DNA of 64,000 bases from the IMG/VR virus record IMGVR_UViG_3300048998_000149, positions 36,510 to 100,509 of that record; one strand, given 5' to 3'. The stretch comes from a virus. Taxonomy: Duplodnaviria; Caudoviricetes. Position numbers and translations under genes: made by a program. Position 1 is the first letter of the stretch. The number at the start of each line of letters is the position of its first letter. Below are positions 1 through 64,000 of the stretch, piece after piece. The notes beneath the pieces were generated by a model. The model had not been told where the DNA came from and did not search any database. It was given only the letters and a program-made list of their open reading frames with translations.

Positions 1-65
1 AGTCACGCTGATCTTCGTCGTCTATCACCTGGTGTACGGCTCTAGACACTGACCTTGGGGGTCTG

Positions 66-437
66 ATGCCTGAACCGGTCTACCGCTACCCCACCCCCGA
101 CGAATGGCTCGAACACACCCTCCGAGGCTTCGATCGACGCATCAAGGCCGCCGAGCACAAACTCTCTCAGATAGGGGCCACCATCGTGTCCGTCCAAGAT
201 CAGGTCGACGCCGCCGCCGCTGCCCTCGCCGACCTCAACGCCAAGGTGACCTCCGAGGACTCCGCCCTCAAGGCCGCTGTTGTGGCCATCCAGGAGTGGA
301 TTGCCGCGCAGCCGCCCGCCGTGGACGTCACCGGGCTCGAAGCTGCCGTGAGCACTCTGACCGCCGCGAATGACGAGCTGGCCGCAGATGTGACCGCAGC
401 CGCCGCACTCGTCCCCGCTGCCCCGCCCGTCGCCTGA
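66..437 (+). CDS. Hypothetical Ala-rich helical/coiled-coil protein
   Basis: ORF with GGGGG RBS-like run, high-GC codon usage, followed by a hairpin. Confidence 0.6.
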   Translation: MPEPVYRYPTPDEWLEHTLRGFDRRIKAAEHKLSQIGATIVSVQDQVDAAAAALADLNAKVTSEDSALKAAVVAIQEWIAAQPPAVDVTGLEAAVSTLTAANDELAADVTAAAALVPAAPPVA

Positions 438-453
438 CCCTGTACGACAGCGA

Positions 454-484
454 GAGAGGCCCCCGGCGCTGCTGGGGGCCTCTC
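454..484. terminator. GC-rich hairpin between convergent genes
   Basis: GAGAGGCCCCC ... GGGGGCCTCTC inverted repeat. Confidence 0.6.
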
Positions 485-507
485 GTGCCTGCGTTCCAGG
501 AGTTAAG

Positions 508-735
508 TCATCGAGCTCCCCACAGTTCGTTGAAGTAGCGGCGATGAGTGCGCTTCATCGCTTCCCGCGACTCCGCGCTCAGCACAACGATCTCCAACGG
601 ATCACCGCGCGCATCCAGCGCCCGCTGCCGTTCCAGTTCGAACCTGCGCTGAAGCGCCAGCCGCCCGTCGTCGAATGGCTCCTCGGCGATCGTTTTGGAT
701 TGCGCCCGGTCGTACACAAACAGGATGCGGATCAA
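508..735 (-). CDS. Small actinobacterial-type hypothetical protein
   Basis: Protein-like sequence LFVYDR...RRFELER...EIVVLSAES...THRRYF, convergent on the hairpin. Confidence 0.6.
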   Translation of the reverse strand: MIRILFVYDRAQSKTIAEEPFDDGRLALQRRFELERQRALDARGDPLEIVVLSAESREAMKRTHRRYFNELWGAR

Positions 736-812
736 CTGCCCCTCCTTTGTCTGACGTCATCATACAGCGGAACGCTCCTGTAAGCAATACTTCAAGCCTA
801 GGGAGACCTCGC

Positions 813-2438
813 GTGTCTAGCCCGCAGACCCACCTCCCCGTCCCCGGTTCGACCCGCAGCGCCCCGTTCGCCGCGTTCCGTCTGCGCGACGCCGAACCTG
901 AGGCGCACGTCGAAACTACCCTGATCTTGCGGCGACCGGACGACGGGCAGATGGACGCCGACCCGGGCGACATTGCCGCCGTCCAGGCGTTCGCCGCCGA
1001 GCACGGCTTGGGCACGGTGGCGACCCACCCGCCGGCCCGCGCAATCACCCTCGCGGGCACCGTCGCCCAGATGAACGACGCCTTCCACGTCGACCTGGGC
1101 GAGTACATCCACGCCGACCGCTCCTACCGGGGCCGTGAGGGCGACGTACACGTGCCCTTCGACATCGCCGGCAGGGTTGTGGCGGTGCTGGGCCTGGACG
1201 AGCGGGCAGCGGCGTTCACCCCTGCGCGCATCTCCCCGCGTGCCAGCAACTCGTTCTCGCCGCAGCAAGTAGCTGCGCACTACAACTTTCCGACCAACGC
1301 GGACGGCACCGGCCAGACGGTCGCGGTGATCGAGCTGGGCGGCGGCTATCGCACGAGCGATCTACAGGCGTATTTCAGCGGCATGGGCCTCCGGGTTCCG
1401 GCGGTGAGTGCCGTATCGGTTGGCGGGGCGACGAACTCGCCTGGCGGCTCCAATGCCGATGTTGAGGTTGCTCTCGATGTTGAGGTGATCGGTGCGGTTG
1501 CCCAAGGTGCAGCGCAGGCTGTCTACTTTGGACCGAACACGGACGCCGGTTTTTATCAGGCGATCGCCACCGCCGTGCATGATCAGGTCCGCAAGCCCTC
1601 GGTGATTTCGATCAGCTGGGGCGGCCCGGAGTCGAGTTGGACCGCGCAGGCACTGGATTCCTACGACGCCCTGTTCGCCGATGCTGGCGCACTCGGCATC
1701 ACCGTGCTCGCGGCGGCTGGCGACAACGGCAGCACCGACGGAACTACTACTAACACAGTTGACTTTCCTGCCTCATCTCCGCACGTCATAGCATGTGGAG
1801 GCACCACACTCACCTCAAGTGGCGAGTGGTCATGGGATGAGTCGTCACGGGGTCAGGGTGCGACTGGCGGCGGGGTCAGCCAGCATTTCGGGCTGCCGTC
1901 GTACCAGGCAAACGTCCGCGTACCGGCGAACCCGAAGGGTCTGCCCGGTCGTGGCGTGCCGGATGTTGCGGGCAATGCGGATCCGATCACCGGTTACCAG
2001 ATTTACGTCGGCGGCCAGTCCGGCATCGTCGGCGGTACGAGCGCCGTCGCGCCGTTGTGGGCTGGCTTGCTGGCCATCGCCAACCAGCTCAATAACAGCC
2101 GTGCAGGCTCGATCCATGCGGCGCTATACGCAAACCCGACCGCATTCACGGACATTACGCTGGGTAACAACGGCGGATACCAGGCCGGCCCGGGATGGGA
2201 CCCAGTAACAGGCCTCGGGGTACCGATCGGCTCGCGGATTGTGCAGGCCGTAGCCCCTGCGCCTGCCCCCACACCCGTGCCGGTCCCTGTCCCGACGCCT
2301 GTACCGACCCCTACGCCCACACCGGTGCCCGTGCCCACGCCAGCACCCACGGACGTTCCGGCGCTACTGACGTTCCTCACAGCCGTACAGGCGGCCTGTA
2401 CGCAGGCCATCACCGCGCTGAACGCTCTACCGAAGTAG
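813..2438 (+). CDS. S53 family serine-carboxyl peptidase (kumamolisin/sedolisin-like) with pro-domain and Pro/Thr/Val-rich tail
   Basis: EVALDVE (catalytic E/D), SISWG, AAGDNG (oxyanion D), FPASSP, GRGVPDVA, GGTSAVAP (catalytic S), GWDPVTGLG; GTG at 813 after GGGAG. Confidence 0.93.
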   Translation: MSSPQTHLPVPGSTRSAPFAAFRLRDAEPEAHVETTLILRRPDDGQMDADPGDIAAVQAFAAEHGLGTVATHPPARAITLAGTVAQMNDAFHVDLGEYIHADRSYRGREGDVHVPFDIAGRVVAVLGLDERAAAFTPARISPRASNSFSPQQVAAHYNFPTNADGTGQTVAVIELGGGYRTSDLQAYFSGMGLRVPAVSAVSVGGATNSPGGSNADVEVALDVEVIGAVAQGAAQAVYFGPNTDAGFYQAIATAVHDQVRKPSVISISWGGPESSWTAQALDSYDALFADAGALGITVLAAAGDNGSTDGTTTNTVDFPASSPHVIACGGTTLTSSGEWSWDESSRGQGATGGGVSQHFGLPSYQANVRVPANPKGLPGRGVPDVAGNADPITGYQIYVGGQSGIVGGTSAVAPLWAGLLAIANQLNNSRAGSIHAALYANPTAFTDITLGNNGGYQAGPGWDPVTGLGVPIGSRIVQAVAPAPAPTPVPVPVPTPVPTPTPTPVPVPTPAPTDVPALLTFLTAVQAACTQAITALNALPK

Positions 2439-2474
2439 CCCCAACACCGGGGATGGCTGAGGGGACGGTTCGCA

Positions 2475-2723
2475 ATGAGCGATAGGGACACCTCGCAGCC
2501 TTTCGCGCCGATCGTCGAGCAGTTGGGTATGCGTGCCGAGCTCGGCGACAGCGACCAAGTCACCGCGATGATCATAATCGTCAAGACAGTCGAATTCGGA
2601 ACCGGCGAAGTCGGCCTCGGCTACTACCGGTCGCCTGGTCTCGACTGGATCGACGCGCGGGGCATGATCGCCACCGCCCAGGACATCCTGACGACCGCCG
2701 ACCGCGCCGATGACGACGACTGA
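2475..2723 (+). CDS. Hypothetical phage protein
   Basis: ORF with RBS, compact alpha/beta composition. Confidence 0.6.
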   Translation: MSDRDTSQPFAPIVEQLGMRAELGDSDQVTAMIIIVKTVEFGTGEVGLGYYRSPGLDWIDARGMIATAQDILTTADRADDDD

Positions 2724-2729
2724 TGCGGC

Positions 2730-2960
2730 ATGGACCTCGATGAGGTAGTTGCCCGCGCCCGCCACGACATCGACATCCTCACCGCGTCGTTTGATCGCCT
2801 CACCAAGACCGACATCGGCACCCTGGTCCTGGCTGCGCACCTGGACGGCCAGTGCGACGCACTCGAGGACGAGGACCTGGTGGCGGCCACACCGGCTGAG
2901 CGTGCCGCACACGTTCAGGCACTCCGGGCTGTCGCCAACCGGCTGATGGACATGCCTTGA
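2730..2960 (+). CDS. Hypothetical protein
   Basis: Operon-like spacing. Confidence 0.55.
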   Translation: MDLDEVVARARHDIDILTASFDRLTKTDIGTLVLAAHLDGQCDALEDEDLVAATPAERAAHVQALRAVANRLMDMP

Positions 2961-3103
2961 CTGTCACGCCGGGTATCGACCAGCTGGTCATGGCGCTCGG
3001 CCTGACCTGCTTGGGTCTGGCGGCCCTCGAGAAGAGCTGGCGGATCGCCCTGTTTGGGCTGCTGCTCATCGCAGCAGTGTTCGTCTTTCCCGACTGGCTC
3101 TAA
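2957..3103 (+). CDS. Small membrane protein (48 aa, not in ORF track)
   Basis: TTG start overlapping previous stop; two hydrophobic stretches. Confidence 0.5.
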   Translation: MTVTPGIDQLVMALGLTCLGLAALEKSWRIALFGLLLIAAVFVFPDWL

Positions 3104-3200
3104 CTATCTCCCACAGTCCGGCCCCCACCCCAAGGACCGACGTCCCCTGCTGCTCCCCACCACCACGCGGGGGGCGTCGGTCCGGCCAACGGAGACCAAC

Positions 3201-3419
3201 ATGCGCCGCTTCGTACTTCGCCGCACCCACGACGCGACCGGCGTATCGGGCACGGGGGACGTCGCTGAGGGCTGTCAGTTCACGGACGGCACTGTCACGA
3301 TCCGCTGGACGACAGGCGAGCACCGCTCCACGGTCGTCTGGGCGAGCATCGCCGCCGCCTTCCACGTTCATGGGCACAACGGCGCAACGGTCATAAAATG
3401 GTGCGACAATGAGGAGTAG
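3201..3419 (+). CDS. Conserved small phage protein (GVSGTG...HGH family)
   Basis: DATGVSGTGDVAEG..F.DG and HGHNG motifs; GGAG RBS before ATG 3201. Confidence 0.75.
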   Translation: MRRFVLRRTHDATGVSGTGDVAEGCQFTDGTVTIRWTTGEHRSTVVWASIAAAFHVHGHNGATVIKWCDNEE

Positions 3420-3489
3420 AAGCGGCCCCCAGGTGCGCTAACACCTGAGGGCCTTACCGACCCACCTGTCTGAGAGGTGAATCGGCGTG
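3417..3489 (+). promoter_or_regulatory. Structured leader upstream of HNH gene (copy A)
   Basis: TAGAAGCGGCCC-stem-GCGCTAAC loop-GGGCC, then a second stem covering the RBS; similar to 20863-20925. Confidence 0.5.
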
Positions 3490-4005
3490 GCCGATCGTAT
3501 CTGCTCCGTGCCGGAATGTCCCCGTAAGCACTACGCCCTCGGCTACTGCTACCTGCACTGGGGCCGCTGCCGTGCCCACGGCGAGCCCGGCTCCGCCCAG
3601 GGGAGGCAGTACAGGGTCGCCGGGTGCACGGTCGCGGACTGCGCGGCGCCGCACAAGGCCGGCGGGTACTGCAATAAGCACTACCTCCGGTTCCGGTTGC
3701 ACGGCGACGCCCTCACGCTGCCAGAACCGACCGTTTACTTTGGCGCTGAGCATCCGGCCTGGAAGGGCGACGGCGTCTGCTATGGCCGGGCCCACACTCG
3801 CGTCGTTGATCTAAATGGGTCCGCCTCTCACCACAGCTGCATCCAGTGCAGTACCCAGGCCGAGGACTGGGCGTATCTGTACGGTGCGCCCGACGAGCGA
3901 CGGGATGAGCGTGGACGGCCATACAGCACGAACCCCAGTTCCTACGCTCCGATGTGTCGCTCCTGCCACAAGACGTTCGACAACGCCCACCGTCGATCCG
4001 AATAA
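3487..4005 (+). CDS. HNH-type endonuclease with two N-terminal Cys/His zinc modules
   Basis: CxxxxC..H...GxCxxH twice; WKGD..Y..AH; CxxC; MCRSCH at C-terminus. Confidence 0.75.
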   Translation: MADRICSVPECPRKHYALGYCYLHWGRCRAHGEPGSAQGRQYRVAGCTVADCAAPHKAGGYCNKHYLRFRLHGDALTLPEPTVYFGAEHPAWKGDGVCYGRAHTRVVDLNGSASHHSCIQCSTQAEDWAYLYGAPDERRDERGRPYSTNPSSYAPMCRSCHKTFDNAHRRSE

Positions 4006-4116
4006 GCCGACGCGCCTCGACGTGCGGCGTGCGCACAAGCCCTGTCACGCAAACTGCCGCGACCAGTGCTCCGACAGCTGCGACGACGACTGCTGCGACA
4101 ACGGGCCGAGCGCGGC

Positions 4117-4536
4117 ATGACGGACGAGGAACGCGCCAGCGTCGAGGGGCGCAAGAGCACCGAGCGGCTGTTCCTGGCTCGCGGCCCGTCCGAGGCCACC
4201 GTGACGGCTACCTATGAACGCGACGCGAACCGCATCCGATTGGACATCACGGCCGACGCCGATACTGCCTACGTCAACGCGTCTGTCACCAGAGGCAACG
4301 GCCTATGCCGGGACGCGCTCTGGCCCGCCGCAGGGCTTCTCGCCGACTGGCCCCCGAAGGGGGTAGCCCCAGTCGGCGGTTCGGCGGTGATCTACGACTA
4401 CTTGGCGCCGCTGAACATGCCCAGCGAGTATCTGGTGACCTTCTACCAGGGGCCTCGGCGGATCCTGAAGTTTGCCCGTACCGCCGCGGTCACCCCGCGC
4501 GATGACCGGCACTGGTTGAAGCGCCCAGCGACGTGA
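4117..4536 (+). CDS. Stand-alone paralog of an internal domain of tail protein 31265-32911
   Basis: YDYLAPLNMPSEY and DDRHWLKRPA match YDYVAPLNVTSQY and DTRHWLKNPA in the tail protein. Confidence 0.65.
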   Translation: MTDEERASVEGRKSTERLFLARGPSEATVTATYERDANRIRLDITADADTAYVNASVTRGNGLCRDALWPAAGLLADWPPKGVAPVGGSAVIYDYLAPLNMPSEYLVTFYQGPRRILKFARTAAVTPRDDRHWLKRPAT

Positions 4537-4633
4537 AGCTTCACCGCCGCTGCAAGCCAGGTACCTGCGAAGGCTGTGATCTTCGCCGAGACGCACTCAA
4601 AACGCCCACGCCGAAACCACGCCGAGGTACCCG

Positions 4634-4786
4634 ATGAAGCTCCGCGAGGCACTTCTCCTGGCCCTGCTCACCCGCAACCCGCTGGGTTTGGCCGTGCTGG
4701 ACCGCGAAGTCGCCAAGACGGTCGACCAGCGGATCGCGGCCAACAACACAGCTCTAGCCGACGCCCTCGCACGCCAGAAGGGCTGA
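4634..4786 (+). CDS. 50-aa protein ending in a tape-measure C-terminus-like peptide (not in ORF track)
   Basis: MKLREALLLALLTRNP...NNTALADALARQKG; GAGG RBS; paralogous to next gene. Confidence 0.7.
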   Translation: MKLREALLLALLTRNPLGLAVLDREVAKTVDQRIAANNTALADALARQKG

Positions 4787-4791
4787 GGCGG

Positions 4792-5013
4792 ATGAAGCTC
4801 CGCGTAGCCCTCATCAAGGCACTGTTCAGCCGCAACCCTGTGGCCAAGTTTGAGCGCTGGCAGACCGAACAGTTCCGCCAGCAGGTCAACCGCGCCGCAG
4901 GTGTCGACGTGCACATCCACCTGGACGGCCAGGAACTGTCGACGGCGTTCAAGGCGTACACCGACAAGAGCCTCGAGGCCTTCGCGGCATCCATCGCACG
5001 CCAAAGGCGGTGA
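4792..5013 (+). CDS. 73-aa protein ending in a tape-measure C-terminus-like peptide
   Basis: MKLRVALIKALFSRNP...VHIHLDGQEL...SLEAFAASIARQRR; GAGG RBS. Confidence 0.7.
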   Translation: MKLRVALIKALFSRNPVAKFERWQTEQFRQQVNRAAGVDVHIHLDGQELSTAFKAYTDKSLEAFAASIARQRR

Positions 5014-5267
5014 CCGCCATGTACCGGCTCCCCGCCAATGTGCTGTCCGACGCCGACCAGTCGAAAGCCCACACCGACCAGGTCATCGCAGGCATGGTCG
5101 CCAGCCTCCGCAGCGACCTCGCCGAAGGCATCGACCTGACCACCTTGTGGTGGACGCTGTCCCGAGGGTTCAACCGCGATCCGGAAACCACCAAAGCGCA
5201 CCTGGCGGTAGGTCTGGCGGCTGCGATTTTGCAGCTGGCCACCCGGGATGCGGCACCCGATGCCTAG
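5010..5267 (+). CDS. Hypothetical protein
   Basis: GTGA overlap with previous gene. Confidence 0.55.
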   Translation: MTAMYRLPANVLSDADQSKAHTDQVIAGMVASLRSDLAEGIDLTTLWWTLSRGFNRDPETTKAHLAVGLAAAILQLATRDAAPDA

Positions 5268-6036
5268 CCCAGGTAGAACGCGGATCAAAACCCCCAACGC
5301 GGCCAAGATCCTGATCATGGACATCGAGCGCCTACCTGGGCTGGCGCGTGTGTGGGAGCCGAGGACGAAGTACATCGGCCCCCGCAACTTTGTGGAGTGG
5401 CCGAGCCTGCTCTGCTGGGCGGCGCGTTGGTACGGCGAGAAAGAACAGATGTTCGCGGCCGAGTGGATAAGCCACGACGACATGATTTCCGAAATGTGGG
5501 CACTTTACGATCAAGCTGACATCCTCGTCAGCTTCAACGGGATCGGGTTCGATTCTAGGCATCTCAAGAGTGAGTGGCTGATGGCAGGCCTACAGCCGCC
5601 GAGGCCATGGAAAGACGTTGACCTGTACAAAGTGGTCAAGCAGTTCGGTTTCGAAAGCAAGAGTTTGGATTCGGTCTCGAGACGCCTTGGTCGTCCGGGC
5701 AAGGCTCTTTCTTATAATATGGATCTTGCGTACGCAGCCCAGGGCGGCAGTGTGCGCGCCCAGAACACGCTGCGCCGCTACAACGCCGGCGACGTCGAGC
5801 TGACCGAGTGGCTGTATGACCGGCTGCGCGGCTGGATCCCCACCCATCCGATCATCGGCGCCACCGATGGTGAAGATAAACGCTGCAACCAGTGCGGCTC
5901 GGACAAGCTGCGCAACCAGCCGTCCAAGTACCGCGCGGTGGTCATCGACTACAACCTCCTCAGATGTGCCCACTGCGGCGGCCTGAGCCGTGCGGGTTGG
6001 CACAGCAGGGTCTCATCCACCCGTGGTGTCGCATGA
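5260..6036 (+). CDS. DnaQ-like / RNase H-like 3'-5' exonuclease with C-terminal zinc ribbon
   Basis: Exo I MDIE, Exo II FNGIGFD, Exo III YNAGD; CNQC...CAHC. Confidence 0.85.
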   Translation: MPSPGRTRIKTPNAAKILIMDIERLPGLARVWEPRTKYIGPRNFVEWPSLLCWAARWYGEKEQMFAAEWISHDDMISEMWALYDQADILVSFNGIGFDSRHLKSEWLMAGLQPPRPWKDVDLYKVVKQFGFESKSLDSVSRRLGRPGKALSYNMDLAYAAQGGSVRAQNTLRRYNAGDVELTEWLYDRLRGWIPTHPIIGATDGEDKRCNQCGSDKLRNQPSKYRAVVIDYNLLRCAHCGGLSRAGWHSRVSSTRGVA

Positions 6037-6263
6037 TCGACGGCGGCCGACCGGTGGCGGAAGCCGCCGTGAGCACGCTGAAAATCTACTGCTCTCGCTG
6101 CGGCGGACCCGCCGTCTGCCCGCTGGCCACCGACCACGTGCGCGTCGATGGTCTCGGCACGCTGATGTCGTGGACGTTGCATCCGCCGGTCGATGATGAG
6201 TATTGCTGTTGGCCCGACAGGCCGGTGTGGCAACTGAAAAAGCCCACACGCGGAGTCGCCTGA
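6033..6263 (+). CDS. Small Cys-containing hypothetical protein
   Basis: ATGA overlap; CSRC motif. Confidence 0.45.
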   Translation: MIDGGRPVAEAAVSTLKIYCSRCGGPAVCPLATDHVRVDGLGTLMSWTLHPPVDDEYCCWPDRPVWQLKKPTRGVA

Positions 6264-6397
6264 TGAACGACGACGACGCAGCCCCAGGTCAGCACTGCAC
6301 CGAATGCGGCGGCCCTGGCCACGTGTGGTGCCTCGACATTCCCGACCCGTTCGTCGAACCTCTCGCAGCTGTACTAGCCAACCCACACTGCGACTGA
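6263..6397 (+). CDS. Small hypothetical protein
   Basis: TGATG overlap; CTEC motif. Confidence 0.4.
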   Translation: MNDDDAAPGQHCTECGGPGHVWCLDIPDPFVEPLAAVLANPHCD

Positions 6398-6418
6398 CCG
6401 CCACACGCACCCGAACGT

Positions 6419-6496
6419 GGTGAGCGATGCCGAAGCGGACGAGGCCCAAGGTTGTGAACCTTGGTTTAGCGGGTTCGAGTCCCGTCGCTCACCCCA
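6419..6496 (+). tRNA. tRNA-His (GTG)
   Basis: Acceptor GTGAGCG/CGCTCAC with G-1 and C73, encoded CCA, anticodon arm CAAGG-TTGTGAA-CCTTG, GGTTCGAGTCC T-arm. Confidence 0.92.
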
Positions 6497-6524
6497 ACCA
6501 CGCCGACCACCGAAGGGAGCCACC

Positions 6525-7112
6525 ATGGCCACCAACACCCCTGACACCCCCAAGGACGACGCAGCGGCCAACGGTGCTCCCGCAGGGCAGCCCGAAGCCG
6601 CCACGCCCGCAGCGGCCCCCACAGCGTCGAAGCGGCGTGGCCGGCCGAACATGCGCATGAACTCGAAAACCAGCCCCGCTGCGATCGAACGCCTCGAACG
6701 CGACCTAGCCAACGTCAACCTGCGCCGCTCCGGTGTCGCCTGGGATGCCATCGCCACCCAGCTCGGCTACGCCGACGCAGGCCACGCCCATCGCCGCTTC
6801 ATGGCCGTCATGGCCGCATACCCGCGTGAGGACGTCGACCAGGCCCGCCAGGTCGAACTAGACCGCCTCGACCAAATCCAGCACGCCATCTGGGCGCAGT
6901 GTTTGGACACCGAAAGCAAAAATCAGCATTGGGCGATCGACCGCATGCTGAAACTCTCTGACCAGCGCGCCAGGTTGCTCGGCTTGAACGCCCCTGTCAG
7001 GCAGGAGATCTCCGTGCTGTCCGAGTCGGTTGTCGATAAGGCGATCCGCGAGTTGCAGGCACAGATGCAGGCTCAGGCCAGCGAGGCTGGCGTAGAACTA
7101 CCCGCCGAGTAG
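6525..7112 (+). CDS. HTH protein, probable terminase small subunit
   Basis: LRRSG..WDAIATQLGY HTH, ELDRLD, RARLLGLNAP motif typical of actinophage TerS-like proteins; GGGAG RBS. Confidence 0.6.
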   Translation: MATNTPDTPKDDAAANGAPAGQPEAATPAAAPTASKRRGRPNMRMNSKTSPAAIERLERDLANVNLRRSGVAWDAIATQLGYADAGHAHRRFMAVMAAYPREDVDQARQVELDRLDQIQHAIWAQCLDTESKNQHWAIDRMLKLSDQRARLLGLNAPVRQEISVLSESVVDKAIRELQAQMQAQASEAGVELPAE

Positions 7113-7364
7113 GTGTAGCCCGCGCACTCGGCAGCCCAGGCAGTAGCCGTCCGCTAGGGCCACGCGCAGGCTCTCGTGGCCTTCCACGGTGGTCCGGCCG
7201 CATCCCACGCATGGCACTTCCGGCCCTGATTCGAGCGGGTCGACAGGTTCGGCCGTCGCCTCGGGGAGCACTGTGCGGCCCAGGCGGCAGCGTTCGCACA
7301 CGTCGCGCCCTTCGCCGAGCAGGAACAGTTTCTGTCCGCAGCGCCTGCACTCAGTCGGGATCAC
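7098..7364 (-). CDS. Zinc-ribbon hypothetical protein
   Basis: Four CxxC pairs; GTG start overlapping upstream gene. Confidence 0.5.
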   Translation of the reverse strand: MIPTECRRCGQKLFLLGEGRDVCERCRLGRTVLPEATAEPVDPLESGPEVPCVGCGRTTVEGHESLRVALADGYCLGCRVRGLHLLGG

Positions 7365-7770
7365 GACCGCTGCCCTTGGCCTGGAGATACTTAGATCGAG
7401 CCGCCTGGAACGCGTCCCGGTCTCCGCCCCTGTCTGGATGGGCGTCGGCCATTGCACGCCGCAGCTCCGACACGGATCGCGGTCCCGGTCGGCGGCTGAT
7501 GATCTCCGGTGGTTCGACATAGACGGGGAAGTCCTTCTCCCACCATCGGCCTGACCGCCGGTACACCTTGCCTTCGGTCTCAAGCTTGATCCGGTCAACG
7601 AACCCGATCTCGGGGCCGCGGTAGGTTTCTTCCCGGACGTAGTAGATCCGCTTAGCTGTCTTCTTCGTGATCCGGAATCGAACGACGACCGAAACGAAGT
7701 CGGTGTGTTCGCCGTAGTCCTTCCCGTAGAGGTACTCGACGGGAGCGGCGTCCTGTGGTGGCTCGGTCAC
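7351..7770 (-). CDS. Protein with C-terminal J-domain-like (HPD) module
   Basis: ELRRAMADAHPDRGGDRDAFQAARSKY. Confidence 0.65.
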   Translation of the reverse strand: MTEPPQDAAPVEYLYGKDYGEHTDFVSVVVRFRITKKTAKRIYYVREETYRGPEIGFVDRIKLETEGKVYRRSGRWWEKDFPVYVEPPEIISRRPGPRSVSELRRAMADAHPDRGGDRDAFQAARSKYLQAKGSGRDPD

Positions 7771-8132
7771 TGTTGCGGCTCGGGTGACAGCAGGGACCGT
7801 TTCGCTTCGATCTCCGCGTCTCGTTGGCGGTCGATGCCGTTCGCACAGTGAGGTAGTCCTCGCGCGAACGCTGCCTCACCGATGGGATGCAGTCCCTGGT
7901 AGTTGTAGCGGGGCCGCTCGGTCCTGATGGCCAGCAGCTCAGCGTCGTGCGTGGCTTCCCTGCTTGGCAGGAAGTCGAGGGTGATGCGCTCGATTTCCGC
8001 AGCCCAGTGCTTCGCCCTGGCATAGGCGATGCGGTCGGCTATCTGCGCTAGGTGCGTTCGGCCGACGTACAGCAGCGTGGCGTCTAGCGCCCAGATGCGG
8101 TACACGATGTGGATTTTGATGGCGGGGGCCAT
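7767..8132 (-). CDS. GIY-YIG superfamily nuclease domain protein
   Basis: VYRIW...LLYVGRT...E..AIRTERPRYN. Confidence 0.75.
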   Translation of the reverse strand: MAPAIKIHIVYRIWALDATLLYVGRTHLAQIADRIAYARAKHWAAEIERITLDFLPSREATHDAELLAIRTERPRYNYQGLHPIGEAAFARGLPHCANGIDRQRDAEIEAKRSLLSPEPQQ

Positions 8133-8309
8133 TTAGCGGGTCCTCTTCGGGGTGGTGCGAGCCGTCATGGCCTCGCTGAGGAGCTTTCGAATCATCTGGG
8201 ACACGTTGCCCTCGGTTTCAAGGTCGGCGAGGCGACGCACTTCGGCGAGTGCGGTTGGCGCCAGCCGGACCGGGAAAACCTCCCGAGGAGCCCGTTTCGT
8301 ATCTGTCAC
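8133..8309 (-). CDS. Ribbon-helix-helix DNA-binding protein
   Basis: VFPVRL (beta)...AEVRRLA...NVSQMIRKLL; leaderless GTG. Confidence 0.7.
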   Translation of the reverse strand: MTDTKRAPREVFPVRLAPTALAEVRRLADLETEGNVSQMIRKLLSEAMTARTTPKRTR

Positions 8310-8390
8310 GATTACGATTCTACCACATTTAAGGGTGGCGTAGTCGGATGGATTACGCGTCTGACCTGCGCTTATGGTAAACTGGGTGTC
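8310..8390. promoter_or_regulatory. Divergent leaderless promoters with repeated GATTACG boxes
   Basis: Minus strand TGG-TAGAAT 7 nt before GTG 8309; plus strand TGG-TAAACT 7 nt before ATG 8391; GATTACG near 8310 and 8351. Confidence 0.5.
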
Positions 8391-8585
8391 ATGGAGCCAC
8401 CGTCCAGTCAGGCTGTCAGCATCAACCGGGCAGTCGAGCTCATGTTCGACGCGTTCGACCTCGCCGAGGAAGGCGAACACAGCCTCGGCTACTACAACCG
8501 CCCGAGCGGTGTCGTCGATGCGCAGGCCGCCGAGATCGTCAGGGCACTCCTAGCGGCCGGCTGGCAGGTGCCGTCCGATGACTGA
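8391..8585 (+). CDS. Hypothetical protein
   Basis: Leaderless ATG; AEIVRALLAAGW-type phage motif. Confidence 0.55.
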   Translation: MEPPSSQAVSINRAVELMFDAFDLAEEGEHSLGYYNRPSGVVDAQAAEIVRALLAAGWQVPSDD

Positions 8586-8820
8586 CCCGCAGCGCTGCTC
8601 AACGTGCGACAAGCTCCCACCGCTGGCATTCCTCGCGCCCACCGTGCACTGCCGCGTCGCGGAGTTCGTCCTCGAAGCTGACGACCACGGCAACCACATC
8701 ACCGTGCACGCCGCCCAGACCTACAGCCGTAAAGGGCTGACAGACAACCCGGCAGCCCTCAACGTCGAGCAAGCCCAACGGCTCCGCGACTGGCTCACCA
8801 CCTGGCTAGACCGCCAATGA
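8578..8820 (+). CDS. Hypothetical protein
   Basis: Coupled ORF. Confidence 0.55.
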   Translation: MTDPQRCSTCDKLPPLAFLAPTVHCRVAEFVLEADDHGNHITVHAAQTYSRKGLTDNPAALNVEQAQRLRDWLTTWLDRQ

Positions 8821-9044
8821 GCGAGCTGCGTCCGTGCCTCGTCGCCACCGCAGGCGTGCCCCTGAAGATCTACCACCACTGCCCCAACGGGGAGGCTTGC
8901 AGCTGCACCGTCGTAGTCGACCCGCCCGAACTGGCCGACCGCCTCCAGCTCATCCACATCCCGGCAGACCCGCAGCAGCCCACAACGATGCGCGTCAACA
9001 TCCGACACTCCGACGAGTGGACCAACCTAGAGGTCATCGAGTGA
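8817..9044 (+). CDS. Hypothetical protein
   Basis: ATGA overlap. Confidence 0.5.
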   Translation: MSELRPCLVATAGVPLKIYHHCPNGEACSCTVVVDPPELADRLQLIHIPADPQQPTTMRVNIRHSDEWTNLEVIE

Positions 9045-9226
9045 CCGACCGAGTCGGTAAGCGTCGCACCCTGAAGTACCGCATGACAGGCGCCGTGCTG
9101 ATCGCCACGGCATCCCTCGTCGCCATGGCAGCCCTACTGCAAGCACAGATGACCTGGCAGGCATACGGCGTCCACGCCCTCGGCCTACTCGCCATCATCC
9201 TCCGGCTCAACATCGGCTGGCGATGA
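9041..9226 (+). CDS. Small membrane protein
   Basis: GTGA overlap; two hydrophobic helices. Confidence 0.5.
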   Translation: MTDRVGKRRTLKYRMTGAVLIATASLVAMAALLQAQMTWQAYGVHALGLLAIILRLNIGWR

Positions 9227-9292
9227 CGAATAACGGGCCATCCCGTCCAATCGTGCGAGACCAAACGCGCGCGGGTATACGGCGTGCGCCTG

Positions 9293-9658
9293 CTATTGGC
9301 TGCAGTGGTGCCGCTTCCCGTGCTTGTGGTGCTTGCCGTGCCGATGCTTGCCGTGGTGCTTGTGCACCCGGTGATGCCCGGCGGCCCGTGTCACGCGATG
9401 CGGCGTCTTCGCTGTCGTGGCGTGTTTGGCCACAGGCTTGGCGGCATGTGCAGCGGGCGCCGTGACGACCGGTGTGGCCTCAACAGGGGCGGGGTGCACT
9501 GCGGGTGGGGTCGGGGCGGATAGCTCGGCTGGCTGCTGCTGAGCGGCCGGCGCAGGCGTGTCGTCGAGGTTGATCGAGCTGCCCAACAGCACGCCGAGCA
9601 CGCCGGCGGCTGCGAGCAGCATCGGTAATCGACTTCGGGGCTTGCGGTGACGGTTCAC
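9293..9658 (-). CDS. Exported Pro/Ala-rich protein with His/Lys-rich tail
   Basis: RHRKP + hydrophobic signal; C-terminal HHRVHKHHGKHRHGKHHKHGKRHH. Confidence 0.55.
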   Translation of the reverse strand: MNRHRKPRSRLPMLLAAAGVLGVLLGSSINLDDTPAPAAQQQPAELSAPTPPAVHPAPVEATPVVTAPAAHAAKPVAKHATTAKTPHRVTRAAGHHRVHKHHGKHRHGKHHKHGKRHHCSQ

Positions 9659-9659
9659 G

Positions 9660-9860
9660 TCAGGCGAAGCGAGCGAACGGAACGTCGACCACGGGCTTGC
9701 CGTCTTCGTCCTCGATGCGCCCACAGGTGGCGCACTCGGCCCAGTCGCTATTCGGGGCGGCCAGCTTGCCGTCGCGGTAGATCGGCGAGAACCAGCTGTG
9801 CGCGTGCCCGAACTTGCAGGTGTTCTGCGACTTCGGGTTGCTCTGGCACTTCGTGGCCAT
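9660..9860 (-). CDS. Small Cys/His hypothetical protein
   Basis: AGGAG RBS; CxxC. Confidence 0.55.
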   Translation of the reverse strand: MATKCQSNPKSQNTCKFGHAHSWFSPIYRDGKLAAPNSDWAECATCGRIEDEDGKPVVDVPFARFA

Positions 9861-9945
9861 CGGGTTCTCCTGGCGTGGTGGTGGTGTGGCCGGGCGGTCG
9901 CCGAGTGGGCTCAGGCTGGCTGAGCCCCTCGGGTGTTACGTCCGG

Positions 9946-10170
9946 TCAGAACTGGGTGCGGTAGAACTTGCCGCCGCGGCTGACAGCGTCAGCGGCGTGC
10001 GTCCACGTCACGTCGATGCAGCGCCCATTCCGATCGACAACTCGCGCGTAGCCCCAAACCGGGCTGCTGATCTGGGCCGGCTGGCCGTCCAGGGTGACGC
10101 CCTTCGCACGGCACAGCTCGGAGCGCTTGTCGGCGGTGAGTACGTCGCTGGTGGTGGTCGTGGTGGTCAT
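9946..10170 (-). CDS. Hypothetical protein
   Basis: AGGAGG RBS. Confidence 0.65.
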   Translation of the reverse strand: MTTTTTTSDVLTADKRSELCRAKGVTLDGQPAQISSPVWGYARVVDRNGRCIDVTWTHAADAVSRGGKFYRTQF

Positions 10171-10376
10171 GTGGTGCCTCCTGTGAGATGGGGTGGGAGC
10201 TCAACCTGTCTGACGTAATCATACACCGGATCTGCCGGATGTGCCATACCTAAGGTGGGGAAACGGGCCGCGCCGCCCTAAAGGGGTGGGGGGCGACGCG
10301 GCCCCGCTGGGGAGCTGGCCTAGTGGGAGAAAACAAAGCGGCGACCGCTTAACAAAGCGACGACCGTTCGGCGCAG

Positions 10377-11459
10377 CTAGCGCCAGGCGTTCAGGATCGG
10401 CGGCACCGACAGATCCAACGGCGGGTACGAGTCGCGGGTAGTGGACCGGCCACTACGGCGCAACGCCAACCGGCCCGACTGGATCAGGAACGGCTCCACA
10501 TCGGCCGACAGCTCCCTCGGGTTCATCCCCAATGCGGTAGCTAGCGGGTTGATGCCGATCGGACCGCCCTTGAACGTCGTCGCCAACGTTTGCAGCACAC
10601 GCCGGTCACGTCCGTCTAGGCCGTACTGGTCGACGCCGGCGTACTCCATGCCCTGCAACGCGGTCTCAGCGTCCAGCACAGCGGCCGGATCGCCGGTCAG
10701 GTCATCGGAGTACACCTGCACCGCACCCAACAGTTCCAGGGCCTTACGGGGCGTCGAGCGGGATGCGCCCGCAATGACCAGGGCAGCATCGACGTCGAGG
10801 TGGATGCCAGCCTCTTCGCAGTGCGACAGCAGCAGCATCGCCAAGTCGTCCACCGCATACGGCTCGATGTGCGCGTGGAACTTGAACCTGTTCCGCAGCG
10901 GGGCCAACACCGAACCCGGCTCGGTCGTCGCGGCGATCAGAGTGAACGGCGCCAGCTGCACAGTCTGCGGGCCATCCTCGCTGGGCATGATGGCAAACCC
11001 GTCCTGCATCGCGTTGTACAGGCCTTCCTGGACGCTGTGGTGCACGCTGTGCACTTCATCCAGGAACAGCACATCGTTGGGCCGCAGCATCGACAGGGTT
11101 ATGGCCAGCGACCGCGCATCGGGCAGCGCGTTCGGCATCACCTGGTGGAACGTCGATGCCACACCCTCAGCGACCAGCTCGCCGTGAACAGCCTGCGCAA
11201 TGAGCGTCTTCCCGAACCCGGGCGCACCATCCAGAAACACATGGCCGGCGGCCTGCCCGCGCAGCTTCGCCGAACGGATCAGCGACCCGAGCCGCATCGT
11301 CAACTCGGGCTGGCCGATCACATCGGACAGCCGCTTAGACGGAGGCTCGGGCACTACCTCAGGTTCGGGTTCGTCGGACACCACACGCAAGGCCCGCGGC
11401 TTGGGGGCCACGATGCCGTGCTTCGCGGCGAGCCGCTCGAACGGGCTGGGGCTGGTCAT
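10377..11459 (-). CDS. ruvB: RuvB-like Holliday junction branch-migration AAA+ ATPase
   Basis: DVIGQ, Walker A GAPGFGKT, Walker B FLDEVH, FTLIAATT, PLRNRF, TPR, GLD..D, GGPIG, EPFLIQ.G wHTH. Confidence 0.88.
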   Translation of the reverse strand: MTSPSPFERLAAKHGIVAPKPRALRVVSDEPEPEVVPEPPSKRLSDVIGQPELTMRLGSLIRSAKLRGQAAGHVFLDGAPGFGKTLIAQAVHGELVAEGVASTFHQVMPNALPDARSLAITLSMLRPNDVLFLDEVHSVHHSVQEGLYNAMQDGFAIMPSEDGPQTVQLAPFTLIAATTEPGSVLAPLRNRFKFHAHIEPYAVDDLAMLLLSHCEEAGIHLDVDAALVIAGASRSTPRKALELLGAVQVYSDDLTGDPAAVLDAETALQGMEYAGVDQYGLDGRDRRVLQTLATTFKGGPIGINPLATALGMNPRELSADVEPFLIQSGRLALRRSGRSTTRDSYPPLDLSVPPILNAWR

Positions 11460-11539
11460 TGCTTGGCTCCTCGGGAGCTGGGTAGTGCAGGTCTGGCAAC
11501 CAGGAACGGCCCTGTCGCATGCAGGGCCGAAGCTGGTGG

Positions 11540-11683
11540 TCAGAGCAGGTCGAACATGGCGGCTGTAGCTGCCCTGTGGGCAGCCTCAACCTGGGTGCGC
11601 ACGTCGGTAGGGGTGTCGTCCGTGAGGGCGTCCAGTGCAGCCTGAGCGGCATCCAGCGCGGCGAACACATCGACGATGGCCAT
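11540..11683 (-). CDS. 47-aa helical hypothetical protein (not in ORF track)
   Basis: GAGGAG RBS; MAIVDVFAALDAAQAALDAL... Confidence 0.55.
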   Translation of the reverse strand: MAIVDVFAALDAAQAALDALTDDTPTDVRTQVEAAHRAATAAMFDLL

Positions 11684-11694
11684 GGCGTGTCTCC

Positions 11695-11868
11695 TCAGAG
11701 CTCGGGGTAGGCAGACGCGGCGAACACAGCGGCAACCTTCGCCGCCATGCGGGCAGCCTCACGGCCCTGACCCGACAGGGCAGCCACAAACAGCGGGCCA
11801 ATCGTCGGCTCGTCCACCACGGGGCGGTCGTGGTCCCAGTCGCTGTGCGGGTTGTATGGAGCGGACAT
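11695..11868 (-). CDS. 57-aa hypothetical protein (not in ORF track)
   Basis: GGAGG RBS; MSAPYNPHSDWDHD... Confidence 0.55.
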   Translation of the reverse strand: MSAPYNPHSDWDHDRPVVDEPTIGPLFVAALSGQGREAARMAAKVAAVFAASAYPEL

Positions 11869-11949
11869 CTGGTGCCTCCGTGGGGTGGGGTCGGAGCAGG
11901 TCTGGCGACCAACGCGACGCCCTGGGGGTGCAGGGCGCCGCGCAAGCGG

Positions 11950-12153
11950 TCAGGCCTGGTACATGCGGTAGATGCCAATCGGGCGGATCGCGTGGGTGGT
12001 GACGGCGGTACGCAGCACCTGGGCGTTGCGACCCTTGACGCCGGCGGCGTAGGCGTCGGCGTGGGCTTCGGTGTCGAACAGGAACGGCACGGTGTGGGTG
12101 CGGTGGGCGTTGCCGCTCAGGTCTGCGGCGGTGATCGCGACGGTGGTGGTCAT
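11950..12153 (-). CDS. Hypothetical protein
   Basis: GGAGG RBS before ATG 12153. Confidence 0.6.
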   Translation of the reverse strand: MTTTVAITAADLSGNAHRTHTVPFLFDTEAHADAYAAGVKGRNAQVLRTAVTTHAIRPIGIYRMYQA

Positions 12154-12242
12154 GTGGTGCCTCCGTGAAGCTGGGAGCCCGGGGTGGGGAGCTCTTGGTG
12201 TATGACCTGAGTCTACTCCCAATGCAGTGAGGTGGGGGGTTT

Positions 12243-12274
12243 GTGACCATCCTGTGACATCACAGGATGGTCAC
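12243..12274. repeat. Perfect 15-bp inverted repeat upstream of terL
   Basis: GTGACCATCCTGTGA-CA-TCACAGGATGGTCAC. Confidence 0.85.
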
Positions 12275-12440
12275 GGGTAGGGCACAAGGTGGTGACGGTG
12301 ATCAAGTCACGGTCAGGTCACAACTCGGTAACCCCCCCCCTGTTGATCAACACCCGGGGCCCCAGGGCAAGGGTTTAATTTCGTCCGTATTTTTGCGGGA
12401 TTTTTTGCGGAGACATTTCTTGATCATCTGAGGGGGTCTG

Positions 12441-13847
12441 ATGCCTGATCCGCAGGTGGTTGAGGCTCCTCTGGCGAAGCTGGAGCTTCTGGCGCGGTTG
12501 CAGGCGCAGCAGGCGGAGTTGCAGCGGCGGATCGCCAAGATGGCGCCACCGAGGCCCCGTGCGTGGCATGAGCAGGCTCGGACGGCGCAGTTGCCTCCGC
12601 CGGGTGATTGGGCGATCTGGTTGGTGTTGGCGGGCCGTGGGTTTGGGAAGACGAGGCTGGCGGCTGAGTGGATCGCCGAGCAGGCGGCTACGCATCCGGA
12701 TACGGAGTGGGCGATTGTGGCCCCGACGTGGAGGGATTGCCGCAAGACGTGCATTGAGGGGCCGTCGGGTTTGGTGCGGGCGTTGCTGCCTGGCGAGCTT
12801 GAGTCGATGAACGCGAGTGATTTGCAGATCCGGTTGAGCAACGGCTCCCGGATCTACGGGTACAGCGCGGATCGGCCTGACCGGCTGCGTGGCGCGAACT
12901 TGTCGGGCGCCTGGGTGGATGAGGCGGCGGCGATGGTGCACGCCGACGAGTTGTTCGGCGAGGCGTTGATGCCGGCGCTGCGGATCGGCGAAAACCCCAG
13001 GGTGTTGATCACGACGACGCCTCGGCCGGTGAAGTTGCTGCGCGACTTGTTGGCGCGCGACGACGGCACGGTGGCGGTCGTTCGGGGTTCGACGTGGGAC
13101 AACGCGAAGAACTTGTCGCGGACGGCGCTAGCGGAGTTGCGGGCCCGGTATGAGGGCACCCGACTGGGCCGCCAGGAGCTCGAGGGTGAGCTGCTGGAGG
13201 ACATTGAGGGTGCGCTGTGGTCGCGGGAGATTCTCGACGGCACCAGGGTTGATCGGGCTCCGACGTTGGCGCGGATCGTGGTGGGTGTCGACCCCGCTGT
13301 GACGTCCGGCGAGAAGTCCGACTACACGGGCATTGTGGTTGCCGGCCGGTCCCCCGATGGGCATCTGTACATCCTTGAGGACGCCACGATGAAGGGGACG
13401 CCGCACAACTGCATGTCGGCTGCTGTGTCGGCCTATCACCGTTGGCATGCCGACAGGATTGTCGGCGAGGTCAACAACGGTGGGGACTACATCGGCACCG
13501 TGTTGAAGACGATCGACGCGAACGCCGCGTACAGCACGGTTCGCGCGACCCGAGGGAAAGTTGTTCGGGCCGAACCGATTTCGGCGCTGTGGGAGCAGGG
13601 TCGCGGTCATATTGTCGGCGCGCTGCCGACGCTGGAAGACCAGATGTGCTCCTTCACGCCGGACACGAAAGAGTCGCCGGACAACATGGACGCCATGGTG
13701 TGGGCGGCCCACGAGTTGAATGTGGGCACGTCGGCGCTGGTGTACCTGTCGGCGATCTCCACGATGTGCGAGAAGTGCGAGATGCCCAACTCGAAGAAGT
13801 CGACGGCGTGTCGTGGTTGTGGCACTGCTCTGTCGTCGGCGGCTTAG
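12441..13847 (+). CDS. terL: Terminase large subunit with C-terminal zinc ribbon
   Basis: GRGFGKT Walker A, WVDEAA Walker B, TTTPRP, RQELEGE, GVDPA nuclease, SPD.MDA; CEKC...CRGC. Confidence 0.95.
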   Translation: MPDPQVVEAPLAKLELLARLQAQQAELQRRIAKMAPPRPRAWHEQARTAQLPPPGDWAIWLVLAGRGFGKTRLAAEWIAEQAATHPDTEWAIVAPTWRDCRKTCIEGPSGLVRALLPGELESMNASDLQIRLSNGSRIYGYSADRPDRLRGANLSGAWVDEAAAMVHADELFGEALMPALRIGENPRVLITTTPRPVKLLRDLLARDDGTVAVVRGSTWDNAKNLSRTALAELRARYEGTRLGRQELEGELLEDIEGALWSREILDGTRVDRAPTLARIVVGVDPAVTSGEKSDYTGIVVAGRSPDGHLYILEDATMKGTPHNCMSAAVSAYHRWHADRIVGEVNNGGDYIGTVLKTIDANAAYSTVRATRGKVVRAEPISALWEQGRGHIVGALPTLEDQMCSFTPDTKESPDNMDAMVWAAHELNVGTSALVYLSAISTMCEKCEMPNSKKSTACRGCGTALSSAA

Positions 13848-14302
13848 CGGCGGTTGGAGTACCAGGCTTGGCCGTGGGGCGGCTCGGGTGGCCTTTGGGT
13901 GGGACATGTGGTGGCGTGTGGTGTGCCGACGGGTAGACGGCAGCAGGTGTAGAAGTCGGGTACCCGGGTTTTCGCGGGCGCCATTCTGGATCCGAGTAGG
14001 GCTAGGCCGCCGAGGATCGCAACGGTGACCCCGATGGTGATGAGCACCCCGACCATGTTCGGGGTCGCTGCCGCTACGGGCGCGGCCGGGACGTGTACGG
14101 GTGGTGGCGCTGGGTGGCCTGTGATCGGGACGAACACGCCGTCGGGGCCTTGGGTCCAGCCAGGTGGGGCGGCGGCTTGAGGTGGGGTGCTGGTGCCGGC
14201 GATGCCGCCGATGGCGGCTACGGCTAGGAGCACGAGGAGACAGCCCGCGCCGCCACCGGATGAGTTTCGGGGCGTGCACGATCTGATGGTGCGTCGTGCC
14301 AT
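13844..14302 (-). CDS. Membrane protein
   Basis: Two hydrophobic segments separated by a Pro-rich linker. Confidence 0.5.
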   Translation of the reverse strand: MARRTIRSCTPRNSSGGGAGCLLVLLAVAAIGGIAGTSTPPQAAAPPGWTQGPDGVFVPITGHPAPPPVHVPAAPVAAATPNMVGVLITIGVTVAILGGLALLGSRMAPAKTRVPDFYTCCRLPVGTPHATTCPTQRPPEPPHGQAWYSNRR

Positions 14303-14313
14303 CCAGAACAACA

Positions 14314-14715
14314 TCACGCGCCACCCACCTGCGACTTCTGTCGCCGTAGCCGTTGACCACAGATGCGGCTGCACGTTGTGGGTGTGTGCTTGTACTTGTT
14401 CTGCGAGAACTCGATGCCGCAGATCGGGCAGTTGACCCAGACGTTGTAGGCGCCTTGGGCTTCTCTGACCGCCCGGGAGCAGTTCCCGGAGCAGAACCGT
14501 GAGCGATCCGGGAACGGCGTCGCATATTCAGTCCCGCAGCGATCGCAGTTGCGGGTGACGAAGTCGCGGTCTTGGAATTCGCTCCAGTCGCGGCGGCCAT
14601 GTTCGCGATGCCACGCGAGCCCTTCGGGGCTGCTGTGCCACGCCGCCGCGAGTGGCCGTATCCGCTCTAGGTGAGCGCGCCGGGCTTCGCTGTGGGCGCT
14701 CACGTCGCTTGTCAT
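14314..14715 (-). CDS. Zinc-binding protein resembling the DNA-binding C-terminal half of phage HNH endonucleases
   Basis: WHSSPEG.AWHREH, CDRC...FCSGNC, CPIC...CSRIC; no HNH core. Confidence 0.6.
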   Translation of the reverse strand: MTSDVSAHSEARRAHLERIRPLAAAWHSSPEGLAWHREHGRRDWSEFQDRDFVTRNCDRCGTEYATPFPDRSRFCSGNCSRAVREAQGAYNVWVNCPICGIEFSQNKYKHTPTTCSRICGQRLRRQKSQVGGA

Positions 14716-14721
14716 AGCAGC

Positions 14722-14750
14722 AAGATAACACCCCCACGGTAATGCGTCAA
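14722..14750 (-). promoter_or_regulatory. SigA-type leaderless promoter
   Basis: TTGACG-17 nt-TATCTT with extended TG, 6 nt before ATG 14715. Confidence 0.65.
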
Positions 14751-14800
14751 GGATGACCAGGCGTTTTGCCTAACTAAAACGAGGAAGAAGGGGTGAGTCC

Positions 14801-16723
14801 GTGTCGCGTCGTCGCCGCCGCCCCGCCCAGCAGGACAGGCCGCAGAGCAACGGGCCGGATGTTCGGCAGATTATCCAGGAGGAGCTGACCAAAGCCCTCG
14901 CGTTGCCCGCCGGCGCCACCGCCACAAACGTGACCGCCGGCTACCTTCAGCAGTTGCAGCAGGCCGGTAGCCCCCGCATCTCTGGGACGGCCGCGCTGAG
15001 CCGCGACCCGTACAACAACGTCTCCTTCGGGCCGGGCGTGCCGCTGTTCCCAGCGCCGATCGACCCGCTACTGCCCTCCGGTAGGCCAGCGCCGCGCCGC
15101 TCGGAATTCGACGTCTCATGGAACCTGCAAACCACCACCACCCGCAACGTGCCGTGGTCGGTGCTGCGGGACGCCGCCGACCAGGTGTCGGTGATGCGGT
15201 CCTGCATCGAAGTCAACAAGTCAGCGATCACCGGCCTGCAATGGTCGTTCGAGATTGACTCCGGACGGGCGCAGCACCTCGCTAAGCGCGCCGGAACCTC
15301 CAGCCATGCGGTCACGTCGGACTTGCAAGACAAATACGCCGACGACATGGACAGGCTGCACCAGTGGTGGCAGACGCCGGACCGCATCAACAACTGGACG
15401 TTCTCTGAGTGGCTCGGCGCGCTCCTCGAGGACCAGCTCGTGTTGGATGCGGTCGCGCTGTACCCGCACATGCAGATGAACGGCGACCTGCACTCGCTGG
15501 AGCTGCTGGACGCGACCACCATCAAGCCGCTGCTGGACCACCGTGGGGCCACCCCACAGCCGCCGTATGCCGCGTTCCAGCAGATCCTGTGGGGTTTCCC
15601 GCGCGGGGAGTACGCGCAGTCCCCTCCGGAGCAGGTCGACGCTTCCTTCGTCTCCGCGATCTACGGCCGCACCACAGGTATTGAGGCCGGCACCGACGCG
15701 CTGATCTACAAAGTGCGGAACCGGCGCACCCGCAGCCCCTACGGGTTCTCCAACGTCGAACAGGCGTTGGTGGATGTTGACCTGTGGTTGAAGCGGTTCG
15801 ACTGGTTGCGCTCCGAATACACCGCCGGTGTCACCCCAGAAATGATCGTCGGGGTTGACGCGAACATGACCCCCGAGCAGTTGAGAAGCTACGAGGCCGT
15901 CTTCAACGACGACCTGTCCGGCAGGACAGCCGAGAGGCACCGCGCCCGCTTCCTGCCGGCCGGGTTCACCACCAGCTACCCGCAGTCGCACGACGCGAAG
16001 TTCAACTCCGATTTCGACCTGCACCTGATCCGGCTGATCTGCGCGGCGTTCGATGTGCTGCCCACCAGCATCGGATTTAGCCCGAACCACGGCATGGGCG
16101 GCATGGGCGGCCAAGGCCACCAGCAGGGCGAACAGGACAGCCAGCTGCAACGCGGCACCAAACCCACCGCCACATGGATCACAGACCTGGTCAACAAGGT
16201 TTGCGTCCACTACCTGGGGATGCCGCCCGAGGTGACGTTCCGCTTCCACGGGCTCGACCAAGAGGACGAGCAGAAGGAAGCGACCCTCCTCGGCGGCTAC
16301 GTCAACGGCGGCCTGAAAACCCTCAACGAAGGCCGGGACCAGCTCAGCCTGCCCCGCTACGACTTCGAAGAGGCCAACCAGCCGTTCCTGTCCACCCCCA
16401 CCGGGCCTGCGTTTCTGAACGTTGAGGTGCAGCCCGTTGGGATGCCAGGGAACTTGCCGTCGGCGGCACAAAACCAGCCGCAAAGCCAGCCCGCCAAGGA
16501 ACCGGCGTCCACGCCGGAACCGCAGGGCGAGCAGGCGCAGGACGCCAAGCGCACCGAGCAGAAAGCGTTCATGACGTTCCTGCGGAAACGCGCTGGCGGG
16601 GCGTGGCGGGACTTCACCTTCACCGCCCACCCGCAGTCGGTCGCGGAAGCCGCAAACCGGCTGGCCGCCGCCGGCGATGTGGACGCCGTCAAGGCGCTGT
16701 TCGCCATGAACGAGGGGGATTGA
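14801..16723 (+). CDS. Portal protein
   Basis: Follows terL; LEDQLVLDA..LY, LDATTIKPL, PYGFS.VE, ICAAFDV.P.SIG, TLNEGR. Confidence 0.9.
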   Translation: MSRRRRRPAQQDRPQSNGPDVRQIIQEELTKALALPAGATATNVTAGYLQQLQQAGSPRISGTAALSRDPYNNVSFGPGVPLFPAPIDPLLPSGRPAPRRSEFDVSWNLQTTTTRNVPWSVLRDAADQVSVMRSCIEVNKSAITGLQWSFEIDSGRAQHLAKRAGTSSHAVTSDLQDKYADDMDRLHQWWQTPDRINNWTFSEWLGALLEDQLVLDAVALYPHMQMNGDLHSLELLDATTIKPLLDHRGATPQPPYAAFQQILWGFPRGEYAQSPPEQVDASFVSAIYGRTTGIEAGTDALIYKVRNRRTRSPYGFSNVEQALVDVDLWLKRFDWLRSEYTAGVTPEMIVGVDANMTPEQLRSYEAVFNDDLSGRTAERHRARFLPAGFTTSYPQSHDAKFNSDFDLHLIRLICAAFDVLPTSIGFSPNHGMGGMGGQGHQQGEQDSQLQRGTKPTATWITDLVNKVCVHYLGMPPEVTFRFHGLDQEDEQKEATLLGGYVNGGLKTLNEGRDQLSLPRYDFEEANQPFLSTPTGPAFLNVEVQPVGMPGNLPSAAQNQPQSQPAKEPASTPEPQGEQAQDAKRTEQKAFMTFLRKRAGGAWRDFTFTAHPQSVAEAANRLAAAGDVDAVKALFAMNEGD

Positions 16724-17163
16724 TGCTGGGCAGACGTAAGGCGGCCAAGTCGGTCGCTGCGCATGACCAGCAGATCACCCACCACTACGTGATCGCGTAC
16801 CCCGAACACGCACCTCGGGAGGGCGACCCGCACTACCGGGATTTCGAGGCGTACCGCCGCCGCACCGCTGGGCTCGCTCAGTGCCAGTTCGCGCTGGACA
16901 CCGGGGACAAGTCCGAGTGCAAGGGCGGCTTCGAGCTCCACCACGCCCACATCGAGTTTTCGATGCAGAACGGCGTCGACCTGAAGCGGCTCGAGCGCGC
17001 CTACCCGGGCGTGTCCGACCCGGACGAGGTCGGCGCGTGGGTCGAGTCAGCAGACAACCTGATCTATCTGTGCGCTTGGCATCACCGCGGTCACGGCGGC
17101 GTCCATTCCGCCGCTGCGGCTGACTACGAGGCGTCGAAATTCGTCAAAAAGCTGATCACGTAG
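16723..17163 (+). CDS. HNH-like His/Cys-rich protein
   Basis: ELHH...NL..LC.WHH...GVH pattern; TGATG coupling to portal. Confidence 0.6.
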   Translation: MLGRRKAAKSVAAHDQQITHHYVIAYPEHAPREGDPHYRDFEAYRRRTAGLAQCQFALDTGDKSECKGGFELHHAHIEFSMQNGVDLKRLERAYPGVSDPDEVGAWVESADNLIYLCAWHHRGHGGVHSAAAADYEASKFVKKLIT

Positions 17164-17277
17164 CCCTCGCTGAGCAGTGACCAACGCCGAACACCAGGCC
17201 GTTTTCGCAGGTCAACGCACCCATGCGGCCGTCCTAGTGGGACAAAGCCCACGCGTACTTAAGGAGCACGGACCCAC

Positions 17278-19011
17278 ATGGACCTGACCACCGCATTCTC
17301 CGAGATCGTCAAGACCGCGCCCCAGGAAGACGGTTCCCTGCTGGTCTACGGCAAGGCAACTGGCTCCGATCTAGACATGGACGAGCAGCGTTGCGACCCG
17401 GCGTGGTTGAGCACGGCTATGCCTGAGTGGTTCCGCACCGCGGGGAATGTCAGAGAACAGCACGATGCGAAGCGTGCCGTGGGTAAGGCCATCGAGCACG
17501 AGACCATCGAAGACGGTTCCCACATGATTCGGGCGCGGGTCGTTGATCCCGTAGCGAAGGCGAAGGTCGAAGCCGGCATCCTCACGGGGTTCTCAATCGG
17601 CATCAAATCCCCCCGAATTGCCAAGAGCGCCGACGCGAAGAACGGTCTGATCGTCGGCGGCCAGATCGTCGAAATTAGCCTCGTCGACCGCCCCTGCCTC
17701 CCGACCGCGACCCTCACCATGTGCAAGGCCGCCGCCGCAGGCTGGGAAGGCTCCCCCGCCGACCTGGACGAAGACCTCGGCCTGGTCAAGTGCGAAGAGC
17801 TGAGCATCGAGAAGGCCGCTGACGTTGTCGAAGACGCCGCGCCCGTTGAGGACGCCGACAAGGCCGCTGACGCTGACGACAAGCCCGAAGAGGCTGTCGA
17901 GGTCGTCGAGGTCGAGAAGTCGGCCGAGACTGAGGCGCCGACCGACGTCGAAGGGGTAACGCCGGCCGACGTCGAGAAGGCTAGCGACCCCGACATCTCG
18001 GAGCCAAAGTTCGACCGTGAGGCCGCGAAGGCACTGGTCGCCGACACCCTCGCCAAGGCCGTCGACGACGGGCTGGGTCAGGACGAGTCCGGTGACATCG
18101 GCGGCGCCGAACAGGCCATCGCCATCATCGCCCAGTTGGTCATCTCCGAGGCGCAGGATCTCGCCAAGATGCCCGCCCAAGGCTGCGACATCCACCTTTT
18201 GATGAGCGCCGTGGACGCGCTGCGGTGCTTCTCCCGCCGCGAGCAGGCCGAACAGTCCGGCGTCGACCCCGACCAGGCGATCTACCTGGGCGCCGACGCG
18301 GACGCCACAAAGGCCGAGGTCACAAAGGCCAAGTACTCCGCCGAAGAGCTGCGCCAGATGCTCAAGGACGGCCACGCCATGAAGGGCCCCGACGGCGAGC
18401 CGGACTACCCCATCGGCGACGAAGAGGATCTCAAGAACGCCATCCACGCTGTGGGGCGCGGCAAGGGCGATCACGCCGACATTCGGGCGTACATCGTGCG
18501 GCGCGCCAAGATGATGGGCAAAATCAGCGAGGTCCCCAGCTACTGGACCGAAGCCGGACTTTCCTTCGCGGCCGACGCCGACATGGCCAAAACCGCCGAG
18601 CCCGATGCTGTCGAGGCCGACACCACCAAGACTGCGGAGCCGGAAGCCGTCAAGGCCACCGACGTTTCCGCTGATCCAGACGCCCTCGTCAAGGCCCTCA
18701 CCGCGGCTTTGGAGAAGGCAGACAACCCGCTACGCAAGCTTTTTGTGGGCATCGTTGAGGCATCGACAGAGGCCACCGCAAAGTCGCTCGGGGAACTGGG
18801 CGAGCGGTTGGTGAAGGTCGAGGGCATGGCGACCCCCGGAGGCCCGGCGCTGCGGCGCACCGAGATTGAACGAGTCAGTGCCCGCAAGAACGACCTGGTC
18901 ATGCAGCACGCCCGCTACAAGGCGCTGGCAATGCACGCCACTGACCCGATCGACGCCAAGGGATACGGCACTAAGGCCGCCCAGCTTGAGGCCGAAATCA
19001 AGGCCCTGTAA
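17278..19011 (+). CDS. HK97-type prohead protease fused to acidic scaffold
   Basis: VYGKAT...D.DEQ, NVREQH, TGFSIG, EISLVDRP; E/K/A-rich scaffold. Confidence 0.88.
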   Translation: MDLTTAFSEIVKTAPQEDGSLLVYGKATGSDLDMDEQRCDPAWLSTAMPEWFRTAGNVREQHDAKRAVGKAIEHETIEDGSHMIRARVVDPVAKAKVEAGILTGFSIGIKSPRIAKSADAKNGLIVGGQIVEISLVDRPCLPTATLTMCKAAAAGWEGSPADLDEDLGLVKCEELSIEKAADVVEDAAPVEDADKAADADDKPEEAVEVVEVEKSAETEAPTDVEGVTPADVEKASDPDISEPKFDREAAKALVADTLAKAVDDGLGQDESGDIGGAEQAIAIIAQLVISEAQDLAKMPAQGCDIHLLMSAVDALRCFSRREQAEQSGVDPDQAIYLGADADATKAEVTKAKYSAEELRQMLKDGHAMKGPDGEPDYPIGDEEDLKNAIHAVGRGKGDHADIRAYIVRRAKMMGKISEVPSYWTEAGLSFAADADMAKTAEPDAVEADTTKTAEPEAVKATDVSADPDALVKALTAALEKADNPLRKLFVGIVEASTEATAKSLGELGERLVKVEGMATPGGPALRRTEIERVSARKNDLVMQHARYKALAMHATDPIDAKGYGTKAAQLEAEIKAL

Positions 19012-19083
19012 CACGCGCCCCGATCCACACACCCAACCCCCGAGCCGCATGTGCGCCGGGGGTTCTTCTGTGAAGAGGACACA

Positions 19084-20772
19084 ATGCCCCAGCCCCGTAC
19101 CGCCGATCTGTTCGGCGATGCCGCAAGCCCAGTCGAGATGGTCGAGCGTTTCGAAGAGTACAAGGAAGCTCTCAACAAGTCCGCCCGTAACCCAGTGGCG
19201 CCAGCCGGCGGCGGCCAAGCCGCCCCGGAAAGTGAGTCTGCGCAGCTCCAGAAGGCACTTGGGTCGGACCTGCTCTCCAAGGCTCTGTCCCCAGAGCTGC
19301 TGGCGTCTGTCCGCGAGTCCCTCGCCCAGACCGACCTGGGCAAGGACCTGCTCGTGGCTGGCCCCGGCTCTACCGGCGGCCTGGTCGCGTACGACCTTGA
19401 GGCCCCGGCGAAGCTGCTGGCCCCGCGTCCCACGCCGCTGCGTAACCGCATTGCGCGGCGACGCGGCGTGGGCACGGCCCACCAGTTCAAGCGGATCACC
19501 GGCTTCAGTGGTTCGGGCACCGGCGGCGTTGCCACTCCGCGTCCGGGCATCACTGAGACTGGCCAGACCACCTGGGGTGGCCAGACCCTGCGTCGGCCCC
19601 CGGCCATCAGCTACTCCGGTGACCAGTCCTCGGTTCCGTACCTCGAGTTCGGTGCGTCGGACTCCGTGTCGTGGCGTGCCCAGTTCGCCGGCCAGGGCTA
19701 CCAGGACATCCGCCAGCTGTCCCAGAGCAGCGTGCTGTACTCCAGCATGCTGCAGGAGGAGCGTCTCCTCCTCGGTGGACGCGGCACTGTCGGCAGCTTC
19801 TCCGGTGCGCTGGCCGCGCCGACCGCGCCGACCAGCACGCCCATCGCGGCTGTCGCTGCGACCGGCTACGCCCCCATCACCGGCTACACCACCAACATCT
19901 ACGTCCGGGTCACCTCGGAGTCGGTGTTTGGCGACTCCGTCCCCTGCGCCGTGGCCACGGTGGTCGCCGCATCGGGCAGCTACATTGCGGTGACCGGCGT
20001 CACGCTGCCCGCGAACGCGACCGGCATGAAGGTCTACGCCGGCACCGGCGCCTCGGACCCCGGTATTGCTGGCAGCTACTACGTGGGCCGCCAGTCGAGC
20101 GGCAGCACCCCGTTCATCATCCAGGGTGCACTGCCGGTCGCCAACGGCAGCCCCGCCACGAATAACATCCCCGCTGCGGACACCTCCGCGTCGGCGCTGG
20201 ACTACGACGGCATCCTGACCTACTGCACCAGTGCGCAGTCGGGCTACCTCAAGAACATCAGCGCCGTCACTGGAGCTGGCAGCGTCGTCGGCGCACTGAG
20301 CGCCAACCCCGGCAACGAGTTCAACGTCGCCTTCGCGTCGCTGTACGACAGCGTGAAGGCCTCGCCGGACGAGATCCTGGCCAACGGCAACGACCGCAAG
20401 CAGCTGTCCGACCTGCTGAAGACCTCGTCTTCGTCCAACTACCGCATCAACCTGACAAACGAAGGCGATGCTCACGGCGCGCAGCTCGGCGCCATGGTCA
20501 CCTCGATCCAAAACGAAGTGACCGGCGACATTGTGAACATCACCGTCCACCCGTGGCTGCCCCAGGGCAACATGCCCATCATCAGTTGGACCCTGCCACT
20601 GCCCGACAGCAACGTCTCCGACGTATTCAGCGTCTACGATGTGCAACCGATTCAAATGATCGAATGGCCGGTCAACCAGCTGTCATACGATGTCAGCTCG
20701 TACTGGTTCGGCACATTTGTCTGTTACGCACCGGCCTGGTGCGGTGCCATTACTGGCATCACCAAGGTCTGA
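19084..20772 (+). CDS. Major capsid protein with an internal Thr/Ala-rich insertion
   Basis: Position after protease; YDLEAPAKLL, TPLRNRI, EER.LLGG, VHPWLPQG; strong codon bias. Confidence 0.85.
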   Translation: MPQPRTADLFGDAASPVEMVERFEEYKEALNKSARNPVAPAGGGQAAPESESAQLQKALGSDLLSKALSPELLASVRESLAQTDLGKDLLVAGPGSTGGLVAYDLEAPAKLLAPRPTPLRNRIARRRGVGTAHQFKRITGFSGSGTGGVATPRPGITETGQTTWGGQTLRRPPAISYSGDQSSVPYLEFGASDSVSWRAQFAGQGYQDIRQLSQSSVLYSSMLQEERLLLGGRGTVGSFSGALAAPTAPTSTPIAAVAATGYAPITGYTTNIYVRVTSESVFGDSVPCAVATVVAASGSYIAVTGVTLPANATGMKVYAGTGASDPGIAGSYYVGRQSSGSTPFIIQGALPVANGSPATNNIPAADTSASALDYDGILTYCTSAQSGYLKNISAVTGAGSVVGALSANPGNEFNVAFASLYDSVKASPDEILANGNDRKQLSDLLKTSSSSNYRINLTNEGDAHGAQLGAMVTSIQNEVTGDIVNITVHPWLPQGNMPIISWTLPLPDSNVSDVFSVYDVQPIQMIEWPVNQLSYDVSSYWFGTFVCYAPAWCGAITGITKV

Positions 20773-20791
20773 TCGTATTTTTCTGATCGGA

Positions 20792-20832
20792 GGGAGAGCG
20801 GGCGTCGAAGTGGCGCCCGCTTTCCCTTCGGT
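20792..20832 (+). terminator. Intrinsic terminator after capsid gene
   Basis: GGGAGAGCGGGCG...CGCCCGCTTTCCC then T-rich. Confidence 0.6.
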
Positions 20833-20862
20833 TTCTGTCGGGGTTTCTTGATAGAATCACGA

Positions 20863-20925
20863 TAGAAGGGCCCGGCGACGGCGGTAACCGTCCCGGGCTG
20901 TGGCCGACTGACTGGAGTCGACATG
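20863..20925 (+). promoter_or_regulatory. Structured leader upstream of endonuclease gene (copy B)
   Basis: TAGAAT -10 at 20852; TAGAAGGGCCC-stem-GCGGTAAC-stem-GGGC; similar to 3417-3489. Confidence 0.5.
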
Positions 20926-20951
20926 TCTGAGACTACCCGCATGCTGGCGGA

Positions 20952-22049
20952 GTGCCAATGTCTGCGCGGCTGAACCCTGACGATGCGGTCGCCGTGATGC
21001 GGGCGTCTGGGGTCGAGCCCCTTGGTCCGTATCCAGGTGCCAGGGCTAAGTGGCCGTGCCGGTGCATATCGTGTGGCCGTTGTGTTGAACCCCTCTACAC
21101 GAACGTGCAGAAGGGATGTTTGGGCTGCAAGTGGTGTGGCCGAGAGTTGGGCGCCGCCAAGTACCGCCTGAACTCGGCTGAAGCTGCCGCCGCCTTGGCG
21201 GTGGAGCGCGATCTTGAGCCGCTGGAGCCGTACCCGGGGGCGACGTTCCCCTGGCGCTGCCGCTGTCTGCGGTGCGGCGCGGAGGCTGCTCCGACTTATC
21301 ACAGCCTGAAGGTGGCCGGCGGTTGCCGCAATTGCGGGCACGTCGTCAGGGCCGCTAAGCAGCGTGGCCCCGCAGGCGTTGCGGTCGCGGATCTGCAGGC
21401 CGCGGGGTTTGATCCGCTGGACGAGTTTCCGGGGGTAATGAACCCGTGGCGCTGCCAGTGCCGTTCCTGCGGAAAGACGGTCCTGAAGAGCCTAAACGAC
21501 ATCAGAAGTGGTGTCACTGGGTGCCGGTGGTGCCTACGTCTCGTCGTCGACCCGGCGGTCGCGGTGAAGGTGATGCAGGATGCGGGGCTGGAACCTCTGG
21601 TCGACTACCCGGGCAGTGGCACTCCGTGGAGTTGCCGCTGTCTCCGCTGCTTGCGGACCGTTAGCCCTCGGTACAGCTCGGTGGCTGGCGCCCAGGGTGG
21701 CTGTCGGTGGTGTGCCAAGTACGGCTTCAAAGCCTCCGAAGAGGCCATCGTCTACCTGATTGAGCATCGTGAGCATGGCGCCGTGAAGGTTGGCATTGCC
21801 GACACCAAGGGCTCGCGCCTGAGGAAACACGGACAGCGCGGCTGGCAGGTACTGGCTGTCGTCCAGGTTCCCGGTGAGCGCGCGATGGCTATAGAGAAGA
21901 ACATCTTGGGCTGGTGGCGCCTTGATCTGTGCCTTCCGCCGTTTCTGAGCAAGACCGAGATGTCGCAGCTTGGTTGGACCGAGACGGTCGACGCGGACGC
22001 GATCGACGTTCTGGCCACGATCGAACGCATCAGGCTTCTCGCCGCTTAG
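20952..22049 (+). CDS. Homing-endonuclease-like protein: four zinc-ribbon repeats plus a C-terminal GIY-YIG/T5orf172-like domain
   Basis: PL..(Y/F)PG...W.C.C..C...GC..C four times; VYLI...VKVGIA...RL..H. Confidence 0.75.
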   Translation: MPMSARLNPDDAVAVMRASGVEPLGPYPGARAKWPCRCISCGRCVEPLYTNVQKGCLGCKWCGRELGAAKYRLNSAEAAAALAVERDLEPLEPYPGATFPWRCRCLRCGAEAAPTYHSLKVAGGCRNCGHVVRAAKQRGPAGVAVADLQAAGFDPLDEFPGVMNPWRCQCRSCGKTVLKSLNDIRSGVTGCRWCLRLVVDPAVAVKVMQDAGLEPLVDYPGSGTPWSCRCLRCLRTVSPRYSSVAGAQGGCRWCAKYGFKASEEAIVYLIEHREHGAVKVGIADTKGSRLRKHGQRGWQVLAVVQVPGERAMAIEKNILGWWRLDLCLPPFLSKTEMSQLGWTETVDADAIDVLATIERIRLLAA

Positions 22050-22125
22050 CGGGCCCATCAAATTCTCACAAGGGGCATCCGGTTCATCGGGTGCCCTTTC
22101 TTCATGCCCATCGAAAGGTTCATCC

Positions 22126-22368
22126 ATGCCTGAGGACGCCGAGTCCCAGCCCGTGAAGCGCGGTCCGGGACGGCCGCGCAAGGTGGCGGCCCCGAAGGTT
22201 GACGTGTCGCCGCCCGATGAGTGGAAGACCAGCGAGCCGGAGCCGGTAGCGAAGTCAGCGGATCCGCGTATCGGCCAGTCATGTCCCTCCAGCTGGAGCA
22301 GCGTCGGCTATGGCGACGGTTCCACCTACCGCTGCGAGAACGGCAAAATTGTGGAAAGGGTCATCTGA
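22126..22368 (+). CDS. Small protein with AT-hook-like motif
   Basis: KRGPGRPRK; GAAAGG RBS. Confidence 0.55.
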   Translation: MPEDAESQPVKRGPGRPRKVAAPKVDVSPPDEWKTSEPEPVAKSADPRIGQSCPSSWSSVGYGDGSTYRCENGKIVERVI

Positions 22369-22757
22369 TGGCGCTCACGGCGAGCTACACCAATCTTGGC
22401 GCTACCACAGCCGTTGCGGGGGTTCAGGTCCAAGCAGTCGCGCAAGTTGATGGCCTCGGCAACGTTGCCACCCCCGGCGGCACGACGACTGCGACGATCG
22501 TCGCCGGAACCGGCACGACTGTGCAGGTTGTCAAAGCCTCCGCCGGCCGGCTTTACCGCGTCCTCGTCACGGGGGCAACTTCCACTGCGGCGCTGACTTT
22601 CTACGACAACGCATCCGCCGCAAGCGGCACGGTCATCGGCATCGTCCCCAGTGGCGCCACCACGGGGCAGTCCTTCGACATTCAGATGCCCGCCAACAAC
22701 GGCATTACCGCTGGACTGCTCAGCGGCTCCGCATCCGTCACCGTCAGCTACTACTAA
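22368..22757 (+). CDS. Virion structural/decoration protein (beta-rich)
   Basis: Thr/Ala/Gly-rich; GRLYRVLVT, LTFYDNA. Confidence 0.6.
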   Translation: MALTASYTNLGATTAVAGVQVQAVAQVDGLGNVATPGGTTTATIVAGTGTTVQVVKASAGRLYRVLVTGATSTAALTFYDNASAASGTVIGIVPSGATTGQSFDIQMPANNGITAGLLSGSASVTVSYY

Positions 22758-22769
22758 GAGGGGGACCTG

Positions 22770-23030
22770 ATGCCCAGACTTCTCTCCCCCGATGACGCCT
22801 GCATCGGGGTTGATGTGCCGACGTACGGCGGCAAGGCCAGCTATAACGGCCGCACGATCGACGTCTCGGACCCTTCGCACGTGAAGGCTCTGCGGGCTGT
22901 CGGTTATGTCCCAGCGGCCGTTGCTGGCGCCCCAATCCGTTCTGGCGGTTACCGCTGCACTGGATGCGGGTTCAACGCCTACTTCCGTACCTGCTCGAGG
23001 TGCGGCGCCACCTGCGAACGCCCCGAATAG
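22770..23030 (+). CDS. Small zinc-ribbon protein in head module
   Basis: CTGCGF...CSRCG. Confidence 0.6.
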   Translation: MPRLLSPDDACIGVDVPTYGGKASYNGRTIDVSDPSHVKALRAVGYVPAAVAGAPIRSGGYRCTGCGFNAYFRTCSRCGATCERPE

Positions 23031-23040
23031 GAGCAGCACC

Positions 23041-23340
23041 ATGGCCACCTCTGAGTATTTGGCGACTCTAGACATCAAACGGTATTTCTTCTCAACCTAT
23101 TCGCAGGCGTCGGTGTCCCTGTTCGCCACCCAGTTCAACGCCGACTGGGCGTCTGTGCTGGGCGGGACGGTGGCGGTGACGGCTACCACTGCCGCCCCGC
23201 TTGTGGCGCTGATCATCATCAACGCCAACCTGGTACTCACCGTGAACCCGGGTGATTTCGTCGGGTTCAACTACGGCAACTGGCAGGTTGTGCAGGCCTC
23301 GAAGATGTCGGGCCTGTCGTTCACCGCCTCGACTGTCTGA
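23041..23340 (+). CDS. Hypothetical virion protein
   Basis: AGGAG RBS; synteny. Confidence 0.55.
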   Translation: MATSEYLATLDIKRYFFSTYSQASVSLFATQFNADWASVLGGTVAVTATTAAPLVALIIINANLVLTVNPGDFVGFNYGNWQVVQASKMSGLSFTASTV

Positions 23341-23384
23341 CCTGCACGTTTCCGCTTTGAGTTGCCTGTGGAGGGTTGGCCGGT

Positions 23385-24242
23385 ATGCCTAGCTTGACTA
23401 CTTCGGTGCCGAGCACTCCGTATTTGACGGTGGCCGAGTTGAAGCGGTCGCCGATTTACACGCAGCTGCAAAAGTTGGTGCCGGGCGGTTCGACTGCCGA
23501 TAACGATGCGGAGTTGGGTCGGATCATCATGCGGGTCTCCGCGATGATCAACGGGGAGACCCGCCAGAATTTGGCGGCCTCCGTGGACACCGAGGCGGAT
23601 TGGGCGACGTTTTCGGATCGCGGGGAGCTGCGGATTCACACCCGAGGCAATCCGATCATTTCGGTGGTGTCGGTGCTGATCGGTCCGGATCCGTACAACT
23701 TGACTGCGGTCAGCGATTTGACGCATGTCGAGTTGGATCCGTGGCAGATCACCATCCCAGCTTTCGCGCTGGGCGGGTTTGGCGGTTTCGGTGGCTGCAG
23801 GTCGAGGCGACGAGTGTGGGCGCAGTGGACGTACGTCACCGGCTACCCGGTGACGACGTTGGCTTCGGCCGTTTCGGCTGGCGCCACGTCGCTGACTGTG
23901 GCTGACGCTACCGGCGTTGTGGTCGGTCAGACCGTCCTCACGATCGAGGATGGTAAGTGGCTGGAGATGCTTCACCCGACTGCCGTTGCCGGCAATGTGC
24001 TGACTGTGGCGCCGCTGGCGTTCGCCCATCAGGTGGGGGTTGGGGTGTCTGCGCTGCCCGGCGATATCACGGAGGCGGCGCTGCTGCTGATTTCGCGGCT
24101 GCACGACAGCTGGAGTCTGTCGATGGGTGCTATCACCCACGACGGGACTGGCGCTCGGAAGCCGAAGGGCGGCGCCGGTACTGGCGCCCGGGCACTGTGT
24201 GACGCCGGCGTGATCCTGGCCCCATATAAGCGGGTCTGGTGA
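23385..24242 (+). CDS. Head-tail adaptor/connector
   Basis: PYLTVAELK start, YVTGYP, LPGDITEAALLL, ILAPYKRV end. Confidence 0.75.
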   Translation: MPSLTTSVPSTPYLTVAELKRSPIYTQLQKLVPGGSTADNDAELGRIIMRVSAMINGETRQNLAASVDTEADWATFSDRGELRIHTRGNPIISVVSVLIGPDPYNLTAVSDLTHVELDPWQITIPAFALGGFGGFGGCRSRRRVWAQWTYVTGYPVTTLASAVSAGATSLTVADATGVVVGQTVLTIEDGKWLEMLHPTAVAGNVLTVAPLAFAHQVGVGVSALPGDITEAALLLISRLHDSWSLSMGAITHDGTGARKPKGGAGTGARALCDAGVILAPYKRVW

Positions 24243-24643
24243 GCAACTACAACGATGTGCGCACCGCACTGGGTACTGCTATTCAGCGGTATCAGCCGGG
24301 TTTGAACGTCTACTACTACGTGCCGCAGTCGTTGGTGCCGCCAGCGGCGATTATTAAGCCGCAGTCGCAGAATGTGCGGACGATTGAGTATGCGCAGGCG
24401 CACGGTGACAGTTCGCTCGCTAAGTGGCATTTCCAGGTTTTGCTGGTTATCGGCCAGTTGGATGAGCAGGCCGCGCAGGAGCAGGCCGGCGAGTTGATTT
24501 CTCCGGGTTCGACGCTGGTGCGGTCGTTGTCCGGTCGGCTGTCTACCGGGTTTTCGCAGGTCACCGAGGGTGGCATCAGCTCGATGATGTTTGACCAGGG
24601 CCTTTACACGTACGCCCAGCTGACGGTGGCCGTTCTCGCATAG
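24239..24643 (+). CDS. Tail terminator / tail-completion protein
   Basis: Synteny; VRTALGTAI..., PPAAII. Confidence 0.6.
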   Translation: MSNYNDVRTALGTAIQRYQPGLNVYYYVPQSLVPPAAIIKPQSQNVRTIEYAQAHGDSSLAKWHFQVLLVIGQLDEQAAQEQAGELISPGSTLVRSLSGRLSTGFSQVTEGGISSMMFDQGLYTYAQLTVAVLA

Positions 24644-24659
24644 CCGTTCTCCCCTCTCT

Positions 24660-24714
24660 GCCCCCGCTATGGGGGCTTTTTGTTTGTCCGTCCCCCTTCA
24701 TGGGGGTTTTTTTG
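24660..24714 (+). terminator. Two tandem intrinsic terminator-like hairpins
   Basis: GCCCCC-GCTAT-GGGGGC-TTTTT and CCCCC-TTCAT-GGGGG-TTTTTTT. Confidence 0.6.
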
Positions 24715-24740
24715 TTGCCCCCATTCTAGGAAGGCATGCC

Positions 24741-24950
24741 GTGGCAGGAAAGCAGTACGAGGCCATTCGGGTGTGGAGACGAACCGACCCGCGAACGGGC
24801 GCCGACACCAACTATGTGCCGGGTGACCCGTATACGGCGCCTGTCGAGCCAAACATGGTCAGTCCGGAAGGCCCTGACGGTAAAGGGCCTGTGATCGCCG
24901 AGAAGTCCACCCCCGCCATCTCTGGCGACTCCAGCAGCAAGGAGAAGTGA
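24741..24950 (+). CDS. Small hypothetical protein
   Basis: GTG start after AGGAAGG; coupled to tail tube gene. Confidence 0.5.
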   Translation: MAGKQYEAIRVWRRTDPRTGADTNYVPGDPYTAPVEPNMVSPEGPDGKGPVIAEKSTPAISGDSSSKEK

Positions 24951-25732
24951 CCATGGCTATTGACCTGAACCCGGTGACCATCGCATACCCGGGCTACAAG
25001 ACTCAGTGGGGCATCGAGGGACTGTTGTTCAGCGCTCAGGGTAACGACCTGGAGCACAGCCGTAAGGCCGACAAGGTTGACGGTTCGGGGTTCGGCACTC
25101 GCGTCCGCAACTCGCTGCCGGGCATGCAGGAAGGCTCCTTGAAGATCAAGGGCCTGGCCGCCATGGAAAAGGGCGCGCTGAACTGGCAGATCAACCAGTG
25201 GTTCGGCCGCAAGTCGGCTGTGAACGCCTGGTTCGCGCTGGAGGGCCTGACCACGGGGTCGCCGATCACCATGCAGCCCTCTTCGATCATTGACGCGTCG
25301 ATCACCGCGAAGCTGAAGGACGCCATCGACTTCTCCATGGAGCTGGATGCGCGGGGCGCCTACGACGACGGCTTCATTCTGCTGTCCCCGCAGAACCTGC
25401 TGACCGGCGCGTCCGGCACGGGCCCGCAGGATCTGAACGCCCTCTTCGGGGGTGCCACCACTTCCGGTGCGACCGCGCAGCTGCACGTGTGGGCGTTTGA
25501 CGGCGGCACCACCCCAGCGGTGACTGTGACCGTCCAGCACAGCCCAGATGGCACCTCCTGGACCCCGCTGATGACCTTCGCGGCGCAGTCGACGGTGGGT
25601 TCGCAGCGGATCGTGCTGCCGTCCACCACCTCGGTGAACGCGTTTGTGCAGGCCACTTGGACTGTGTCGGGTGCGCCGACTGACGTGCAGGTGCTGCTCG
25701 GGTTCTCCCGCGGCATCAACCTCAACATCTGA
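24947..25732 (+). CDS. Major tail (tube) protein with C-terminal beta-sandwich
   Basis: D.SGFG..R..LPG..EGSL motif; directly precedes chaperone/TMP; strong codon bias. Confidence 0.78.
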   Translation: MTMAIDLNPVTIAYPGYKTQWGIEGLLFSAQGNDLEHSRKADKVDGSGFGTRVRNSLPGMQEGSLKIKGLAAMEKGALNWQINQWFGRKSAVNAWFALEGLTTGSPITMQPSSIIDASITAKLKDAIDFSMELDARGAYDDGFILLSPQNLLTGASGTGPQDLNALFGGATTSGATAQLHVWAFDGGTTPAVTVTVQHSPDGTSWTPLMTFAAQSTVGSQRIVLPSTTSVNAFVQATWTVSGAPTDVQVLLGFSRGINLNI

Positions 25733-25742
25733 TCCCACGCCG

Positions 25743-25961
25743 ATGGCCCACGATCCGATATGCGAGTTCTTCACAAGGGTTTCTGGGGCTGACGATCTCA
25801 AGAAGACGCTCGATCCGGACAAGCTTCTGAAAACGGCTTGCCGGGTGATTAAGCACCCGGATTGTTGCGTGTTGTGTGCGGCCAACAACGACTGTGCGCG
25901 AATACCACTTCACTACAACTGCCGCTGTAAGCCGGAAGGCTATCTCGAACTCGCGCCGTAG
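25743..25961 (+). CDS. Small Cys-rich protein with MuF-like CxxC...PLHxNCRC motif
   Basis: CVLC...IPLHYNCRC. Confidence 0.5.
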   Translation: MAHDPICEFFTRVSGADDLKKTLDPDKLLKTACRVIKHPDCCVLCAANNDCARIPLHYNCRCKPEGYLELAP

Positions 25962-26012
25962 GCGTGTTTCGACGAGCGCAGATTCCCCACAATCTAGGAG
26001 GAGCAATTCCCC

Positions 26013-26456
26013 ATGTCCGACGCCGACGATGACCTGGACTTTGAGCTTGTCACGAGCGCCAAGCAGCTGGCCGCTGCCCCCCCGTTGCGTCACGAGAAGG
26101 TGACCGTAGCGGACTGGAAGACCACCTCCGGTAAAGCGGCCAGGTTCCTGGTGTGGGAGCTGACCGCCGCAGTCTATGCCGAGTTCTTGGAGTCGGGTCG
26201 GATCTACAAGGACGGGGCGCTCAAGCGCTACGACGTGAAGGACGAGGATGTCCGCCTCCTGGCGTTCACCGTGTGCGACCAGCACGGGAACCGCCTGTGG
26301 AGCACCGTCGAGGCAGCTAAAACCCAGCTTGGGGGTCTGGGTAAGGCCAGTTTGAACCTGCTGTTGAACGCGGCCAACGAGGTTAACAGCGCGAAGCCCA
26401 CGGACACTGAGGGAAACTCCGGCGGGACCCCGAGCGACTCTTCGCCTACGACCTAG
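26013..26456 (+). CDS. Tail assembly chaperone (G)
   Basis: Position before TMP; in-frame slippery G GGA AAC near the 3' end. Confidence 0.8.
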   Translation: MSDADDDLDFELVTSAKQLAAAPPLRHEKVTVADWKTTSGKAARFLVWELTAAVYAEFLESGRIYKDGALKRYDVKDEDVRLLAFTVCDQHGNRLWSTVEAAKTQLGGLGKASLNLLLNAANEVNSAKPTDTEGNSGGTPSDSSPTT

Positions 26457-26689
26457 CCTTCGAGCTGGGTTTTCCATCCCCTGACCATCTGATGACTGTC
26501 ATTTCTAGGCCTCAGTTGTTGGGTTGGATGGTTTGGGCGGCGATTCGGGGTCCGATCGGGGGTCCGCGTCGGGACTTCTATGCGTCGTTTTTGGCGATGC
26601 ATGCGGGTAAGCCGCATGACACCGAGGTTTCGCAGTCGGATTTCATGCCGCCGTGGGTGAAGTCCGAGGAAGACGACGACGAGGACTGA
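26411..26689 (+). CDS. -1 frameshift extension of tail assembly chaperone (GT)
   Basis: GGGAAAC at 26411-26417; -1 frame open: LRRDPERLFAYDLAFELG...GPIGGPRRD...DFMPPW, stop 26689. Confidence 0.8.
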   Translation, partial: GKLRRDPERLFAYDLAFELGFPSPDHLMTVISRPQLLGWMVWAAIRGPIGGPRRDFYASFLAMHAGKPHDTEVSQSDFMPPWVKSEEDDDED

Positions 26690-26704
26690 GAGCGGAGCGC
26701 GGTC

Positions 26705-29700
26705 GTGGCTGAACTGCATATCTCTATCACCGGCGATTGTATCGGCGCCACCTCCGCGATTGACAACACCAAGTCGGCTATTGATTCGCTCAACGGCAAG
26801 ACCGCAGGTGTTGCTGTCGCGTTGAGCGGTTCCGACAGCGCTATCAGCGACCTGGGCAAGGTAGGAGCGGCCAGGCAGGCTGCGGGCGGCACCGTCACGC
26901 TCGGCGTGGACGGCTCGGGCATCAGCGCGGGGCGCGACGCCCTGTCCGGCCTGCGGTCGGATGTGCGGGCGGCTGGCCGGGAACTCGACACTATTAGCGG
27001 TAGCCGGGCGTTGGGCTTCTCCGACAACGGCTCGATCAGGCAGATGACCTCCGATCTGTCTGGGGCGAGCCGCGAGATGCGGGGCATCGGCGCCTCGGCG
27101 CAGGCGTTGGGGCGGGTCGATTCGGCTGCGCAGAGCGTCTCCCGGTCCACGTCGGGGATGGAAGCCAACATGTCGTCCGCTAACCGGACGGCGAGTGCCC
27201 TCAACGCCACTATCAGTGGTGGGGGCGATGCGGCGGCGTCCTCTACGGCTCAGATGCGGCAGTTGTCGATGGCGATGGCTGGTGGCGGCTCCGGCAGTGC
27301 ACTCGCCGAATCCGCCGCCGACGGCAGCACCGCGGTGCGCACCCTCGAGGCCGATATGTCCTCGGCCAGCCGGTCGGCCGGCAAGTTATCCGACCAAGCC
27401 ATCGCGGTCGGCCGAGCCCTCAACACGGGGGGGCTGCCTTCGGGGTTCAACACCTTCGGCGGTAGCGACGCCAGCGTCGGTATTCCCGGCACGGGACACG
27501 GTCCGCCGCGTGGGCCAGGGGGCGGCGGGGGTAGTGGTGGCGGCGGCGCCTTCGGCGGCGGCAGTGAGGGTGGAGGCGAGGGAAGCCTCAGGGGGCTCGG
27601 CGGCCCCGGACTGATTGCGCTGGCGGGCGGGGCTGTCGGCGAGATGGTCGGCGCTGGCGCTGGCCTGGTCGCGGTGTCGGAGACCATCAAGAACGTCCCC
27701 GGGCTGGCGTATGCCGCTAACCAGGCGATGAACCAGTTCGGCAAAGGGGTCGCTGAGACCGGCAAGAGCGCCATGCTTGAGGGGGTGCCTGCGCTTCACC
27801 AGTTGGGGGATGCGCTGGGCGGTCTTGGGCGTGAGGTGGGCACGATCGGCGCCCAGCAGATGGGCACTGTGCTGAACGGTGCGACTCAGCTGGCTGGTGG
27901 CGCTACGACGGCGCTGAAGTCGCTGGAGCCTGCGATCGGCCCGGCTGTGACTGGTGCGATCAATCTGGGTAACGCGCTTTTGGCGGGTGTTGCTAACCCT
28001 GCGGTGACGAATGCGATCAAGGGCTTGGGCAACTCGTTGTCCGGCGCCGGAGTCGCCGACGTTATCAGCGACGCCACTACAGGGCTGCTTACTGCCGGTT
28101 CCATTGCGAGCAAGGTTGCTGTTGATGTTGTCAGTAGCGTCGCGGGAGCACTGGGGGCCGGTAGCCCCGACGCGCCTACGGTGACCACGGACCTCACTGG
28201 CGGTCTCGGCGGCTTCATGGCCGGTAAGGCTCTGGGCGGCCCCAAGATGGGGATTGCGGGCGCCCTTCTCGGTACCGCAGGCATGGCCGCCGCGCAATTC
28301 GAGCAAGCGCATGGGATGAACGCCGCGGTTACCCCCACCATCGTGGGCGAGGGAATCGGCGCTGGGCTTGGCGGCTTGATGTTTGGCCCTGCCGGCGCCT
28401 TTGTTGGTGGCGCTGTCGGCGGCACCGTCGGGTCCACCTTGTCGGAGTCTGCACCCTCGAACACCGGGTGGGGCAGCGCCATGAACACGGGCGGCTCCCT
28501 CCTCAACTTGGCTGGTGCTGCGATCTCTGACATCGCCAACGCTCCGGGCGCGATGATGAACTACGGGTCCGCAAGCCCAAAGAGTTTCGCGGATCGGGCG
28601 AGTTCCGCCTTCGGCGACCTGCACGCAAAGGGCGACGACCTCAACAATCAGATAGCCAACGCCACTGGTATCTACACCGGTGGCGCCGTGCCAGGAGGTG
28701 CGGCGGGCGGTACTGGCGGCTCCACTGCCGCCCAGTACGACGCGTCGGGACATTCCGCCCAGGCCCCAATGGGCTGGAACATGGACCAGCAGGGCAACCT
28801 GTCGCCAGCTACGACGCGGATGCAGGACTACAACGGGGCGCCTCCGCCCCCTCCGTCGTCGCCTGCGGCGACTGGCGGGTTCGGTCAGGGGGCACCTACG
28901 GCGGCGACGGCGCAGGCCGTGCAGCAGCTGAGTGCCGCATTGCCAGCCGCGAATCAGAACTTGCAGCAGACTGGGGCGGCTTCGGCTACCGCCGCATCAG
29001 GGTTGTCGAGGGTTACGCCGAGTTTCACCAGTGCCACGTCGGCGGCGCAAGGGTTGCAGCAGAGTTCTTCTGCCCTGTCGGCGCCGATGCAACAGGTGCA
29101 GCAGCATGCGGCTGCCGCGACTAATGCCGCGCAGGGTTTGCAGCAGCAGGCTCCGCAGACGGCGGCGGCTGTGCAGCAGATGGCCCCGGCGGTGAATCAG
29201 GCGATGACTCAGGCCGGTTCCGCCGTGCAGTCTGGCGGCCAGGCTTTGGGCACGCAGATCCCCGCGTCGATGGGTTCGGGGATTTCGGCGGGCCAGTCGC
29301 AGGCTTGTGATGCGTCGGCCCAGATGGCAGCGCAGGCCGCGAAGTGTGCCGCCGCGGCGTTGCAGGCGGCTTCCCCGTCGAAGGTGTTCGTCGGGTTGGG
29401 TGTGGGCATCGGCGACGGTTTGGCGATCGGTGTGCGGGACAGCACTCCTGGCGCGGTGAGCGCGGTGAAGGACGCGATGAACAGTGTCGTGTCGTCCGGC
29501 GCGACAGGTTTGCAGGCGGCGTCCCCGTCGAAGACGTTCACCCAACTCGGTCAAGACGCCATGAACAGCGTCGCTGGTGGGGTCAGGGGCGGCGACGGTG
29601 CCTCGCTGCCGCAGTACGGCGGCGTCAACTCTTACGGTGGCCAGCCTCCGCGCACCGGCGGCATTGCACATCGGGTCGACCTGGCCGCCGGTCATGACGA

Positions 29701-31183
29701 TCTGTCGGAGCGCCAGCAGCGGGCCAACACGCTGTCCGACATGAACGCCGCGAACATGCCGCAGCAGCGGATGGCGGATGCCCAGCGGCAGGCTGAGAAG
29801 CAGAAGGCCGATCAGGACAAGGCGGACAGCCCGGAGCAGAAGCGCGCCGATGCGTTCCGCAAGAATCTGGAGAAGCTGGGCTATTCGAAGGACACGATCG
29901 ACCGGCTCAGCGGGAACCAGCAGCGGCACGATGCGAATAAGGACAGGCTGGACGCCGCAAGGAGAATCCGCCAGCAGGACGCGCAGGACCGAGCGTTCGG
30001 CAACCAGAATATTGACCCTAAAACGGGTCTGCCTATGACCCACGACCAGCGTGCACTGCAGCTCCAGAACCGGGCTGGGCAAACCCAGAAGGATGCACTG
30101 GCCGCCGCTCGCCAGGGCATTTCGCTGTCCGAGTACCGGCAGAACCAGCAGAACGCCGCACTGGGCGCCGGGCCGATGAACTCTAGGCCGGGTACTCCAC
30201 CCAACCCCTTCGGGCAGACGCTGGCAGGCACTGGCGGTGGCGCCACTCCCCCCAAGCCCCAGGGTTCGGCCGCCGTGGAGGGTGCCAAAAAGTGGAACGA
30301 GCACGTGGCCGACGGGAAGCGCGCTGCGGCTGACGCCAAGGGACAAGGCAACCAGATCGGTCAGGGCTTGATGCAGGGCCAGGCCGATGGGATCAAGCAG
30401 GGCCAGGGCCAGGTGAACGACGCGGCCAACAAGGCCGCCGACGGGACCACCAACACGACCAAGAAGAAGCACGGCATCCATTCTCCGTCGAGGGAGTACC
30501 ACGACATCGGCAACAACCTGATGCGCGGTATGGCTGAGGGCGTTCATCACGGTCGCCGACATGTGGACCGTGAGTTCGACGACATGGATCGCGATATGCA
30601 CGATCGGGACGACAAGAGAGGCGACAGGTGGTGGCGGGGCCTCGGCATCCCCAGCGTCGTCCAGAGTAGCGGCGGCGGTGGCGGAGGAGGCGGGGGCGGC
30701 GGGGCTTCTGGCGGCGGTGGCGGAGGAGGCGGGGGCGGCGGCGGGGGCGCCCTTGGGATTGGCGCGTCCCAAGCCGAGGCTGTAGCCGCTTTGACTGGGG
30801 CCTTGGGCTCCGGCGTGCAGGCCGCTTCCGATGGGGTTCTGCCGATCGCCTCCAGCCACGGGTTGATGGTCGGCTATGCGTGGGCGCGCAGCGTCGAAAC
30901 CGGCGCCGATTCGGTGCTGAAGAAGGCTGACTTCATGGCGTCGGCGCTGCCAGCGGTTGGAAGCGCACTGGCGAAGACGGCGCTGGGTACGGCAGGGCTG
31001 TTGGGGCCGGCTGGGTCTGGCGCGTCGATAGACAAGACACCCGCGGTGACCCTGACCGCGTCGGCGCCAGTGGTGCACAACCATTTCTATGTCGACGGCA
31101 AAGAGATCCAGGGCATCACCCAGCAGGTGGTGGACAGCAACTTAGACGCGCTCGCCGACTCGATCGGCCGGCAACGCGGCTAA
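26705..31183 (+). CDS. Tape measure protein (Gly/Ala-rich, 1492 aa)
   Basis: Longest ORF, follows G/GT; repeated ASPSK.F / IHSPSR..G....GL..G motifs; C-terminal ..VDGKEI. Confidence 0.85.
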   Translation: MAELHISITGDCIGATSAIDNTKSAIDSLNGKTAGVAVALSGSDSAISDLGKVGAARQAAGGTVTLGVDGSGISAGRDALSGLRSDVRAAGRELDTISGSRALGFSDNGSIRQMTSDLSGASREMRGIGASAQALGRVDSAAQSVSRSTSGMEANMSSANRTASALNATISGGGDAAASSTAQMRQLSMAMAGGGSGSALAESAADGSTAVRTLEADMSSASRSAGKLSDQAIAVGRALNTGGLPSGFNTFGGSDASVGIPGTGHGPPRGPGGGGGSGGGGAFGGGSEGGGEGSLRGLGGPGLIALAGGAVGEMVGAGAGLVAVSETIKNVPGLAYAANQAMNQFGKGVAETGKSAMLEGVPALHQLGDALGGLGREVGTIGAQQMGTVLNGATQLAGGATTALKSLEPAIGPAVTGAINLGNALLAGVANPAVTNAIKGLGNSLSGAGVADVISDATTGLLTAGSIASKVAVDVVSSVAGALGAGSPDAPTVTTDLTGGLGGFMAGKALGGPKMGIAGALLGTAGMAAAQFEQAHGMNAAVTPTIVGEGIGAGLGGLMFGPAGAFVGGAVGGTVGSTLSESAPSNTGWGSAMNTGGSLLNLAGAAISDIANAPGAMMNYGSASPKSFADRASSAFGDLHAKGDDLNNQIANATGIYTGGAVPGGAAGGTGGSTAAQYDASGHSAQAPMGWNMDQQGNLSPATTRMQDYNGAPPPPPSSPAATGGFGQGAPTAATAQAVQQLSAALPAANQNLQQTGAASATAASGLSRVTPSFTSATSAAQGLQQSSSALSAPMQQVQQHAAAATNAAQGLQQQAPQTAAAVQQMAPAVNQAMTQAGSAVQSGGQALGTQIPASMGSGISAGQSQACDASAQMAAQAAKCAAAALQAASPSKVFVGLGVGIGDGLAIGVRDSTPGAVSAVKDAMNSVVSSGATGLQAASPSKTFTQLGQDAMNSVAGGVRGGDGASLPQYGGVNSYGGQPPRTGGIAHRVDLAAGHDDLSERQQRANTLSDMNAANMPQQRMADAQRQAEKQKADQDKADSPEQKRADAFRKNLEKLGYSKDTIDRLSGNQQRHDANKDRLDAARRIRQQDAQDRAFGNQNIDPKTGLPMTHDQRALQLQNRAGQTQKDALAAARQGISLSEYRQNQQNAALGAGPMNSRPGTPPNPFGQTLAGTGGGATPPKPQGSAAVEGAKKWNEHVADGKRAAADAKGQGNQIGQGLMQGQADGIKQGQGQVNDAANKAADGTTNTTKKKHGIHSPSREYHDIGNNLMRGMAEGVHHGRRHVDREFDDMDRDMHDRDDKRGDRWWRGLGIPSVVQSSGGGGGGGGGGGASGGGGGGGGGGGGGALGIGASQAEAVAALTGALGSGVQAASDGVLPIASSHGLMVGYAWARSVETGADSVLKKADFMASALPAVGSALAKTALGTAGLLGPAGSGASIDKTPAVTLTASAPVVHNHFYVDGKEIQGITQQVVDSNLDALADSIGRQRG

Positions 31184-31196
31184 CCATTTGATCAAT

Positions 31197-31233
31197 CGGC
31201 CCTAGTCCCAGAGCGAGTTCGGGGCTAGGGCCG
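31197..31233 (+). terminator. Hairpin after TMP
   Basis: CGGCCCTAGTCCC ... GGGCTAGGGCCG. Confidence 0.5.
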
Positions 31234-31264
31234 TTCACTGTCCAAACTTCCATGGGGGGCTTTA

Positions 31265-32911
31265 GTGGCGCTCACCGTCGTGACTTTGCGGCCGAACTCC
31301 ACCTCCCAGCTTGGGCTGGGAACGGTCACCGGCGCTGCGACCGCCGATGCGGCCCTCGCCGATAACGTCGACACCTCCTATGTGCAGATTTCCAGCCGTG
31401 TCCGGCTGGATTCGCAAGTCACTCGGGTTGGGTTCCCAACCCCAGCGATTCCCGCCGGCGCGAAGGTGTATTCGGTTGGTTTGAGGCGCCGCATCCAGAC
31501 GGTGGTCACCGGCGCGGATATCCCGGTATGCAACCACTGGCTTCGATCGATCACCGGCGCCATCCTGGTGGCGGGGCAGGCTCAGGCCATCCAGAAGTCG
31601 TTTTTCAGTTCAACTAACCCCGTCTCGCCGACCACGGCGACGTGGGTGGAGGAGAACCTCGGCACCTTCACGTCCGGCCCGGGTGGGCAGGTGTGGGATC
31701 CGACGACAAACCTTGTTGGGCTTACCTACGACCTGGGTCGAGGTGACGACTCGGTGACTTCGGTGCTGCAGGTCAGCGCCGTCTATTTGGACGTCACCTA
31801 CCAGTCGCTTTCGTCGGTCACCGTCACCGGCCCCACCGGCACCGTCACCTCGACGCGGCCCACAGTCAAATGGACGTATTCCAGCCCGAACAGCCAGCCG
31901 CAGCAGTCCTACCAGGTGGCCATCTACACGTCGGCGCAGGTCGCTTCGCTCGGGTTCACACCGTTTGTGACCACACCGCTCCAGACGTCGGGGGTGGTAT
32001 TGGGCGAGGATTTGCAGTGGACTCTGACCAGCGACATCACCGACGGCGCCTATTCGGCGTATGTGCAGTCCACGTCGCGGTGGTCTGGTTCGGGGAGCTT
32101 CGCCACCGCCGTCTCCTCTGCCACCTGGACCCGGGCGGCTGCTCCGGCGAACCCGCCCCCAGCTGCGGTGTTGTCGGCGGCGGTGTTCGACTCGGCCAAC
32201 AATCGGGTCGCCTTAACGTTTGCTCCCGGCGGGTCGAGCCCCGCAACCACGGCGTTCACCGTCCAGTCTTCCCAGAACGGTGGGGTGACTTTTACGAGCA
32301 TCCCCAGCCTGACCTATGTGCCCGCGACCGGCCTGACCCCCATAACCAAATACGACTATGTGGCGCCGTTGAACGTCACGTCGCAATACCGGGTGTTGGC
32401 CTACAGCGGAACGGTGTTGGTGGCCGCCACCGCCCCGTCGAATGTGCTGTCGGCGACCCCTGCGGATACTCGGCATTGGTTGAAGAACCCGGCTAATCCG
32501 CTGCAGAACACGCCGTTGCCGGTGGCTGCTCCGAAGACGAGTGACGTCGGCATCAAGATCACCAAACGCCGGATGATGGGCACGTTCCAACTCTTGGGTG
32601 GCCCAGGGTCAGAAGTGTTGCCGTTCGTTGTGAACGGTCCAACCTACGGCGATGAATACGCAATCGAATTGATCTTCCTTTGGGACGATCCGGTCGATCT
32701 CTGGCCAGCGGTCGACCAGTTGGACCGCACCGGCGGCACCTTGCTGTTCCAAAAACCGAACGGCGACCAACTGTGGGTGGCCTTGGGTCCCGGCTCAAGC
32801 GGGCAGGAAACAGAAGAGACCTACAACGCCCCCGCTGGCGATCCGACCAAGATCCAGTGGCGTCGCCGAAAGCTGATCCTCACGGAGACGGTTCCGCCAA
32901 GCTTCTACTAG
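31265..32911 (+). CDS. Minor tail protein (Dit position) with FN3/Ig-like domains
   Basis: Immediately after TMP; Thr/Ser-rich beta domains; YDY.APLN and WLK.P motifs. Confidence 0.7.
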   Translation: MALTVVTLRPNSTSQLGLGTVTGAATADAALADNVDTSYVQISSRVRLDSQVTRVGFPTPAIPAGAKVYSVGLRRRIQTVVTGADIPVCNHWLRSITGAILVAGQAQAIQKSFFSSTNPVSPTTATWVEENLGTFTSGPGGQVWDPTTNLVGLTYDLGRGDDSVTSVLQVSAVYLDVTYQSLSSVTVTGPTGTVTSTRPTVKWTYSSPNSQPQQSYQVAIYTSAQVASLGFTPFVTTPLQTSGVVLGEDLQWTLTSDITDGAYSAYVQSTSRWSGSGSFATAVSSATWTRAAAPANPPPAAVLSAAVFDSANNRVALTFAPGGSSPATTAFTVQSSQNGGVTFTSIPSLTYVPATGLTPITKYDYVAPLNVTSQYRVLAYSGTVLVAATAPSNVLSATPADTRHWLKNPANPLQNTPLPVAAPKTSDVGIKITKRRMMGTFQLLGGPGSEVLPFVVNGPTYGDEYAIELIFLWDDPVDLWPAVDQLDRTGGTLLFQKPNGDQLWVALGPGSSGQETEETYNAPAGDPTKIQWRRRKLILTETVPPSFY

Positions 32912-32923
32912 AGGGGGGCCTGG

Positions 32924-33316
32924 ATGCAGGGCCGTTCCAGTCAATTTGATGCCACGATCCAAAAGCCGCACACCGCGGTCCCTCGCGCTGACGTAATCCA
33001 AGACGGCAAGGTTGTGGATCAACTCGCTGTTCACGCCGGGTCGGTGTCGGCGGATCGCACCGCCGCGCAGATGCGGACCTTCGAGGTGGAGGTCAGCGCC
33101 TCGGAGGGCAGCCCCCTCATTCCTGTGGGCATGACCTCCGAGCTGGCGCCTTTCGGGACCCGAATGCAGTTGTGGCGGGGTGTGCGAATCAGCAACGTCC
33201 AAACCCAGGCGGTGCTCTATAACGCCGCGAACCCGTGGGTCGTATCTGGCACTTCAACTGGGGTGCTTAACAGCGTGAAGGTCGATGGTTCAGGCAACCT
33301 CACTTTGGGGCCTTGA
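32924..33316 (+). CDS. N-terminal half of baseplate hub (DUF5047-like)
   Basis: GSVSADRTA..RT, LAPFGT...LWRGV. Confidence 0.65.
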   Translation: MQGRSSQFDATIQKPHTAVPRADVIQDGKVVDQLAVHAGSVSADRTAAQMRTFEVEVSASEGSPLIPVGMTSELAPFGTRMQLWRGVRISNVQTQAVLYNAANPWVVSGTSTGVLNSVKVDGSGNLTLGP

Positions 33317-33341
33317 GCCCGTGACTTTGGAAGGCTGACGT

Positions 33342-33797
33342 ATGGCAACCTGGGTCAATACATTCGCCAAGGGCCGGATCATTGAAAAATGTTCGTTGCC
33401 GCTCGGCACCGACAATATTCTGATCATCCCGTTGCAGAGCACTGGTTTGCCGTCGGACACCACACTGCGAAACGCGGCGAACTTGGCGGCAATCTTCACG
33501 GCGGGCGGGCTGGAGGCAACGTTTACTAACTATGCCCGTAAGGTACTGGCCGGCACCGATATCACGATCGCCAACAATCTCGGCACATTCCAGGCGACGG
33601 CAACGGTCAACGCCGCGCAAAGCTGGGCCTCGGCGGGCGGGGCGGTAAACAACACCATCGCTAAAATCGTGGTTGCTTATCGCCCGACGTCAAGCTCGCC
33701 CGATTCTAGCTGCATGGTATTAGCCACCCAGGACTACAGCGGCTCCACCACTGGCGGGGCATTCACGGTCACCGTCGGCGTTCTAACCGCGGCGTGA
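33342..33797 (+). CDS. Minor tail/structural protein
   Basis: AKGRII, EATFTNYARK.L motif. Confidence 0.6.
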   Translation: MATWVNTFAKGRIIEKCSLPLGTDNILIIPLQSTGLPSDTTLRNAANLAAIFTAGGLEATFTNYARKVLAGTDITIANNLGTFQATATVNAAQSWASAGGAVNNTIAKIVVAYRPTSSSPDSSCMVLATQDYSGSTTGGAFTVTVGVLTAA

Positions 33798-33846
33798 TAG
33801 CAATGACTCCGGCCAGGGCTGGCACTACCGTGGATGGGGATACCTG

Positions 33847-34299
33847 ATGACCGCATACAGTATTTGCACCATAGTTAACTCGGACAGTGGTGAATCCGTT
33901 GCGATTCAAGCCAACGCCTACGAACTGAAGATCGCTCGAGTCGAGGCATACAACAACCTCATTCCAACCAATAGCACGTTCCTAACGGCCGCAGTCTCCC
34001 GCTACTCAGGATCGACAGTGTCCGGCGGTTCCGTATTCACTCCGACAGCGCTGCGCGGGGGCGCGCCGGCAGCGTCAGCATCGTGCAGGTTCGGGCCCGT
34101 GTCTGTCTCGGGGACCAGTGCGCTAATTGCTAAAACAACCGTGGCGGCGGCCCAAACGGGCGTAGTTGCACCTCCGTTCGACTTAACCATCCCAGTCGGG
34201 TCCGCGCTCGCTGTGAAGACGACCAACAATGCCACAGGCACTTTTAACGCGCTTGTGACCATCTACTTCGAGGAGTTGCGGCTCGCATGGCACTACTAG
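33847..34299 (+). CDS. Minor tail/structural protein
   Basis: Beta-rich, ends IYFEE like IWEE of 38376-38885. Confidence 0.55.
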   Translation: MTAYSICTIVNSDSGESVAIQANAYELKIARVEAYNNLIPTNSTFLTAAVSRYSGSTVSGGSVFTPTALRGGAPAASASCRFGPVSVSGTSALIAKTTVAAAQTGVVAPPFDLTIPVGSALAVKTTNNATGTFNALVTIYFEELRLAWHY

Positions 34300-34468
34300 A
34301 CGGGCGCGGCAGGCCGTGATCCTCAGCTAGGCACGTAGTGGTCAGCCGACCCGAAAGACCGCCCGCATTGGCGACAAGTGCGCACTCAATCACGTGCCTC
34401 TATTAACACGGGAGTTAGCCATCAAAGCGACGTTAACTGTCCCGTTCATCGGAATGGCGCAGTAGGCC

Positions 34469-36550
34469 ATGGCCGTGCAACTGCAATTTTTCGACATGTC
34501 CGTGACGCTCACGCCACCCGGTGGACATTTGGAGCCGCTGCCTATCACGCTGGGGCCGAACTGGCAACCGAACGACATTCGACTGGCGTTTGTGTCGGCG
34601 TCCGCGACCGGCGGCGGTCAGGCCACATTGACGATGTCGATGAACCCAGATGCCCCCACTGGGTTCACCGCCGCCTACTCCCGAAACCCGGGCAAAGAAA
34701 CCCACGGCGTGTATTACCGACGGCTCGCGGCGGGGGACGCCGACACCGGCGTGTATTGGACGAAGCCAACGGGCTGGCTACATTTCATGCTTGCCCTGGT
34801 CACCGTACGCGGGGTAAGCCCCACGAGTGGCCCGACCGCCGGGAATCAGACGGTCACCTACACCACCGGTGATTCGACGGGTATGACCGCCACGGTCCCT
34901 TCGTTAGCGGTGCCCGGTGCGGGCGCAATGGTCATGATGGTGGGCAATGTGGCCACCCCAGAGCAGATCCCCTGGCCTAACTGGGCCGTCCCCGTGGGCG
35001 TTCCCGCGGGGTGGACACACCTTGCCGCCACCGACAAGTCAGGTCTCAACTTCTATCAATACGACACGTCACCGGGTCTCGTGGTGGTCGGGAAGTCTTT
35101 TGCTGGGTCCGGGTCAACGGGGTCCATGGTGTTCCCGACCGGCAACGGCTCTCCCGCGTTCGCCTCGCTGTACGCGTTCCTGCCCGCAGCGGCTGATGTG
35201 TCAGGCACCGCAGGGGCCGCTTCGGAGACCGACACATCAGCCAGCGCAACGTTCTTGTCCTCAACGACCAGCGCCAACACCGCCGGGAGTGCGTCGGAGA
35301 CTGATACGACTGGGACGGCGTTCAACGCGCTGCAGGGATATTGGATCTCGGATCCACTGACGTTGCCCGGTGATCCAGTGTCTGGGTCGGTGGTGCGCTG
35401 GACGGCTACCACTCCGTCGGTTGGCTCAACCGTGAAGGTCGAAACGTCGATCAACAACGGAGCGAGCTGGGATCTGGCCGCCGTCAACCAGCCGGTGCCG
35501 AGGTTGCAGGCCGGTGACACGGTCACCCGCAGTGTGCTCGCTCGGGTCACCCTGACCCGCGTTCTTGCGACCGATCCGCCGCCGACTGTGTCTGCGCTTG
35601 AGGTGCAGGTGTCCGCCGACTCTAGTGTGGACGAACTGGTGCCGATCGGTCACGGGATGATCGACAAAGTCACGGTGAAGGCAGTCGCGGGTACTGCGGG
35701 TAGTGGCTCGACTGCCAGTGGCGTCAGCTCCGGTGCCGTGACCCGTACTAGCGGTGGCCAGTCTGGCGGGGGCACCTCCATCACGGTCCACGTCACGGAC
35801 CTGTCCAGGGCGATCAAGCGCAACGTGTGGCAGCAGCCGTTCACAGTGCCGTCTGGGCTGAACTACGGGCAGGCCGCCATGTCCATGGTGAAAAACCGGC
35901 TGCCGTCACAGACCGATTTTTCTATTGCATCCACGACGCGCCTGACGCCGCTACTGGTGTACGGGATGGACCAGGGCGGCGATCCGTGGCAGGACATCGC
36001 CGAGTTGGCGCAGGCGATCGGGTTCGAAGCGTTTTTTGACCCGCGCGGGGTGTTTGTGTTCCGACCAGTCCCGGATCCGCGTCAGGGCATCCCGGTGTGG
36101 ACGTTCGACGAGAACTTCAACCCCATCGTCGCGGAGGCCAGCCGGGAACTCAGCGACGAACAGACGTTCAACGACGTGGTTGTTGCTGGCCAGAGTTCCA
36201 GTTCGCAGAACCCGGTGACGGCGGAGGCGTTCGACGACGACCCGTCCAGTCCGACCTACATTTTGGGTCCTTACGGGCGGGTGACGCAGCGGCTCACGTT
36301 TTCGCAGATCATTGATCAGGGTCAGGCTCAGGACGCGGCCAACGCCACGCTCTACAACAGCTTGGGCGCGGCGGACACGGTGACCATCACTGTCGTTCCG
36401 CATCCAGCTCTCGAGCCGGGCGACGTCGTAAAGATCAACGTGTCGAATGTGAACGCCAACGGCACCTACATGATCAATTCGATGGTGACCCCGCTATCCC
36501 CCGCCGAAGCACAGCAGCTCGTCTGTTTCAGGCAGAGCACCAACACTTAA
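34469..36550 (+). CDS. Tail protein whose C-terminal half is the rest of the baseplate hub
   Basis: ELVPIG, D.W..I.ELA.AIG.E.FFD..G.FV.RP.P, FN.VVV.G, PHPALEPGDVV. Confidence 0.7.
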   Translation: MAVQLQFFDMSVTLTPPGGHLEPLPITLGPNWQPNDIRLAFVSASATGGGQATLTMSMNPDAPTGFTAAYSRNPGKETHGVYYRRLAAGDADTGVYWTKPTGWLHFMLALVTVRGVSPTSGPTAGNQTVTYTTGDSTGMTATVPSLAVPGAGAMVMMVGNVATPEQIPWPNWAVPVGVPAGWTHLAATDKSGLNFYQYDTSPGLVVVGKSFAGSGSTGSMVFPTGNGSPAFASLYAFLPAAADVSGTAGAASETDTSASATFLSSTTSANTAGSASETDTTGTAFNALQGYWISDPLTLPGDPVSGSVVRWTATTPSVGSTVKVETSINNGASWDLAAVNQPVPRLQAGDTVTRSVLARVTLTRVLATDPPPTVSALEVQVSADSSVDELVPIGHGMIDKVTVKAVAGTAGSGSTASGVSSGAVTRTSGGQSGGGTSITVHVTDLSRAIKRNVWQQPFTVPSGLNYGQAAMSMVKNRLPSQTDFSIASTTRLTPLLVYGMDQGGDPWQDIAELAQAIGFEAFFDPRGVFVFRPVPDPRQGIPVWTFDENFNPIVAEASRELSDEQTFNDVVVAGQSSSSQNPVTAEAFDDDPSSPTYILGPYGRVTQRLTFSQIIDQGQAQDAANATLYNSLGAADTVTITVVPHPALEPGDVVKINVSNVNANGTYMINSMVTPLSPAEAQQLVCFRQSTNT

Positions 36551-36560
36551 GGAGGGGGCT

Positions 36561-36872
36561 ATGGCGTCTAGCTCGGCCATCGACCGGCTGGCCCGAAGCG
36601 TCAAACGCGGCGACCAGCCCGCCTGGGTGCCGCGCGCACCGCAAGTGACGATGTACCAAGGCTCCGTCACCGCCGTGGACACCTTCAAAGGCATCGTCGG
36701 GTTCCAGTTCAACGACCCATCCGGACTGGTCCTGCCGGGGGTGCGGTATTTGCAGTCATACTCCGCCGCCAATCCGCCCGCAGCGGGAGACGTGGTGTGG
36801 GCGCAGCACTTCGGCACCGACATCGTCATCCTCGGGCAGCACGTGGTGCCCGCCAACCTGATCATCCCCTGA
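36561..36872 (+). CDS. Minor tail protein (OB-fold-like)
   Basis: G.VTAV, YLQSY..P.AGD.VW, VILG. Confidence 0.65.
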   Translation: MASSSAIDRLARSVKRGDQPAWVPRAPQVTMYQGSVTAVDTFKGIVGFQFNDPSGLVLPGVRYLQSYSAANPPAAGDVVWAQHFGTDIVILGQHVVPANLIIP

Positions 36873-37252
36873 TGGGCGCGATCACACGCAACCCCAGTGG
36901 GGCCGTCCGCGACGACATCACCGTCCCCCAAGGGGCGGCATGGTCACGAACCTGGGCCATCACCGACCCCCTGGGTAATCCCCTCAACGTCGATAACTGG
37001 ACGGTGCGCGCCCAAATCCGCTACAGCCACGACGACCTCCCATTCTTCGAGTGGAACACCGCTGGTGGGGTCGGAATCGGCACCGCCTCCGCAACAGGCA
37101 CAGACGTCACCATCCACCTGTCCGGGGCCGAAACGCCCACCTGGCTGTTCGGCAGCGCCGTCTACGACGTCGTCCTGCGCGACCCCGGCGGCATCCCCAC
37201 GCGGATCGTCGAAGGCCAACTCACCCTGTCCCCGTCGATCACCCACAGCTAG
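36872..37252 (+). CDS. BppU-N-like baseplate/adaptor protein
   Basis: DI.VPQGA.W, RAQIR, YDV.L, RIVEG.L.LSP.IT. Confidence 0.65.
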   Translation: MGAITRNPSGAVRDDITVPQGAAWSRTWAITDPLGNPLNVDNWTVRAQIRYSHDDLPFFEWNTAGGVGIGTASATGTDVTIHLSGAETPTWLFGSAVYDVVLRDPGGIPTRIVEGQLTLSPSITHS

Positions 37253-37295
37253 ACCCGCCGAACGGGTCCCCCACCACCAAAACGGAAGGAAACGC

Positions 37296-37577
37296 ATGGC
37301 CACCGTCTACCTAGGCAACCCGGGCCCCATATTCAACGGGCAGCCAACAGACGACCCCGATGCGATCACCAAAGTTGTCATCCCCGACGGCCGATCCCTC
37401 GACAGCGCCATCCGGGACATCATCCACAGCGACGGCCTGTGGCAGATCCACAGCACCCGGCCGCCGGCATGGGTCGAATCCGACACTCCTGAACTCGCCG
37501 AAGCCATCGCCAAACACTTCGGATGTCCGATCGGGCGCCCGGCCAACAAGCAGGATGACGAAGGGCGAGTCAAGTGA
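37296..37577 (+). CDS. Hypothetical protein in tail module
   Basis: AAGGA RBS; PAWVESD.PELA.AIA.HFGC. Confidence 0.55.
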   Translation: MATVYLGNPGPIFNGQPTDDPDAITKVVIPDGRSLDSAIRDIIHSDGLWQIHSTRPPAWVESDTPELAEAIAKHFGCPIGRPANKQDDEGRVK

Positions 37578-38269
37578 AAACAGACATCGGACAGGGCAAG
37601 CAGTCCCTCGCATTGGCGGGCGGCGGTATTCCCGGGTATGTGAACACCTCGGGCGCTGTCACCTACAGTTCCACCACGGTCACGCCCACCACCTCGCCAG
37701 CGTGGACTGTGTCCACTTCCAGCAACCTCGGCACCGCGAACGTGTGGACCGGATACATCGTCGTCGCCGGTGGTGGCGTGTCCGGCGTCATGACCTACGG
37801 GGTCATCGTCTCCAACACCGCCACCGCCCTCACCATCGACAAGTGGTACAACCCCGCCAACCCGACGGGCTCCGCAATCGGGCCGCCCGCCGTCAACACC
37901 TCGTTCATCATCGTCCCCGGCAACGCGTCCGTGTTCTACATGGCGCTGACCAACACCGGCACCTTCCCGGCGCCCGGCCCCGTGCACGGCGACACGTCAC
38001 TCGCCGGGGAGCAGACCACCAACGGCCTGTCACGCCAAGCCGCCACCTTCGCCCACACCTTCTCCGCCAGCAGCACCAACAACACCTACACCCTCACCAG
38101 CACCTGGACCTACACCGGCAGCTCGCCAGTCACTCTCACCGGAATCGGCACCTTCGACTCCGCCACCTCATCCACAGGGGTCATGTTCCACGAAACCGCA
38201 CTGTCGTCCAGCGCCACTGTGTCCGCCAATGGGGATCAGATTACGGTCACCCAGACGGTCACTCTCTGA
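37574..38269 (+). CDS. Minor tail protein
   Basis: Thr/Ser-rich; YMALT, GLSRQAAT, GD.ITVT.T end. Confidence 0.65.
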   Translation: MKTDIGQGKQSLALAGGGIPGYVNTSGAVTYSSTTVTPTTSPAWTVSTSSNLGTANVWTGYIVVAGGGVSGVMTYGVIVSNTATALTIDKWYNPANPTGSAIGPPAVNTSFIIVPGNASVFYMALTNTGTFPAPGPVHGDTSLAGEQTTNGLSRQAATFAHTFSASSTNNTYTLTSTWTYTGSSPVTLTGIGTFDSATSSTGVMFHETALSSSATVSANGDQITVTQTVTL

Positions 38270-38375
38270 AGTTATTTGACTACTCGGCGTTATCGGCTAG
38301 CAGACGGCGGGGGTAGCGCGCTTGCTGCTCAATCAAGCAGTCAAGCGCGCCACCTACTACTAGGAGACGATCCCT

Positions 38376-38885
38376 GTGGCAACTCTCTACTGGGCAGCCA
38401 ACGGCGCCATGCCTACCGCGACGGCGCTGGTCAAGCAGTCCACCACCACCGCCATCCGCACCATGCTCCAGATCGGGACCAGTGCCACTCGGCCGATCAA
38501 GGTCGTGGAATGGGGCATCTCGTTCGACGGCAGTGCAGCAGCGACGCCTATCCAGTGCGAGCTGGTCCAGACAGATGTCGGCGCATCCGGCACTAACTGG
38601 ACGGCCCATGTTGCCGCCGGTGTTCAGCCCTACGACGATCCCAATGCGCCAGCCTCAACTATCACGCTGGCGAACAGCGGCTACAGCGTCGGCGCCACGG
38701 TCACGGAGGGATCCATTACCGCTACCCGATACGGCGATCTTCAGCTGATCGCGCCTACGAACCAGTACGTCAAGCAGTGGCCTCTTGGACGTGAGTTCCA
38801 GCTGCCGGTGTCGAGGTTTCTGCGGGTCAGAGTTACGGCAGGCGCGGCGGTCAATGCGTACTGCTATGTGATCTGGGAAGAGTGA
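38376..38885 (+). CDS. Minor tail/structural protein
   Basis: EWGISFDG, QWPLGREF, FLRVRVT. Confidence 0.65.
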   Translation: MATLYWAANGAMPTATALVKQSTTTAIRTMLQIGTSATRPIKVVEWGISFDGSAAATPIQCELVQTDVGASGTNWTAHVAAGVQPYDDPNAPASTITLANSGYSVGATVTEGSITATRYGDLQLIAPTNQYVKQWPLGREFQLPVSRFLRVRVTAGAAVNAYCYVIWEE

Positions 38886-38926
38886 TCGTCTAGCTGCCAG
38901 TCTGTCGCAAGTGAGGGGGGTGGCTG

Positions 38927-41900
38927 GTGGCGAGGTTTGGGCGGTCGTTCCCAATACGTCCGAAGATGTCGCGGCGATTCACAGGGACGCATGTCGCCCT
39001 GTCGTCGTCGGTTTCTGACGCCGCAGCCGCATCGGACGGCATCCTCCGCACGGTCGTGGAGTCCCGACCAGTCGCCGACACCGCCGCCGCAGTGGGTACT
39101 GCCACCACCAGGGTTGTGGGGTCCCGGTCGGTAGCCGATTCGGCTGTCGCGGTGGGGACGTTGGGGGCGCAGTTCCGGACAGTCGCGGAAGGCCTACTCA
39201 CCCCTGACCTGGGCTTGTACCCATCCACAGGGCTGTTCCCGAATGGCACCGGGTCGGACAGTATCGGCTCTGCGCTGGTCCTCACGCGCGCTGTGGCCGA
39301 CACGGCTTCAGGCTCGGACGTCGTCGTTCGCGGCCCGCGACGTTCCACTCGCGGTTTAACGGCTACGGCTTCGGCGTCGGATAGCGTCGCCCGGCATCTG
39401 GCTGCCAGTCGGTTGGTTGCTGATGCTGCAACCGCAGCGGCGGGTATCCCGTTCATCCCCCGCATCTTCTCGCTGTCCGATTCGGCGGCGGCGTCGGATG
39501 CTGTCGGCTGCACTGTGGCGCTGTCCCCGTCGGCCGACGATGCGGCGACAGCGGATGATTCGGCGAGCCTGGCGCCGCTGGGCTTGATTCGCAGTGTCTC
39601 GGATTCTGCGTCGGCGCAGGAATCACCCACCACGTTGGTTGCGGACTCTGCCGCCGCGTCGGATTCTGTTAGTCGCGGCGCCCTGCTGCTGTTCCAGCTC
39701 GTCAGTGACGTTGCGACTGCGGATGACAACGCGTTCAAGTCGAGTCCGCAGACGTTCCAGCGTTCTGTTTCGGACTCTGCTGTCGCTGTAGCTGCGATCA
39801 CCAAAATTCGGATCCGCAAGGTGGTCGCCGATTCGGCGGCTGCGGTCGCTTCTGTGGCGCAGCACCTGGTGGCGTCTCGTGGCGTCTCCGATTCGGCTGT
39901 CGCCTCGGATGTGGCTTCCCGGGTGACGGTTCGACCTGTCGCCGATTCGGCGTCTGGTTCGGATAGCGTCCAGCGTGCGGCGTTTAGCTTCACTCGCACT
40001 GTGGCCGATAGCGCGTTGGCCACAGAGTTGGTTGCCCGGTCGTTGGTGTTGCCGCGTTCGGCCGCCGACTTTGCGGCGGCGTCTGACGCGGCTGTGCGGG
40101 CGGAAGTTCACTCACGCACCTTCTCGGATAGTGCTGCGGCGGCGGATGCCGTGGTCCGCGCCGCGCAGATCTTTACGCGGACTGTGGCCGACACGGCCGC
40201 TGTCGCGGATGGTGTTGCCCGGACCTTCGTTGTGCCCCGCGCGGTTGCCGATTCGGCGGTGGCCGCGGATGCGGCCGGTCAGGCCCCCCTCGGCTTGGCG
40301 CGCAGCGTTTCGGATACGGCTGTCGGGTCGGATGCGGTTAGCCGTGCGACGGTTCTGCCTCGCAGCGTGTCGGATAGCGCTGCGGCTTCAGATGCCACAA
40401 GCCAGGGGACGCACAGTCTCGCCCGCAGTGTGGCTGATGCTGCTTCGGCTGCGGACGCTGTAGGTCGTGCCGCGCAGGTCATTGCCCGTGTCGTATCGGA
40501 TGCTGCGGTAGCTGGGGATGCTCTCGCCCGGCTCGTTGTTGAGGCCCGGGGTCCAGCCGACTCGGCTTCGGGGTCGGACGCTGTCAGCCGTGCTGGGCAG
40601 ACCCTCACGCGCACCGTGTCGGATTCCGCGGCCGCCACGGATGTGGCCTCTCGCGGCGGTCCGTCTACCCGCGAGGCTGCAGACAGTGCTTCAGCTGCTG
40701 ACTCGGTTTCTATACGCGTAGTTGTGGGGCGTGGCCCGTCGGATTCGGCGACGGCCTCGGACAGTGTCACCAGGTCGTTGACCGCCAGTCGGCCCATGTC
40801 GGACGGCGCGGGCGCCGCGGATACGGCGGCCCGTGCGGGCACGGCTCCGCGCGCCGTCGGTGATGCCGCAGCGGGTTCTGATACGGCTACAAGGGTTCTG
40901 GTTCAGACCCGTGCCCGCACTGATGCTGCGGCGGCCACGGACACTGTCGGACAGGCAGCGGTTGATGCCCGAGGTGTCGCCGACAGCGCCACAGCTAGCG
41001 ATGTCGCTGGCCGGGCGCCGCTGGCTCTCTTCCGCGTCACGTCGACGGGGTATCCCGGCCTGTCGGTGTATCCAAGCCTCAACCTGTATCCGGATAGCGC
41101 TCCGGGCAGCGATGCGGTTGTCGGGCACGTTGTCACAGCCAGGGCTGTGGCCGACTCGGCGATCGCGGCCGATGGCATCGTGCGGGGAGTCCCATCTGCC
41201 CGCACCATCTCCGACAGCGCTTTGGTCGGCGACGCCCTTACCCGGGTCCTCGTTGTTACTCGGGCCGTTGGCGATAACGCTCTGGTCGGCGATGCGACCG
41301 GTAGGCAAGTTGGGTGGCTTAGGGGCCTGGCCGATTCGGCGTCCGCAGCCGATGTGGTGGCCAGAGATGCGACGGTCGGGCGTGCAGCGTCGGACACGGC
41401 GCTGGCCAGCGATTCGGTCAGCCGTAGCGAGATCGCATCGCGTGTGGTGTCGGATGCGGCGGCGGCGGCCGACGTCCTTTCCAGGCCGGTGCTGGAGGTG
41501 GGCGACAGTTCACGGGCCAGTGATGTTGTTGCGCGCACCTGCGTTGCCTCTCGCGCTGTTGGCGATAACGCCGCAGGCAGTGACGCAACTCTGCTCGGCG
41601 CGCTGCGGCCTGTAGTCGACTCGGCGTCGGCAGCCGACGGCATCGTCCGACTTGCGGTGCTTAGGCATGCCGTCGCCGACACGGCGCCAGTCGGTGACAC
41701 CGTCCTCCGCACGTGGTTCACATCGCGTCCGGTTTCGGATTCGGCAGTGGGGATCGACGCCGCTACGGCTTTCGTCGGGGGGCACACTCGCGCGGTCTCC
41801 GACTCTGCCTTCGCGGCCGATGTAGCTGCCCTACAGCTGCGTCAGGTTTCTCGGGCCGTCGACGACACCGCCTTCGCAGTGGATGCGGCGGAGCGGTCGC

Positions 41901-42154
41901 GGATGGTCCTGCGGGTTCTGGCCGACCTGGCGGGCTCCACCGATGCGGTCGCGCGTACAGCCGCCCTCAGTCGCGCGGTTTCCGACAGCGCCACAGTCAC
42001 AGATCAATGGCCGCTTCCGTCGACTGTTGGGGTCGGCATGACGGCCTATCTGGCGCTGGCTGCCGATCTCGGCATCACAGTGCCGGAGGTTTCAGCCGGG
42101 CTTGGCGTCACTACGCCTGCGGCGATGGCGGCTGGTTCGGGCGTCAGCCACTGA
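38927..42154 (+). CDS. Long repetitive tail-fibre-like protein
   Basis: About 21-22 aa unit R.V.D(S/A/T)A.A.D.V.R repeated along almost the whole 1075 aa. Confidence 0.7.
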   Translation: MARFGRSFPIRPKMSRRFTGTHVALSSSVSDAAAASDGILRTVVESRPVADTAAAVGTATTRVVGSRSVADSAVAVGTLGAQFRTVAEGLLTPDLGLYPSTGLFPNGTGSDSIGSALVLTRAVADTASGSDVVVRGPRRSTRGLTATASASDSVARHLAASRLVADAATAAAGIPFIPRIFSLSDSAAASDAVGCTVALSPSADDAATADDSASLAPLGLIRSVSDSASAQESPTTLVADSAAASDSVSRGALLLFQLVSDVATADDNAFKSSPQTFQRSVSDSAVAVAAITKIRIRKVVADSAAAVASVAQHLVASRGVSDSAVASDVASRVTVRPVADSASGSDSVQRAAFSFTRTVADSALATELVARSLVLPRSAADFAAASDAAVRAEVHSRTFSDSAAAADAVVRAAQIFTRTVADTAAVADGVARTFVVPRAVADSAVAADAAGQAPLGLARSVSDTAVGSDAVSRATVLPRSVSDSAAASDATSQGTHSLARSVADAASAADAVGRAAQVIARVVSDAAVAGDALARLVVEARGPADSASGSDAVSRAGQTLTRTVSDSAAATDVASRGGPSTREAADSASAADSVSIRVVVGRGPSDSATASDSVTRSLTASRPMSDGAGAADTAARAGTAPRAVGDAAAGSDTATRVLVQTRARTDAAAATDTVGQAAVDARGVADSATASDVAGRAPLALFRVTSTGYPGLSVYPSLNLYPDSAPGSDAVVGHVVTARAVADSAIAADGIVRGVPSARTISDSALVGDALTRVLVVTRAVGDNALVGDATGRQVGWLRGLADSASAADVVARDATVGRAASDTALASDSVSRSEIASRVVSDAAAAADVLSRPVLEVGDSSRASDVVARTCVASRAVGDNAAGSDATLLGALRPVVDSASAADGIVRLAVLRHAVADTAPVGDTVLRTWFTSRPVSDSAVGIDAATAFVGGHTRAVSDSAFAADVAALQLRQVSRAVDDTAFAVDAAERSRMVLRVLADLAGSTDAVARTAALSRAVSDSATVTDQWPLPSTVGVGMTAYLALAADLGITVPEVSAGLGVTTPAAMAAGSGVSH

Positions 42155-42202
42155 GTTCGTCTCGGTCGCCTGTTTGAACGATGAGGAAGGTGGCTGGGGT
42201 AG

Positions 42203-42898
42203 ATGTCGGTCCGATTCGATGGGACAGCGAACACGCCGTACACGGCAACGACAGGTCTGCCCTCGACGTCGGTCGTCACGGTCACGTTCTGGGCCCGAAT
42301 CGTCGTTGACAGGAACGCCTTTTCCGGTTTGTGCGCGGTGGCCGCAAGCGTGGGTGGTGCGTCAGTGTTTATGACTCAAACAGATTCTGACGGAACCACG
42401 CTGCGGATGTGGGACACGGCCGCTTCGCTGGGCTCACAGGCCATGACGGTCGGCACGTGGTACCAGCTGGCGTATGTGGTGAGCGGTGCCAACGCTTCGT
42501 TTTACAGCGGCCCGGCCAGCACGTTGAACGTGTCGTCGACTGCCAGTTTCGCTCCGACAGGGTCAACTCCGGGGTATCTGAGCATCGGCCGGGACCAGTT
42601 CAGTGGCGACTACCTGAATGGCGGTATCGCGGCGTTCAAGATGTGGAATGCCGGGCTCAATGCCACTGAGGTGGCCGCCGAACTGGCCCAGTTCGCTCCG
42701 GTGCGGAGCGCGAACCTATTGCGGTATCACCCGTTTCATGTGGCGGAAACCACGGACTATTCAGGTAACAGCAACACGTTGACGGCGGGCACAACGGCGG
42801 CGACTACCGAGTCGGACCCGCCGATTCCCGAGGTGGCGGGCGTGACGCCCCGCCTGGTCGTCCGCTCCCAAGCAGTTATGCGTTCCTCTAGCTTCTAA
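42203..42898 (+). CDS. LamG/concanavalin A-like tail protein
   Basis: VTFWARI, GTWYQLAYV, LSIG, LNGGIA..KMWN..L...EV. Confidence 0.75.
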   Translation: MSVRFDGTANTPYTATTGLPSTSVVTVTFWARIVVDRNAFSGLCAVAASVGGASVFMTQTDSDGTTLRMWDTAASLGSQAMTVGTWYQLAYVVSGANASFYSGPASTLNVSSTASFAPTGSTPGYLSIGRDQFSGDYLNGGIAAFKMWNAGLNATEVAAELAQFAPVRSANLLRYHPFHVAETTDYSGNSNTLTAGTTAATTESDPPIPEVAGVTPRLVVRSQAVMRSSSF

Positions 42899-42906
42899 GG
42901 AGAACC

Positions 42907-44991
42907 GTGCCGTACTCGATCCCAAGCTGGCAGAACTCTCCCTCGACTGCCACTCCGTTGAGCGCGGCGAACCTCGGCCAGTTGAACACGGCGATCAACG
43001 ACCTGGACTCACGAATCACCCAGATCACATTCAACGTCCAACATTATGGCGCAACGGGGAACGGCGCCACGGACGACAGAACGGCCGTCTCGGCGGCTCT
43101 TGCTGCTGCCGCCAGCGGCGGGATCGTCTACTTCCCCCCCGGAACGTACAAGCTGCCTGTCTCAACGCCGTATGTCATCAACCCCCAACTTGTCTCTCTC
43201 CAGGGTTCCGGGCCGACCAGCATCCTCGATTTTTCGTCCGCCTCCGCCTCAGAAGTAATCGACATCGCTAGTAACTCCGGCGACCATCAGGTGAGGTACC
43301 CGCTTGCCCATCTTGCGTTGAGTGGGCCCACTGCGAGTAACACTACCGTTAATGGCGTGGTGCAGGGTGGCGGGAGCAACTGGGCGCCGCATTGCGTGTT
43401 TACAAACGTACGGCTGATCGGCTTTGCTCATCAATGGACAATGTCCTCTAATGTCTGGTCCACGAAGTGGTACAATTGCCATTTCGAGAATTCGGCCGCG
43501 TCTAGCTTCCGGACTGATCCAGCAGGCTCTGGCCTGGGGGAGAACAGCAGCTTTTTCGGATGCCTTTTTTCTGGCAATTTGCAAGAGTCCATTATCTTGC
43601 AAACGCCGGGCACGGATCTAGCCTTCTTTGGTTGTCAATTTGACTACTGCGGGCGCGCCATCAATCACAGCTATGGCCATATCATCTGTGTGGGCTGTCA
43701 CTTCGAGGCCGATAACACGAACGTGGCAACCGGCGCGAACGAGTACATCCTGATGAACAGGTCCGGCTCCCAGGATCTTCCTCTCTTGGAGTTGACCGGC
43801 TGTACCTATTTTCCAGCCTGGACGGCACGCCAGGCCACTATCACCCTGACGGGAACGGTAGGTAGCTGTGAATTAGTCGTTAACGGCGGTCAGGTATCGA
43901 CTGGCTCGTCCTATACCGTACTCACCTTCGTACAAGATACGGGTACGAACCCAGCAGACATCACGATCAACAATCTGAAGTATTCCCAGCCCACGACGAA
44001 CGCACCGCTCAACCTGGTGACCGCTTCGGGTGCGTTCGCTATTACTCCGAGCACTACCGGTCAGGCCGTGCCGCTGGCCGAAGGTCTGACGGGTGGCACC
44101 ATTGCGTTAACGCCACTCTGGGGGGTGTATCCGCCGACGGTCACACAGGTCGGCACCGCCGGTTCAACATCGTATTGGTATAAGTGGGTTGCCCAAATCG
44201 TACAAGGCTCCGGCGTCGGCGAAACAGCACCGAGCAGTGCGATCCAAACCTCCACCGGCAACGCGACCCTGAACACCATCAACTACAACAGTGTGGCTGG
44301 CATAGCGACACCAGGAGCGACTTCATACCGCTTACTTAAATCGACCAACGGCACGACATACACTTCGCTGGCGAACGGCCTTGCAACACCATCTTATAAG
44401 GACCAAGGGCAAAGCACGTCAGCGTACACTGCAACAACGTTCGTCAACCCGACGCCCAGCATCACCGCAGGCGGCATTATTCTTCGCGGGGTAGGCGCAA
44501 ACAACAACGTTGCAACGAACTATGGCAGCGAGTGCGCCCTGTTCACGGACAATGACAGCCGCTTGTTTTTAATGGCCAAAAATGGGCCAATATCCATACT
44601 CCCCGGTGGTCAAGGAGTGAGTACGGGCCAGGTTACTGTTAACACATCGCAGACCACCTTCAATGGCGCCGTCGCCCACGCCGTTAACGCGCAAACGCTG
44701 TCTTCCAACGGTGCCGTGACGCTGAACGCCAACCTGGGCGATGTTCAGGCTGTGACATTGCAGGCAAACGCAACGTCGTCCAGCATTACAAACCCATCAA
44801 CGGGGCAGCGTATGACGATCCGCTGGATTCAAGATGCAACCGGCGGCCGTACAGTTAGTTGGCCAACTAACTGTAAATTTGCCGGGGGTAGCGCTCCAAG
44901 CAGCACCACGGCTAGTAAGGCGACCTCTGCGACGTTCGAGTATGACGGCACCAACTGGATTGAGGTGTGCCGTGCGGTTGCCGTTGGCTGA
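42907..44991 (+). CDS. Tail spike / depolymerase with pectate-lyase-3-like beta-helix
   Basis: FNVQHYGATGNGATDDRTAV..A...GGIVYFPPGTY; Asn/Cys ladder; C-terminal QDATGGRTVSWP domain. Confidence 0.8.
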   Translation: MPYSIPSWQNSPSTATPLSAANLGQLNTAINDLDSRITQITFNVQHYGATGNGATDDRTAVSAALAAAASGGIVYFPPGTYKLPVSTPYVINPQLVSLQGSGPTSILDFSSASASEVIDIASNSGDHQVRYPLAHLALSGPTASNTTVNGVVQGGGSNWAPHCVFTNVRLIGFAHQWTMSSNVWSTKWYNCHFENSAASSFRTDPAGSGLGENSSFFGCLFSGNLQESIILQTPGTDLAFFGCQFDYCGRAINHSYGHIICVGCHFEADNTNVATGANEYILMNRSGSQDLPLLELTGCTYFPAWTARQATITLTGTVGSCELVVNGGQVSTGSSYTVLTFVQDTGTNPADITINNLKYSQPTTNAPLNLVTASGAFAITPSTTGQAVPLAEGLTGGTIALTPLWGVYPPTVTQVGTAGSTSYWYKWVAQIVQGSGVGETAPSSAIQTSTGNATLNTINYNSVAGIATPGATSYRLLKSTNGTTYTSLANGLATPSYKDQGQSTSAYTATTFVNPTPSITAGGIILRGVGANNNVATNYGSECALFTDNDSRLFLMAKNGPISILPGGQGVSTGQVTVNTSQTTFNGAVAHAVNAQTLSSNGAVTLNANLGDVQAVTLQANATSSSITNPSTGQRMTIRWIQDATGGRTVSWPTNCKFAGGSAPSSTTASKATSATFEYDGTNWIEVCRAVAVG

Positions 44992-45067
44992 CGCGGAAGT
45001 GGCGTGACGCTACGCCTACGCCACTTCCCTGGGCCACGTCGGAGATCGGACGACGAGGTGGCCTGGC

Positions 45068-45218
45068 GCGGGAATCCCGCGCACCCAACGGCGGGAATCC
45101 TGGCGGGAGTCTGCGGGAATCCCGCGTGACCCGTTGGCAGGAATCCCGCAGGACCCGAGGCGGGAACCCCGCGCCCCTCCACCCCCTGGCCGGGCGGGAA
45201 TCTGCGCGGGGTTCCCGC
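45068..45218. repeat. Intergenic array of 8 GCGGGAWTCCCGC-like near-palindromes
   Basis: Copies at 45068, 45091, 45103, 45113, 45137, 45160, 45194, 45206. Confidence 0.85.
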
Positions 45219-45251
45219 TGGTGAAACTACCGACCGAAGGGCGCGTGCCGC

Positions 45252-45722
45252 ATGCCTCGCTGGTGGCGTCTGAGAGATATCCCCAGGAAACGTTACGGTC
45301 GCCGCCGCATGCTCCTCGGCCTGATCGGCGTCATCTGGCTGGCGTACGGGTGGGGGCTGTTCAACAGCCCCGCGTCGTCGCTGAGGCAGTTCGGGCATCT
45401 CCCCAGCCTCATCGACGAGGTGCTCTCCGACCACCGCTCCGCCCTGCTGTGGGCGCTGTGCGGGTTGACGGGAATCGCCGCCGCCGTGTTGCCGCGGGGG
45501 CGCATGCCCGACGCCTACGGGTTCAACGCGCTGCTCATGCCGCCGCTGATCTGGACTGTGCTGTCCGGCTGCTCCTGGCTGATTTTTGTGATCACCCGGG
45601 GGGAGTTCGGCAGCCCCCGCAGCTGGATGTCGGCGGTGATCTGGTCGGCCGCCGTCACCGTCCTGCTCATCACCTCCGGCTGGCCCGACCCAGACGACGC
45701 CGACCACCCGGGCGAGGAGTGA
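45252..45722 (+). CDS. Four-TM membrane protein of lysis region
   Basis: Hydrophobic helices; position before endolysin. Confidence 0.65.
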   Translation: MPRWWRLRDIPRKRYGRRRMLLGLIGVIWLAYGWGLFNSPASSLRQFGHLPSLIDEVLSDHRSALLWALCGLTGIAAAVLPRGRMPDAYGFNALLMPPLIWTVLSGCSWLIFVITRGEFGSPRSWMSAVIWSAAVTVLLITSGWPDPDDADHPGEE

Positions 45723-46141
45723 CGGCGGTGTCCTCAACGTGGGTAACCATCCTGTCCGCGTCCGGCGGCATCCTCGCCGCAATCGTCACCTACCTGGGCA
45801 TGCGGATCACCCAACGCCAAGCCGCGAAAGCCCAGCAAACCACCGCCGAAATCGAAACAGCCAAGGTTGACGCGCAGGCCTACGCGGAGGCCCGCACGAT
45901 CTGGGATTCCCTCATCAAGGATCTGCGGAACACGGTCGCCGACCAGCGCCGCGAGATCACGAAGCTGCGCGAGGAGACAGCGAGTTTCCGCGCCCGACTG
46001 GAAGACCTCGAGCAGAAGCGCAGCGGCGACCGCTACGCCATTCACGTGCTCACCGTGTACGCCCGGCAGCTCCTCAAGGTGATCACAGCGGCTGATCTGG
46101 TGCCGCCGCCCCCGCCCGAGGGATTGGATCTCGAAGGATGA
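45719..46141 (+). CDS. N-terminal TM plus coiled-coil lysis-region protein
   Basis: GTGA overlap; TM, heptads, PPPPP end. Confidence 0.65.
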   Translation: MTAVSSTWVTILSASGGILAAIVTYLGMRITQRQAAKAQQTTAEIETAKVDAQAYAEARTIWDSLIKDLRNTVADQRREITKLREETASFRARLEDLEQKRSGDRYAIHVLTVYARQLLKVITAADLVPPPPPEGLDLEG

Positions 46142-46341
46142 GCGTCGCCGACGAACTCGTGGTGACGGCCCTGGTCCGCGACCCAGACAAATGTCTACGG
46201 CTCATCCAAAGGCACACGCCCACCGGCAAACGGTGCCGTGAGTGCTGCATCCCCGCCACTCTCCCGCAGCCCTGCCGCCCCTACCGCTTGGCTCGAATCG
46301 CCGCCCATCGGATGGAGTCCGAACGTGTCCGCAGCAGATGA
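46138..46341 (+). CDS. Small hypothetical protein
   Basis: ATGA overlap; H...C.EC...PC. Confidence 0.45.
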   Translation: MSVADELVVTALVRDPDKCLRLIQRHTPTGKRCRECCIPATLPQPCRPYRLARIAAHRMESERVRSR

Positions 46342-47386
46342 CGCCTGGCGCAATGACGACCTAGGATGGTTCCGGCACGTCCCCGGCGTAGACGACGAGC
46401 CGCTCGCCGCAGAGCTCGCACCGCTGGCGAGCCCGAACGCCAGCACCAACGCGCTGGGTATTGATTGCGCGAGCTATCAGGGTGTCCCGAACTTCGTGCA
46501 GGTGGCCGCGTCCGGGCGTTCGTTCTGCTATCTCAAGAGCAGCGACGGGGCAAGTTCCAGCTACCCATCGCTGGACCCGCAGTATCAGGGTGCCACGGCT
46601 GCCGGGATGATCACCGGGCTCTATCACTACGCCCAGCCAGCGTTGACCCCCGAAGCGAATGCCGATGCGTTCTCGGCCCAGGTCAACCGTCTCGGCGCGA
46701 TCGTCGGCCACCTGCCGCCATGTCTTGACCTCGAAACAGGCAGCGGGAACCTGTCCAGTTGGGCGCAGCGGTTTGTGACGCGGCTGCGCGCCAACACTGG
46801 GTGCATTCGGGTGATGGTCTACAGCAACGCGTCGTTCTTCCAGAACCAGATCACTGAGTCCTGGATGGACTCCAACATCGCGCTGTGGATCGCCAGCTGG
46901 GGAACGGCGCCCGGTAAGCCTTCGTACACCAGTCCACGCGTGGCGCTGCACCAATATTCGTCCACAGGCCTGGTGTCGGGAATCGCCGGCAACGTCGATC
47001 TCTCCTATGCGATCTGGCCCCTCTCGACCCTCGTCCCAGGTTCGGAGGCACCTCCCGTGACCACTCCCCCAGCCGCCTCGGCCACCAGCGTTCTAACCGC
47101 TGACGAGCAGGCCAAACTCACCGCCTGCTACCAGCAGTTCTCCGGCTCATCGGTCGTGGGTCAGTGGCCAGGCTGGGCCAGTTGGCCGAGCGGCTCCGGG
47201 CGCTCGCTCACGTTGGTCGACTATTGCCGGCAGAACGACGTTGCGATTGTGGCGCTGAAGGACGAGTTGGATGCGATCAAGGCTCAGCCGTCCGCCATGT
47301 CGGGCGCGCTGTCCGACACGGATGTCACGCGGATCGCCACTGCTGTTGCCGACTTGATGGCTTCCCGGATGCAGAACCGGCCGTGA
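46325..47386 (+). CDS. Endolysin, GH25 muramidase
   Basis: GID.ASYQG, YLK.SDG, G.YHYA, LDLE, LWIA.W, HQYSS.G.V.GI.GNVD. Confidence 0.9.
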   Translation: MSAADDAWRNDDLGWFRHVPGVDDEPLAAELAPLASPNASTNALGIDCASYQGVPNFVQVAASGRSFCYLKSSDGASSSYPSLDPQYQGATAAGMITGLYHYAQPALTPEANADAFSAQVNRLGAIVGHLPPCLDLETGSGNLSSWAQRFVTRLRANTGCIRVMVYSNASFFQNQITESWMDSNIALWIASWGTAPGKPSYTSPRVALHQYSSTGLVSGIAGNVDLSYAIWPLSTLVPGSEAPPVTTPPAASATSVLTADEQAKLTACYQQFSGSSVVGQWPGWASWPSGSGRSLTLVDYCRQNDVAIVALKDELDAIKAQPSAMSGALSDTDVTRIATAVADLMASRMQNRP

Positions 47387-47685
47387 CCCGCCGCTGCCTG
47401 CGGGACCGCTCAGACCTCGTCTGGGCGACGTGGCTGGGTTCTTCTCTGGCGACGTTCGCGGTGATCGAGACCGTCGCGTATCGCACTGGCCGGCCCAAGA
47501 CGTTGAGCCGCTCGCTGTGCCGCTGGCTGGGCATCTACCCAGCAACCCGGTGGCGGCACGCCTCCGTGGTCGCGTTCATCGCGGCGTGGCTTGCCCTAGT
47601 CGTGCACTTGGAAACGCTCGACCGGCCTCTGCCCCTTCGACGCCCTGGCCACTCCCCCCGAAAGGTCACCCGATGGCACTCCTGA
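47383..47685 (+). CDS. Small membrane protein (holin-like)
   Basis: FAVIE..A, TLS, AWL.LVVH. Confidence 0.55.
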   Translation: MTRRCLRDRSDLVWATWLGSSLATFAVIETVAYRTGRPKTLSRSLCRWLGIYPATRWRHASVVAFIAAWLALVVHLETLDRPLPLRRPGHSPRKVTRWHS

Positions 47686-48089
47686 CCGGTCCGATCGAAT
47701 CGAAAGTCCAGGCAGCCAGCCTTTGGACGCTGGGCGCGTCGGTGGGGATCGCGGTGCTGAACGCTGTCGCCGCCAACTCCACGCTGCTGGGCGGGCTGCC
47801 CGCCTTGGCGCAGTTCGCGATTCTTGCGGCCATCCCGCCGACTGCGACGTTCCTCGCCGGCTATGTCGCGCCGAGCACGCCGAGACCCGACCTCTACACC
47901 TACGGCATGCCGGCTGAGCCGTGGCTGCCCATGCCGCCGGAGCCTGCCCAGCCTGCCCCTCCTGCCGCCCCGCTGCCACCGTCGTATTACGACGCGCCGT
48001 ACAGCGACCAGCCGTACTCGTCCGCCCACTACGAGCCGGCGGGCGAGCCCACCCGCAACTTCGACAATCGCGGCCGTCACCGCGCCTGA
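47673..48089 (+). CDS. Holin
   Basis: IESKVQAA, LLGGLP, TFLAGY.AP.TPR typical of actinophage holins. Confidence 0.75.
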   Translation: MALLTGPIESKVQAASLWTLGASVGIAVLNAVAANSTLLGGLPALAQFAILAAIPPTATFLAGYVAPSTPRPDLYTYGMPAEPWLPMPPEPAQPAPPAAPLPPSYYDAPYSDQPYSSAHYEPAGEPTRNFDNRGRHRA

Positions 48090-48106
48090 AACGCACTCCC
48101 CCTTCG

Positions 48107-48136
48107 AGGCCACGGCCCTTTCGGTCGTGGCCTTTC
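48107..48136 (+). terminator. Hairpin after lysis cassette
   Basis: AGGCCACGGCC ... GGTCGTGGCCT TT. Confidence 0.55.
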
Positions 48137-48200
48137 CTGTGGGCAGCGCAGCCCCCGACTTGTAGACGCCAATCCCAGTACCAACGAGGGGGCCGCGCCC

Positions 48201-49481
48201 ATGATTTTCCTACTGCCGGTGCTCCCCCAGTGATCGAAGCAATGATGGCGCCAGCGGTCACTATCGACGCTGGCTGGGCTGCTATGGCGACCGGCGTGCT
48301 GGCTGTCGCGGCGATCGTCGTGGTATTGATCGCCAGCGCCCGGGTGAAGTGGGTGACCCGCACTTTCGGCATCGGCTCGGTGTACGGGACACACCGCGCA
48401 CTCGGCTTGATCGCCTTCGGGGCGGTCGGACTGCACATCGTGTTCGTGCTCGACGAGAGCTGGCTGAACATTGCGCTGCTGTTCCCGTGGTCGGGCACGT
48501 ACGCATCGAAAGCCGCCGACACGTCCACGCTGGCCCTGGTGGCGCTCATCGGTTCGGCGATGTGGCGGCAGCGCCGCAACTACGACCGTTGGCGGTACTC
48601 GCATCTTGTGCTCGCCGGTGTGATGACGATGGGCGCCGCACTGCACGTGTTTTGGCTGAACCACCTCATCCAGGACCCGATGGGGCGGGCGTGGTTCATC
48701 GGCGTGGGCTCGCTGGTGTTGGCGGGCGGCCTGTATCGGCGCGTGTGGACACCGCTGCGCAACGGGCCTTACCAGGTGGTGGGGGTGCACCCGGAGAGCC
48801 CGACGGTGTCCACGGTGACTCTCGCCCCGCAGCAGGGGCGGCATCGCCCGAACCGGCGTGAAGCGCATTTCGCGCCAGGCCAGTTCGGCTGGTTGCGTCT
48901 GAACCGTCGGGCGGCGAGTGCTGACCATCCGTACTCGTTTTCGTCGTCGGCGCAAAACTCGCATCAGGTTCAGGTGACGGTGAAGCGGGGCGGCAAGTTC
49001 ACGGAGCGCCTGGTGGGGACGCGGCCTGGGCGTGCGGTGTGGATGGATGGTCCGCATGGCGGGTTCATTCCGCCTAAGGGGGCCGCCGGGTTGGTGTTGA
49101 TCGCGGCGGGGGTTGGCATCACGCCCATGATGTCGATCATTCGGACGTGCGCGGATCGCCGCGACCGCCGTTCTATCCGCCTGGTGATGGTGGCGGAGTC
49201 GCCCGCCGAGTTGCTGTTCACCAGCGAACTTGACCGGCTCAAGCAGACATTGAACTTGGCTGTCATCCGGATAGTAAGCCGCCCACATCCCGAGTGGGCA
49301 GGTCTGACTGGGCGCATCGACGCGCTGATGTTGCAGCGGGCGTTGCCGCTGCTCAGCGGGTGGATGCGCACCCAACACTATTACCTAATTTGCGGACCGC
49401 CGGCGATGGTTTCCGACACTTCCGCCGCCTTGGCGCTGGCCGGGGTGCCACGCAACCGAATCCACACAGAGCAATTCCTGA
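48201..49481 (+). CDS. Ferric-reductase-like TM domain plus FAD/NAD-binding FNR domain; apparent single-base indels at both ends
   Basis: Haem-ligand His pairs HRALG..LH and YSHL..LH; PGQF, HPYSFSS, DGPHG.F, AAGVGITP, CGPP.M, IHTEQF; open frame as sequenced runs to 49888. Confidence 0.8.
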
Positions 49482-49505
49482 TGCCCAGCCCGAAGGGGAA
49501 CTCCC

Positions 49506-50849
49506 GTGCGCCGAAACATGCTCGCCCGGCTGCTGACGATGTTGGCCCTCGCCGGCCTCGTCCTCAGCCTCACCGCCGAAACGGCGTGGGCCGACCAGCC
49601 GACACAGCCCCAATCCCAGTCGTTCGTGACGGGCGACCAGGGGGACAGTCGGGACCACGGCCAGAAGCAGAAGGTGACGCTCGCGGCGCCCAACCCCAAC
49701 TGCACCATCGTGGTGCCGCCCAACCCCCTGTCCGCGGCGGGTTTGGCAACCCCATACGAGTTGACCGCAACGGACCGCAAGGCTGGCCCGTGCAACGAGG
49801 CCAACGCGGCGCAGAGCGCGTTCGTGGAGGCGACGATCCTCGACCCGGCCACCGGCGCGGTTTCGATTTACCGCCCCCTGGTCATTGACCGGGGCACCCG
49901 GCCGGCGATCCCAACGGTGCTGCCGGTGCTCCCGGCGAACGCCGTGGTGGGGATCTGGTTCGGGTTCCAGGGCACCACGCTGACCTTGGCGCACGGCTAC
50001 GGGTGTGTGAACGGCCTGTTCAACAACCCGTTCGGCCAGTTCGCCTACTGCAACGCCCCAGCGTTCTTCAAGGCCGCACATGCAGCTGTGACCGCCGGTC
50101 TGTTGCAGATACCGCCGCTGGGCACTGGGCTTGACGGGCTACCGTGCCCCAGCACCCGCGACTTTTCGGTGGTCGACCAGGACCAGTCCGACAACGTCAT
50201 CACCAAGTATGTGGCGCTGGCGAACGGTCAGACCGGCCAAGACACCGGACAACTCCCGCCGGGGGCGGTGTACCTGACCAACGGCTCCGACAACGGGCTG
50301 CTGAGCAAGTTCATCCAGCCCGCCCTCGGGTGCGTCCCGTTCTCTGCGCCCGACCAGACCGCTAACGGCCGCACCTCGGTGTCTTTGGCGTTGAACGAAC
50401 TCCAGGCCGGGTTGCAGGTCGCGCCGGTTGCGCTGGTGCCGCCGAACGATCCGATGGTGCTGGTCAACAACCGGTTCTCGTTCCCGAAGATGAACCTGTA
50501 CCGGCTGGGTGTTGACCAGCCGTTCGCGTTCCAGCCCATCGCCGCGGCGAACTACTGCCAAAACCTGATGGTGGTCGCACAGGCTCGGTTGATCCTGGAT
50601 CGGACGTTCGAGGTTGGTAAGCCGTCCCCCGACATTGCCATGGCGCCCGACTTGGCACAGTTCCTGCAGGTGCGCTTCGCCGCCACCCTAGTGAATCTCA
50701 ACTGCCCGACCGGCACACCTGTCGGGCAGAACAACCGGAGGCAGAACAACTTCTTCGGCCCCCAGCGCACCCCGGGAGACAGTTCCGGCGCCGTCCCCGG
50801 CGACAACTCGGGTGACTACTCCGGCGACTACACCGGCGGGGGAAACTGA
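49506..50849 (+). CDS. Secreted Cys-containing protein of unknown function
   Basis: Signal peptide ending AWA; NPNCT..VP.NPL.A.GLATPY, VVDQDQSDNV, NGSDN, ALNELQA. Confidence 0.8.
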   Translation: MRRNMLARLLTMLALAGLVLSLTAETAWADQPTQPQSQSFVTGDQGDSRDHGQKQKVTLAAPNPNCTIVVPPNPLSAAGLATPYELTATDRKAGPCNEANAAQSAFVEATILDPATGAVSIYRPLVIDRGTRPAIPTVLPVLPANAVVGIWFGFQGTTLTLAHGYGCVNGLFNNPFGQFAYCNAPAFFKAAHAAVTAGLLQIPPLGTGLDGLPCPSTRDFSVVDQDQSDNVITKYVALANGQTGQDTGQLPPGAVYLTNGSDNGLLSKFIQPALGCVPFSAPDQTANGRTSVSLALNELQAGLQVAPVALVPPNDPMVLVNNRFSFPKMNLYRLGVDQPFAFQPIAAANYCQNLMVVAQARLILDRTFEVGKPSPDIAMAPDLAQFLQVRFAATLVNLNCPTGTPVGQNNRRQNNFFGPQRTPGDSSGAVPGDNSGDYSGDYTGGGN

Positions 50850-51355
50850 TGGGCTACCGAGGACGCCACCGAGCCCCCGCCCCCCGCATCGCGGTCAACG
50901 CGGCGCGGATCGCGGTCGGCGGCCTGGTGTTGGCGGAAATCACCGGCGGATTCCCAGCCGTGCCGGCCTACGCATCCACCCCCGTGGTGCTCGCGTCGAG
51001 CCACCACAGCACGGACGGGGCCGACAAGCACCTCGCCCACCGTTCGAAACATCACCGCCACCATCCGGCCCAGCACGTCAAGGCGCCTGTCCGGCCTGCC
51101 GTCACCCACCAGGCGGTAACTGCCGCCGTGTACGAGGTGGCACCTGCAACCCCGGAGTCGCAGCCGGCCCCTGCGGCAACCCTCGACCAGCAACAACTGC
51201 TGTTCGACCACTACATCGTCATGCCCGGGGACACCCTCACCCACATCGCCGCCGCCTACCAAGTGCCGTGGGAGTCGCTGTGGGCGTTCAACACCGACGC
51301 CATACCCCACCCCGATGCGATCTACCCAGGGCTGCGACTCCGCCTGCCTGCCTAA
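50849..51355 (+). CDS. Secreted LysM-domain protein
   Basis: Signal peptide; YIV.PGDTL..IA....W..L...N...I..PD.IYPG..L.LP. Confidence 0.85.
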   Translation: MGYRGRHRAPAPRIAVNAARIAVGGLVLAEITGGFPAVPAYASTPVVLASSHHSTDGADKHLAHRSKHHRHHPAQHVKAPVRPAVTHQAVTAAVYEVAPATPESQPAPAATLDQQQLLFDHYIVMPGDTLTHIAAAYQVPWESLWAFNTDAIPHPDAIYPGLRLRLPA

Positions 51356-51382
51356 CCACCACCCCACCGTAAGGAAGGCACC

Positions 51383-51949
51383 ATGAAGCGCACCATCGCT
51401 GCCCTGGCCGTCGTTGTCGCCGCCGCCGGCGCATCCCTCGGCCTGTCCGGCACCGCTTTCGCCGCCACCGCCGTCGACTGCACCAACGCGGTGGCCCTGT
51501 CCGCCACCGCGCAGACCAACTACACCAACGCCCTCAACGTGGCGATCGCCCGGGCGAAGGAGCTCGGTTTCACTGCCGACCAGATTTCTCTGGCGCAGAG
51601 CATCCTCGTGCAGGGCAACATCACCGACGCCCAAAAGGCCCAGTTGATGATGATCTACAGCGAGCACATCAGCATGCTGAGCGTCACCACCGACCTGGCG
51701 AAGGTCAAGGCTGTACTCGACACCCGGCTGACGCTGAACGCGGCCATCGCGGCTCAGGGCATCGCGTGCGCGGGCATGACTGTCCCCGCCCCGGCGGTCA
51801 CCCCGGCTCCGATTGCCACCCCGGCCATGCCGGCACCGGTGTACACCGTGCCAGCTGCCCCCGTGGCGCCGGCGTGTCCGACCACGATGACCGTCCCCAT
51901 GGTCCCCTGCCTCGCCCCGGCTACTGGCGATGGAAGTTCGCAGCGCTAA
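51383..51949 (+). CDS. Secreted protein, probable class F sortase substrate
   Basis: Signal peptide AFA; Pro-rich stalk; C-terminal APATGDGS next to the sortase. Confidence 0.65.
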   Translation: MKRTIAALAVVVAAAGASLGLSGTAFAATAVDCTNAVALSATAQTNYTNALNVAIARAKELGFTADQISLAQSILVQGNITDAQKAQLMMIYSEHISMLSVTTDLAKVKAVLDTRLTLNAAIAAQGIACAGMTVPAPAVTPAPIATPAMPAPVYTVPAAPVAPACPTTMTVPMVPCLAPATGDGSSQR

Positions 51950-52038
51950 CTATCCACTGTCCAATTGTCTGCAACTCTCGAGGTGGGGGTCCCTCACGCC
52001 ATGATCACGCCGACCATCTCGAACCCCAGGGGGGTGTC

Positions 52039-52665
52039 GTGAACTGGCGCGCCATCCTTGCGGGTGGCGTGTCAGTCACGGCGATCGCCGTGGTGGGGAT
52101 TGCTGTCGCCAGCAGTCCCTCAACGCCGGCTACCGCTGCGGCACCAGCGGCTGCCAGCGCTTCGCCGATAGCGAGCACCCCAGCGAGTGCGCCCGCTACG
52201 GGAACCCCGGCGCCTACGGTGGCGCTGCCCACTTCGGTGAGCATTCCAGCAATCAAAGCCATGTCGTCGCTCATCCCACTAGGTGTCAACCCAGATCTGA
52301 CCGTGCAAGTCCCAGACGTGCACCACCCCGAGCAAGCGGGGTATTTCGCCCTAGGTGCGCGCCCGGGCGAGATCGGGTCAGCGGTTCTATTGGGTCACGT
52401 TGATGGCGATGGCCGGCTGGGAATCTTCAACCAGATCGGGAAGCTGAATCTGGGCGATCTGATCCAGGTCGGGCGTGCTGACGGTTCGACGGTCACCTTC
52501 AAGGTGACGCGCGTCCAGACCGTTCTCAAGGCCAACTTCCCCTCCGCCGATGTCTATGGTCCGACGACCGACGCCGAGATCAGGCTCGTAACCTGCGGCG
52601 GCACCCTCGATAAGGCTGCACACAACTATCTGAGCAGTGTGATCGTGTCCGGCAAGCTCGCTTAA
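52039..52665 (+). CDS. Class F sortase
   Basis: N-terminal TM; P..V.IPAI, PGE.GSAVLLGHVD (His), L..GD.I, IRLVTCGG (Cys), Y...VIV. Confidence 0.9.
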   Translation: MNWRAILAGGVSVTAIAVVGIAVASSPSTPATAAAPAAASASPIASTPASAPATGTPAPTVALPTSVSIPAIKAMSSLIPLGVNPDLTVQVPDVHHPEQAGYFALGARPGEIGSAVLLGHVDGDGRLGIFNQIGKLNLGDLIQVGRADGSTVTFKVTRVQTVLKANFPSADVYGPTTDAEIRLVTCGGTLDKAAHNYLSSVIVSGKLA

Positions 52666-52687
52666 CTCTGTCGAGGGGCGGGCCGCC

Positions 52688-53146
52688 ATGAACGCCGCAG
52701 ACAAACGGTTGCTGCGGCGCCTCCTGGCGTGGATGGTTCCGGCTGGGATAGCGGTCGGGATCTGGGGCGGCCTCACCTACCGGGAGCTGCCCTTCCCTAT
52801 GCCTGGCGATCCCCCCGCATCATCATCGCCCGCACCTGCACCACCAACCATCACCTCGGCTCCGGCGCCGACTCCGGTCGCGCCGGAGCCGCAGGTGATT
52901 GTGGTTCCCCCCAACCCCATCACCGTGACCGACACCCCCGCTCCGCTGCCGCCGGTCACTGTCACGCAGACTCCGGCGCCAGTCACTGTCACTCAGATCC
53001 CCACGCCGACTCCCCTGCCGGTGCCGCTGCCCGCGCCGACGGATGTCGCCCCGCTGAGCCCTGTCGAGCCGAGCATCCAGCCGCCGGTTCCACTCACCAC
53101 CGACCCGGGAGATGCGCCATGGCCACCATCTACGGCCGCGGGTTGA
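52688..53146 (+). CDS. Membrane-anchored Pro/Thr-rich protein
   Basis: One TM then PVTVTQTPAP repeats. Confidence 0.6.
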   Translation: MNAADKRLLRRLLAWMVPAGIAVGIWGGLTYRELPFPMPGDPPASSSPAPAPPTITSAPAPTPVAPEPQVIVVPPNPITVTDTPAPLPPVTVTQTPAPVTVTQIPTPTPLPVPLPAPTDVAPLSPVEPSIQPPVPLTTDPGDAPWPPSTAAG

Positions 53147-53274
53147 TGCGACGCCGTTTCGCGCTGTGCCCGTACGGCTGCGGCCGTGTGATCCGGGCCT
53201 GGACGAAGCGGCGCGTGCTGTTGGAGCTGCACCGCCACACGGCTGTGTGCCGGTGGAATCGCACCTGGAGCTGA
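53146..53274 (+). CDS. Small basic C2HC-type peptide
   Basis: TGATG overlap; CPYGC...H...C. Confidence 0.4.
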   Translation: MRRRFALCPYGCGRVIRAWTKRRVLLELHRHTAVCRWNRTWS

Positions 53275-53389
53275 ACCGGTTCCCCTGCCGCATTCGGGAG
53301 ATGCGGGGTCGAGCCGGTTCAAGGTGGCCCCTCGTCGCCTCGCAGCCCCCTGCGCGGTGGCTCGGCGGCGGGGGGCCACCGCACTAATT

Positions 53390-53971
53390 GTGTACCGCAG
53401 ATTAACGATGCGAATGTGGCGCTTCGGCCCGTAATGTCGGGGCTGCTCGGCGTGTGTCTTTCACTTTAGCCACATTGCTTACGCCGAACGGCTGAATACT
53501 GGACAGGCACCGGCCTGAACGGTAACGATGTTCGGGCTGGTGACGAACTGGATAGCGCGAGACCCCTCCACCCCTGGGTGGATCAAGGAGTCAAGACCTC
53601 GCCCCTTGATCCGGTAATGGGGCGACCCCGACTAGCACACACTCCCTGGTAGGCAGCGCAAGTCGGGGCCGCGTCCTAGTACGTTACTCAGCGGTAGCGG
53701 CCCGGTCCATAAGGGGCGAATCTAGACTACTGAGCTACAACCCTGTGGGTTAACAGGGTATTGAGGAGTCCCCTTCCCTGCCGGGAATAAGGCCCCTCTT
53801 TTTTTCTGTCCACATTCTCAGGATCTTGCACAGGCAATTCCCATACTTCACATAATTGGTCGGAGAACTGTCATTCTCTCGGGGAGAACCGTCATTCTCC
53901 CCCCTCGCAAAAACTGAAGGCCCTCGCCACATCCCATTTTTATCACGGGATGCTGGCGAGGGCCCTTTTTT
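53390..53971 (+). other. Structured non-coding region: candidate ncRNA and/or replication origin
   Basis: No convincing ORF, many stems, lower-GC tract, 21-bp-period direct repeat, terminator at end. Confidence 0.4.
53919..53971. terminator. Bidirectional intrinsic terminator
   Basis: GGCCCTCGCCA.ATCCC...GGGATGCTGGCGAGGGCC with T6 after and A5 before. Confidence 0.7.
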
Positions 53972-54002
53972 GCGTTTGCGCCCCGAACTGGACTGTAAGA
54001 CC

Positions 54003-54986
54003 TCAGTTGCGGGCCACCGCCACCAGGTGGGGAGAACGCTCCGACGGCGGCAGGATGCCCCGCTCCTTCAGGGCCGCCTTGGCCTGCCGCCCGTACTTCG
54101 TGTCAGCGCCGAGCAGCTTCGCCGCATCGGTGCCGTTGAGGTCCTTGCCCTCCGCCCACTGCTGCTCGAGCAGCGCCATCAGCTTCTCGAACTTCGTCCT
54201 GCCGGGCAGTTCGTCTGCCAGCGGGTTCCCGCGTTCCTCGGCGGGTTTCCCGCGTGTCGCCGCTGCGGGAGTCCTGGAGGATTCCCGGCGGGATACCCGG
54301 CGGCCTTCCCGCGCCAACTCCCTCGCGGATTCCCGCGTCGCGTCCGCCTCGGCCTGCACTCGGATCCGTTCCAGATCGGCGGCGTGTTCCCGCGCCTGCC
54401 GCTCTGCCTCCCGCTGGTCAGCGAACTGCTGCTGGCGTTCCCGTTCGGCCGTTTCCCGCGCCTCCCGTTCCTGCCGCTCCTGGGATTCCCGCGCCTCCCG
54501 CCGAGCCCGCTCGGCCTCGGAGACCTCCCAGGAGGTCGCCATCGCGTGCAGCCCCATGACTCGGATGTAGAGCACCACGGGCACCGTCCCGGCGATCAGT
54601 GCGATCACAGGACGCAGCCACGACGGCAGCACCACGCTGGCGTCGAGCGCCGCAAGGACAGTGTGCAACGCATTGAACGCGATGATCGCCACGAACGCGA
54701 ACAGGATCGTGTGCCGAGCGTTGCGGCGCACCGGCCAGTCACCGTCGTGCGGCAGCGTGGCGTCGTTGCTGTAAGGCATGACCACGACGACGCCCAGGTC
54801 CACGATCACCGGGTACAGGTACGCCCACGGGTCGGGAACTCCAGCCCACTTGACCATCTCGTATGACCCGTATGACACCCAGACGAGGGCGAAGAGCCCG
54901 AGGCTGTGCAGCGCGCGGCCACGCCAAGCCCGGCGACGAGCTACTGAATCATCGTCATCTGCCCGTTCCGACAGCGCGTGGCTCAT
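54003..54986 (-). CDS. DUF2637-like (plasmid spread, Spd-type) membrane protein with coiled coil and C-terminal HTH
   Basis: Four TM helices, VSY, AYLYPVIVD, FNALH; RE-rich coil; LNGTDAAKLLG..TKYGR HTH. Confidence 0.7.
   Translation of the reverse strand: MSHALSERADDDDSVARRRAWRGRALHSLGLFALVWVSYGSYEMVKWAGVPDPWAYLYPVIVDLGVVVVMPYSNDATLPHDGDWPVRRNARHTILFAFVAIIAFNALHTVLAALDASVVLPSWLRPVIALIAGTVPVVLYIRVMGLHAMATSWEVSEAERARREARESQERQEREARETAERERQQQFADQREAERQAREHAADLERIRVQAEADATRESARELAREGRRVSRRESSRTPAAATRGKPAEERGNPLADELPGRTKFEKLMALLEQQWAEGKDLNGTDAAKLLGADTKYGRQAKAALKERGILPPSERSPHLVAVARN
54221..54495 (-). repeat. GCGGGAWTCCCGC-like motif cluster inside the DUF2637 gene
   Basis: GCGGGTTCCCGC, GCGGGTTTCCCGC, GCGGGAGTCC, GGATTCCCGG, GCGGGATACCCGG, GCGGATTCCCGC, GGGATTCCCGC. 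Confidence 0.7.
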
Positions 54987-55294
54987 GCCGCATCCTCCCC
55001 CGCTAGCAACGCTTTGCCTTGGGCCACGCGATACCCGACGGTGTCCTTGTGGATACCCAGTTCCCTGTCCACATCCCGGTAGCTAACCTTCCCCGGACCC
55101 TCGCTGTTGGCGATGGCCAGGGCGATCGGCAGGGCGTCCTTGGCTGCGTCGAGGATGTGGTGCACGCTCCGGACGTGCTGGATGTTCGCGTCGTGGTCAT
55201 CGCTGGCGGGTCGGCGGGCGTAGGCCCGGATCTGCTTCACGATCCGGGCGGCTTCACGGTCGGGTTTGCCGTTGGCGCGGGGCAGCGTAGACAT
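54983..55294 (-). CDS. Small HTH protein
   Basis: SYRDVDRELGIHKDTVGYRV. Confidence 0.65.
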   Translation of the reverse strand: MSTLPRANGKPDREAARIVKQIRAYARRPASDDHDANIQHVRSVHHILDAAKDALPIALAIANSEGPGKVSYRDVDRELGIHKDTVGYRVAQGKALLAGEDAA

Positions 55295-55396
55295 GATTCG
55301 GCGTCCTTCGGGTGTCGGGATACGCCGGACAGGTTAGGCGAGGGGAGGCTGTCGCCGCTTCCCGACACGCCGTCATGGGATTACCGCGCCCGCTAC

Positions 55397-55684
55397 TTAG
55401 GCCGGCTTCTGCCAACGAGTGGGGATGCGCATGTTGTGGATGGGCGACTCTTCCGCGTAAACGCGGCGCTCCTCATTCTCCGCATCTTCACGGGTCTGAT
55501 GCCAGGTGACGCGCGTCTTGGCAATGTCCCACCACCACCGCCAAGCCGTGCTGCGGTGCTGGTTGTACCTCTTCTGCGGATCCCTGGCGCTGCCCACGTA
55601 CAGAAGCGCACCGTCTTTGTCGTAGTACCGGTATACGGCGACCCTGCCGGGTTGCTGCGACCAGTGGTCGGACCTAACCATCAA
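55397..55684 (-). CDS. GIY-YIG nuclease domain protein
   Basis: VYRYYD..G.LLYVGSA.DP..R..QH...E.R....E.P.HN. Confidence 0.8.
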   Translation of the reverse strand: MMVRSDHWSQQPGRVAVYRYYDKDGALLYVGSARDPQKRYNQHRSTAWRWWWDIAKTRVTWHQTREDAENEERRVYAEESPIHNMRIPTRWQKPA

Positions 55685-56511
55685 GCGCTCCTGTACCGGT
55701 CAGCGACCTGGCGCAGGATGGCGCTGGCCTCATCATCGAACACCGCGAGCGGCTCCAGCTTGGCGAACTGCTCGACGTAGGGAGACACGTCGGGAGGGAT
55801 CAGGACGACCTGCCTCCGCAGGATGCCGGGGACCACCGCGCTCTCGTCGTACAGATTCCAGTTGGATACGGGGAACACTGGGCGCGGCGTACCGAACGGA
55901 ATGATTCCGACGCGGACGACGGGCTTCCTGGCTACCAGTTCGATGTGTTCCAACTGGCGGACCATCATCTCGGGCGGCCCTGCGGCCCATCCAAGGGCGC
56001 CTTCGGTGGTCAGGATCGTGATCCGACGCCCGGGTTCATCAAGGACGTTCTGGCCTTCGAGACGCGCCCTGACTGAACCCCCCGCATCGGCGGGCGTCGT
56101 ACCCCCTGCAGCGAAGACCGCCTGCATGTACTCGGCTGTCTGCAGCAGGCCGGGGATGATGACGGGGGAGAACTCGCGGATCTCCGTGGCGTCGCGGTTG
56201 AGGTCTGCGATTCGTTTCTGAAACTCGGCCCGGTTCGCGCGGGATAGCACTACGCGCCGGTTCGTGGCCTTGACGTGTTCAGCTAGTTCGATCAGGCGCT
56301 GTCGGATCTCTGTGGGTGCGTGGTATGCCTCTGCGAGCTTGGCTACGTCGGCCGGGTTCGGGACGTTGTTCTCCCTCTCGATACGGCTGATCTTGGCCTG
56401 GGAGAAGCCCGTTCGCTCGGCCGCTTGCATGCCGGTGAGCCCGGCGTCCTGGCGGAGCTGTTTCAGGGTGCGCGACAGCTCGTTCAGGCCGCCGGGTCCG
56501 GTGTTTGCCAT
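55681..56511 (-). CDS. XRE-family HTH regulator with DUF5753 domain
   Basis: L..LR..AGL, SQAKISRIE, IPGLLQTAEY, EGAL, M..QL.H, VGIIP. Confidence 0.9.
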   Translation of the reverse strand: MANTGPGGLNELSRTLKQLRQDAGLTGMQAAERTGFSQAKISRIERENNVPNPADVAKLAEAYHAPTEIRQRLIELAEHVKATNRRVVLSRANRAEFQKRIADLNRDATEIREFSPVIIPGLLQTAEYMQAVFAAGGTTPADAGGSVRARLEGQNVLDEPGRRITILTTEGALGWAAGPPEMMVRQLEHIELVARKPVVRVGIIPFGTPRPVFPVSNWNLYDESAVVPGILRRQVVLIPPDVSPYVEQFAKLEPLAVFDDEASAILRQVADRYRSA

Positions 56512-56518
56512 CGGTCGG

Positions 56519-57058
56519 TCAGGCCGCCCGCCGCTGCCGGTACTCGGGATGCGCGGCGCGCCACTCGTCATATTCCACGGCCTCGTCCCACATGGCCTGG
56601 GCCGCCTTGGCCCATGCCTCAGGGAGGTCGGCCACCTGGGCCTCGAAGAACTTGCCCTGCGGGTCGTAGTAGCTGATCGCTACCCGCTCCCCGCCGTTGA
56701 TCACGAAGCAGTCCGTCAGGTGCCCGAGCTCCTGCTCGTCCACAACCAAGACCCGGATCTGCTCCCCGTACTCGACGTTCAGTGGGAACTGGACGCCCAA
56801 CTCAAAGCGCAGATAGTCGTTCAGCGGCCCCTTCGGGATCACGCGGACTCGACGCAGGACAGTGCCTCCGGCGACATTGGCGCGGATGCCGTCCAGCCAT
56901 CCTTGCCATGCATCGTCGACCTCAACGGTTCCATCGTCGAGCCACCGTCGAAAGTGCGGATCGTCGCCAGCACTGTCGTACCAGTCCCGCGTCTCGACGC
57001 GGAGCCGGTCGCGCGTGCTGGGTCGGCGCAGGTAGGCGCCGAGTTCCTTCAGGTCCAT
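56519..57058 (-). CDS. DUF6879-like protein
   Basis: R.ETRDWY, G...RRVRV...PL.DYLRFE, N...GE.IR. Confidence 0.8.
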   Translation of the reverse strand: MDLKELGAYLRRPSTRDRLRVETRDWYDSAGDDPHFRRWLDDGTVEVDDAWQGWLDGIRANVAGGTVLRRVRVIPKGPLNDYLRFELGVQFPLNVEYGEQIRVLVVDEQELGHLTDCFVINGGERVAISYYDPQGKFFEAQVADLPEAWAKAAQAMWDEAVEYDEWRAAHPEYRQRRAA

Positions 57059-57061
57059 GGG

Positions 57062-57256
57062 TTACCCCTTCAGTGCTCGCAGGAGCGCCGCCGGCACGAC
57101 CACGAGGTCTTCGTTGCCGGGCAGGCTGAGCTGTGCGCGGGTGGCAGCGTCGGGCCGGTAGCCGCGCATAAGCAGGCTCCCGTCCTCGAGTTCGTAGATC
57201 TCGGGGCAGTCGTCGCCTGCTCCGCAGTCCTTGGCCAAGCTCCTGACGATCTTCAT
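57062..57256 (-). CDS. Small partner protein of DUF6879/XRE triad
   Basis: C....CP.IY....G...RGY, LP..E..V.VP..LL. Confidence 0.7.
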   Translation of the reverse strand: MKIVRSLAKDCGAGDDCPEIYELEDGSLLMRGYRPDAATRAQLSLPGNEDLVVVPAALLRALKG

Positions 57257-57328
57257 GGGTTCCCTCCCGGGCCGGTGGTCCTTACCCGTCTAGTGTCCCC
57301 GCCATCAAGGTCGTCAGTCAATCTGGAC

Positions 57329-57356
57329 TTGAATATACGGATCGAAGGTGCATAAT
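57329..57356 (+). promoter_or_regulatory. SigA-like promoter for the transfer operon
   Basis: TTGAAT-16 nt-CATAAT in the divergent intergenic region. Confidence 0.5.
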
Positions 57357-57458
57357 GGCAACTAACCGGGACGCCCGCCGCTGACAGTGGACTTCCCTCC
57401 CCGGCTCGTGGCGGGTGACCCGGCTCCACTGACCTCCTACGCGGGAGCTGCAAAGCCG

Positions 57459-57743
57459 ATGACCACCGTCCAGCGCAACTACGAACTGTCCGAGGAGACC
57501 AAGGACCTGATTGACCAGGCGTACACCGCCCTTGACAAGGAGGTGTGTGCGATGCGCAAGCGGTTCGCCACTGAGACGGCCGCATGGCAACGCTCCGATG
57601 CTGGAGGGTTCGCGGGGGACTGGCTGGCAGACATGGCGCAGCTGCGCGACGCCGTGATGATCGCCGAGTGGAACACCAACCCTCTCACTGATGGCTGCAC
57701 TTCGTTCGACGAGAACGGCGACCCGATCGACGACGATGACTAG
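57459..57743 (+). CDS. Hypothetical protein
   Basis: GGGAG RBS; first gene of operon. Confidence 0.55.
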   Translation: MTTVQRNYELSEETKDLIDQAYTALDKEVCAMRKRFATETAAWQRSDAGGFAGDWLADMAQLRDAVMIAEWNTNPLTDGCTSFDENGDPIDDDD

Positions 57744-58065
57744 ACCGGCCCCCACCCCAAGAAAGCCCGCGACGTCTCCCCTGGCCGGCGGGGACGTCGC
57801 GGGCGCCGGTCTGACTGTCGTCGAGGACCTGCACTGGTCGAAGCGTCTGGGCACCTACCGGCCGTCCGGCATGGGCGACAGTTGGCTGTTCGCCGCCCCG
57901 ATCGCGGGTACCGCCATTGGCTGGGTCATCAACCACGGCCTGTGGGCTCAGGTGCTTTACCTGGCTGCGGGGGCGTTGGTGCTGGTCATCCTGGCCGATC
58001 TGATCGCCGAGCAGGTTCAGAAGGTCGAGAAGAAGCGTCGCAGGCTGGCACGAGCCAGCAGGTAA
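57736..58065 (+). CDS. Small two-TM membrane protein
   Basis: Hydrophobic helices, basic tail; start uncertain. Confidence 0.55.
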   Translation: MTRPAPTPRKPATSPLAGGDVAGAGLTVVEDLHWSKRLGTYRPSGMGDSWLFAAPIAGTAIGWVINHGLWAQVLYLAAGALVLVILADLIAEQVQKVEKKRRRLARASR

Positions 58066-58104
58066 GTAACCGGCGCGCAGCGCCACGACAGGAAGGTGAT
58101 CGAG

Positions 58105-58266
58105 ATGGGCAAGCGTGAGCGTGAGACGTTCAAGGCCGAACTGGAGAAGCTCGGCAAGATCAAGGAGGAGGGGCCGGAGTTCTACAAGCAGAACGCCAAG
58201 GTCGCCCGCGCGGAGAAGAAGCTCAACATCGCTGAGAACCTGTGGGTTCGGAACCAGGTGGACTGA
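58105..58266 (+). CDS. 53-aa charged protein (not in ORF track)
   Basis: MGKRERETFKAELEKLG...; AGGTG RBS; coupled to next. Confidence 0.5.
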   Translation: MGKRERETFKAELEKLGKIKEEGPEFYKQNAKVARAEKKLNIAENLWVRNQVD

Positions 58267-58406
58267 TGGGCATGTGGACACGAACGGTCCGCTCGAGTGT
58301 CAAGAAGACCGAGGTACGTGAGCAGGGTTGCCGGGGCGGCAGCTTCGGCGGCCGGGGCAGGACTGTCACCGGCAGCGCGCTGTCCGGCGGGAAGAGGAAG
58401 CGCTGA
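58266..58406 (+). CDS. 46-aa basic peptide (not in ORF track)
   Basis: TGATG coupling at both ends. Confidence 0.4.
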   Translation: MGMWTRTVRSSVKKTEVREQGCRGGSFGGRGRTVTGSALSGGKRKR

Positions 58407-58573
58407 TGGGCTTCTGCAAGGACGGCAACCACCAGCCGCGGCGGATGCGTCTGAATGACTGGGACGACGTGACCCAGTGCGCGCGCTCGGGCTGCGGGCA
58501 TTGGATTCAGGTCCACCACAACGTGCGGGGCTCGAACCCGAACTTCAGTCAGGGCAAGCGAAAGGGCGGGTAA
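58406..58573 (+). CDS. Small Cys/His peptide
   Basis: TGATG coupling; C....H...C....C. Confidence 0.45.
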   Translation: MGFCKDGNHQPRRMRLNDWDDVTQCARSGCGHWIQVHHNVRGSNPNFSQGKRKGG

Positions 58574-58576
58574 GCG

Positions 58577-60601
58577 GTGGCAGGCCGCCGTAAAAAGCTC
58601 CGCAACGCGAGCCCTATCGACTTGATGGGGCTCGTAGTTGTCTTCCTGGGCAAGCACGCCGGTCGGTTCGTGTGGCGTTGCCGGGCCGGGCTGATGCCGG
58701 TGTGGTGGTGTATCGCGTTCCTGGTCGCAGGCTGGGTGGGTTCGTGGTGGCCGCTGTACTGGCCCATCCCGATCAGCCTCGGGCTGGTGGTTGCGTCGGT
58801 GCTGTGGTTTGCGGGGGAGAAACTGTCGCCGCACGCACAGTCCATGTGGCTGTGGCTCGTCCCGGACGGCCTGGACGACGGCAAAGCCGGCGTGTTGGAC
58901 CGGGCCACCGAACGCGGGTATCTGTGCCTGCTGATGTTGGGCGGCGGTGGCTGGCTGTCGGCGCGGATGCAGTACGGCTGGGTCCAGGACGTCCAACTGG
59001 CGCTGCTGATCCTGCTGGCCGCGCTGGGGGTGCCGTGGTGGTGGCATCGGGGTTTCCGCCGCCGTAAGCCGTTGAACGTGTATGTGCGGAAGTGGAAGCG
59101 TGTCGAGCAGAACGAGGATTTGAAGGTTTGGCACGGCTCGAAGATCACGGGCACGACGACCGCGGCGAACGCGACGCTGCTGGTGGTGAAGCTGCGCGGC
59201 GGTCGCACCGTCAAACATGTCGGCGGGGATGCCCTGATCCTGTGTTCGCAGCTTGGGCTCCGTCCGGGGGCGATCACGGTGGCCGTCGACAAGGCGGCTG
59301 CTCGGCGGGTCCTGGTGCGGGTTGTGCCGCGCGACCCGTGGAAGGGGGCTCTTCCGCATCCGCTGCCGCCGGTCGGGTCGATGCTTCTGTCGAAGACCCC
59401 CAAGCCGACGGTCGGCAAGTATGAGGATGCTTCCGACGACATGCTCAAGCTTGGGCAACATCTCTTAGTGGTCGGCGCAACCGGTTCGGGCAAGTCGGTT
59501 TGGCTTGAGGCGTTGCTCGCGTGGATCTTGGCGTATGCGGATGCTCGGGTCGTCGCGGCCGACCTTGCCTCGGGCGCGACGTTCGGGATCTGGGAGACGG
59601 TGTTCGCCGCGCCCCTGGCCACGGATGTCCGGTCTGCGCTGGAGTTGTTGCGGCGCGTCTTCGGGGTCATCGAATACCGCGAGGGTCTGCTGTCGCGGAT
59701 GAAGCGCGAAGGTCAGCTCATCGACGTGCTCGAGCCGTCCCCGGAGATGCCGTGGCTGTTCTTCATCATCGACGAGTTCCCCGACCTGATCAAGGCGGCG
59801 AAACAGGCCAGCCTGGATGTCATCACCATCCTCGAGCGGCTGGCGAACAAGGGCCGCAAGGTTGGGGTGTGGCTCATCCTGGGGGCGCAGAACCCCACCG
59901 TCACCGATGTGGGCTCGACCGAGCTGCGCGGTGCGCTCACCGGCATCGTCGGGCTCGGCCTGTCGCAGCAGCAGTCCAAGACCTTGTGGGGTTCGGATCG
60001 CGCCGACGGTTGGGACTCGACGCCGCTCACGATCGGCACGTACCTGTTGCGGGATCGGGACGCCGAGCACCAGACGCCGCGGGTGGCGAAGGGTCTCTAC
60101 ATCCCCCCGCGTCAGCGTCTGGATTTGATCCGTGCGGCGTCATCTCGCCGCCAGCCGCTCGACCGACAGTCGGCGTTGATTCTCGAAGGAAACACGCCCG
60201 CAGTCCCGCTTGGGGAGACCGCCCGGACGGGCGCGTTTGAGGAGGTGGGGATGCCGGAGGCGGCGCAGCCCCGCCTCCGCGTGGTGCGGGAACCCGCCAG
60301 CGCCCGGGGCGGGAATCCCCCCGTGCTCGAGGCGGGAATCCCGACGCCTGCCGACGGAGGAATCTCGCGCGGGGCGTTCGCGGGAATCTTGGGGCACACG
60401 CGGGAATCCCGTTCGGCTGAACTTGACGAGAGGGTCTATGCCGAGGTTCCGGATTCCCGTCAGGGCGGCATCGGCGGGACAGACCTGGCAACGCAACTTG
60501 AGGTGTCGCGGGATCGGGTCAAGCGGTCGTTCGCCCGGCTGGAGAAGGCGGGGCGGGTCAGGCCTCACCCGCGTGGCGATGGCACCTGGTGCCGCACCTG
60601 A
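58577..60601 (+). CDS. traB: TraB-like FtsK/SpoIIIE DNA translocase
   Basis: N-terminal TM helices ending VPWWWHR, HLLVVGATGSGKS Walker A, FIIDEFPDL Walker B, GRKVGV.LI...QNP, C-terminal winged helix. Confidence 0.85.
   Translation: MAGRRKKLRNASPIDLMGLVVVFLGKHAGRFVWRCRAGLMPVWWCIAFLVAGWVGSWWPLYWPIPISLGLVVASVLWFAGEKLSPHAQSMWLWLVPDGLDDGKAGVLDRATERGYLCLLMLGGGGWLSARMQYGWVQDVQLALLILLAALGVPWWWHRGFRRRKPLNVYVRKWKRVEQNEDLKVWHGSKITGTTTAANATLLVVKLRGGRTVKHVGGDALILCSQLGLRPGAITVAVDKAAARRVLVRVVPRDPWKGALPHPLPPVGSMLLSKTPKPTVGKYEDASDDMLKLGQHLLVVGATGSGKSVWLEALLAWILAYADARVVAADLASGATFGIWETVFAAPLATDVRSALELLRRVFGVIEYREGLLSRMKREGQLIDVLEPSPEMPWLFFIIDEFPDLIKAAKQASLDVITILERLANKGRKVGVWLILGAQNPTVTDVGSTELRGALTGIVGLGLSQQQSKTLWGSDRADGWDSTPLTIGTYLLRDRDAEHQTPRVAKGLYIPPRQRLDLIRAASSRRQPLDRQSALILEGNTPAVPLGETARTGAFEEVGMPEAAQPRLRVVREPASARGGNPPVLEAGIPTPADGGISRGAFAGILGHTRESRSAELDERVYAEVPDSRQGGIGGTDLATQLEVSRDRVKRSFARLEKAGRVRPHPRGDGTWCRT
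60286..60460. repeat. GCGGGAATCCCG motif cluster in traB linker
   Basis: About seven copies (60286, 60309, 60332, 60356, 60380, 60400, 60449) read in different frames. Confidence 0.8.
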
Positions 60602-60688
60602 CGATGGTCCGCGCCTGCGCGCGTATAGACGTACACGCGAACCGCCCAGCAGCCCCACCGCCCGCCCAATCGCCCAGAGCTCGCCGGG

Positions 60689-61496
60689 TCATCTGATCCA
60701 TTCTCCGTGACCGTCGGGAGCTGCCTTCCCAGCCTTGCGGAGGCGGGTGAGTGTTCGGTACACCCTGGAGCGGTCCTCTCCAAGGCGCCGCGAGAGATCT
60801 GACGCGCCGATGGCCCCTTGTCCTTCCTGGGGGGATCTCGGCGAGCACCCGCGCGTTGAGATCAGCGAGCACTTCCTGACGCGACTTCCCCCACGGCACC
60901 TCATGCAGCATCTGGTCAGTTGCGGCGTCCACGCGTGCGGGAATGCCGTTCGCCGCATGCTCGGTTGGCGATTTGGGTGTACACCATGCTGCGTCAGGGA
61001 AGGCGTCGATCACATCGCTGAAGCGGCCGGTGACCTTCCAATGGCGGTCGCTGGCGGTGCGTTCGACGTCGCCCGCCTCGACTAGTTCATGGAGCAGGTC
61101 CCTGACCACGCGCGATGACATGCCTGCCTCGCGGGCGAGGCGCTTAGCGGAGACCCCCGATTCGAAGGATCTCAACGCCGTAAGTAGCTGGAACCGTTCG
61201 GTGCCAGGAAGGCACGAGCGACGCAGCCCGACAGTGTGGACGATGTTCTCGCGGGGCCCTTCCTCGGCGATTGCCCGCCGCTCCGCTTCCTCCGCCAGTG
61301 ACTTGTTGGGGTAACACTCCCAACCGATTGCGCCTACTTCCATCCACCAGTCCTGGCCGGTCAGGTGGTTGCGGACGCGTCCCCGGGGGTCATTGGTCGA
61401 CCCGACATACAGCAGTGCGCCGTGATGGCCGTAGATGCGGTAGACGAAGTGCGCGTAGTAGAACGGACGGTCGCTGAGCGGTAGACCGATGCTCAC
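60689..61496 (-). CDS. GIY-YIG nuclease + HTH + TraB-like winged helix (frameshift at C6 run 60829-60834)
   Basis: VYRIY...LLYVGST.DP..R..H; SAKRLAREAG HTH; shifted frame gives QGAIGASDLSRRLGEDRSRVYRTLTRLRKAG. Confidence 0.7.
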
Positions 61497-61708
61497 GAGC
61501 CGCCCCTGGGGCGACGACTACGGCGTTCCCGCCAGTACAAGCCGAACGGGCCGTCGATGTACCAGCCGCGCTTGGTGTTCCATGTTGCGAAGCCGAGGTG
61601 GATGGACAGGCTCACCCCGGTCTTGGCGAAGTTGAGCCACATGAAGTGGGGGATGAGCGGGAGCTTCTCGCGCCACCCCCAGGAGAAGCGGCGTCGTCGG
61701 CGGGTCAC
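61493..61708 (-). CDS. DUF4236-like small protein
   Basis: WLNFAKTGVSLS, WNT, P.GLYWR. Confidence 0.65.
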   Translation of the reverse strand: MTRRRRRFSWGWREKLPLIPHFMWLNFAKTGVSLSIHLGFATWNTKRGWYIDGPFGLYWRERRSRRPRGGS

Positions 61709-61901
61709 AGCGTCCCGCCTTCCCCGCAGGTTCGCTCTCCCCGAGGTTGTGCCGCATCTCGCCGGCCCACCATGCGTCGCCTGCGATGCGGTAGATGGTG
61801 ACGGCGCCGCGGTGGAGGTGTTCGGATGCCCACCGGAGGGCGTACGTGGTGTCGACGATGTAGCCGACGATGTGCATGACGTAGAAGCGGACTATCCGCA
61901 T
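61518..61901 (-). CDS. Hypothetical protein (3' end overlaps next gene; uncertain)
   Basis: GAGG RBS before ATG 61901. Confidence 0.4.
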   Translation of the reverse strand: MRIVRFYVMHIVGYIVDTTYALRWASEHLHRGAVTIYRIAGDAWWAGEMRHNLGESEPAGKAGRCDPPTTPLLLGVAREAPAHPPLHVAQLRQDRGEPVHPPRLRNMEHQARLVHRRPVRLVLAGTP

Positions 61902-61952
61902 GGTGCCTCTCTCGGGGTTTCCGGCAGGGGTGGGCGCCGGGGTGTGGTCAGG

Positions 61953-62105
61953 TTAGCTGCGGCTGCGCCTGTCGGCTCGGGCGGCGGCGAACCAGAAGGA
62001 TGCGGCGGCGGCGAGCGCCCAGATCCACCCGTACTGGAGCAGGACGATCCAGGTGGCGATGATGGCGACAACCACGGCGAAGGTGCGGCCGATCATCGGG
62101 TCCAT
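61953..62105 (-). CDS. Small membrane protein
   Basis: Two hydrophobic helices. Confidence 0.5.
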   Translation of the reverse strand: MDPMIGRTFAVVVAIIATWIVLLQYGWIWALAAAASFWFAAARADRRSRS

Positions 62106-62572
62106 CCGTTCGCCCGGTTCAGTTCGTCCAGCACGCCCGCGGGAACCGTGCAGGTGCCGCCGGTCTTGAGTTCCACGTCGATCCGCTGGAACTTGTATGT
62201 GAAGTCCCACATGGCGAAGGAGGCGCCGCTATTGCGCAGGGTGACCTGCTGGAAATATCTGCGGTGCTCGAAGCTGTTCCACACGTCGATTTGGACCACG
62301 TTGGGCCCGGGGGCGGTCACGCCCAGGGCTACCCCGTTGTGGGTCATCGAGTGCACGGTTACTAGGTCCGGGTCGCACAAGCGCGCACTGGGGGCCGTCT
62401 CGGCGGTGACTGGCGTGGTGTGCGTCGAGCTGAGCATCACTACGGCGGCCACGATGGCCAGCACCGCTGTTGCGGCGAGGACCGTCCAGGCCCGTGGCGA
62501 GAGGGAACGGGCCGACGGCGGGGTAGATGGCTGAGTGTTGTCTGGGAGTGTCGGAGCGACCGTCTCGGCCAT
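62093..62572 (-). CDS. Membrane-anchored exported protein
   Basis: One TM then beta domain with two Cys. Confidence 0.55.
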   Translation of the reverse strand: MAETVAPTLPDNTQPSTPPSARSLSPRAWTVLAATAVLAIVAAVVMLSSTHTTPVTAETAPSARLCDPDLVTVHSMTHNGVALGVTAPGPNVVQIDVWNSFEHRRYFQQVTLRNSGASFAMWDFTYKFQRIDVELKTGGTCTVPAGVLDELNRANGWTR

Positions 62573-62749
62573 GGAGTGGTGCCTCTGCTTCTTGGGGTGG
62601 TTGTGAGGTTTGGGTGAATGATCGCGTGGCGGGGTGGATTCCAATGCGGCCATTTGGGGGAGTGATTGTGGCAATGGGGCAGCTAGCCACCCCATTGCGG
62701 TTGAGTCTGTCGGCACTCATCATACAGCGTACACGTGATCTGGCCATAC

Positions 62750-63118
62750 CTACGGCGCGAGTCGCTCAGCCCCTCGGTGTTGCTCCAACAGCACGCTGAT
62801 CATGTGCAGCACCGCGTCCCGCTCCCGACGGGTCAACTGATCCACATCTTGGGGCAACTCCGCAGTGAACGGCGGCCCAGGCGCGGGCAGATCGGCCGCC
62901 CTATACGCAGCGTCGAGAGACACCCCCGCAAGCCAGGCGATTGCTTCGAGCAGTGGCTTGCCTGGTCGTGAGCTGTAGGTACCCTTCCGGATTTCGGCGA
63001 TAGTTGTCCGGTTGGTCTTAAACCCGTGGAGTTCGGCCAGGTTCGACAGATCGGAGACATACCGGGCGTGGTGTTTCTGGAACGCCATGTCGAGGAGGTC
63101 CCGCAAAGTCTCGCTCAC
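62750..63118 (-). CDS. Repressor-like HTH protein
   Basis: NRTTIAEIRKGTY...LEAIAWLAGV, PF.AELP..VD.L..RER; GGAGG RBS. Confidence 0.7.
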   Translation of the reverse strand: MSETLRDLLDMAFQKHHARYVSDLSNLAELHGFKTNRTTIAEIRKGTYSSRPGKPLLEAIAWLAGVSLDAAYRAADLPAPGPPFTAELPQDVDQLTRRERDAVLHMISVLLEQHRGAERLAP

Positions 63119-63501
63119 GTTCCCTCCTCCCATCCGCATGCCTGGGCGAGCGCCGTGACCGCAAACCACAGGCCGGTCACCTCGCCGGCATCAGCCTGCT
63201 TGTGCTCGGCGTAGAACTCCTGCGCACCTTGGTACTCGGCGAGGATCTTCCGGGCCGCGTCGTGCCGCAGCACCTCCTGACTGGGGGAGGGCTTGGCGCC
63301 GACTAGCTCGTCGTACTGCTCCCGGGTCAGATCGCAACGACAGGGGTCCACCCGGGTGCCAGTCAGGCCGACCCCCTCCATGCGATGGCCGCACCCCGGG
63401 CACGGTGCCCCGAAGTAGTCCTTGGTCCAAGTTCGCTTGCGGCTCTCCTGGGCCTCGAGCTTGTCCAGGTGGGCGGCCAGGAACTCGGCGGCGTCAGTCA
63501 T
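63115..63501 (-). CDS. DUF6221-like phage protein
   Basis: EFL.A.LD..E, VLR...A.R.IL..Y, V..LA. Confidence 0.55.
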   Translation of the reverse strand: MTDAAEFLAAHLDKLEAQESRKRTWTKDYFGAPCPGCGHRMEGVGLTGTRVDPCRCDLTREQYDELVGAKPSPSQEVLRHDAARKILAEYQGAQEFYAEHKQADAGEVTGLWFAVTALAQACGWEEGT

Positions 63502-63649
63502 CGGTGGCCACCCACTCACCGTTGCGCCAGACCCAGTCCTGAACGCGCCCGTCCCACCACCCATATCGCTTACGTAGCGGGTCCAGCCACGTCGTGATGT
63601 GATGGGGCGGGTCTGGCCCGTCGAACAACTCGTCGAACCCGTCGCTCAC
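63494..63649 (-). CDS. Small Trp-rich hypothetical protein
   Basis: GGAG RBS; coupled ORF. Confidence 0.5.
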   Translation of the reverse strand: MSDGFDELFDGPDPPHHITTWLDPLRKRYGWWDGRVQDWVWRNGEWVATDD

Positions 63650-63873
63650 CGCTTCTCCTCTCCCCGCCGCGCACGGCAAGCAGCCGGGGTGTGCACGGTC
63701 GTGTGCATCAGGAACGGATCATCCCGATCCGGGGACACCTCGTAGAGCATGCGGGTGCCCGTCACCGCGATCGCGACAACGGGGGTACCGCAGTTTTCGC
63801 ACGGCTCGACGCTGTCTAGAACTGTGCCGAGGCGGTCGGCTGGGATCCGGGGCTCGGCGGGGTCGTCACTCAC
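63646..63873 (-). CDS. Small zinc-binding hypothetical protein
   Basis: CENCG...HT...C; GTGA overlap. Confidence 0.55.
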   Translation of the reverse strand: MSDDPAEPRIPADRLGTVLDSVEPCENCGTPVVAIAVTGTRMLYEVSPDRDDPFLMHTTVHTPAACRARRGEEKR

Positions 63874-64000
63874 GGGTGCACCGGGTCGCTGGGCTCGAAC
63901 CGGACCTCGACGTGGCCGTTAGAGAGGGCCGAATGGTCATCGACGCTCGCCCAGTTGACGCTCTGCATGTAGTTGCTGACATCGAGCGGGGACAGCCAGC

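Follow-up and report, generated by a model that had tools for sequence, protein, structure and literature searches.

We have found that an uncultured phage encodes, outside its tail module, a free-standing protein of 139 aa, P0003 (4117-4536, + strand), that belongs to a rare family of stand-alone FN3-fold proteins sharing ancestry with a module of the tail protein encoded directly after the tape measure protein (TMP). That the gene is real, and that such a family exists and has this kinship, we hold with high confidence. The explanation that accounts best for the whole adds a function to this description, with the old free FN3 family supplying a soluble competitor or decoy binding module; to this combined account we give a little less than an even chance. 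An FN3 module of phages, known from virion proteins, is here an independent family of small genes.

The window, by which we mean the whole stretch of 64,000 nucleotides analysed, comprises bases 36510-100509 of an IMG/VR record of 100.5 kb (65.6% G+C; CheckV completeness 86%). Recognisable genes in it include those for the packaging protein TerL (12441), among the head and packaging genes, the portal (14801), the TMP (26705-31183, + strand; 1492 aa) and several tail proteins. Searches with blastn and tblastn against 50,697 GenBank phage records gave no match for the region, for the free copy or for the tail protein, and the phage lineage is uncultured. Its sole host hint comes from the tail-protein orthologues, two clusters of which (67-73% identity) lie on 22-24-kb contigs, L045 and L046, binned with Mycobacterium sp. 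MAGs.

The gene at 4117-4536 and its setting

The gene for P0003 lies 8 kb upstream of TerL, inside a run of co-oriented genes. The order in this run is an HNH endonuclease gene directly upstream (3487-4005, + strand; PHROG HNH families, E 2e-16 to 6e-24), the FN3 ORF, two small genes (4634-4786 and 4792-5013), an 85-codon gene, and a DNA polymerase exonuclease-like gene in the same orientation (5248-6036). Further downstream, the gene at 6525-7112 (+ strand) matches phrog_645, annotated 'Rnase E' (E 1.5e-25); its homologues are conserved in the related genomes G003, G005 and G006 (28-62% identity), and it was used as a synteny anchor. A consensus scan gave a single sigma-70-like promoter match in the interval 2400-7200, at 3371-3399 (+ strand), and no terminator-like site between that match and 7200.

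Third-position G+C (GC3) of 4117-4536 is 0.84, compared with 0.79 for the tail protein gene and 0.78 for the TMP gene. The frame is open from 4066 to 4536; in a third-position G+C frame plot, the stretch 4066-4116 lacks a coding pattern in that frame. Because the GC3 bias begins at 4117, and because two homologues of P0003 likewise start with MTD, the ATG at 4117 is the likely start, rather than the GTG at 4066. A chance ORF was considered and ruled out by the GC3, by the homologues and by the profile statistics given below. P0003 consists of an N-terminal helix (residues 3-21), a β-sandwich (28-125) containing a disordered loop that is private to this protein (70-85), and a C-terminal HWLKRPAT tail. 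Inspection of its sequence, and of those of its free-standing homologues, revealed neither a signal peptide nor a hydrophobic segment. We conclude that 4117-4536 is a real gene, the product of which is predicted to be a small cytoplasmic protein in which a short N-terminal helix precedes one FN3-type β-sandwich.

The gap between the HNH and FN3 genes is occupied by a possible ORF of 32 codons (4022-4120, + strand), an uncertain call, with seven Cys codons. It has the best third-position GC of the frames at 4000-4116 (0.88, 0.82) and no family match. Its stop codon and the start codon of the FN3 gene overlap (ATGA), and this ORF may be a genuine mini-gene with a part in translational coupling.

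P0003 is related to a module of the post-TMP tail protein

The gene at the Dit position encodes a tail protein of 548 aa, P0001 (31265-32911, + strand), and starts 82 nt past the TMP stop. BLASTP aligns the ORF with this protein at 33% identity over 114 columns (E 2e-11), pairing residues 48-155 of the ORF, in its 156-aa reading, with residues 306-410 of the tail protein (32180-32494, + strand). In a six-frame search (tblastn) of the whole 100.5-kb genome, this module was the single non-self match (E 1.7e-9). Profiles of 12 free copies and 16 tail modules, compared by hhalign, align with a probability of 99.1% over 104 columns (E 1.6e-18). By sequence comparison, then, the P0003 module is a relative of the second FN3 module of the post-TMP tail protein.

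The initial annotation had described the ORF as a free-standing copy, with an open frame, of one domain of the post-TMP gene, and had proposed an alignment of the two as a check. The peptides that it quoted are present in both genes where it had placed them, and both the pairwise and the profile alignments are significant, so that, with a GC3 typical of coding sequence in this genome, this part of the description stands. So does its claim that the copy ends at the border of the C-terminal domain of the tail protein, since the match stops at HWLK(R/N)PA.

The tail protein itself has no Pfam or PHROG family and is matched by no Dit or Sipho_tail model. Profile search collected about 56 clusters of orthologues, 470-780 aa long. 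Seven of 15 orthologues give a weak hit to the FN3-like Pfam family Tissue_fac (PF01108) at residues 294-346, which is below the cut-off; the tail module scores 17.7 bits, against a cut-off of 27 bits. Residues 400-548 may behave as a separate domain: they have Atlas structural matches to clusters of tail proteins, including one to Dit_like at TM 0.53, which we take as a lead only. P0003 has neither the Dit position nor the Dit domain: its gene is separated from the tail gene by 27 kb and sits outside the tail module, surrounded by small genes, and the protein ends before that domain.

'Evolved' Dit proteins of Gram-positive siphophages are distal tail proteins to which modules have been added. 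The parent-like tail protein resembles them in being encoded directly after the TMP and in having decoration modules together with a small C-terminal domain that is weakly Dit_like. It differs in that the putative ring-like domain is C-terminal rather than N-terminal, and the free copy has no Dit-like domain.

Some orthologues of the tail protein carry an insertion of ~220 aa within the FN3 module, between the NNRV..L strand and the next strand. Such a domain-in-domain arrangement is seen in L003:2971-5280 (P0004) and in about ten further clusters of 768-778 aa; the insertion has no Pfam match.

The copied module is predicted to be of FN3 type

Sequence databases gave little guide to the fold. 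At E <= 0.1, no Pfam family was found for the free copy, and no Pfam FN3 model matched, the copy failing the curated cut-offs of fn3 (PF00041) and of related FN3-like models; PHROGs held no family for it either. PDB sequences, searched with the tail protein and the A2 and A3 profiles, gave no significant match.

We therefore turned to structure prediction. A single-sequence AlphaFold (AF2) model was unusable (pLDDT 42), and a model based on an alignment of free copies and tail modules (A3; 25 sequences) was used instead (pLDDT 78, pTM 0.70). In this model the N-terminal helix is followed by seven strands between residues 28 and 125, and the disordered loop corresponds to an insertion found in P0003 alone. 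Exhaustive comparison with 48,161 PDB representatives using VIA-align gave a top 50 consisting almost entirely of FN3 domains (Z 8.3-9.7), including those of fibronectin, CD148, tenascin, cytokine receptors and lambda gpJ, which superpose with an rmsd of 1.7-3.4 Å over 81-102 residues. Human fibronectin scores Z 9.7; the FN3 domain of lambda gpJ (PDB 8iyk chain J), which has the fold predicted for P0003, scores Z 9.1, with an rmsd of 1.7 Å over 83 residues. Foldseek searches of PDB and BFVD gave weak but consistent matches, among them FN3 domains, tip attachment protein J and minor tail proteins. Since the structural matches are nearly all FN3 domains, we assign the copied module to the FN3 type, and the model of P0003 has the seven-strand sandwich expected of it. 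FN3 is a generic scaffold, and the fold therefore says nothing about the binding partner.

FN3 and Ig-like modules of phage structural proteins have been described before (Fraser et al., 2006, as summarised in PMC9022992). Those FN3 modules are modular and prone to shuffling, and P0003 is alike in this, with sequence homology to a tail-tip FN3 module. They are, however, parts of virion proteins or are added to them by frameshifting, whereas P0003, of 139 aa, is encoded by a separate gene and has an N-terminal helix of its own.

A rare family of free-standing FN3 genes

An exhaustive HMMER (phmmer) search of 1.84 billion representative sequences returned six short homologues of P0003 (116-179 aa, 37-46% identity, E 1e-9 to 7e-4) and, at that threshold, no long ones. 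A profile search added a second subtype of 110-113 aa, as well as several tail-protein fragments. The free family amounts to about 12 clusters among 5.8 billion proteins, with lengths of 106-179 aa. A search of IMG/VR with the free copy alone found nothing.

We define the family as stand-alone ORFs of ~105-180 aa that contain ATYD..NRV.L and YDY.APLN...Y.v.F, usually followed by VTP...HW. By this definition its members are P0003, P0005-P0010, P0067, P0069-P0071 and the copy in G003; P0003 shows the defining features in alignments A1, A3 and A5. R39, L42, D94 and Y105 are invariant in the family alignments, and the core motifs are retained at 21-38% identity. The N-terminal helix has been gained in the free family and is specific to it. 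All free copies are complete ORFs with intact frames, and we saw none of the decay in homologues that the initial annotation had regarded as speaking against its proposal.

The free copies are found where small genes form arrays, in the vicinity of genes for HNH, RtcB, SSB or DNA polymerase A. Their carriers are contigs of uncultured phages with 62-66% G+C, which, over the stretches compared, have hardly any other genes in common with this genome (tblastn of called genes); the carriers are high-GC, probably actinobacterial, phages. Two of the contigs, L007 and L048, have type A and type B copies in tandem, with overlapping stop and start.

We then examined ten IMG/VR records that have the orthologous tail protein, using the domain profile. 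The tail module was evident in all ten, the free copy in G003 only (106 aa); with this genome counted, two of 11 related genomes have a free copy. The complete 122-kb genome G002, which has terminal repeats (DTR), contains none. In G003 the free copy lies between homologues of an S53 protease gene and of the 6525 gene, with RuvB beyond. This is the same interval as in the present genome (G000), and the rest of its content differs between the two, so the free FN3 gene is accessory cargo in a plastic region. Taken together, these observations indicate with little doubt, as part of the descriptive account, a rare, fast-evolving and patchily distributed family in variable small-gene regions.

Just 3' of the G003 copy, at L039:2270-3000 (G003:56680-57400), a repeating unit (ARLG/WAWLG-like) appears in several frames, which suggests a tandem DNA repeat region of lower complexity.

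The split between free copies and tail modules is old

The initial annotation took the ORF to be a truncated fragment of the resident tail gene. This is not supported. In an unrooted maximum-likelihood tree of nine free copies and 16 tail modules, all 16 tail modules are found together on the same side of a branch 1.05 long (support 87/89), and P0003 groups with P0005, P0006, P0007 and P0010 (91/68) rather than with the resident tail module. Identity of the free copy is 28-33% to the resident module and, in the alignment, 24-31% to any tail module; related phages have tail modules that match the resident one at 50-71% identity. Because of this difference in identity and the separate position in the tree, the free copy is not a recent truncated duplicate. 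We are confident, again as part of the descriptive account, that the split between free and tail forms is old and reflects module shuffling and not recent truncation of the resident tail gene. As the tree is unrooted, movement from tail to free gene and from free gene to tail are both compatible with it. By BLAST, the tail module is a closer match to P0008 and P0009 than P0003 is, and free copies may therefore have arisen more than once.

A rough estimate of selection was obtained from one contig pair, L007 and L048, by the Nei-Gojobori method: dN/dS is 0.47 for the type A free copy and 0.72 for type B, compared with 0.13-0.53 for four neighbouring genes. Thus the free copies are under weak-to-moderate purifying selection. 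L009, L010 and L011 have identical DNA for P0009 and so give no selection signal.

A dN/dS of up to 0.72, together with the long branches, is compatible, too, with a gene of little use that is only weakly constrained. The FN3 module might be an evolutionary by-product, in transit through a plastic region and temporarily open, with little or no function, having been brought there by domain shuffling or by illegitimate recombination near homing endonuclease genes. The patchy presence, the HNH gene directly upstream and the variable interval, in which the other cargo differs between G000 and G003, fit such a history. A module in passage would hardly be expected, however, as at least 12 distinct clusters with intact frames, on contigs that have almost no other genes in common with this genome; nor would it be expected to keep its core motifs at such low identity, to gain a family-specific N-terminal helix or to show a strong GC3, and the dN/dS of the type A copy is inside the range of its neighbours. 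We regard this explanation as unlikely.

P0003 might instead be a virion component, docking on the tail tip or capsid as a small decoration or accessory protein, and happen to be encoded outside the tail module. Phage Ig-like and FN3 domains are described almost only in structural proteins, including a free-standing one, Hoc (PMC9022992); the P0003 gene precedes the packaging and head genes (TerL, portal) and has the same orientation as they do; and the pair of FN3 genes on L007 is located 4.3 kb before a TerL-like gene piece. T4 Hoc is like P0003 in being the product of a separate gene and in being made only of sandwich domains of the Ig-like type (PMC9022992). It is, however, a capsid component with several I-set domains, whereas P0003 has a single FN3 domain and its gene sits with other small genes, away from the tail module. 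Other contigs place the free copy beside SSB, RtcB or DNA polymerase genes, most relatives with the same tail protein lack it, and its fast evolution and tandem duplication are unlike the behaviour of the conserved tail module. A place in the virion thus seems quite unlikely to us.

Two adjacent genes resemble the TMP C-terminus

The two small genes downstream of P0003 are also related to a tail gene, though with weaker matches. The first (mimic 1; 4634-4786, + strand; 50 aa; GC3 0.82), which has GAGG 7-10 nt before its ATG, matches the last 30 TMP residues (BLASTP E 1e-3). The second (mimic 2; 4792-5013, + strand; 73 aa), which is GC-rich at the third position in frame and has GAGG before its ATG, matches the TMP C-terminus (BLASTP E 1e-5; genome-wide tblastn E 1.3e-4). 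The mimics share the start MKLR..AL..AL..RNP, and both resemble the C-terminal segment of the TMP that is encoded at 31082-31183 (+ strand). In 13 related phages the TMPs have a conserved C-terminal motif, with which the mimics align and end in register. Neither Pfam nor PHROGs has a family for them.

The initial annotation was therefore right that pieces resembling two adjacent tail-tip genes sit together. Within the 100.5 kb, the only paralogues of these adjacent genes lie in two adjacent tail genes; because such a paralogy of neighbours to neighbours is unlikely to be due to chance, we consider the local pattern to be real. The order, FN3 followed by TMP-like, is the reverse of that in the tail module. 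A relic of a second contiguous TMP-Dit junction was rejected as an origin, given the reversed order and the fact that the pieces are separate genes with their own starts.

A further claim had been that the FN3 gene and the mimics form a three-gene cassette of truncated tail-tip parts, for which co-occurrence in related genomes was proposed as a check. We searched 12-19 kb around the corresponding place in G002, G003, G005 and G006 by local tblastn with each genome's own TMP C-terminus, a procedure that recovers both mimics in this genome as a positive control, and found no TMP mimic. None adjoins the free copies in their other contexts. A search of five relatives with mimic 2 likewise found nothing, although it was insensitive, since it also missed their TMP C-termini. 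The adjacency of FN3 gene and mimics was found in this genome only, and a conserved three-gene cassette is therefore not supported.

A cassette confined to this phage could still act as one, the FN3 protein and the two mimics together poisoning or delaying tail assembly of relatives, or of the phage itself, by engaging tail-tip assembly intermediates, namely the hub protein and the site in which the TMP C-terminus is held. The three small genes are adjacent and co-oriented with no terminator-like site between them, their two independent paralogies lead to two adjacent tail genes, with no other target in the genome, and the mimics end at an aligned position common to the TMPs of 13 phages. Against such a unit stand the adjacency, which is not conserved, the order, and the history of the FN3 gene, which is an old lineage that did not come from the resident gene. 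Moreover, according to reviews, the Ig-like domains of phages belong to structural proteins and can usually be dispensed with in assembly, and Ig-like and FN3 modules are described as peripheral (PMC9022992). As FN3 is usually peripheral in phages and not an assembly interface, a dominant-negative effect of the FN3 module on assembly, of the kind that the initial annotation had raised as a possibility, is, by this analogy, less likely. Overall, we judge joint poisoning of tail assembly to be improbable.

A possible role as a soluble binding module

Our preferred reading of function is that P0003 is a soluble binding module for the type of partner bound by the tail-tip FN3 module, and that it acts as an intracellular competitor or decoy. 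We put this forward tentatively, as a possibility on which we would not insist. FN3 modules are binding scaffolds, and P0003 shares its core and its C-terminal HW motif with the tail module. The simplest expectation would be that it binds the partner of the tail module, or else something that itself binds that module; it would then compete, or serve as a decoy, within the infected cell in a conflict between phages or between phage and host. A conflict gene would fit the fast evolution, tandem duplication and patchy presence of the family. In this genome, P0003 may act together with the two adjacent mimics of the TMP C-terminus. In a more specific version, the three would form a soluble look-alike set, consisting of the hub FN3 module and two TMP C-terminal peptides, that blocks the assembly sites of competitors or a tail-tip sensor of the host or a prophage; this we consider very unlikely.

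Ltp of phage TP-J34 and gp15 of HK97 are superinfection-exclusion proteins that act on the incoming TMP. Both are membrane proteins or lipoproteins, and they are unrelated in sequence to tail proteins. The TMP-like genes might be functionally analogous to them, in which case the whole group could have a role directed at the tail tip. Ltp and gp15 are membrane-bound, however, whereas the products encoded here are predicted to be soluble mimics of tail parts.

Should P0003-type proteins bind tail-tip partners or host sensors, they would represent a new reuse of structural pieces for conflict or regulation, and the look-alike set, if true, would amount to a kind of decoy strategy so far undescribed for tail proteins. 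If there is no such binding, the case documents the movement of tail modules around phage genomes.

Genes adjoining the free-standing copies

Directly beside most of the free FN3 genes are small Cys-rich (zinc-ribbon-like) genes, or else the FN3 protein has a Cys-rich C-terminal tail (P0008, P0009). The neighbours overlap the FN3 gene by stop and start; small Cys-rich genes are common in these arrays anyway. The sites are 6263-6397 in the window (+ strand), L005:453-578, L006:1365-1511, L007:4830-5078, L011:1056-1286, L008:1-222 and L039:1818-2297. Downstream of the L005 and L006 copies, a mini-protein with the pattern CxxC...H..C resembles, by eye and unscored, the product of 6263-6397.

On L007, a gene at 9832-10419, within the small-gene array that holds the FN3 pair, encodes 195 aa that are 44% identical to residues 40-234 of the TerL of the window (12558-13142), with a match to TerL in PHROGs (E 3e-8). 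Either the terminase gene is split here, or this is a further case of a piece of a structural-module gene standing by itself.

What the first reader, a model, noticed from the sequence alone, without database searches (positions are those of the whole stretch)
4634..5013. Two mini-proteins that mimic the extreme C-terminus of the phage's own tape measure protein
Seen: the TMP ends VHNHFYVDGKEIQGITQQVVDSNLDALADSIGRQRG*. Gene 4792-5013 ends VHIHLDGQELSTAFKAYTDKSLEAFAASIARQRR*. Gene 4634-4786, which the ORF track misses, ends LDREVAKTVDQRIAANNTALADALARQKG*. All three stop at the same aligned position. The two small genes share a private N-terminus (MKLR.AL..AL..RNP) absent from the TMP, each has an RBS, and they lie 26 kb from the TMP end. 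Known: the siphophage TMP C-terminus docks into the tail-tip (Dit/Tal) complex to start tail assembly, and prophage factors that block tail assembly exist. Inference: these are diverged TMP-tip decoys that occupy the tail-tip socket of competing related phages, or that titrate a host sensor of TMP. Two sequence variants would fit two targets.
Basis: partly seen in the sequence, partly recalled or inferred. Interest (0 to 1): 0.82.

Follow-up and report, generated by a model that had tools for sequence, protein, structure and literature searches.

The report
Mini-genes copying the tape-measure tip
An uncultured 100-kb phage of actinobacteria carries two tiny neighbouring genes whose ends copy the last ~35 residues of its own tail tape measure protein, the part that plugs into the tail tip; the copy is real, but what the mini-proteins do (decoy, blocker or helper) is untested.

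Summary
Observation confirmed. Genes 4634-4786 (50 aa, g1) and 4792-5013 (73 aa, g2) have coding-type GC3 (0.82, 0.84), GAGG ribosome sites and a shared N-terminal helix. Both end co-terminally in a diverged copy of the last 31-36 residues of the phage's own tape measure protein (TMP, 26705-31183).

In an end-anchored comparison with all 1877 other ORFs of the genome they rank first and second (z about 6-8; controls 4.1 or less). A profile built only from foreign TMP tips picks g2 as the best non-TMP hit (E 0.005). g1 fails that profile test and rests on the end-anchored test and its paralogy to g2.

This TMP tip is a conserved module in 26 foreign TMPs. Both mini-proteins are closest to the phage's own TMP. 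The next gene upstream is a free-standing copy of a module of the protein encoded just after the TMP.

The cluster lies in a variable region upstream of the terS-like gene and was not found in six related records. Only one g2 homologue exists among 1.84 billion representative proteins.

The decoy reading is plausible but untested. I favour an accessory soluble TMP-tip mimic. This scan has flagged similar stand-alone TMP-tip copies on other DNA.

The parts
4634..4786 (+). g1, a 50-aa mini-protein: N-terminal helix motif (residues 1-16) joined directly to a TMP-tip-like module (residues about 19-50) that ends ALADALARQKG
   Evidence: Translation; GC3 0.82; GAGG at 4624-4627; end-anchored rank 1-2 of 1877; BLASTP vs TMP tail E 3e-5
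4792..5013 (+). g2, a 73-aa mini-protein: the same N-terminal helix motif, a private linker helix (residues 16-35), then a TMP-tip-like module (residues 38-73: beta-turn with D-G, then a 24-residue terminal helix ending SIARQRR)
   Evidence: Translation; GC3 0.84; BLASTP E 2e-7; foreign-TMP profile E 0.005; AF2 model pLDDT 73 with H2-13, H16-35, short strands at 43-48, H49-72; one homologue P0023 at 65% identity. The TGA stop overlaps the GTG of the next ORF at 5010
4634..4681 (+). Shared private N-terminal motif MKLR.AL..AL..RNP in g1. The g2 copy is at 4792-4839, and the first 13 nt of the two genes are identical
   Evidence: no counterpart in the TMP or elsewhere in the genome
31073..31183 (+). 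C-terminal module of the TMP (last 36 codons plus stop): beta-turn V.V.VDG, then a helix ending LADSIGRQRG. This is the template that g1 and g2 resemble
   Evidence: conserved in 18 database TMPs and 8 IMG/VR TMPs and two MAG TMPs, alignment; AF2 secondary structure is strands at 70-75 and helix 76-99 of the last 100 residues
26705..31183 (+). Tape measure protein, 1492 aa
   Evidence: PHROG TMP families, E down to 1.6e-21; match to the 80alpha TMP gp57 (PDB 6v8i), E 7e-11
4066..4536 (+). Adjacent upstream gene: a free-standing copy of an FN3-like module of the 548-aa protein encoded just after the TMP (context for the cluster)
32180..32494 (+). The module (residues 306-410) of the DTP-position protein that the free-standing gene at 4066-4536 copies

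Best explanation
Shown: g1 and g2 are real, tandemly duplicated accessory genes. Each joins a private 16-residue N-terminal helix to a diverged copy of the last 31-36 residues of the phage's own TMP. That copied part is a beta-turn plus a 24-residue terminal helix.

Inferred from solved tails: in this TMP family that module is the segment that sits as a trimer in the tail-tip (DTP/hub) lumen.

Inferred mechanism: the mini-proteins are soluble mimics of the TMP tip and compete for whatever binds it. I think the most likely role is a protective decoy. Made with or just before the late genes, they would soak up a host- or prophage-encoded factor that recognises the TMP tip, so that the real TMP can dock and tails can form. 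Such a factor could be a Tab-like tail-assembly blocker or an Avs18-like TMP sensor.

The neighbouring free-standing copy of a distal-tail-protein module may belong to the same set of stand-alone copies of tail-tip surfaces.
For: - Homology and co-terminal alignment.
- Same predicted secondary structure in register with the C-terminus.
- The family's conserved positions are kept. g2 keeps D-G, S and Q; g1 keeps Q and the terminal G. The helix's hydrophobic positions are kept in both.
- Both tails are closest to the phage's own TMP among 27 TMP tails. This is expected for a decoy that must imitate its own tip.
- The cluster lies in a variable region. Relatives whose hub proteins are 58-73% identical lack it, including G004, which has the terS-like gene and 7.4 kb upstream of it. 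It is therefore not a core assembly gene.
- The genes are co-oriented and tightly packed with the downstream exonuclease and terS-like genes.
- The adjacent gene copies a DTP module.
- Literature: Tab blocks tail assembly through the TMP, and its antidote is encoded in the late operon next to the terminase genes (PMC10884400). A STAND family that senses TMPs is reported (bioRxiv 10.64898/2026.01.04.697583). The TMP's last ~40 residues dock in the hub (PMC13033339, PMC10721106).
Against: - There is no binding, expression or phenotype data of any kind.
- No TMP-tip-directed defence is known in the presumed hosts (Actinomycetota).
- g1 alone fails the foreign-TMP profile test (E 0.5-1.9).
- g2's last residue is R where the family has an invariant G.
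- The only homologue, P0023, ends differently (..AKDIA). It is either cut by its 1257-bp contig or lacks the RQRG end.
- The role of the private N-terminal helix is unexplained.
- The family is extremely rare, with only two members found.
Confidence: 0.3

Rival explanations
1. Inter-phage interference. The mini-proteins occupy the TMP socket of the tail-tip complex of co-infecting or induced related phages, so that rivals release tailless heads. They might instead exclude superinfection at DNA entry.
For: The homology evidence is the same. Tail-assembly blocking by phage-borne genes is established (PMC10884400, PMC11364771). The hub proteins of relatives are 58-73% identical, so a mimic could cross-react. 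The genes sit in an accessory, variable location.
Against: Both tails are most similar to the phage's own TMP, so the phage would poison itself unless an antidote exists, and none is evident. There is no Cys lipobox and no hydrophobic run longer than about 8 residues, so an envelope-located exclusion protein is unlikely. There is no PADLOC match.
Confidence: 0.2
2. Part of the phage's own tail assembly or virion. They could be a placeholder or plug that holds the hub socket until the TMP-chaperone complex arrives, or a minor tip component that co-assembles with the TMP tip helices.
For: They are closest to the phage's own TMP. They are co-oriented and packed with genes leading into the packaging and structural module. 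In lambda a small separate protein, gpI, supports the TMP helix bundle in the tip lumen (PMC10721106).
Against: They were not found in six related records that have very similar hub proteins and TMP tips. They lie 22 kb from the tail genes, outside the conserved tail module. The phage already has a tail assembly chaperone at 26013-26456.
Confidence: 0.15
3. An old partial duplication of the TMP 3' end that was captured behind a new N-terminus. It is now either neutral or serves a function unrelated to the tail tip, and the similarity is only a historical trace.
For: Identity to the TMP tail is only 32-38% and the DNA similarity is eroded. Only one homologue exists, and its C-terminus may differ. 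In g2 and P0023 the best-conserved stretch is the private linker plus the beta-turn, not the terminal helix. Phage genomes are mosaic.
Against: Two paralogues both keep the exact co-terminal register, the helix's hydrophobic pattern and the R-Q motif. Both have a clean coding signature and ribosome sites. A neutral fragment would not be expected to stay an open, well-expressed-looking gene twice.
Confidence: 0.25
4. Chance or convergent similarity of short amphipathic helices in a GC-rich genome.
For: The modules are short. In the all-vs-all test the TMP-g1 score (51) barely exceeds the best junk pair (50). g2 also shows weak matches to repeat units of a giant adhesin-like protein around the V.V.LDG motif.
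Against: g1 and g2 are ranks 1 and 2 of 1877 at four window lengths. The junk pairs are R/P-rich non-coding frames. Six control records reach z of 4.1 at most. An independent foreign-TMP profile finds g2 first. The two hits are adjacent paralogues, next to another copy of a tail-tip module.
Confidence: 0.07

Closest known systems
C-terminal hub-embedded segment of siphophage tape measure proteins (mycobacteriophage Douge TMP residues 1658-1699, PMC13033339; lambda gpH residues 818-842, PMC10721106)
   Same: It is the extreme C-terminal ~25-42 residues, a terminal helix that forms a trimer in the tail-tip lumen. The window's TMP tip and the g1 and g2 modules have the same length and a predicted terminal helix.
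   Different: g1 and g2 are free-standing 50- and 73-aa proteins with a private N-terminus, encoded 22-26 kb from the TMP. No sequence similarity to Douge or lambda was tested or claimed. The docking role of this family's tip is inferred by analogy.
Tab / anti-Tab of Pseudomonas phage JBD26 (PMC10884400)
   Same: They are small phage accessory genes beside the terminase genes. Their target is the TMP and their outcome is control of tail assembly. The antidote is made from the late operon.
   Different: No homology was detected or testable here. tab and atab lie between terS and terL, whereas g1 and g2 lie 1.4 kb upstream of the terS-like gene. As read here, neither Tab nor anti-Tab is reported to be a copy of a TMP segment.
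Tai / Ati tail-assembly inhibition and counter-defence (PMC11364771)
   Same: These are accessory genes of mobile elements that interfere with, or rescue, tail-tip assembly.
   Different: Tai escape mutations map to the central fibre J or the needle, not the TMP. There is no sequence relation, and PADLOC gives no hit.
Free-standing FN3/Ig-like module genes of phages (neighbour gene 4066-4536)
   Same: It is a stand-alone copy of a piece of a tail-tip structural protein in the same accessory cluster.
   Different: It is a different fold and a different parent gene. It is closer to a relative's DTP module (43%) than to the phage's own (33%), whereas g1 and g2 are closest to the phage's own TMP.

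Membership tests
C-terminal tip module of this TMP family (uncultured actinophage group, 27 TMPs) | Significant match to a profile built from TMP C-termini | tested here: inconclusive
   The HMM was built from 18 foreign TMP tails and run against 1878 ORFs. g2 has E 0.005 and is the best non-TMP hit. g1 has E 0.5-1.9. g2 meets the test and g1 does not.
C-terminal tip module of this TMP family (uncultured actinophage group, 27 TMPs) | The module lies at the extreme C-terminus, in the same register as the TMP | tested here: met
   End-anchored ungapped scores rank g1 and g2 first and second of 1877 ORFs (z about 6-8). Related records used as controls reach z of 4.1 at most.
C-terminal tip module of this TMP family (uncultured actinophage group, 27 TMPs) | Invariant or near-invariant residues: D-G in the beta-turn, S, Q and the terminal G | tested here: inconclusive
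   Alignments. g2 keeps D, G, S and Q but ends in R instead of G. g1 keeps D, Q and the terminal G but lacks the turn G and has A for S.
C-terminal tip module of this TMP family (uncultured actinophage group, 27 TMPs) | A short beta-turn followed by a ~24-residue terminal helix | tested here: met
   AF2 on the TMP tail gives strands at 70-75 and helix 76-99 of 100, at low confidence (pLDDT 50). AF2 on g2 gives strands at 43-48 and helix 49-72 of 73 (pLDDT 73). g1 was not modelled.
C-terminal tip module of this TMP family (uncultured actinophage group, 27 TMPs) | Docks in the DTP/hub lumen | not testable with these tools
The role is inferred only by analogy with Douge and lambda.
Tab / anti-Tab (JBD26) | Sequence homology to Tab or anti-Tab | not tested
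Pfam, PHROGs, NCBIfam and PADLOC give no relevant hit.
Tab / anti-Tab (JBD26) | [quoted passage not shown] | tested here: not met
   g1 and g2 lie upstream of the terS-like gene (6417-7112). terL is at 12441-13847.
Envelope superinfection-exclusion proteins acting on the TMP (Ltp, HK97 gp15 type) | Signal peptide with lipobox, or a transmembrane segment | tested here: not met
   By inspection: no cysteine, and hydrophobic runs of 8 residues or fewer, interrupted by K, R, N or P. No predictor was run.
Tail assembly chaperone | Match to chaperone families; position just upstream of the TMP | tested here: not met
   The phage's chaperone is 26013-26456 (phrog_344, E 5e-11). g1 and g2 have no such match and lie 22 kb away.

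The most novel reading that the evidence does not exclude
Stand-alone copies of the TMP's hub-docking tip are a functional class of phage mini-proteins. They work by molecular mimicry of a virion assembly interface. They would act either as decoys that shield the real tip from TMP-directed host or prophage immunity, or as blockers of rival tail assembly. Here such copies are duplicated into two variants and clustered with a stand-alone copy of a distal-tail-protein module.
Probability: 0.45. Interest if true: 0.8.

Novelty: new variant of a known kind. Interest (0 to 1): 0.6.

Why it matters
Phage accessory genes that block or rescue tail assembly (Tab/anti-Tab, Tai/Ati) and immune sensors of TMPs have only recently been described. 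In the papers I read, none is reported to work by copying the TMP's own docking peptide.

If these mini-proteins bind the partner of the TMP tip, they would give a simple rule that can be read from sequence: look for a small gene that is co-terminal with the TMP. That rule could find assembly-interface mimics in any siphophage. The mini-proteins would also be a ready-made probe for the poorly understood first step of tail assembly.

The case here is clean. There are two paralogues, a well-defined conserved TMP tip family and a neighbouring second tail-module copy. The drawback is that the phage is uncultured, so tests need cloned genes.

Tried and rejected
**Homologue searches**
- Word-based search of g2 in 5.8 billion proteins found only itself.
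- Full HMMER search of 1.84 billion representatives found one real homologue, P0023, plus repeat-protein noise.
- A search for short proteins resembling the TMP tip found only P0022, a 112-aa C-terminal TMP fragment and not a mini-gene.
- IMG/VR scans with P0023 and with the FN3-like neighbour found nothing.
- A JGI metagenome scan with the g2+P0023 alignment found nothing.
- A JGI scan with the TMP alignment found only short contigs.
- Relatives of the exonuclease gene (L003-L008) lack the mini-genes.
- GenBank phages have no DNA match, no match to g2 and no match to the TMP tip.
- Of 401 Mycobacteriales genomes searched, only the MAG G006 has this TMP tip.

**Family and structure searches**
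- Pfam, PHROGs, NCBIfam and PADLOC gave nothing meaningful for g1 or g2. The weak hits (phrog_324 E 0.008, a RiPP family E 0.035, a T3SS family E 0.13) are treated as chance.
- The protein atlas gave nothing usable.
- Foldseek of the g2 model against the PDB gave no match.
- Sequence searches of the tail-tip proteins against the PDB did not identify the hub.

**Other checks**
- The promoter and terminator scan found nothing near g1.
- I tested whether the N-terminal helix derives from the TMP's ALAKTALG helix; an ungapped scan gives no support.
- G004 ORF 66758-67018 looked positionally interesting but is not a homologue.

- The look-up of encoding contigs, so the P0023 contig could not be read.
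- The look-up of sequencing runs, so there are no expression or variant data.
- Complex prediction. The alignments prepared for it are A2-A5.

Full report
**Setting.** The window is bases 36510-100509 of a 100,509-base IMG/VR virus record (CheckV completeness 86%) with about 65% G+C. It is a siphophage. The terS-like gene is at 6417-7112, terL at 12441-13847, the portal gene at 14801-16723, the major tail protein at 24947-25732 and the tail assembly chaperone at 26013-26456. The TMP is at 26705-31183, followed by a conserved tail-tip block. The only relatives found are uncultured: 18 TMPs in the large protein database, 8 IMG/VR loci, and two MAG contigs labelled Mycobacterium sp. and Pseudonocardia sp.. 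No GenBank phage has this TMP tip.

- Both small ORFs have the codon-position G+C pattern of real genes: GC3 0.82 and 0.84, GC2 0.41. The alternative long reading of the g2 frame from 4576 does not (GC3 0.51).
- Each has a GAGG before its ATG.
- The g2 stop overlaps the start of the next ORF, which in turn overlaps the exonuclease gene, so the genes are packed like an operon.
- g1 and g2 share their first 16 residues (BLASTP E 2e-6), and the first 13 nucleotides are identical. They are tandem paralogues.
- The N-terminal motif has no counterpart in the TMP or elsewhere in the genome.

**Is the similarity to the TMP tail more than chance?**
- Pairwise E-values are 2e-7 for g2 and 3e-5 for g1 against the last 100 TMP residues.
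- Against all 1878 six-frame ORFs of the genome, the TMP tail finds g2 (E 0.002) and g1 (E 0.14) as its two best non-self hits.
- A profile built only from 18 foreign TMP tails, which is independent of this phage, finds g2 as the best non-TMP ORF (E 0.005). g1 reaches only E 0.5-1.9.
- The alignment is co-terminal, so I also scored ORF ends ungapped against the TMP end. g1 and g2 are ranks 1 and 2 of 1877 at window lengths 11, 20, 27 and 34 (z about 6-8; next best below 4). No other 11-mer among 151,254 reaches g1's score.
- In an all-against-all version (1.49 million pairs), TMP-g2 is the best pair outside the contig-end repeat (62 vs 49). TMP-g1 (51) only just exceeds a pair of R/P-rich junk frames (50).
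- Six related records used as negative controls reach z of 4.1 at most.

I conclude that homology is well supported for g2. For g1 it is good only when its paralogy to g2 and its adjacency are taken into account.

**What the copied piece is.** The last ~45 residues of the TMP form a conserved module in all 27 TMPs of this group. It has a hydrophobic strand ending in D-G, then a helix ending LADSI.RQ.G, with D, G and Q invariant and S and the final G nearly invariant. AlphaFold2 on the monomer has low confidence (pLDDT 50) but gives a beta-turn and a 24-residue helix that stops one residue before the end. The g2 model (pLDDT 73) has the same beta-turn and 24-residue terminal helix in the same register, preceded by two private helices.

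In solved siphophage tails this region is the part held in the tip. In mycobacteriophage Douge the last 42 TMP residues form a trimer in the DTP-hub lumen with a large TMP-hub interface (PMC13033339). In lambda the C-terminal gpH helix forms a three-helix bundle resting on gpI (PMC10721106). Assigning the same role to this family's tip is inference by analogy. The tip proteins themselves have no detectable sequence match to solved structures.

**Evolutionary pattern.**
- Both mini-protein tails score clearly higher against the phage's own TMP than against any of the 26 foreign tails: g1 51 vs 33 at most, g2 62 vs 46 at most.
- They are nonetheless more diverged from the own TMP (about 32-38% identity) than the TMP tips of distant relatives are (about 50-60%). 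There is no sign of recent gene conversion at the DNA level.
- This fits a lineage-specific duplication followed by fast but constrained change. The hydrophobic helix positions, the R-Q motif and (in g2) the D-G turn are retained.
- The only homologue in 1.84 billion representatives is P0023 (79 aa, 65% identical to g2 over 55 residues), from a 1257-base contig. Its conservation is strongest in the private linker and the beta-turn. Its end (..AKDIA) is either cut by the contig end or truly different.

**Context.**
- The gene directly upstream (4066-4536) is a free-standing copy of residues 306-410 of the 548-aa protein encoded immediately after the TMP (E 2e-11). So three consecutive small genes are stand-alone copies of pieces of the TMP/distal-tail pair.
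- The tip proteins are strongly conserved in relatives: the 548-aa protein at 58-73%, the 130-aa protein at 48-70%, and residues 252-693 of the 693-aa protein at 55-68%. The TMP as a whole is only 28-43% identical.
- None of the six related records has a mini-gene. That includes G004, which carries the terS-like gene and 7.4 kb upstream of it but no exonuclease, orf85, g1, g2 or FN3 copy.
- The cluster is therefore in a variable accessory region and is not part of the core assembly set. All these records are fragments, so absence is 'not found', not proven.

**Mechanism.** What is shown is a real, duplicated, co-terminal copy of the TMP tip on small soluble-looking proteins. There is no cysteine, no long hydrophobic run and no defence-family match. 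What is inferred is that they compete for a partner of the TMP tip.

I rank the possible roles as follows:
- **Protective decoy against a TMP-tip-directed blocker or sensor (0.30).** The mimics resemble the phage's own tip best and sit with genes leading into the late module. TMP-directed blockers with late-operon antidotes (Tab/anti-Tab, PMC10884400) and TMP-sensing STAND proteins (bioRxiv 10.64898/2026.01.04.697583) exist.
- **A duplicate that now has an unrelated function or none (0.25).**
- **An own-assembly helper or minor virion part (0.15).** It is disfavoured because the genes were not found in relatives.
- **Chance (0.07).**

**Novelty.** No paper found in my searches describes a stand-alone TMP-tip copy. 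Notes from this scan report similar mini-genes in several unrelated phages. Those are unchecked leads, not evidence, but they suggest the pattern recurs. I class this as a new variant within known kinds: mosaic duplication of structural modules, and accessory genes acting on tail assembly. There is a substantial chance (about 0.45) that it represents a functional class of assembly-interface mimics.

Noticed in passing
window 63644-64000 (genome 100153-100509) and genome 32-400 (outside the window): The end of the contig repeats its start at 92% identity over 369 nt. This could be an imperfect terminal repeat or a concatemer junction assembled from a variant. IMG/VR calls the record 'linear', but it may be close to a full genome length.
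   Followed up: partly
window 4066-4536 versus relatives (e.g. L018:6063-6341): The free-standing FN3-like gene is closer to the DTP module of a related phage (G001, 43%) than to the phage's own DTP module (33%). This hints at acquisition by recombination rather than a duplication within this genome. g1 and g2 show the opposite pattern.
   Followed up: partly
window 4534-4545: A perfect 12-bp palindrome, GTGAAGCTTCAC, overlaps the stop codon of the FN3-like gene. It opens the 97-nt non-coding gap before g1. It may be an operator or a processing site.
   Followed up: no
window 31265-36872 and related loci: The tail-tip proteins (548, 130, 151 and 103 aa, and the C-terminal 440 aa of the 693-aa protein) are 50-73% identical across relatives whose TMPs are only 28-43% identical overall. 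The N-terminal ~250 residues and the S/T-rich linker of the 693-aa protein are replaced in several relatives.
   Followed up: partly
window 32924-33316 and 34469-36550: The 130-aa product and the C-terminal half of the 693-aa product match consecutive parts (288-379 and 393-647) of one PHROG tail-protein profile (phrog_1887). The hub protein therefore seems to be split, or a domain is duplicated, with two small genes in between.
   Followed up: no
genome 33053-33535 (about 3 kb before the window start): A tyrosine recombinase (PF00589, E 8e-30) lies in mid-genome, so the phage may be temperate or may resolve dimers. This matters for any prophage-expressed exclusion model.
   Followed up: partly
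P0024 (2456 aa, database protein): g2 residues 14-63 weakly match repeat units of a giant adhesin-like protein around a V.V.LDG strand-turn motif (E 3e-8 summed over the protein, 30% identity). This is probably a generic beta-turn resemblance.
   Followed up: partly

Follow-up and report, generated by a model that had tools for sequence, protein, structure and literature searches.

A directional 10-bp word arrayed in gaps and linker codons of a tailed-phage genome may mark docking sites of a TraB-type DNA transfer module

TraB hexamers assemble on clt through direct 8-bp repeats (PMC4447253, PMC4170104), and in pWTY27 the clt locus overlaps the 3' end of traA (PMC3583192). SpdA2 binds palindromes within its own gene, spdA2, and SpdB2, the Spd protein known to bind DNA, does so non-specifically (PMC4170104). 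The initial annotation of the DNA described here had invoked such precedents (TraB on clt repeats, clt at a tra gene, and palindromes bound by SpdA-type proteins), all of which are documented in these papers. The DNA belongs to a 100,509-bp record of a tailed phage from a high-GC actinobacterium, of which a stretch of 64,000 nucleotides (the window) was analyzed. Like the clt/TraB systems, it encodes a membrane-anchored FtsK/SpoIIIE-type pump, with a membrane N terminus and a C-terminal winged helix. As at clt, where element-specific short direct repeats cluster within about 50 to 200 bp at or overlapping the 3' end of a tra gene, seven direct copies of a short word lie inside the tra gene at 60286-60460, and the word is specific to the element, with other words found at traB in relatives L028 (read by eye), G001, and G002. 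Further clt-like sites have also been proposed elsewhere on large replicons (PMC4447253, PMC3583192, PMC11571958).

The word itself was examined across the whole record. The exact 13-mer GCGGGAWTCCCGC, described initially as a near-palindrome, occurs only twice (at 45068 and 45113; 0.04 expected), and at up to two mismatches it gave 19 matches compared with 4.5 expected, a number reached in 0 of 100 shuffles. Alignment of 28 sites reduced the conserved unit to an asymmetric 10-mer, GCGGGAA(T/C)CC; the right-hand CGC of the 13-mer is degenerate, its positions being conserved in 16, 19, and 14 of the 28 sites, and the spacers between copies have diverged while the 10-mer core has been kept. All nine exact copies of the 10-mer in the record fall within four clusters (Table 1), whereas third-order Markov simulations averaged 0.23 copies and never exceeded 1; at up to one mismatch, 34 matches were found in the whole record against 8.2 expected. 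The proposed enrichment over background and the clustering into arrays were thus borne out, and the full 13-bp palindrome was not: GCGGGAA(T/C)CC acts as a directional 10-mer and not as a dimer-type palindrome. Each cluster holds 5 to 8 copies, mostly spaced by 22 to 24 bp, with ∼23-bp phasing in clusters 1 and 3; two clusters occupy non-coding gaps and two are written in linker codons.

Table 1. Positions of the word clusters and of the genes and domains around them
Feature	Position	Strand	Description
Cluster 1	45068-45218	+	7 clear copies and 1 degenerate copy; TRF period 23
Membrane-protein gene	54003-54986	-	Translation; conserved in L041 and L028
Cluster 2	54220-54336	-	7 copies, mostly on the coding strand, in two phases; linker codons, aa 217-256
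Isolated exact copy	54480-54492	-	Within Arg/Glu-rich coiled-coil codons
XRE-type regulator (HTH_31 + DUF5753)	55681-56571	-	Between the two array-bearing genes; syntenic in L041 and L028
DUF6879 protein	56519-57058	-	Between the two array-bearing genes; syntenic in L041 and L028
traB-like gene	58577-60601	+	Pfam PF01580, E 2e-14; PDB FtsK matches; family alignment A1
Cluster 3	60286-60460	+	7 same-strand copies; codons of traB hypervariable linker, aa 570-628; TRF period 23
TraB C-terminal winged helix	60401-60598	+	AlphaFold2 pLDDT 85.5; H-H-H-beta-beta topology; PHROG HTH match
GIY-YIG endonuclease gene	60558-61496	-	Pfam; convergent to traB; MarR-like winged helix
Cluster 4	G000:C1:6784-6876	mixed	114-bp gap between two minus-strand genes; outside the window

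Word density is 90 per Mb here, compared with 3.2 per Mb in the closest genomic relative, a Mycobacterium MAG, and a phased pair of the word was present in 0 of 401 genomes from the family of that relative. No phage-collection record showed DNA similarity, and plasmid records gave distant protein matches only. Judged by the closest genomic relative, the host group is likely Mycobacterium-like. Such a group is not a classical host of TraB conjugation, which counts against a clt reading.

Cluster 1 fills the gap between the gene for a pectate-lyase-like tail protein (42907-44991) and the first lysis-region gene (45252-45722), with start-to-start steps of 23, 22, 24, 23, 34, and 12 bp. The region was judged non-coding because GC3 bias is absent from every frame. 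The eight copies first reported there hold up, one of them in degenerate form, and "tail spike" is replaced as the name of the flanking product. Folding of cluster 1 RNA beat shuffled controls (z = −3.7), and in clusters 1, 2, and 3 it is the sense strand that carries the word, as would suit an RNA signal consisting of small GCGGG-AAU-CCCGC sense-strand hairpins for protein binding or processing. However, the degenerate part of the motif corresponds to the right arm of that hairpin, which leaves most copies unable to form the 5-bp stem; orientation is mixed in cluster 4, and no Rfam family matched. An RNA role is therefore considered highly improbable.

From N to C terminus, the traB product comprises hydrophobic segments, an ATPase of the FtsK/SpoIIIE type, a variable linker, and a winged helix; it is ∼25 to 31% identical to plasmid TraB proteins over the ATPase domain only. 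The tail is a winged helix in a confident structural model, for which Foldseek returned winged-helix domain matches (E 3e-4 to 1e-2). Cluster 3, given initially as about seven copies, indeed holds seven, with steps of 23, 23, 24, 24, and 20 bp; its copies fall in codon phases 2, 1, 0, 0, 0, and 2 and are translated as VREP, GGNP, AGIP, GGIS, AGIL, and TRES. Synonymous-codon resampling of the linker showed 3, 6, and 10 sites at 0, 1, and 2 mismatches, compared with 0.08, 0.99, and 3.74 expected (P < 0.002 for all classes). The use of three codon phases and this excess agree with the earlier proposal that translation in different frames reflects a constraint on DNA.

The second array-bearing gene encodes a membrane protein with N-terminal hydrophobic segments, an Arg/Glu coiled coil, the cluster 2 linker, and an HTH-like tail (about 54042-54203). 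Resampling of its linker gave 1, 5, and 9 sites at 0, 1, and 2 mismatches versus 0.02, 0.39, and 2.05 expected (P < 0.002 for the 1- and 2-mismatch classes; P = 0.022 for the single exact copy). The Arg/Glu-rich coiled-coil codons (54350-54495, within the unenriched stretch 54350-54505) showed no enrichment beyond codon expectation (P about 0.15), bar the one exact copy at 54480, so that of the cluster originally drawn from 54221 to 54495 the part up to 54336 stood and the part from 54350 did not. The tail was modeled as three helices (pLDDT 76), and no significant structural or profile match to it was found; the statement that arrays lie just ahead of C-terminal HTH parts thus applies with confidence to TraB, the membrane-protein tail being HTH-like. 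A DUF2637 identity for this gene was not supported by Pfam, the PF10935 match (E 3.4, 8 bits) falling below the gathering score of 22.8; one DUF2637-named protein matched weakly in sequence (E 1.7e-5). The divergent promoter gap at 57257-57386 is without a strong copy of the word.

Arrays were then compared among relatives. The word is kept in the same traB linker of L026 (TraB 60% identical), though the linker peptide is unalignable, with 2, 6, and 10 sites versus 0.05, 0.57, and 3.13 by codon resampling (P < 0.002). L041 (72% identical) has degraded word variants in traB, while the linker of its membrane-protein homologue contains the 13-mer without a mismatch, and a membrane protein that is 87% identical (P0088) differs by an 8-aa (24-nt) indel, equal to one repeat unit. 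In L028 (50% identical), the word is absent; read by eye, GCCCCGC-type repeats occupy instead the traB linker, an array downstream of traB, and the membrane-protein linker. In G001 and G002, distant relatives with complete 60-kb genomes, a genome-wide scan shows a single hot spot apiece, each of its own word, in the traB 5' flank, with the word of the window at background level only. No counterparts of clusters 1 and 4 were found in any relative examined. The presence of arrays in these linkers or next to traB in relatives, one of which uses a different word, supports the assignment of the arrays to the TraB module.

A functionless origin, the arrays being a 23-bp minisatellite or a side effect of repetitive peptides that had been copied to several positions, would account for the period-23 arrays found by TRF and for the part of cluster 2 that is explained by Arg-Glu codons, and the 10-mer does occur by chance within tandem repeats of unrelated viral contigs. 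It is very unlikely given the conserved core amid diverged spacers, the differing frames, the excess over synonymous-codon expectation in both the window and L026, and the persistence of the word across 60 to 72% identical relatives whose linker peptides cannot be aligned. On these comparisons of sequence, the word is maintained by selection acting on DNA, and the arrays are very probably selected protein-docking arrays.

The reader could be the TraB winged helix or the HTH-like tail of the membrane protein, and the data fit both. In the second case, a Spd-like anchor would tether DNA at a membrane or septal complex beside the pump. Cluster 2 lies directly ahead of that tail in the window and in L041, where it is this gene that has the best word copy, those in traB being degraded. 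In distant relatives, the hot spot lies mainly within the membrane-protein gene upstream of traB, and L013 and L015 share the TraB recognition helix SRATVFRRL yet have different words at the traB 5' hot spot; the failure of the word to track the recognition helix in this distant 60-kb group hints that another protein may read such arrays. Against this, the tail gave no significant match, the strongest arrays of the window are in traB and the tail-lysis gap, L026 retains a strong traB array, and the Spd precedent, SpdB2, lacks specificity (PMC4170104). As for motif/HTH co-variation, the tails of TraB and the membrane protein vary in concert across the few relatives with available DNA. The membrane protein as reader in place of TraB is considered unlikely. 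The reader probably belongs to the TraB module, and that it is the TraB head itself is put tentatively, at slightly less than an even chance.

A reader from outside the module would be expected if the arrays were iterons or a centromere of an extrachromosomal prophage, bound by a non-TraB replication or partition protein and serving copy control or segregation, as do the iterons of P1 and F and the dispersed sopC of N15. The ∼10-bp conserved core with variable spacer, the 22- to 24-bp period, and the copy number in several arrays have this form. Cluster 4 sits in a replication-gene operon, adjoining dnaN, and a tyrosine recombinase of the Xer type is encoded, with no obvious arm-binding integrase in the record. 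Phage lambda also has phased ori iterons written in the linker codons of gene O, whose protein binds them. Unlike in lambda, no replication initiator is associated with the arrays here: no Rep-like gene adjoins any of them, and an HTH_36 protein (G000 17701-18816) is without an array. Cluster 1 is 72% GC and has no AT-rich unwinding element inside it, the closest low-GC stretch lying ∼440 bp from cluster 2, and arrays track traB in relatives. Of the features of an iteron origin (phased repeats, a Rep gene, and an AT-rich element), phasing alone was present. No match to PF02195, PF13614, or PF01656 was obtained when the record (86% complete) was translated in six frames, and a ParABS-type centromere is unlikely because ParA and ParB were not found. 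The iteron or centromere explanation is accordingly judged decidedly improbable; of the clt-like or centromere-like loading sites first suggested, association with the TraB module, seen in the arrays of relatives and the winged helix, is the part retained.

A further candidate reader is encoded next to traB, where a homing-type GIY-YIG nuclease gene is inserted ∼90 bp from the stop codon of traB. The reading frame of the nuclease gene changes at a run of C residues near 60830; beyond that point, a winged helix of the TraB tail type is read in ORF 60689-61009 (E 1.6e-11 in an hmmsearch with a profile of TraB tails), and the linker of this gene holds a lone copy of the word with one mismatch (60937-60949), matching the single copy noted earlier at about 60936. 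The acquisition of a TraB-type head by this nuclease is circumstantially in keeping with a head that targets DNA hereabouts. The arrays might then be chiefly sites for the endonuclease, as selfish homing or processing targets, and a second, truncated GIY-YIG ORF does lie 1.1 kb from cluster 2. However, nuclease domain and tail are in different frames in this record, and the tail resembles TraB tails of other lineages (P0007, 55% identity) more closely than that of the resident TraB (46%); L041 and L028 have arrays with no match to the GIY-YIG genes of the window, and no such gene is near cluster 1 or 4. This explanation is regarded as highly improbable.

The reading we prefer, with about an even chance of being correct, is that the arrays are cis-acting docking sites, a version of clt, for a phage TraB-type module that transfers double-stranded DNA. 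The winged-helix heads of a hexameric TraB pump would read the word, with the array inside traB as the principal loading site; the membrane-protein tail may read it instead or additionally, holding DNA at the membrane. Clusters 1 and 4, at a distance from traB of 15 kb on its upstream side and, if the genome circularizes, 10 kb on its far side, would give this 100-kb genome additional points of loading, much as has been suggested for clt-like sequences on chromosomes. Double-stranded DNA of the phage or prophage would in this way be moved between cells or across a septum, as a means of spread or segregation. In a bolder version, which we think quite unlikely, the one word would be a common docking code for the TraB pump, the membrane anchor, and the GIY-YIG nuclease; through its four phased arrays, the whole genome would become open to conjugation-like export or to segregation across the septum without ParABS, and a rotation of ∼69 degrees per 23-bp step would offer six sites around the helix to the six heads of one ring.

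Reading of a directional word by a winged helix is familiar from FtsK-type motors, in which the gamma domain of FtsK reads the 8-bp KOPS. KOPS are dispersed and polarized over the whole chromosome and are not arrayed, whereas the four clusters here are arrayed and without consistent polarity. In SpdA2/sps of pIJ101, a DNA-binding protein of a conjugation module has its short sites inside its own gene, translated as a recurring peptide (PMC4170104). The sps site is a 12-bp perfect palindrome, CGTCACGTGACG, present in 1 to 3 copies and conserved across plasmids, whereas the word here is directional, many-copy, and lineage-specific; CGTCACGTGACG had no match in the record at up to one mismatch, and no SpdA homologue was identified. 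The Streptomyces plasmid-phage pZL12 (and pSLE1) likewise combines tailed-phage virion genes with plasmid-type tra (cited in PMC3583192 and PMC4487206); pZL12 has ParAB and a Rep/iteron locus, neither of which was found here.

Compared with clt itself, the element is a 100-kb tailed phage and the docking sites are predicted, the main array lies wholly inside linker codons, and there are four arrays, two of them 10 to 15 kb from traB. The word is 10 bp long and regularly phased at 23 bp; to our knowledge, clt repeats are 7 to 9 bp long, and regular 23-bp phasing is unreported for clt. The arrays are most likely loading sites of the pump module, in a phage version of the clt locus of Streptomyces plasmids.

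Near-palindromes of 13 bp arrayed in three clusters, two of them inside genes, had been described in the initial annotation, and three clusters of a repeated motif were indeed present. The full 13-bp near-palindrome occurs in two exact copies, and enrichment was evident when up to two mismatches were allowed (19 matches versus 4.5 expected). However, an alignment of 28 sites demonstrated that the conserved unit is a directional 10-mer, GCGGGAA(T/C)CC (here, the word), and that the right-hand CGC is degenerate. Nine exact copies of the 10-mer are found in the record, all within four clusters, the fourth of which lies outside the window; third-order Markov simulations gave a mean of 0.23 copies and a maximum of 1. 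A role of the word as an RNA hairpin is highly improbable, because the half of the motif required for pairing is the degenerate half.

Copies in clusters 1 and 3 share one orientation and start every 22 to 24 bp (TRF period, 23); the intervening spacers are not conserved. Cluster 4 falls within a gap of 114 bp that separates two small genes on the minus strand, directly upstream of the DUF7448-encoding gene and dnaN. Because the cluster orientations are inconsistent, polarity toward a Xer/dif-like site, in the manner of the KOPS words of FtsK, was dropped as a reading. None of the frames of cluster 1 showed a GC bias by codon position, so that the cluster is non-coding; a search of it gave neither promoter-like nor terminator-like sites, and no strong copy of the word was found in the divergent promoter gap of the module.

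The record (100,509 bp, with the window as its right-hand 64 kb) is classed as linear and 86% complete. It encodes a full tailed-phage virion and lysis gene set, and its left arm carries replication and recombination genes (dnaN, a DNA methylase, a RecT-like protein, and a Xer-type tyrosine recombinase). The module at 54.0 to 60.6 kb is conserved in two other contigs, L041 (from a Mycobacterium sp. MAG) and L028 (a metagenome contig). A near-identity DNA search against phage records gave no match, protein searches against phage and plasmid records returned distant ATPase-domain matches only, and none of the cultured phage or plasmid records is close to this DNA. The lysis genes are followed by genes for a flavoprotein and a LysM-domain protein, which look like cargo and are unusual in a phage. 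Directly downstream of the membrane-protein gene lies a low-GC non-coding stretch of ∼600 bp, among the lowest-GC windows of the record. Within it, two copies of GGAGAAC(T/C)GTCATTCTC are separated by 21 bp, and T-runs follow terminator-like hairpins. It has no Rfam or tRNA match and may serve in regulation, as an attachment site, or as an origin.

Positions of the word clusters, the module, and neighboring features (window coordinates unless indicated)
Feature	Position	Strand	Remarks
Pectate-lyase-like tail protein	42907-44991		
Cluster 1	45068-45218		
GH25 endolysin	46238-47386		
Ferric-reductase-like membrane flavoprotein	47921-49888		
LysM-domain protein	50849-51355		
Low-GC non-coding stretch	53390-54000		
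Membrane protein	54003-54986	minus	C-terminal HTH-like tail
Cluster 2	54220-54336		in membrane-protein gene
Short ORF, 95 aa	55397-55684	minus	first half of GIY-YIG domain only; between the XRE regulator gene and a small ORF (54983-55294)
Remaining module genes			small ORF; XRE-type regulator (HTH_31 + DUF5753); DUF6879 protein; small plus-strand ORFs
TraB-like FtsK/SpoIIIE-family protein, 674 aa	58577-60601		hydrophobic N-terminus
Cluster 3	60286-60460		in traB linker
GIY-YIG endonuclease	60558-61496	minus	convergent to traB; MarR-like winged helix
TraB-type C-terminal tail ORF of GIY-YIG gene	60689-61009	minus	after frame change at C-run near 60830
Cluster 4	G000:C1:6784-6876 (= locus L001:1500-1595)		whole-record coordinates; five copies, mixed orientation

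The seven copies in the traB linker are translated in different frames, as had been noted from the sequence (codon phases 2, 1, 0, 0, 0, 2; peptides VREP, GGNP, AGIP, GGIS, AGIL, and TRES). Synonymous-codon resampling with the record's own codon usage was scored at 0, 1, and 2 mismatches. For the traB linker, 3/6/10 sites were observed versus 0.08/0.99/3.74 expected (P < 0.002 in every class). For the membrane-protein linker (54200-54349), 1/5/9 sites were observed versus 0.02/0.39/2.05 expected, with P < 0.002 for the 1- and 2-mismatch classes and P = 0.022 for the single exact copy. The word is under selection at the DNA level, and the earlier claim that the constraint is on DNA and not on protein was borne out. 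The second cluster had been drawn as far as 54495; its linker part is enriched, but the Arg/Glu-rich coiled-coil coding stretch at 54350-54505 showed no enrichment in the resampling, and CGG-GAA there merely represents Arg-Glu codons. The enrichment of cluster 2 thus holds over a shorter stretch than first described. A candidate protein-binding code runs through linker codons in three phases, which calls for caution in annotation and in synonymous recoding.

TraB has a family of homologues, and contigs of 40 to 107 kb encode many of these. Scanning viral contigs with TraB as a single protein gave no match, and relatives were found by alignment-based scans. The family alignment is well conserved save for a gap-rich, unalignable linker directly before the last ∼65 residues. 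The traB linker of loci L026 and L027 (TraB 60% identical) holds five copies of GGGAATC, with 2/6/10 sites observed versus 0.05/0.57/3.13 expected (P < 0.002). In L041 (TraB 72% identical), the variants within traB are weaker (GTGATTCCCCC, twice), and the linker of the membrane-protein homologue has a perfect GCGGGAATCCCGC and four variants in the part that corresponds to cluster 2. A membrane protein 87% identical to that of the window (P0088) has an 8-residue (24-nt) linker indel, one repeat unit in size. That the arrays are a neutral minisatellite is very unlikely, since the core is conserved while the spacers have diverged and the word persists across unalignable linkers.

In L028 (TraB 50% identical), the word of the window is nearly absent, and GCCCCGC/GCCCCGCGAGG-type repeats were seen by eye in the traB linker, in an array 300 to 500 bp downstream of traB, and in the membrane-protein linker. 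In G001 and G002, distant phage relatives of 60 kb that are complete and have terminal repeats (TraB about 37% identical), the window's word is at control level, and a different short word is concentrated in a single hot spot of the whole genome, at the traB 5′ flank (CGGWCC in G001 and GGCACCG/GGTGCCA in G002). Such arrays of the distant 60-kb phages are very dense (L010, 9380-9720; L014, 9340-9700); they span the linker codons of the membrane-protein gene that lies upstream of traB and extend into the first part of traB itself. In a further TraB homologue (P0005; 59% identical), the linker repeats the peptide RDVK/RDVT about six times, which suggests yet another DNA word at the same position, possibly a GTGACGTCAC-like palindrome. 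No array was found behind the tail gene in the tail-protein relatives (L054 to L057), and no relatives of the 45252 protein were found in viral contigs. Clusters 1 and 4, both non-coding and distal to traB, had no counterparts in the relatives examined and are therefore the least explained part.

The exact 10-mer is found in the phage at ∼28 times its density in the MAG of L041, and a phased pair of the word was absent from 401 genomes in the family of that genome. Among viral contigs, 16 (GC, 0.41 to 0.65) contained a phased pair. These were rejected as relatives: none encodes relatives of the window proteins, and they sort into a small set of unrelated tandem-repeat families, whose number chance could account for in a collection of this size. 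Four lower-GC, unrelated contigs (L067, 5655-5733; L061, 2938-3010; L058, 1822-1900; L071, 10246-10281) share a 23-bp tandem unit in two to four copies that starts with the 10-mer (GCGGGAATCCAGCAA.CAAG.AT); the core and period in common with the window are probably a coincidence, though a curious one.

The clusters had been placed directly before C-terminal HTH parts, and this holds firmly for TraB, whose tail was modeled with confidence as a winged helix (pLDDT 85.5) and gave Foldseek matches to Z-alpha, GntR, and IclR winged helices. The membrane-protein tail gave an HTH-like three-helix model (pLDDT 76) with no significant structural match. Sequence comparison fell short of establishing the two tails as homologous (BLASTP E, 0.007; hhalign P, 0.012); an HMM of TraB tails did not recover the membrane-protein tail. 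The few relatives gave an ambiguous picture of motif/HTH co-variation: the word differs in L028, G001, and G002, but in the distant 60-kb group it does not track the TraB recognition helix cleanly, so that the membrane protein stays a candidate. The reader may be TraB, which we prefer, the membrane protein, or both.

The tail of the GIY-YIG gene is a TraB-type winged helix (profile of TraB tails, E 1.6e-11). It resembles TraB tails from other lineages (55% identity to that of the homologous protein P0007) more than that of the resident TraB (46%), and the lone copy of the word at 60937 falls within the linker of the GIY-YIG gene. The gene may encode a homing nuclease that took over the head of the pump, or may be a pseudogene or the product of faulty assembly; a nuclease with a borrowed TraB head would be a natural probe for what that head recognizes. 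The shorter GIY-YIG ORF has no match in L041 or L028. A link of GIY-YIG genes to all four clusters was considered and rejected.

The array geometry and a possible plasmid-prophage lifestyle would also fit iterons or a centromere, but no Rep, ParB, or AT-rich element is adjacent, and we regard such a role as unlikely. ParABS was rejected, as neither ParA nor ParB is encoded in the 86% complete record. Of the clt-like or centromere-like loading sites originally proposed, the clt-like part is favored; the centromere part lacks its proteins. The sps site of pIJ101 and the pSVH1 word were absent from the record or at background level.

The arrays are tied to the TraB module; the identity of the binder and the consequences of binding we infer. 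Three features agree with the clt locus found in AICEs and in conjugative plasmids of Streptomyces: the pump is of the FtsK type and ends in a winged helix, a short direct repeat specific to the element is clustered at the pump gene, and the word changes among relatives. By this analogy, we read the arrays as putative clt-like docking sites of the TraB module, with chances that we judge about even. The 23-bp step would rotate successive sites by ∼60 to 75 degrees around the helix, and six sites could face the six heads of one ring, which is geometry and not evidence. If the arrays are TraB loading sites, a tailed phage would have two routes of spread, in virions and by plasmid-style pumping of double-stranded DNA, and the idea is directly testable, with the cis sites exactly mapped.

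TraB hexamers assemble on direct 8-bp clt repeats (PMC4447253, PMC4170104), and chromosomal clt-like sequences are thought to permit chromosome mobilization (PMC11571958). The clt of pWTY27 overlaps the last 16 bp of traA (PMC3583192), and SpdA2 of pIJ101 is a conjugation-module protein with sites within its own gene (PMC4170104). Streptomyces plasmids had already established the principle of clt repeats and of binding sites within the gene for the binder; what is gained here is scope and detail rather than a new kind of system.
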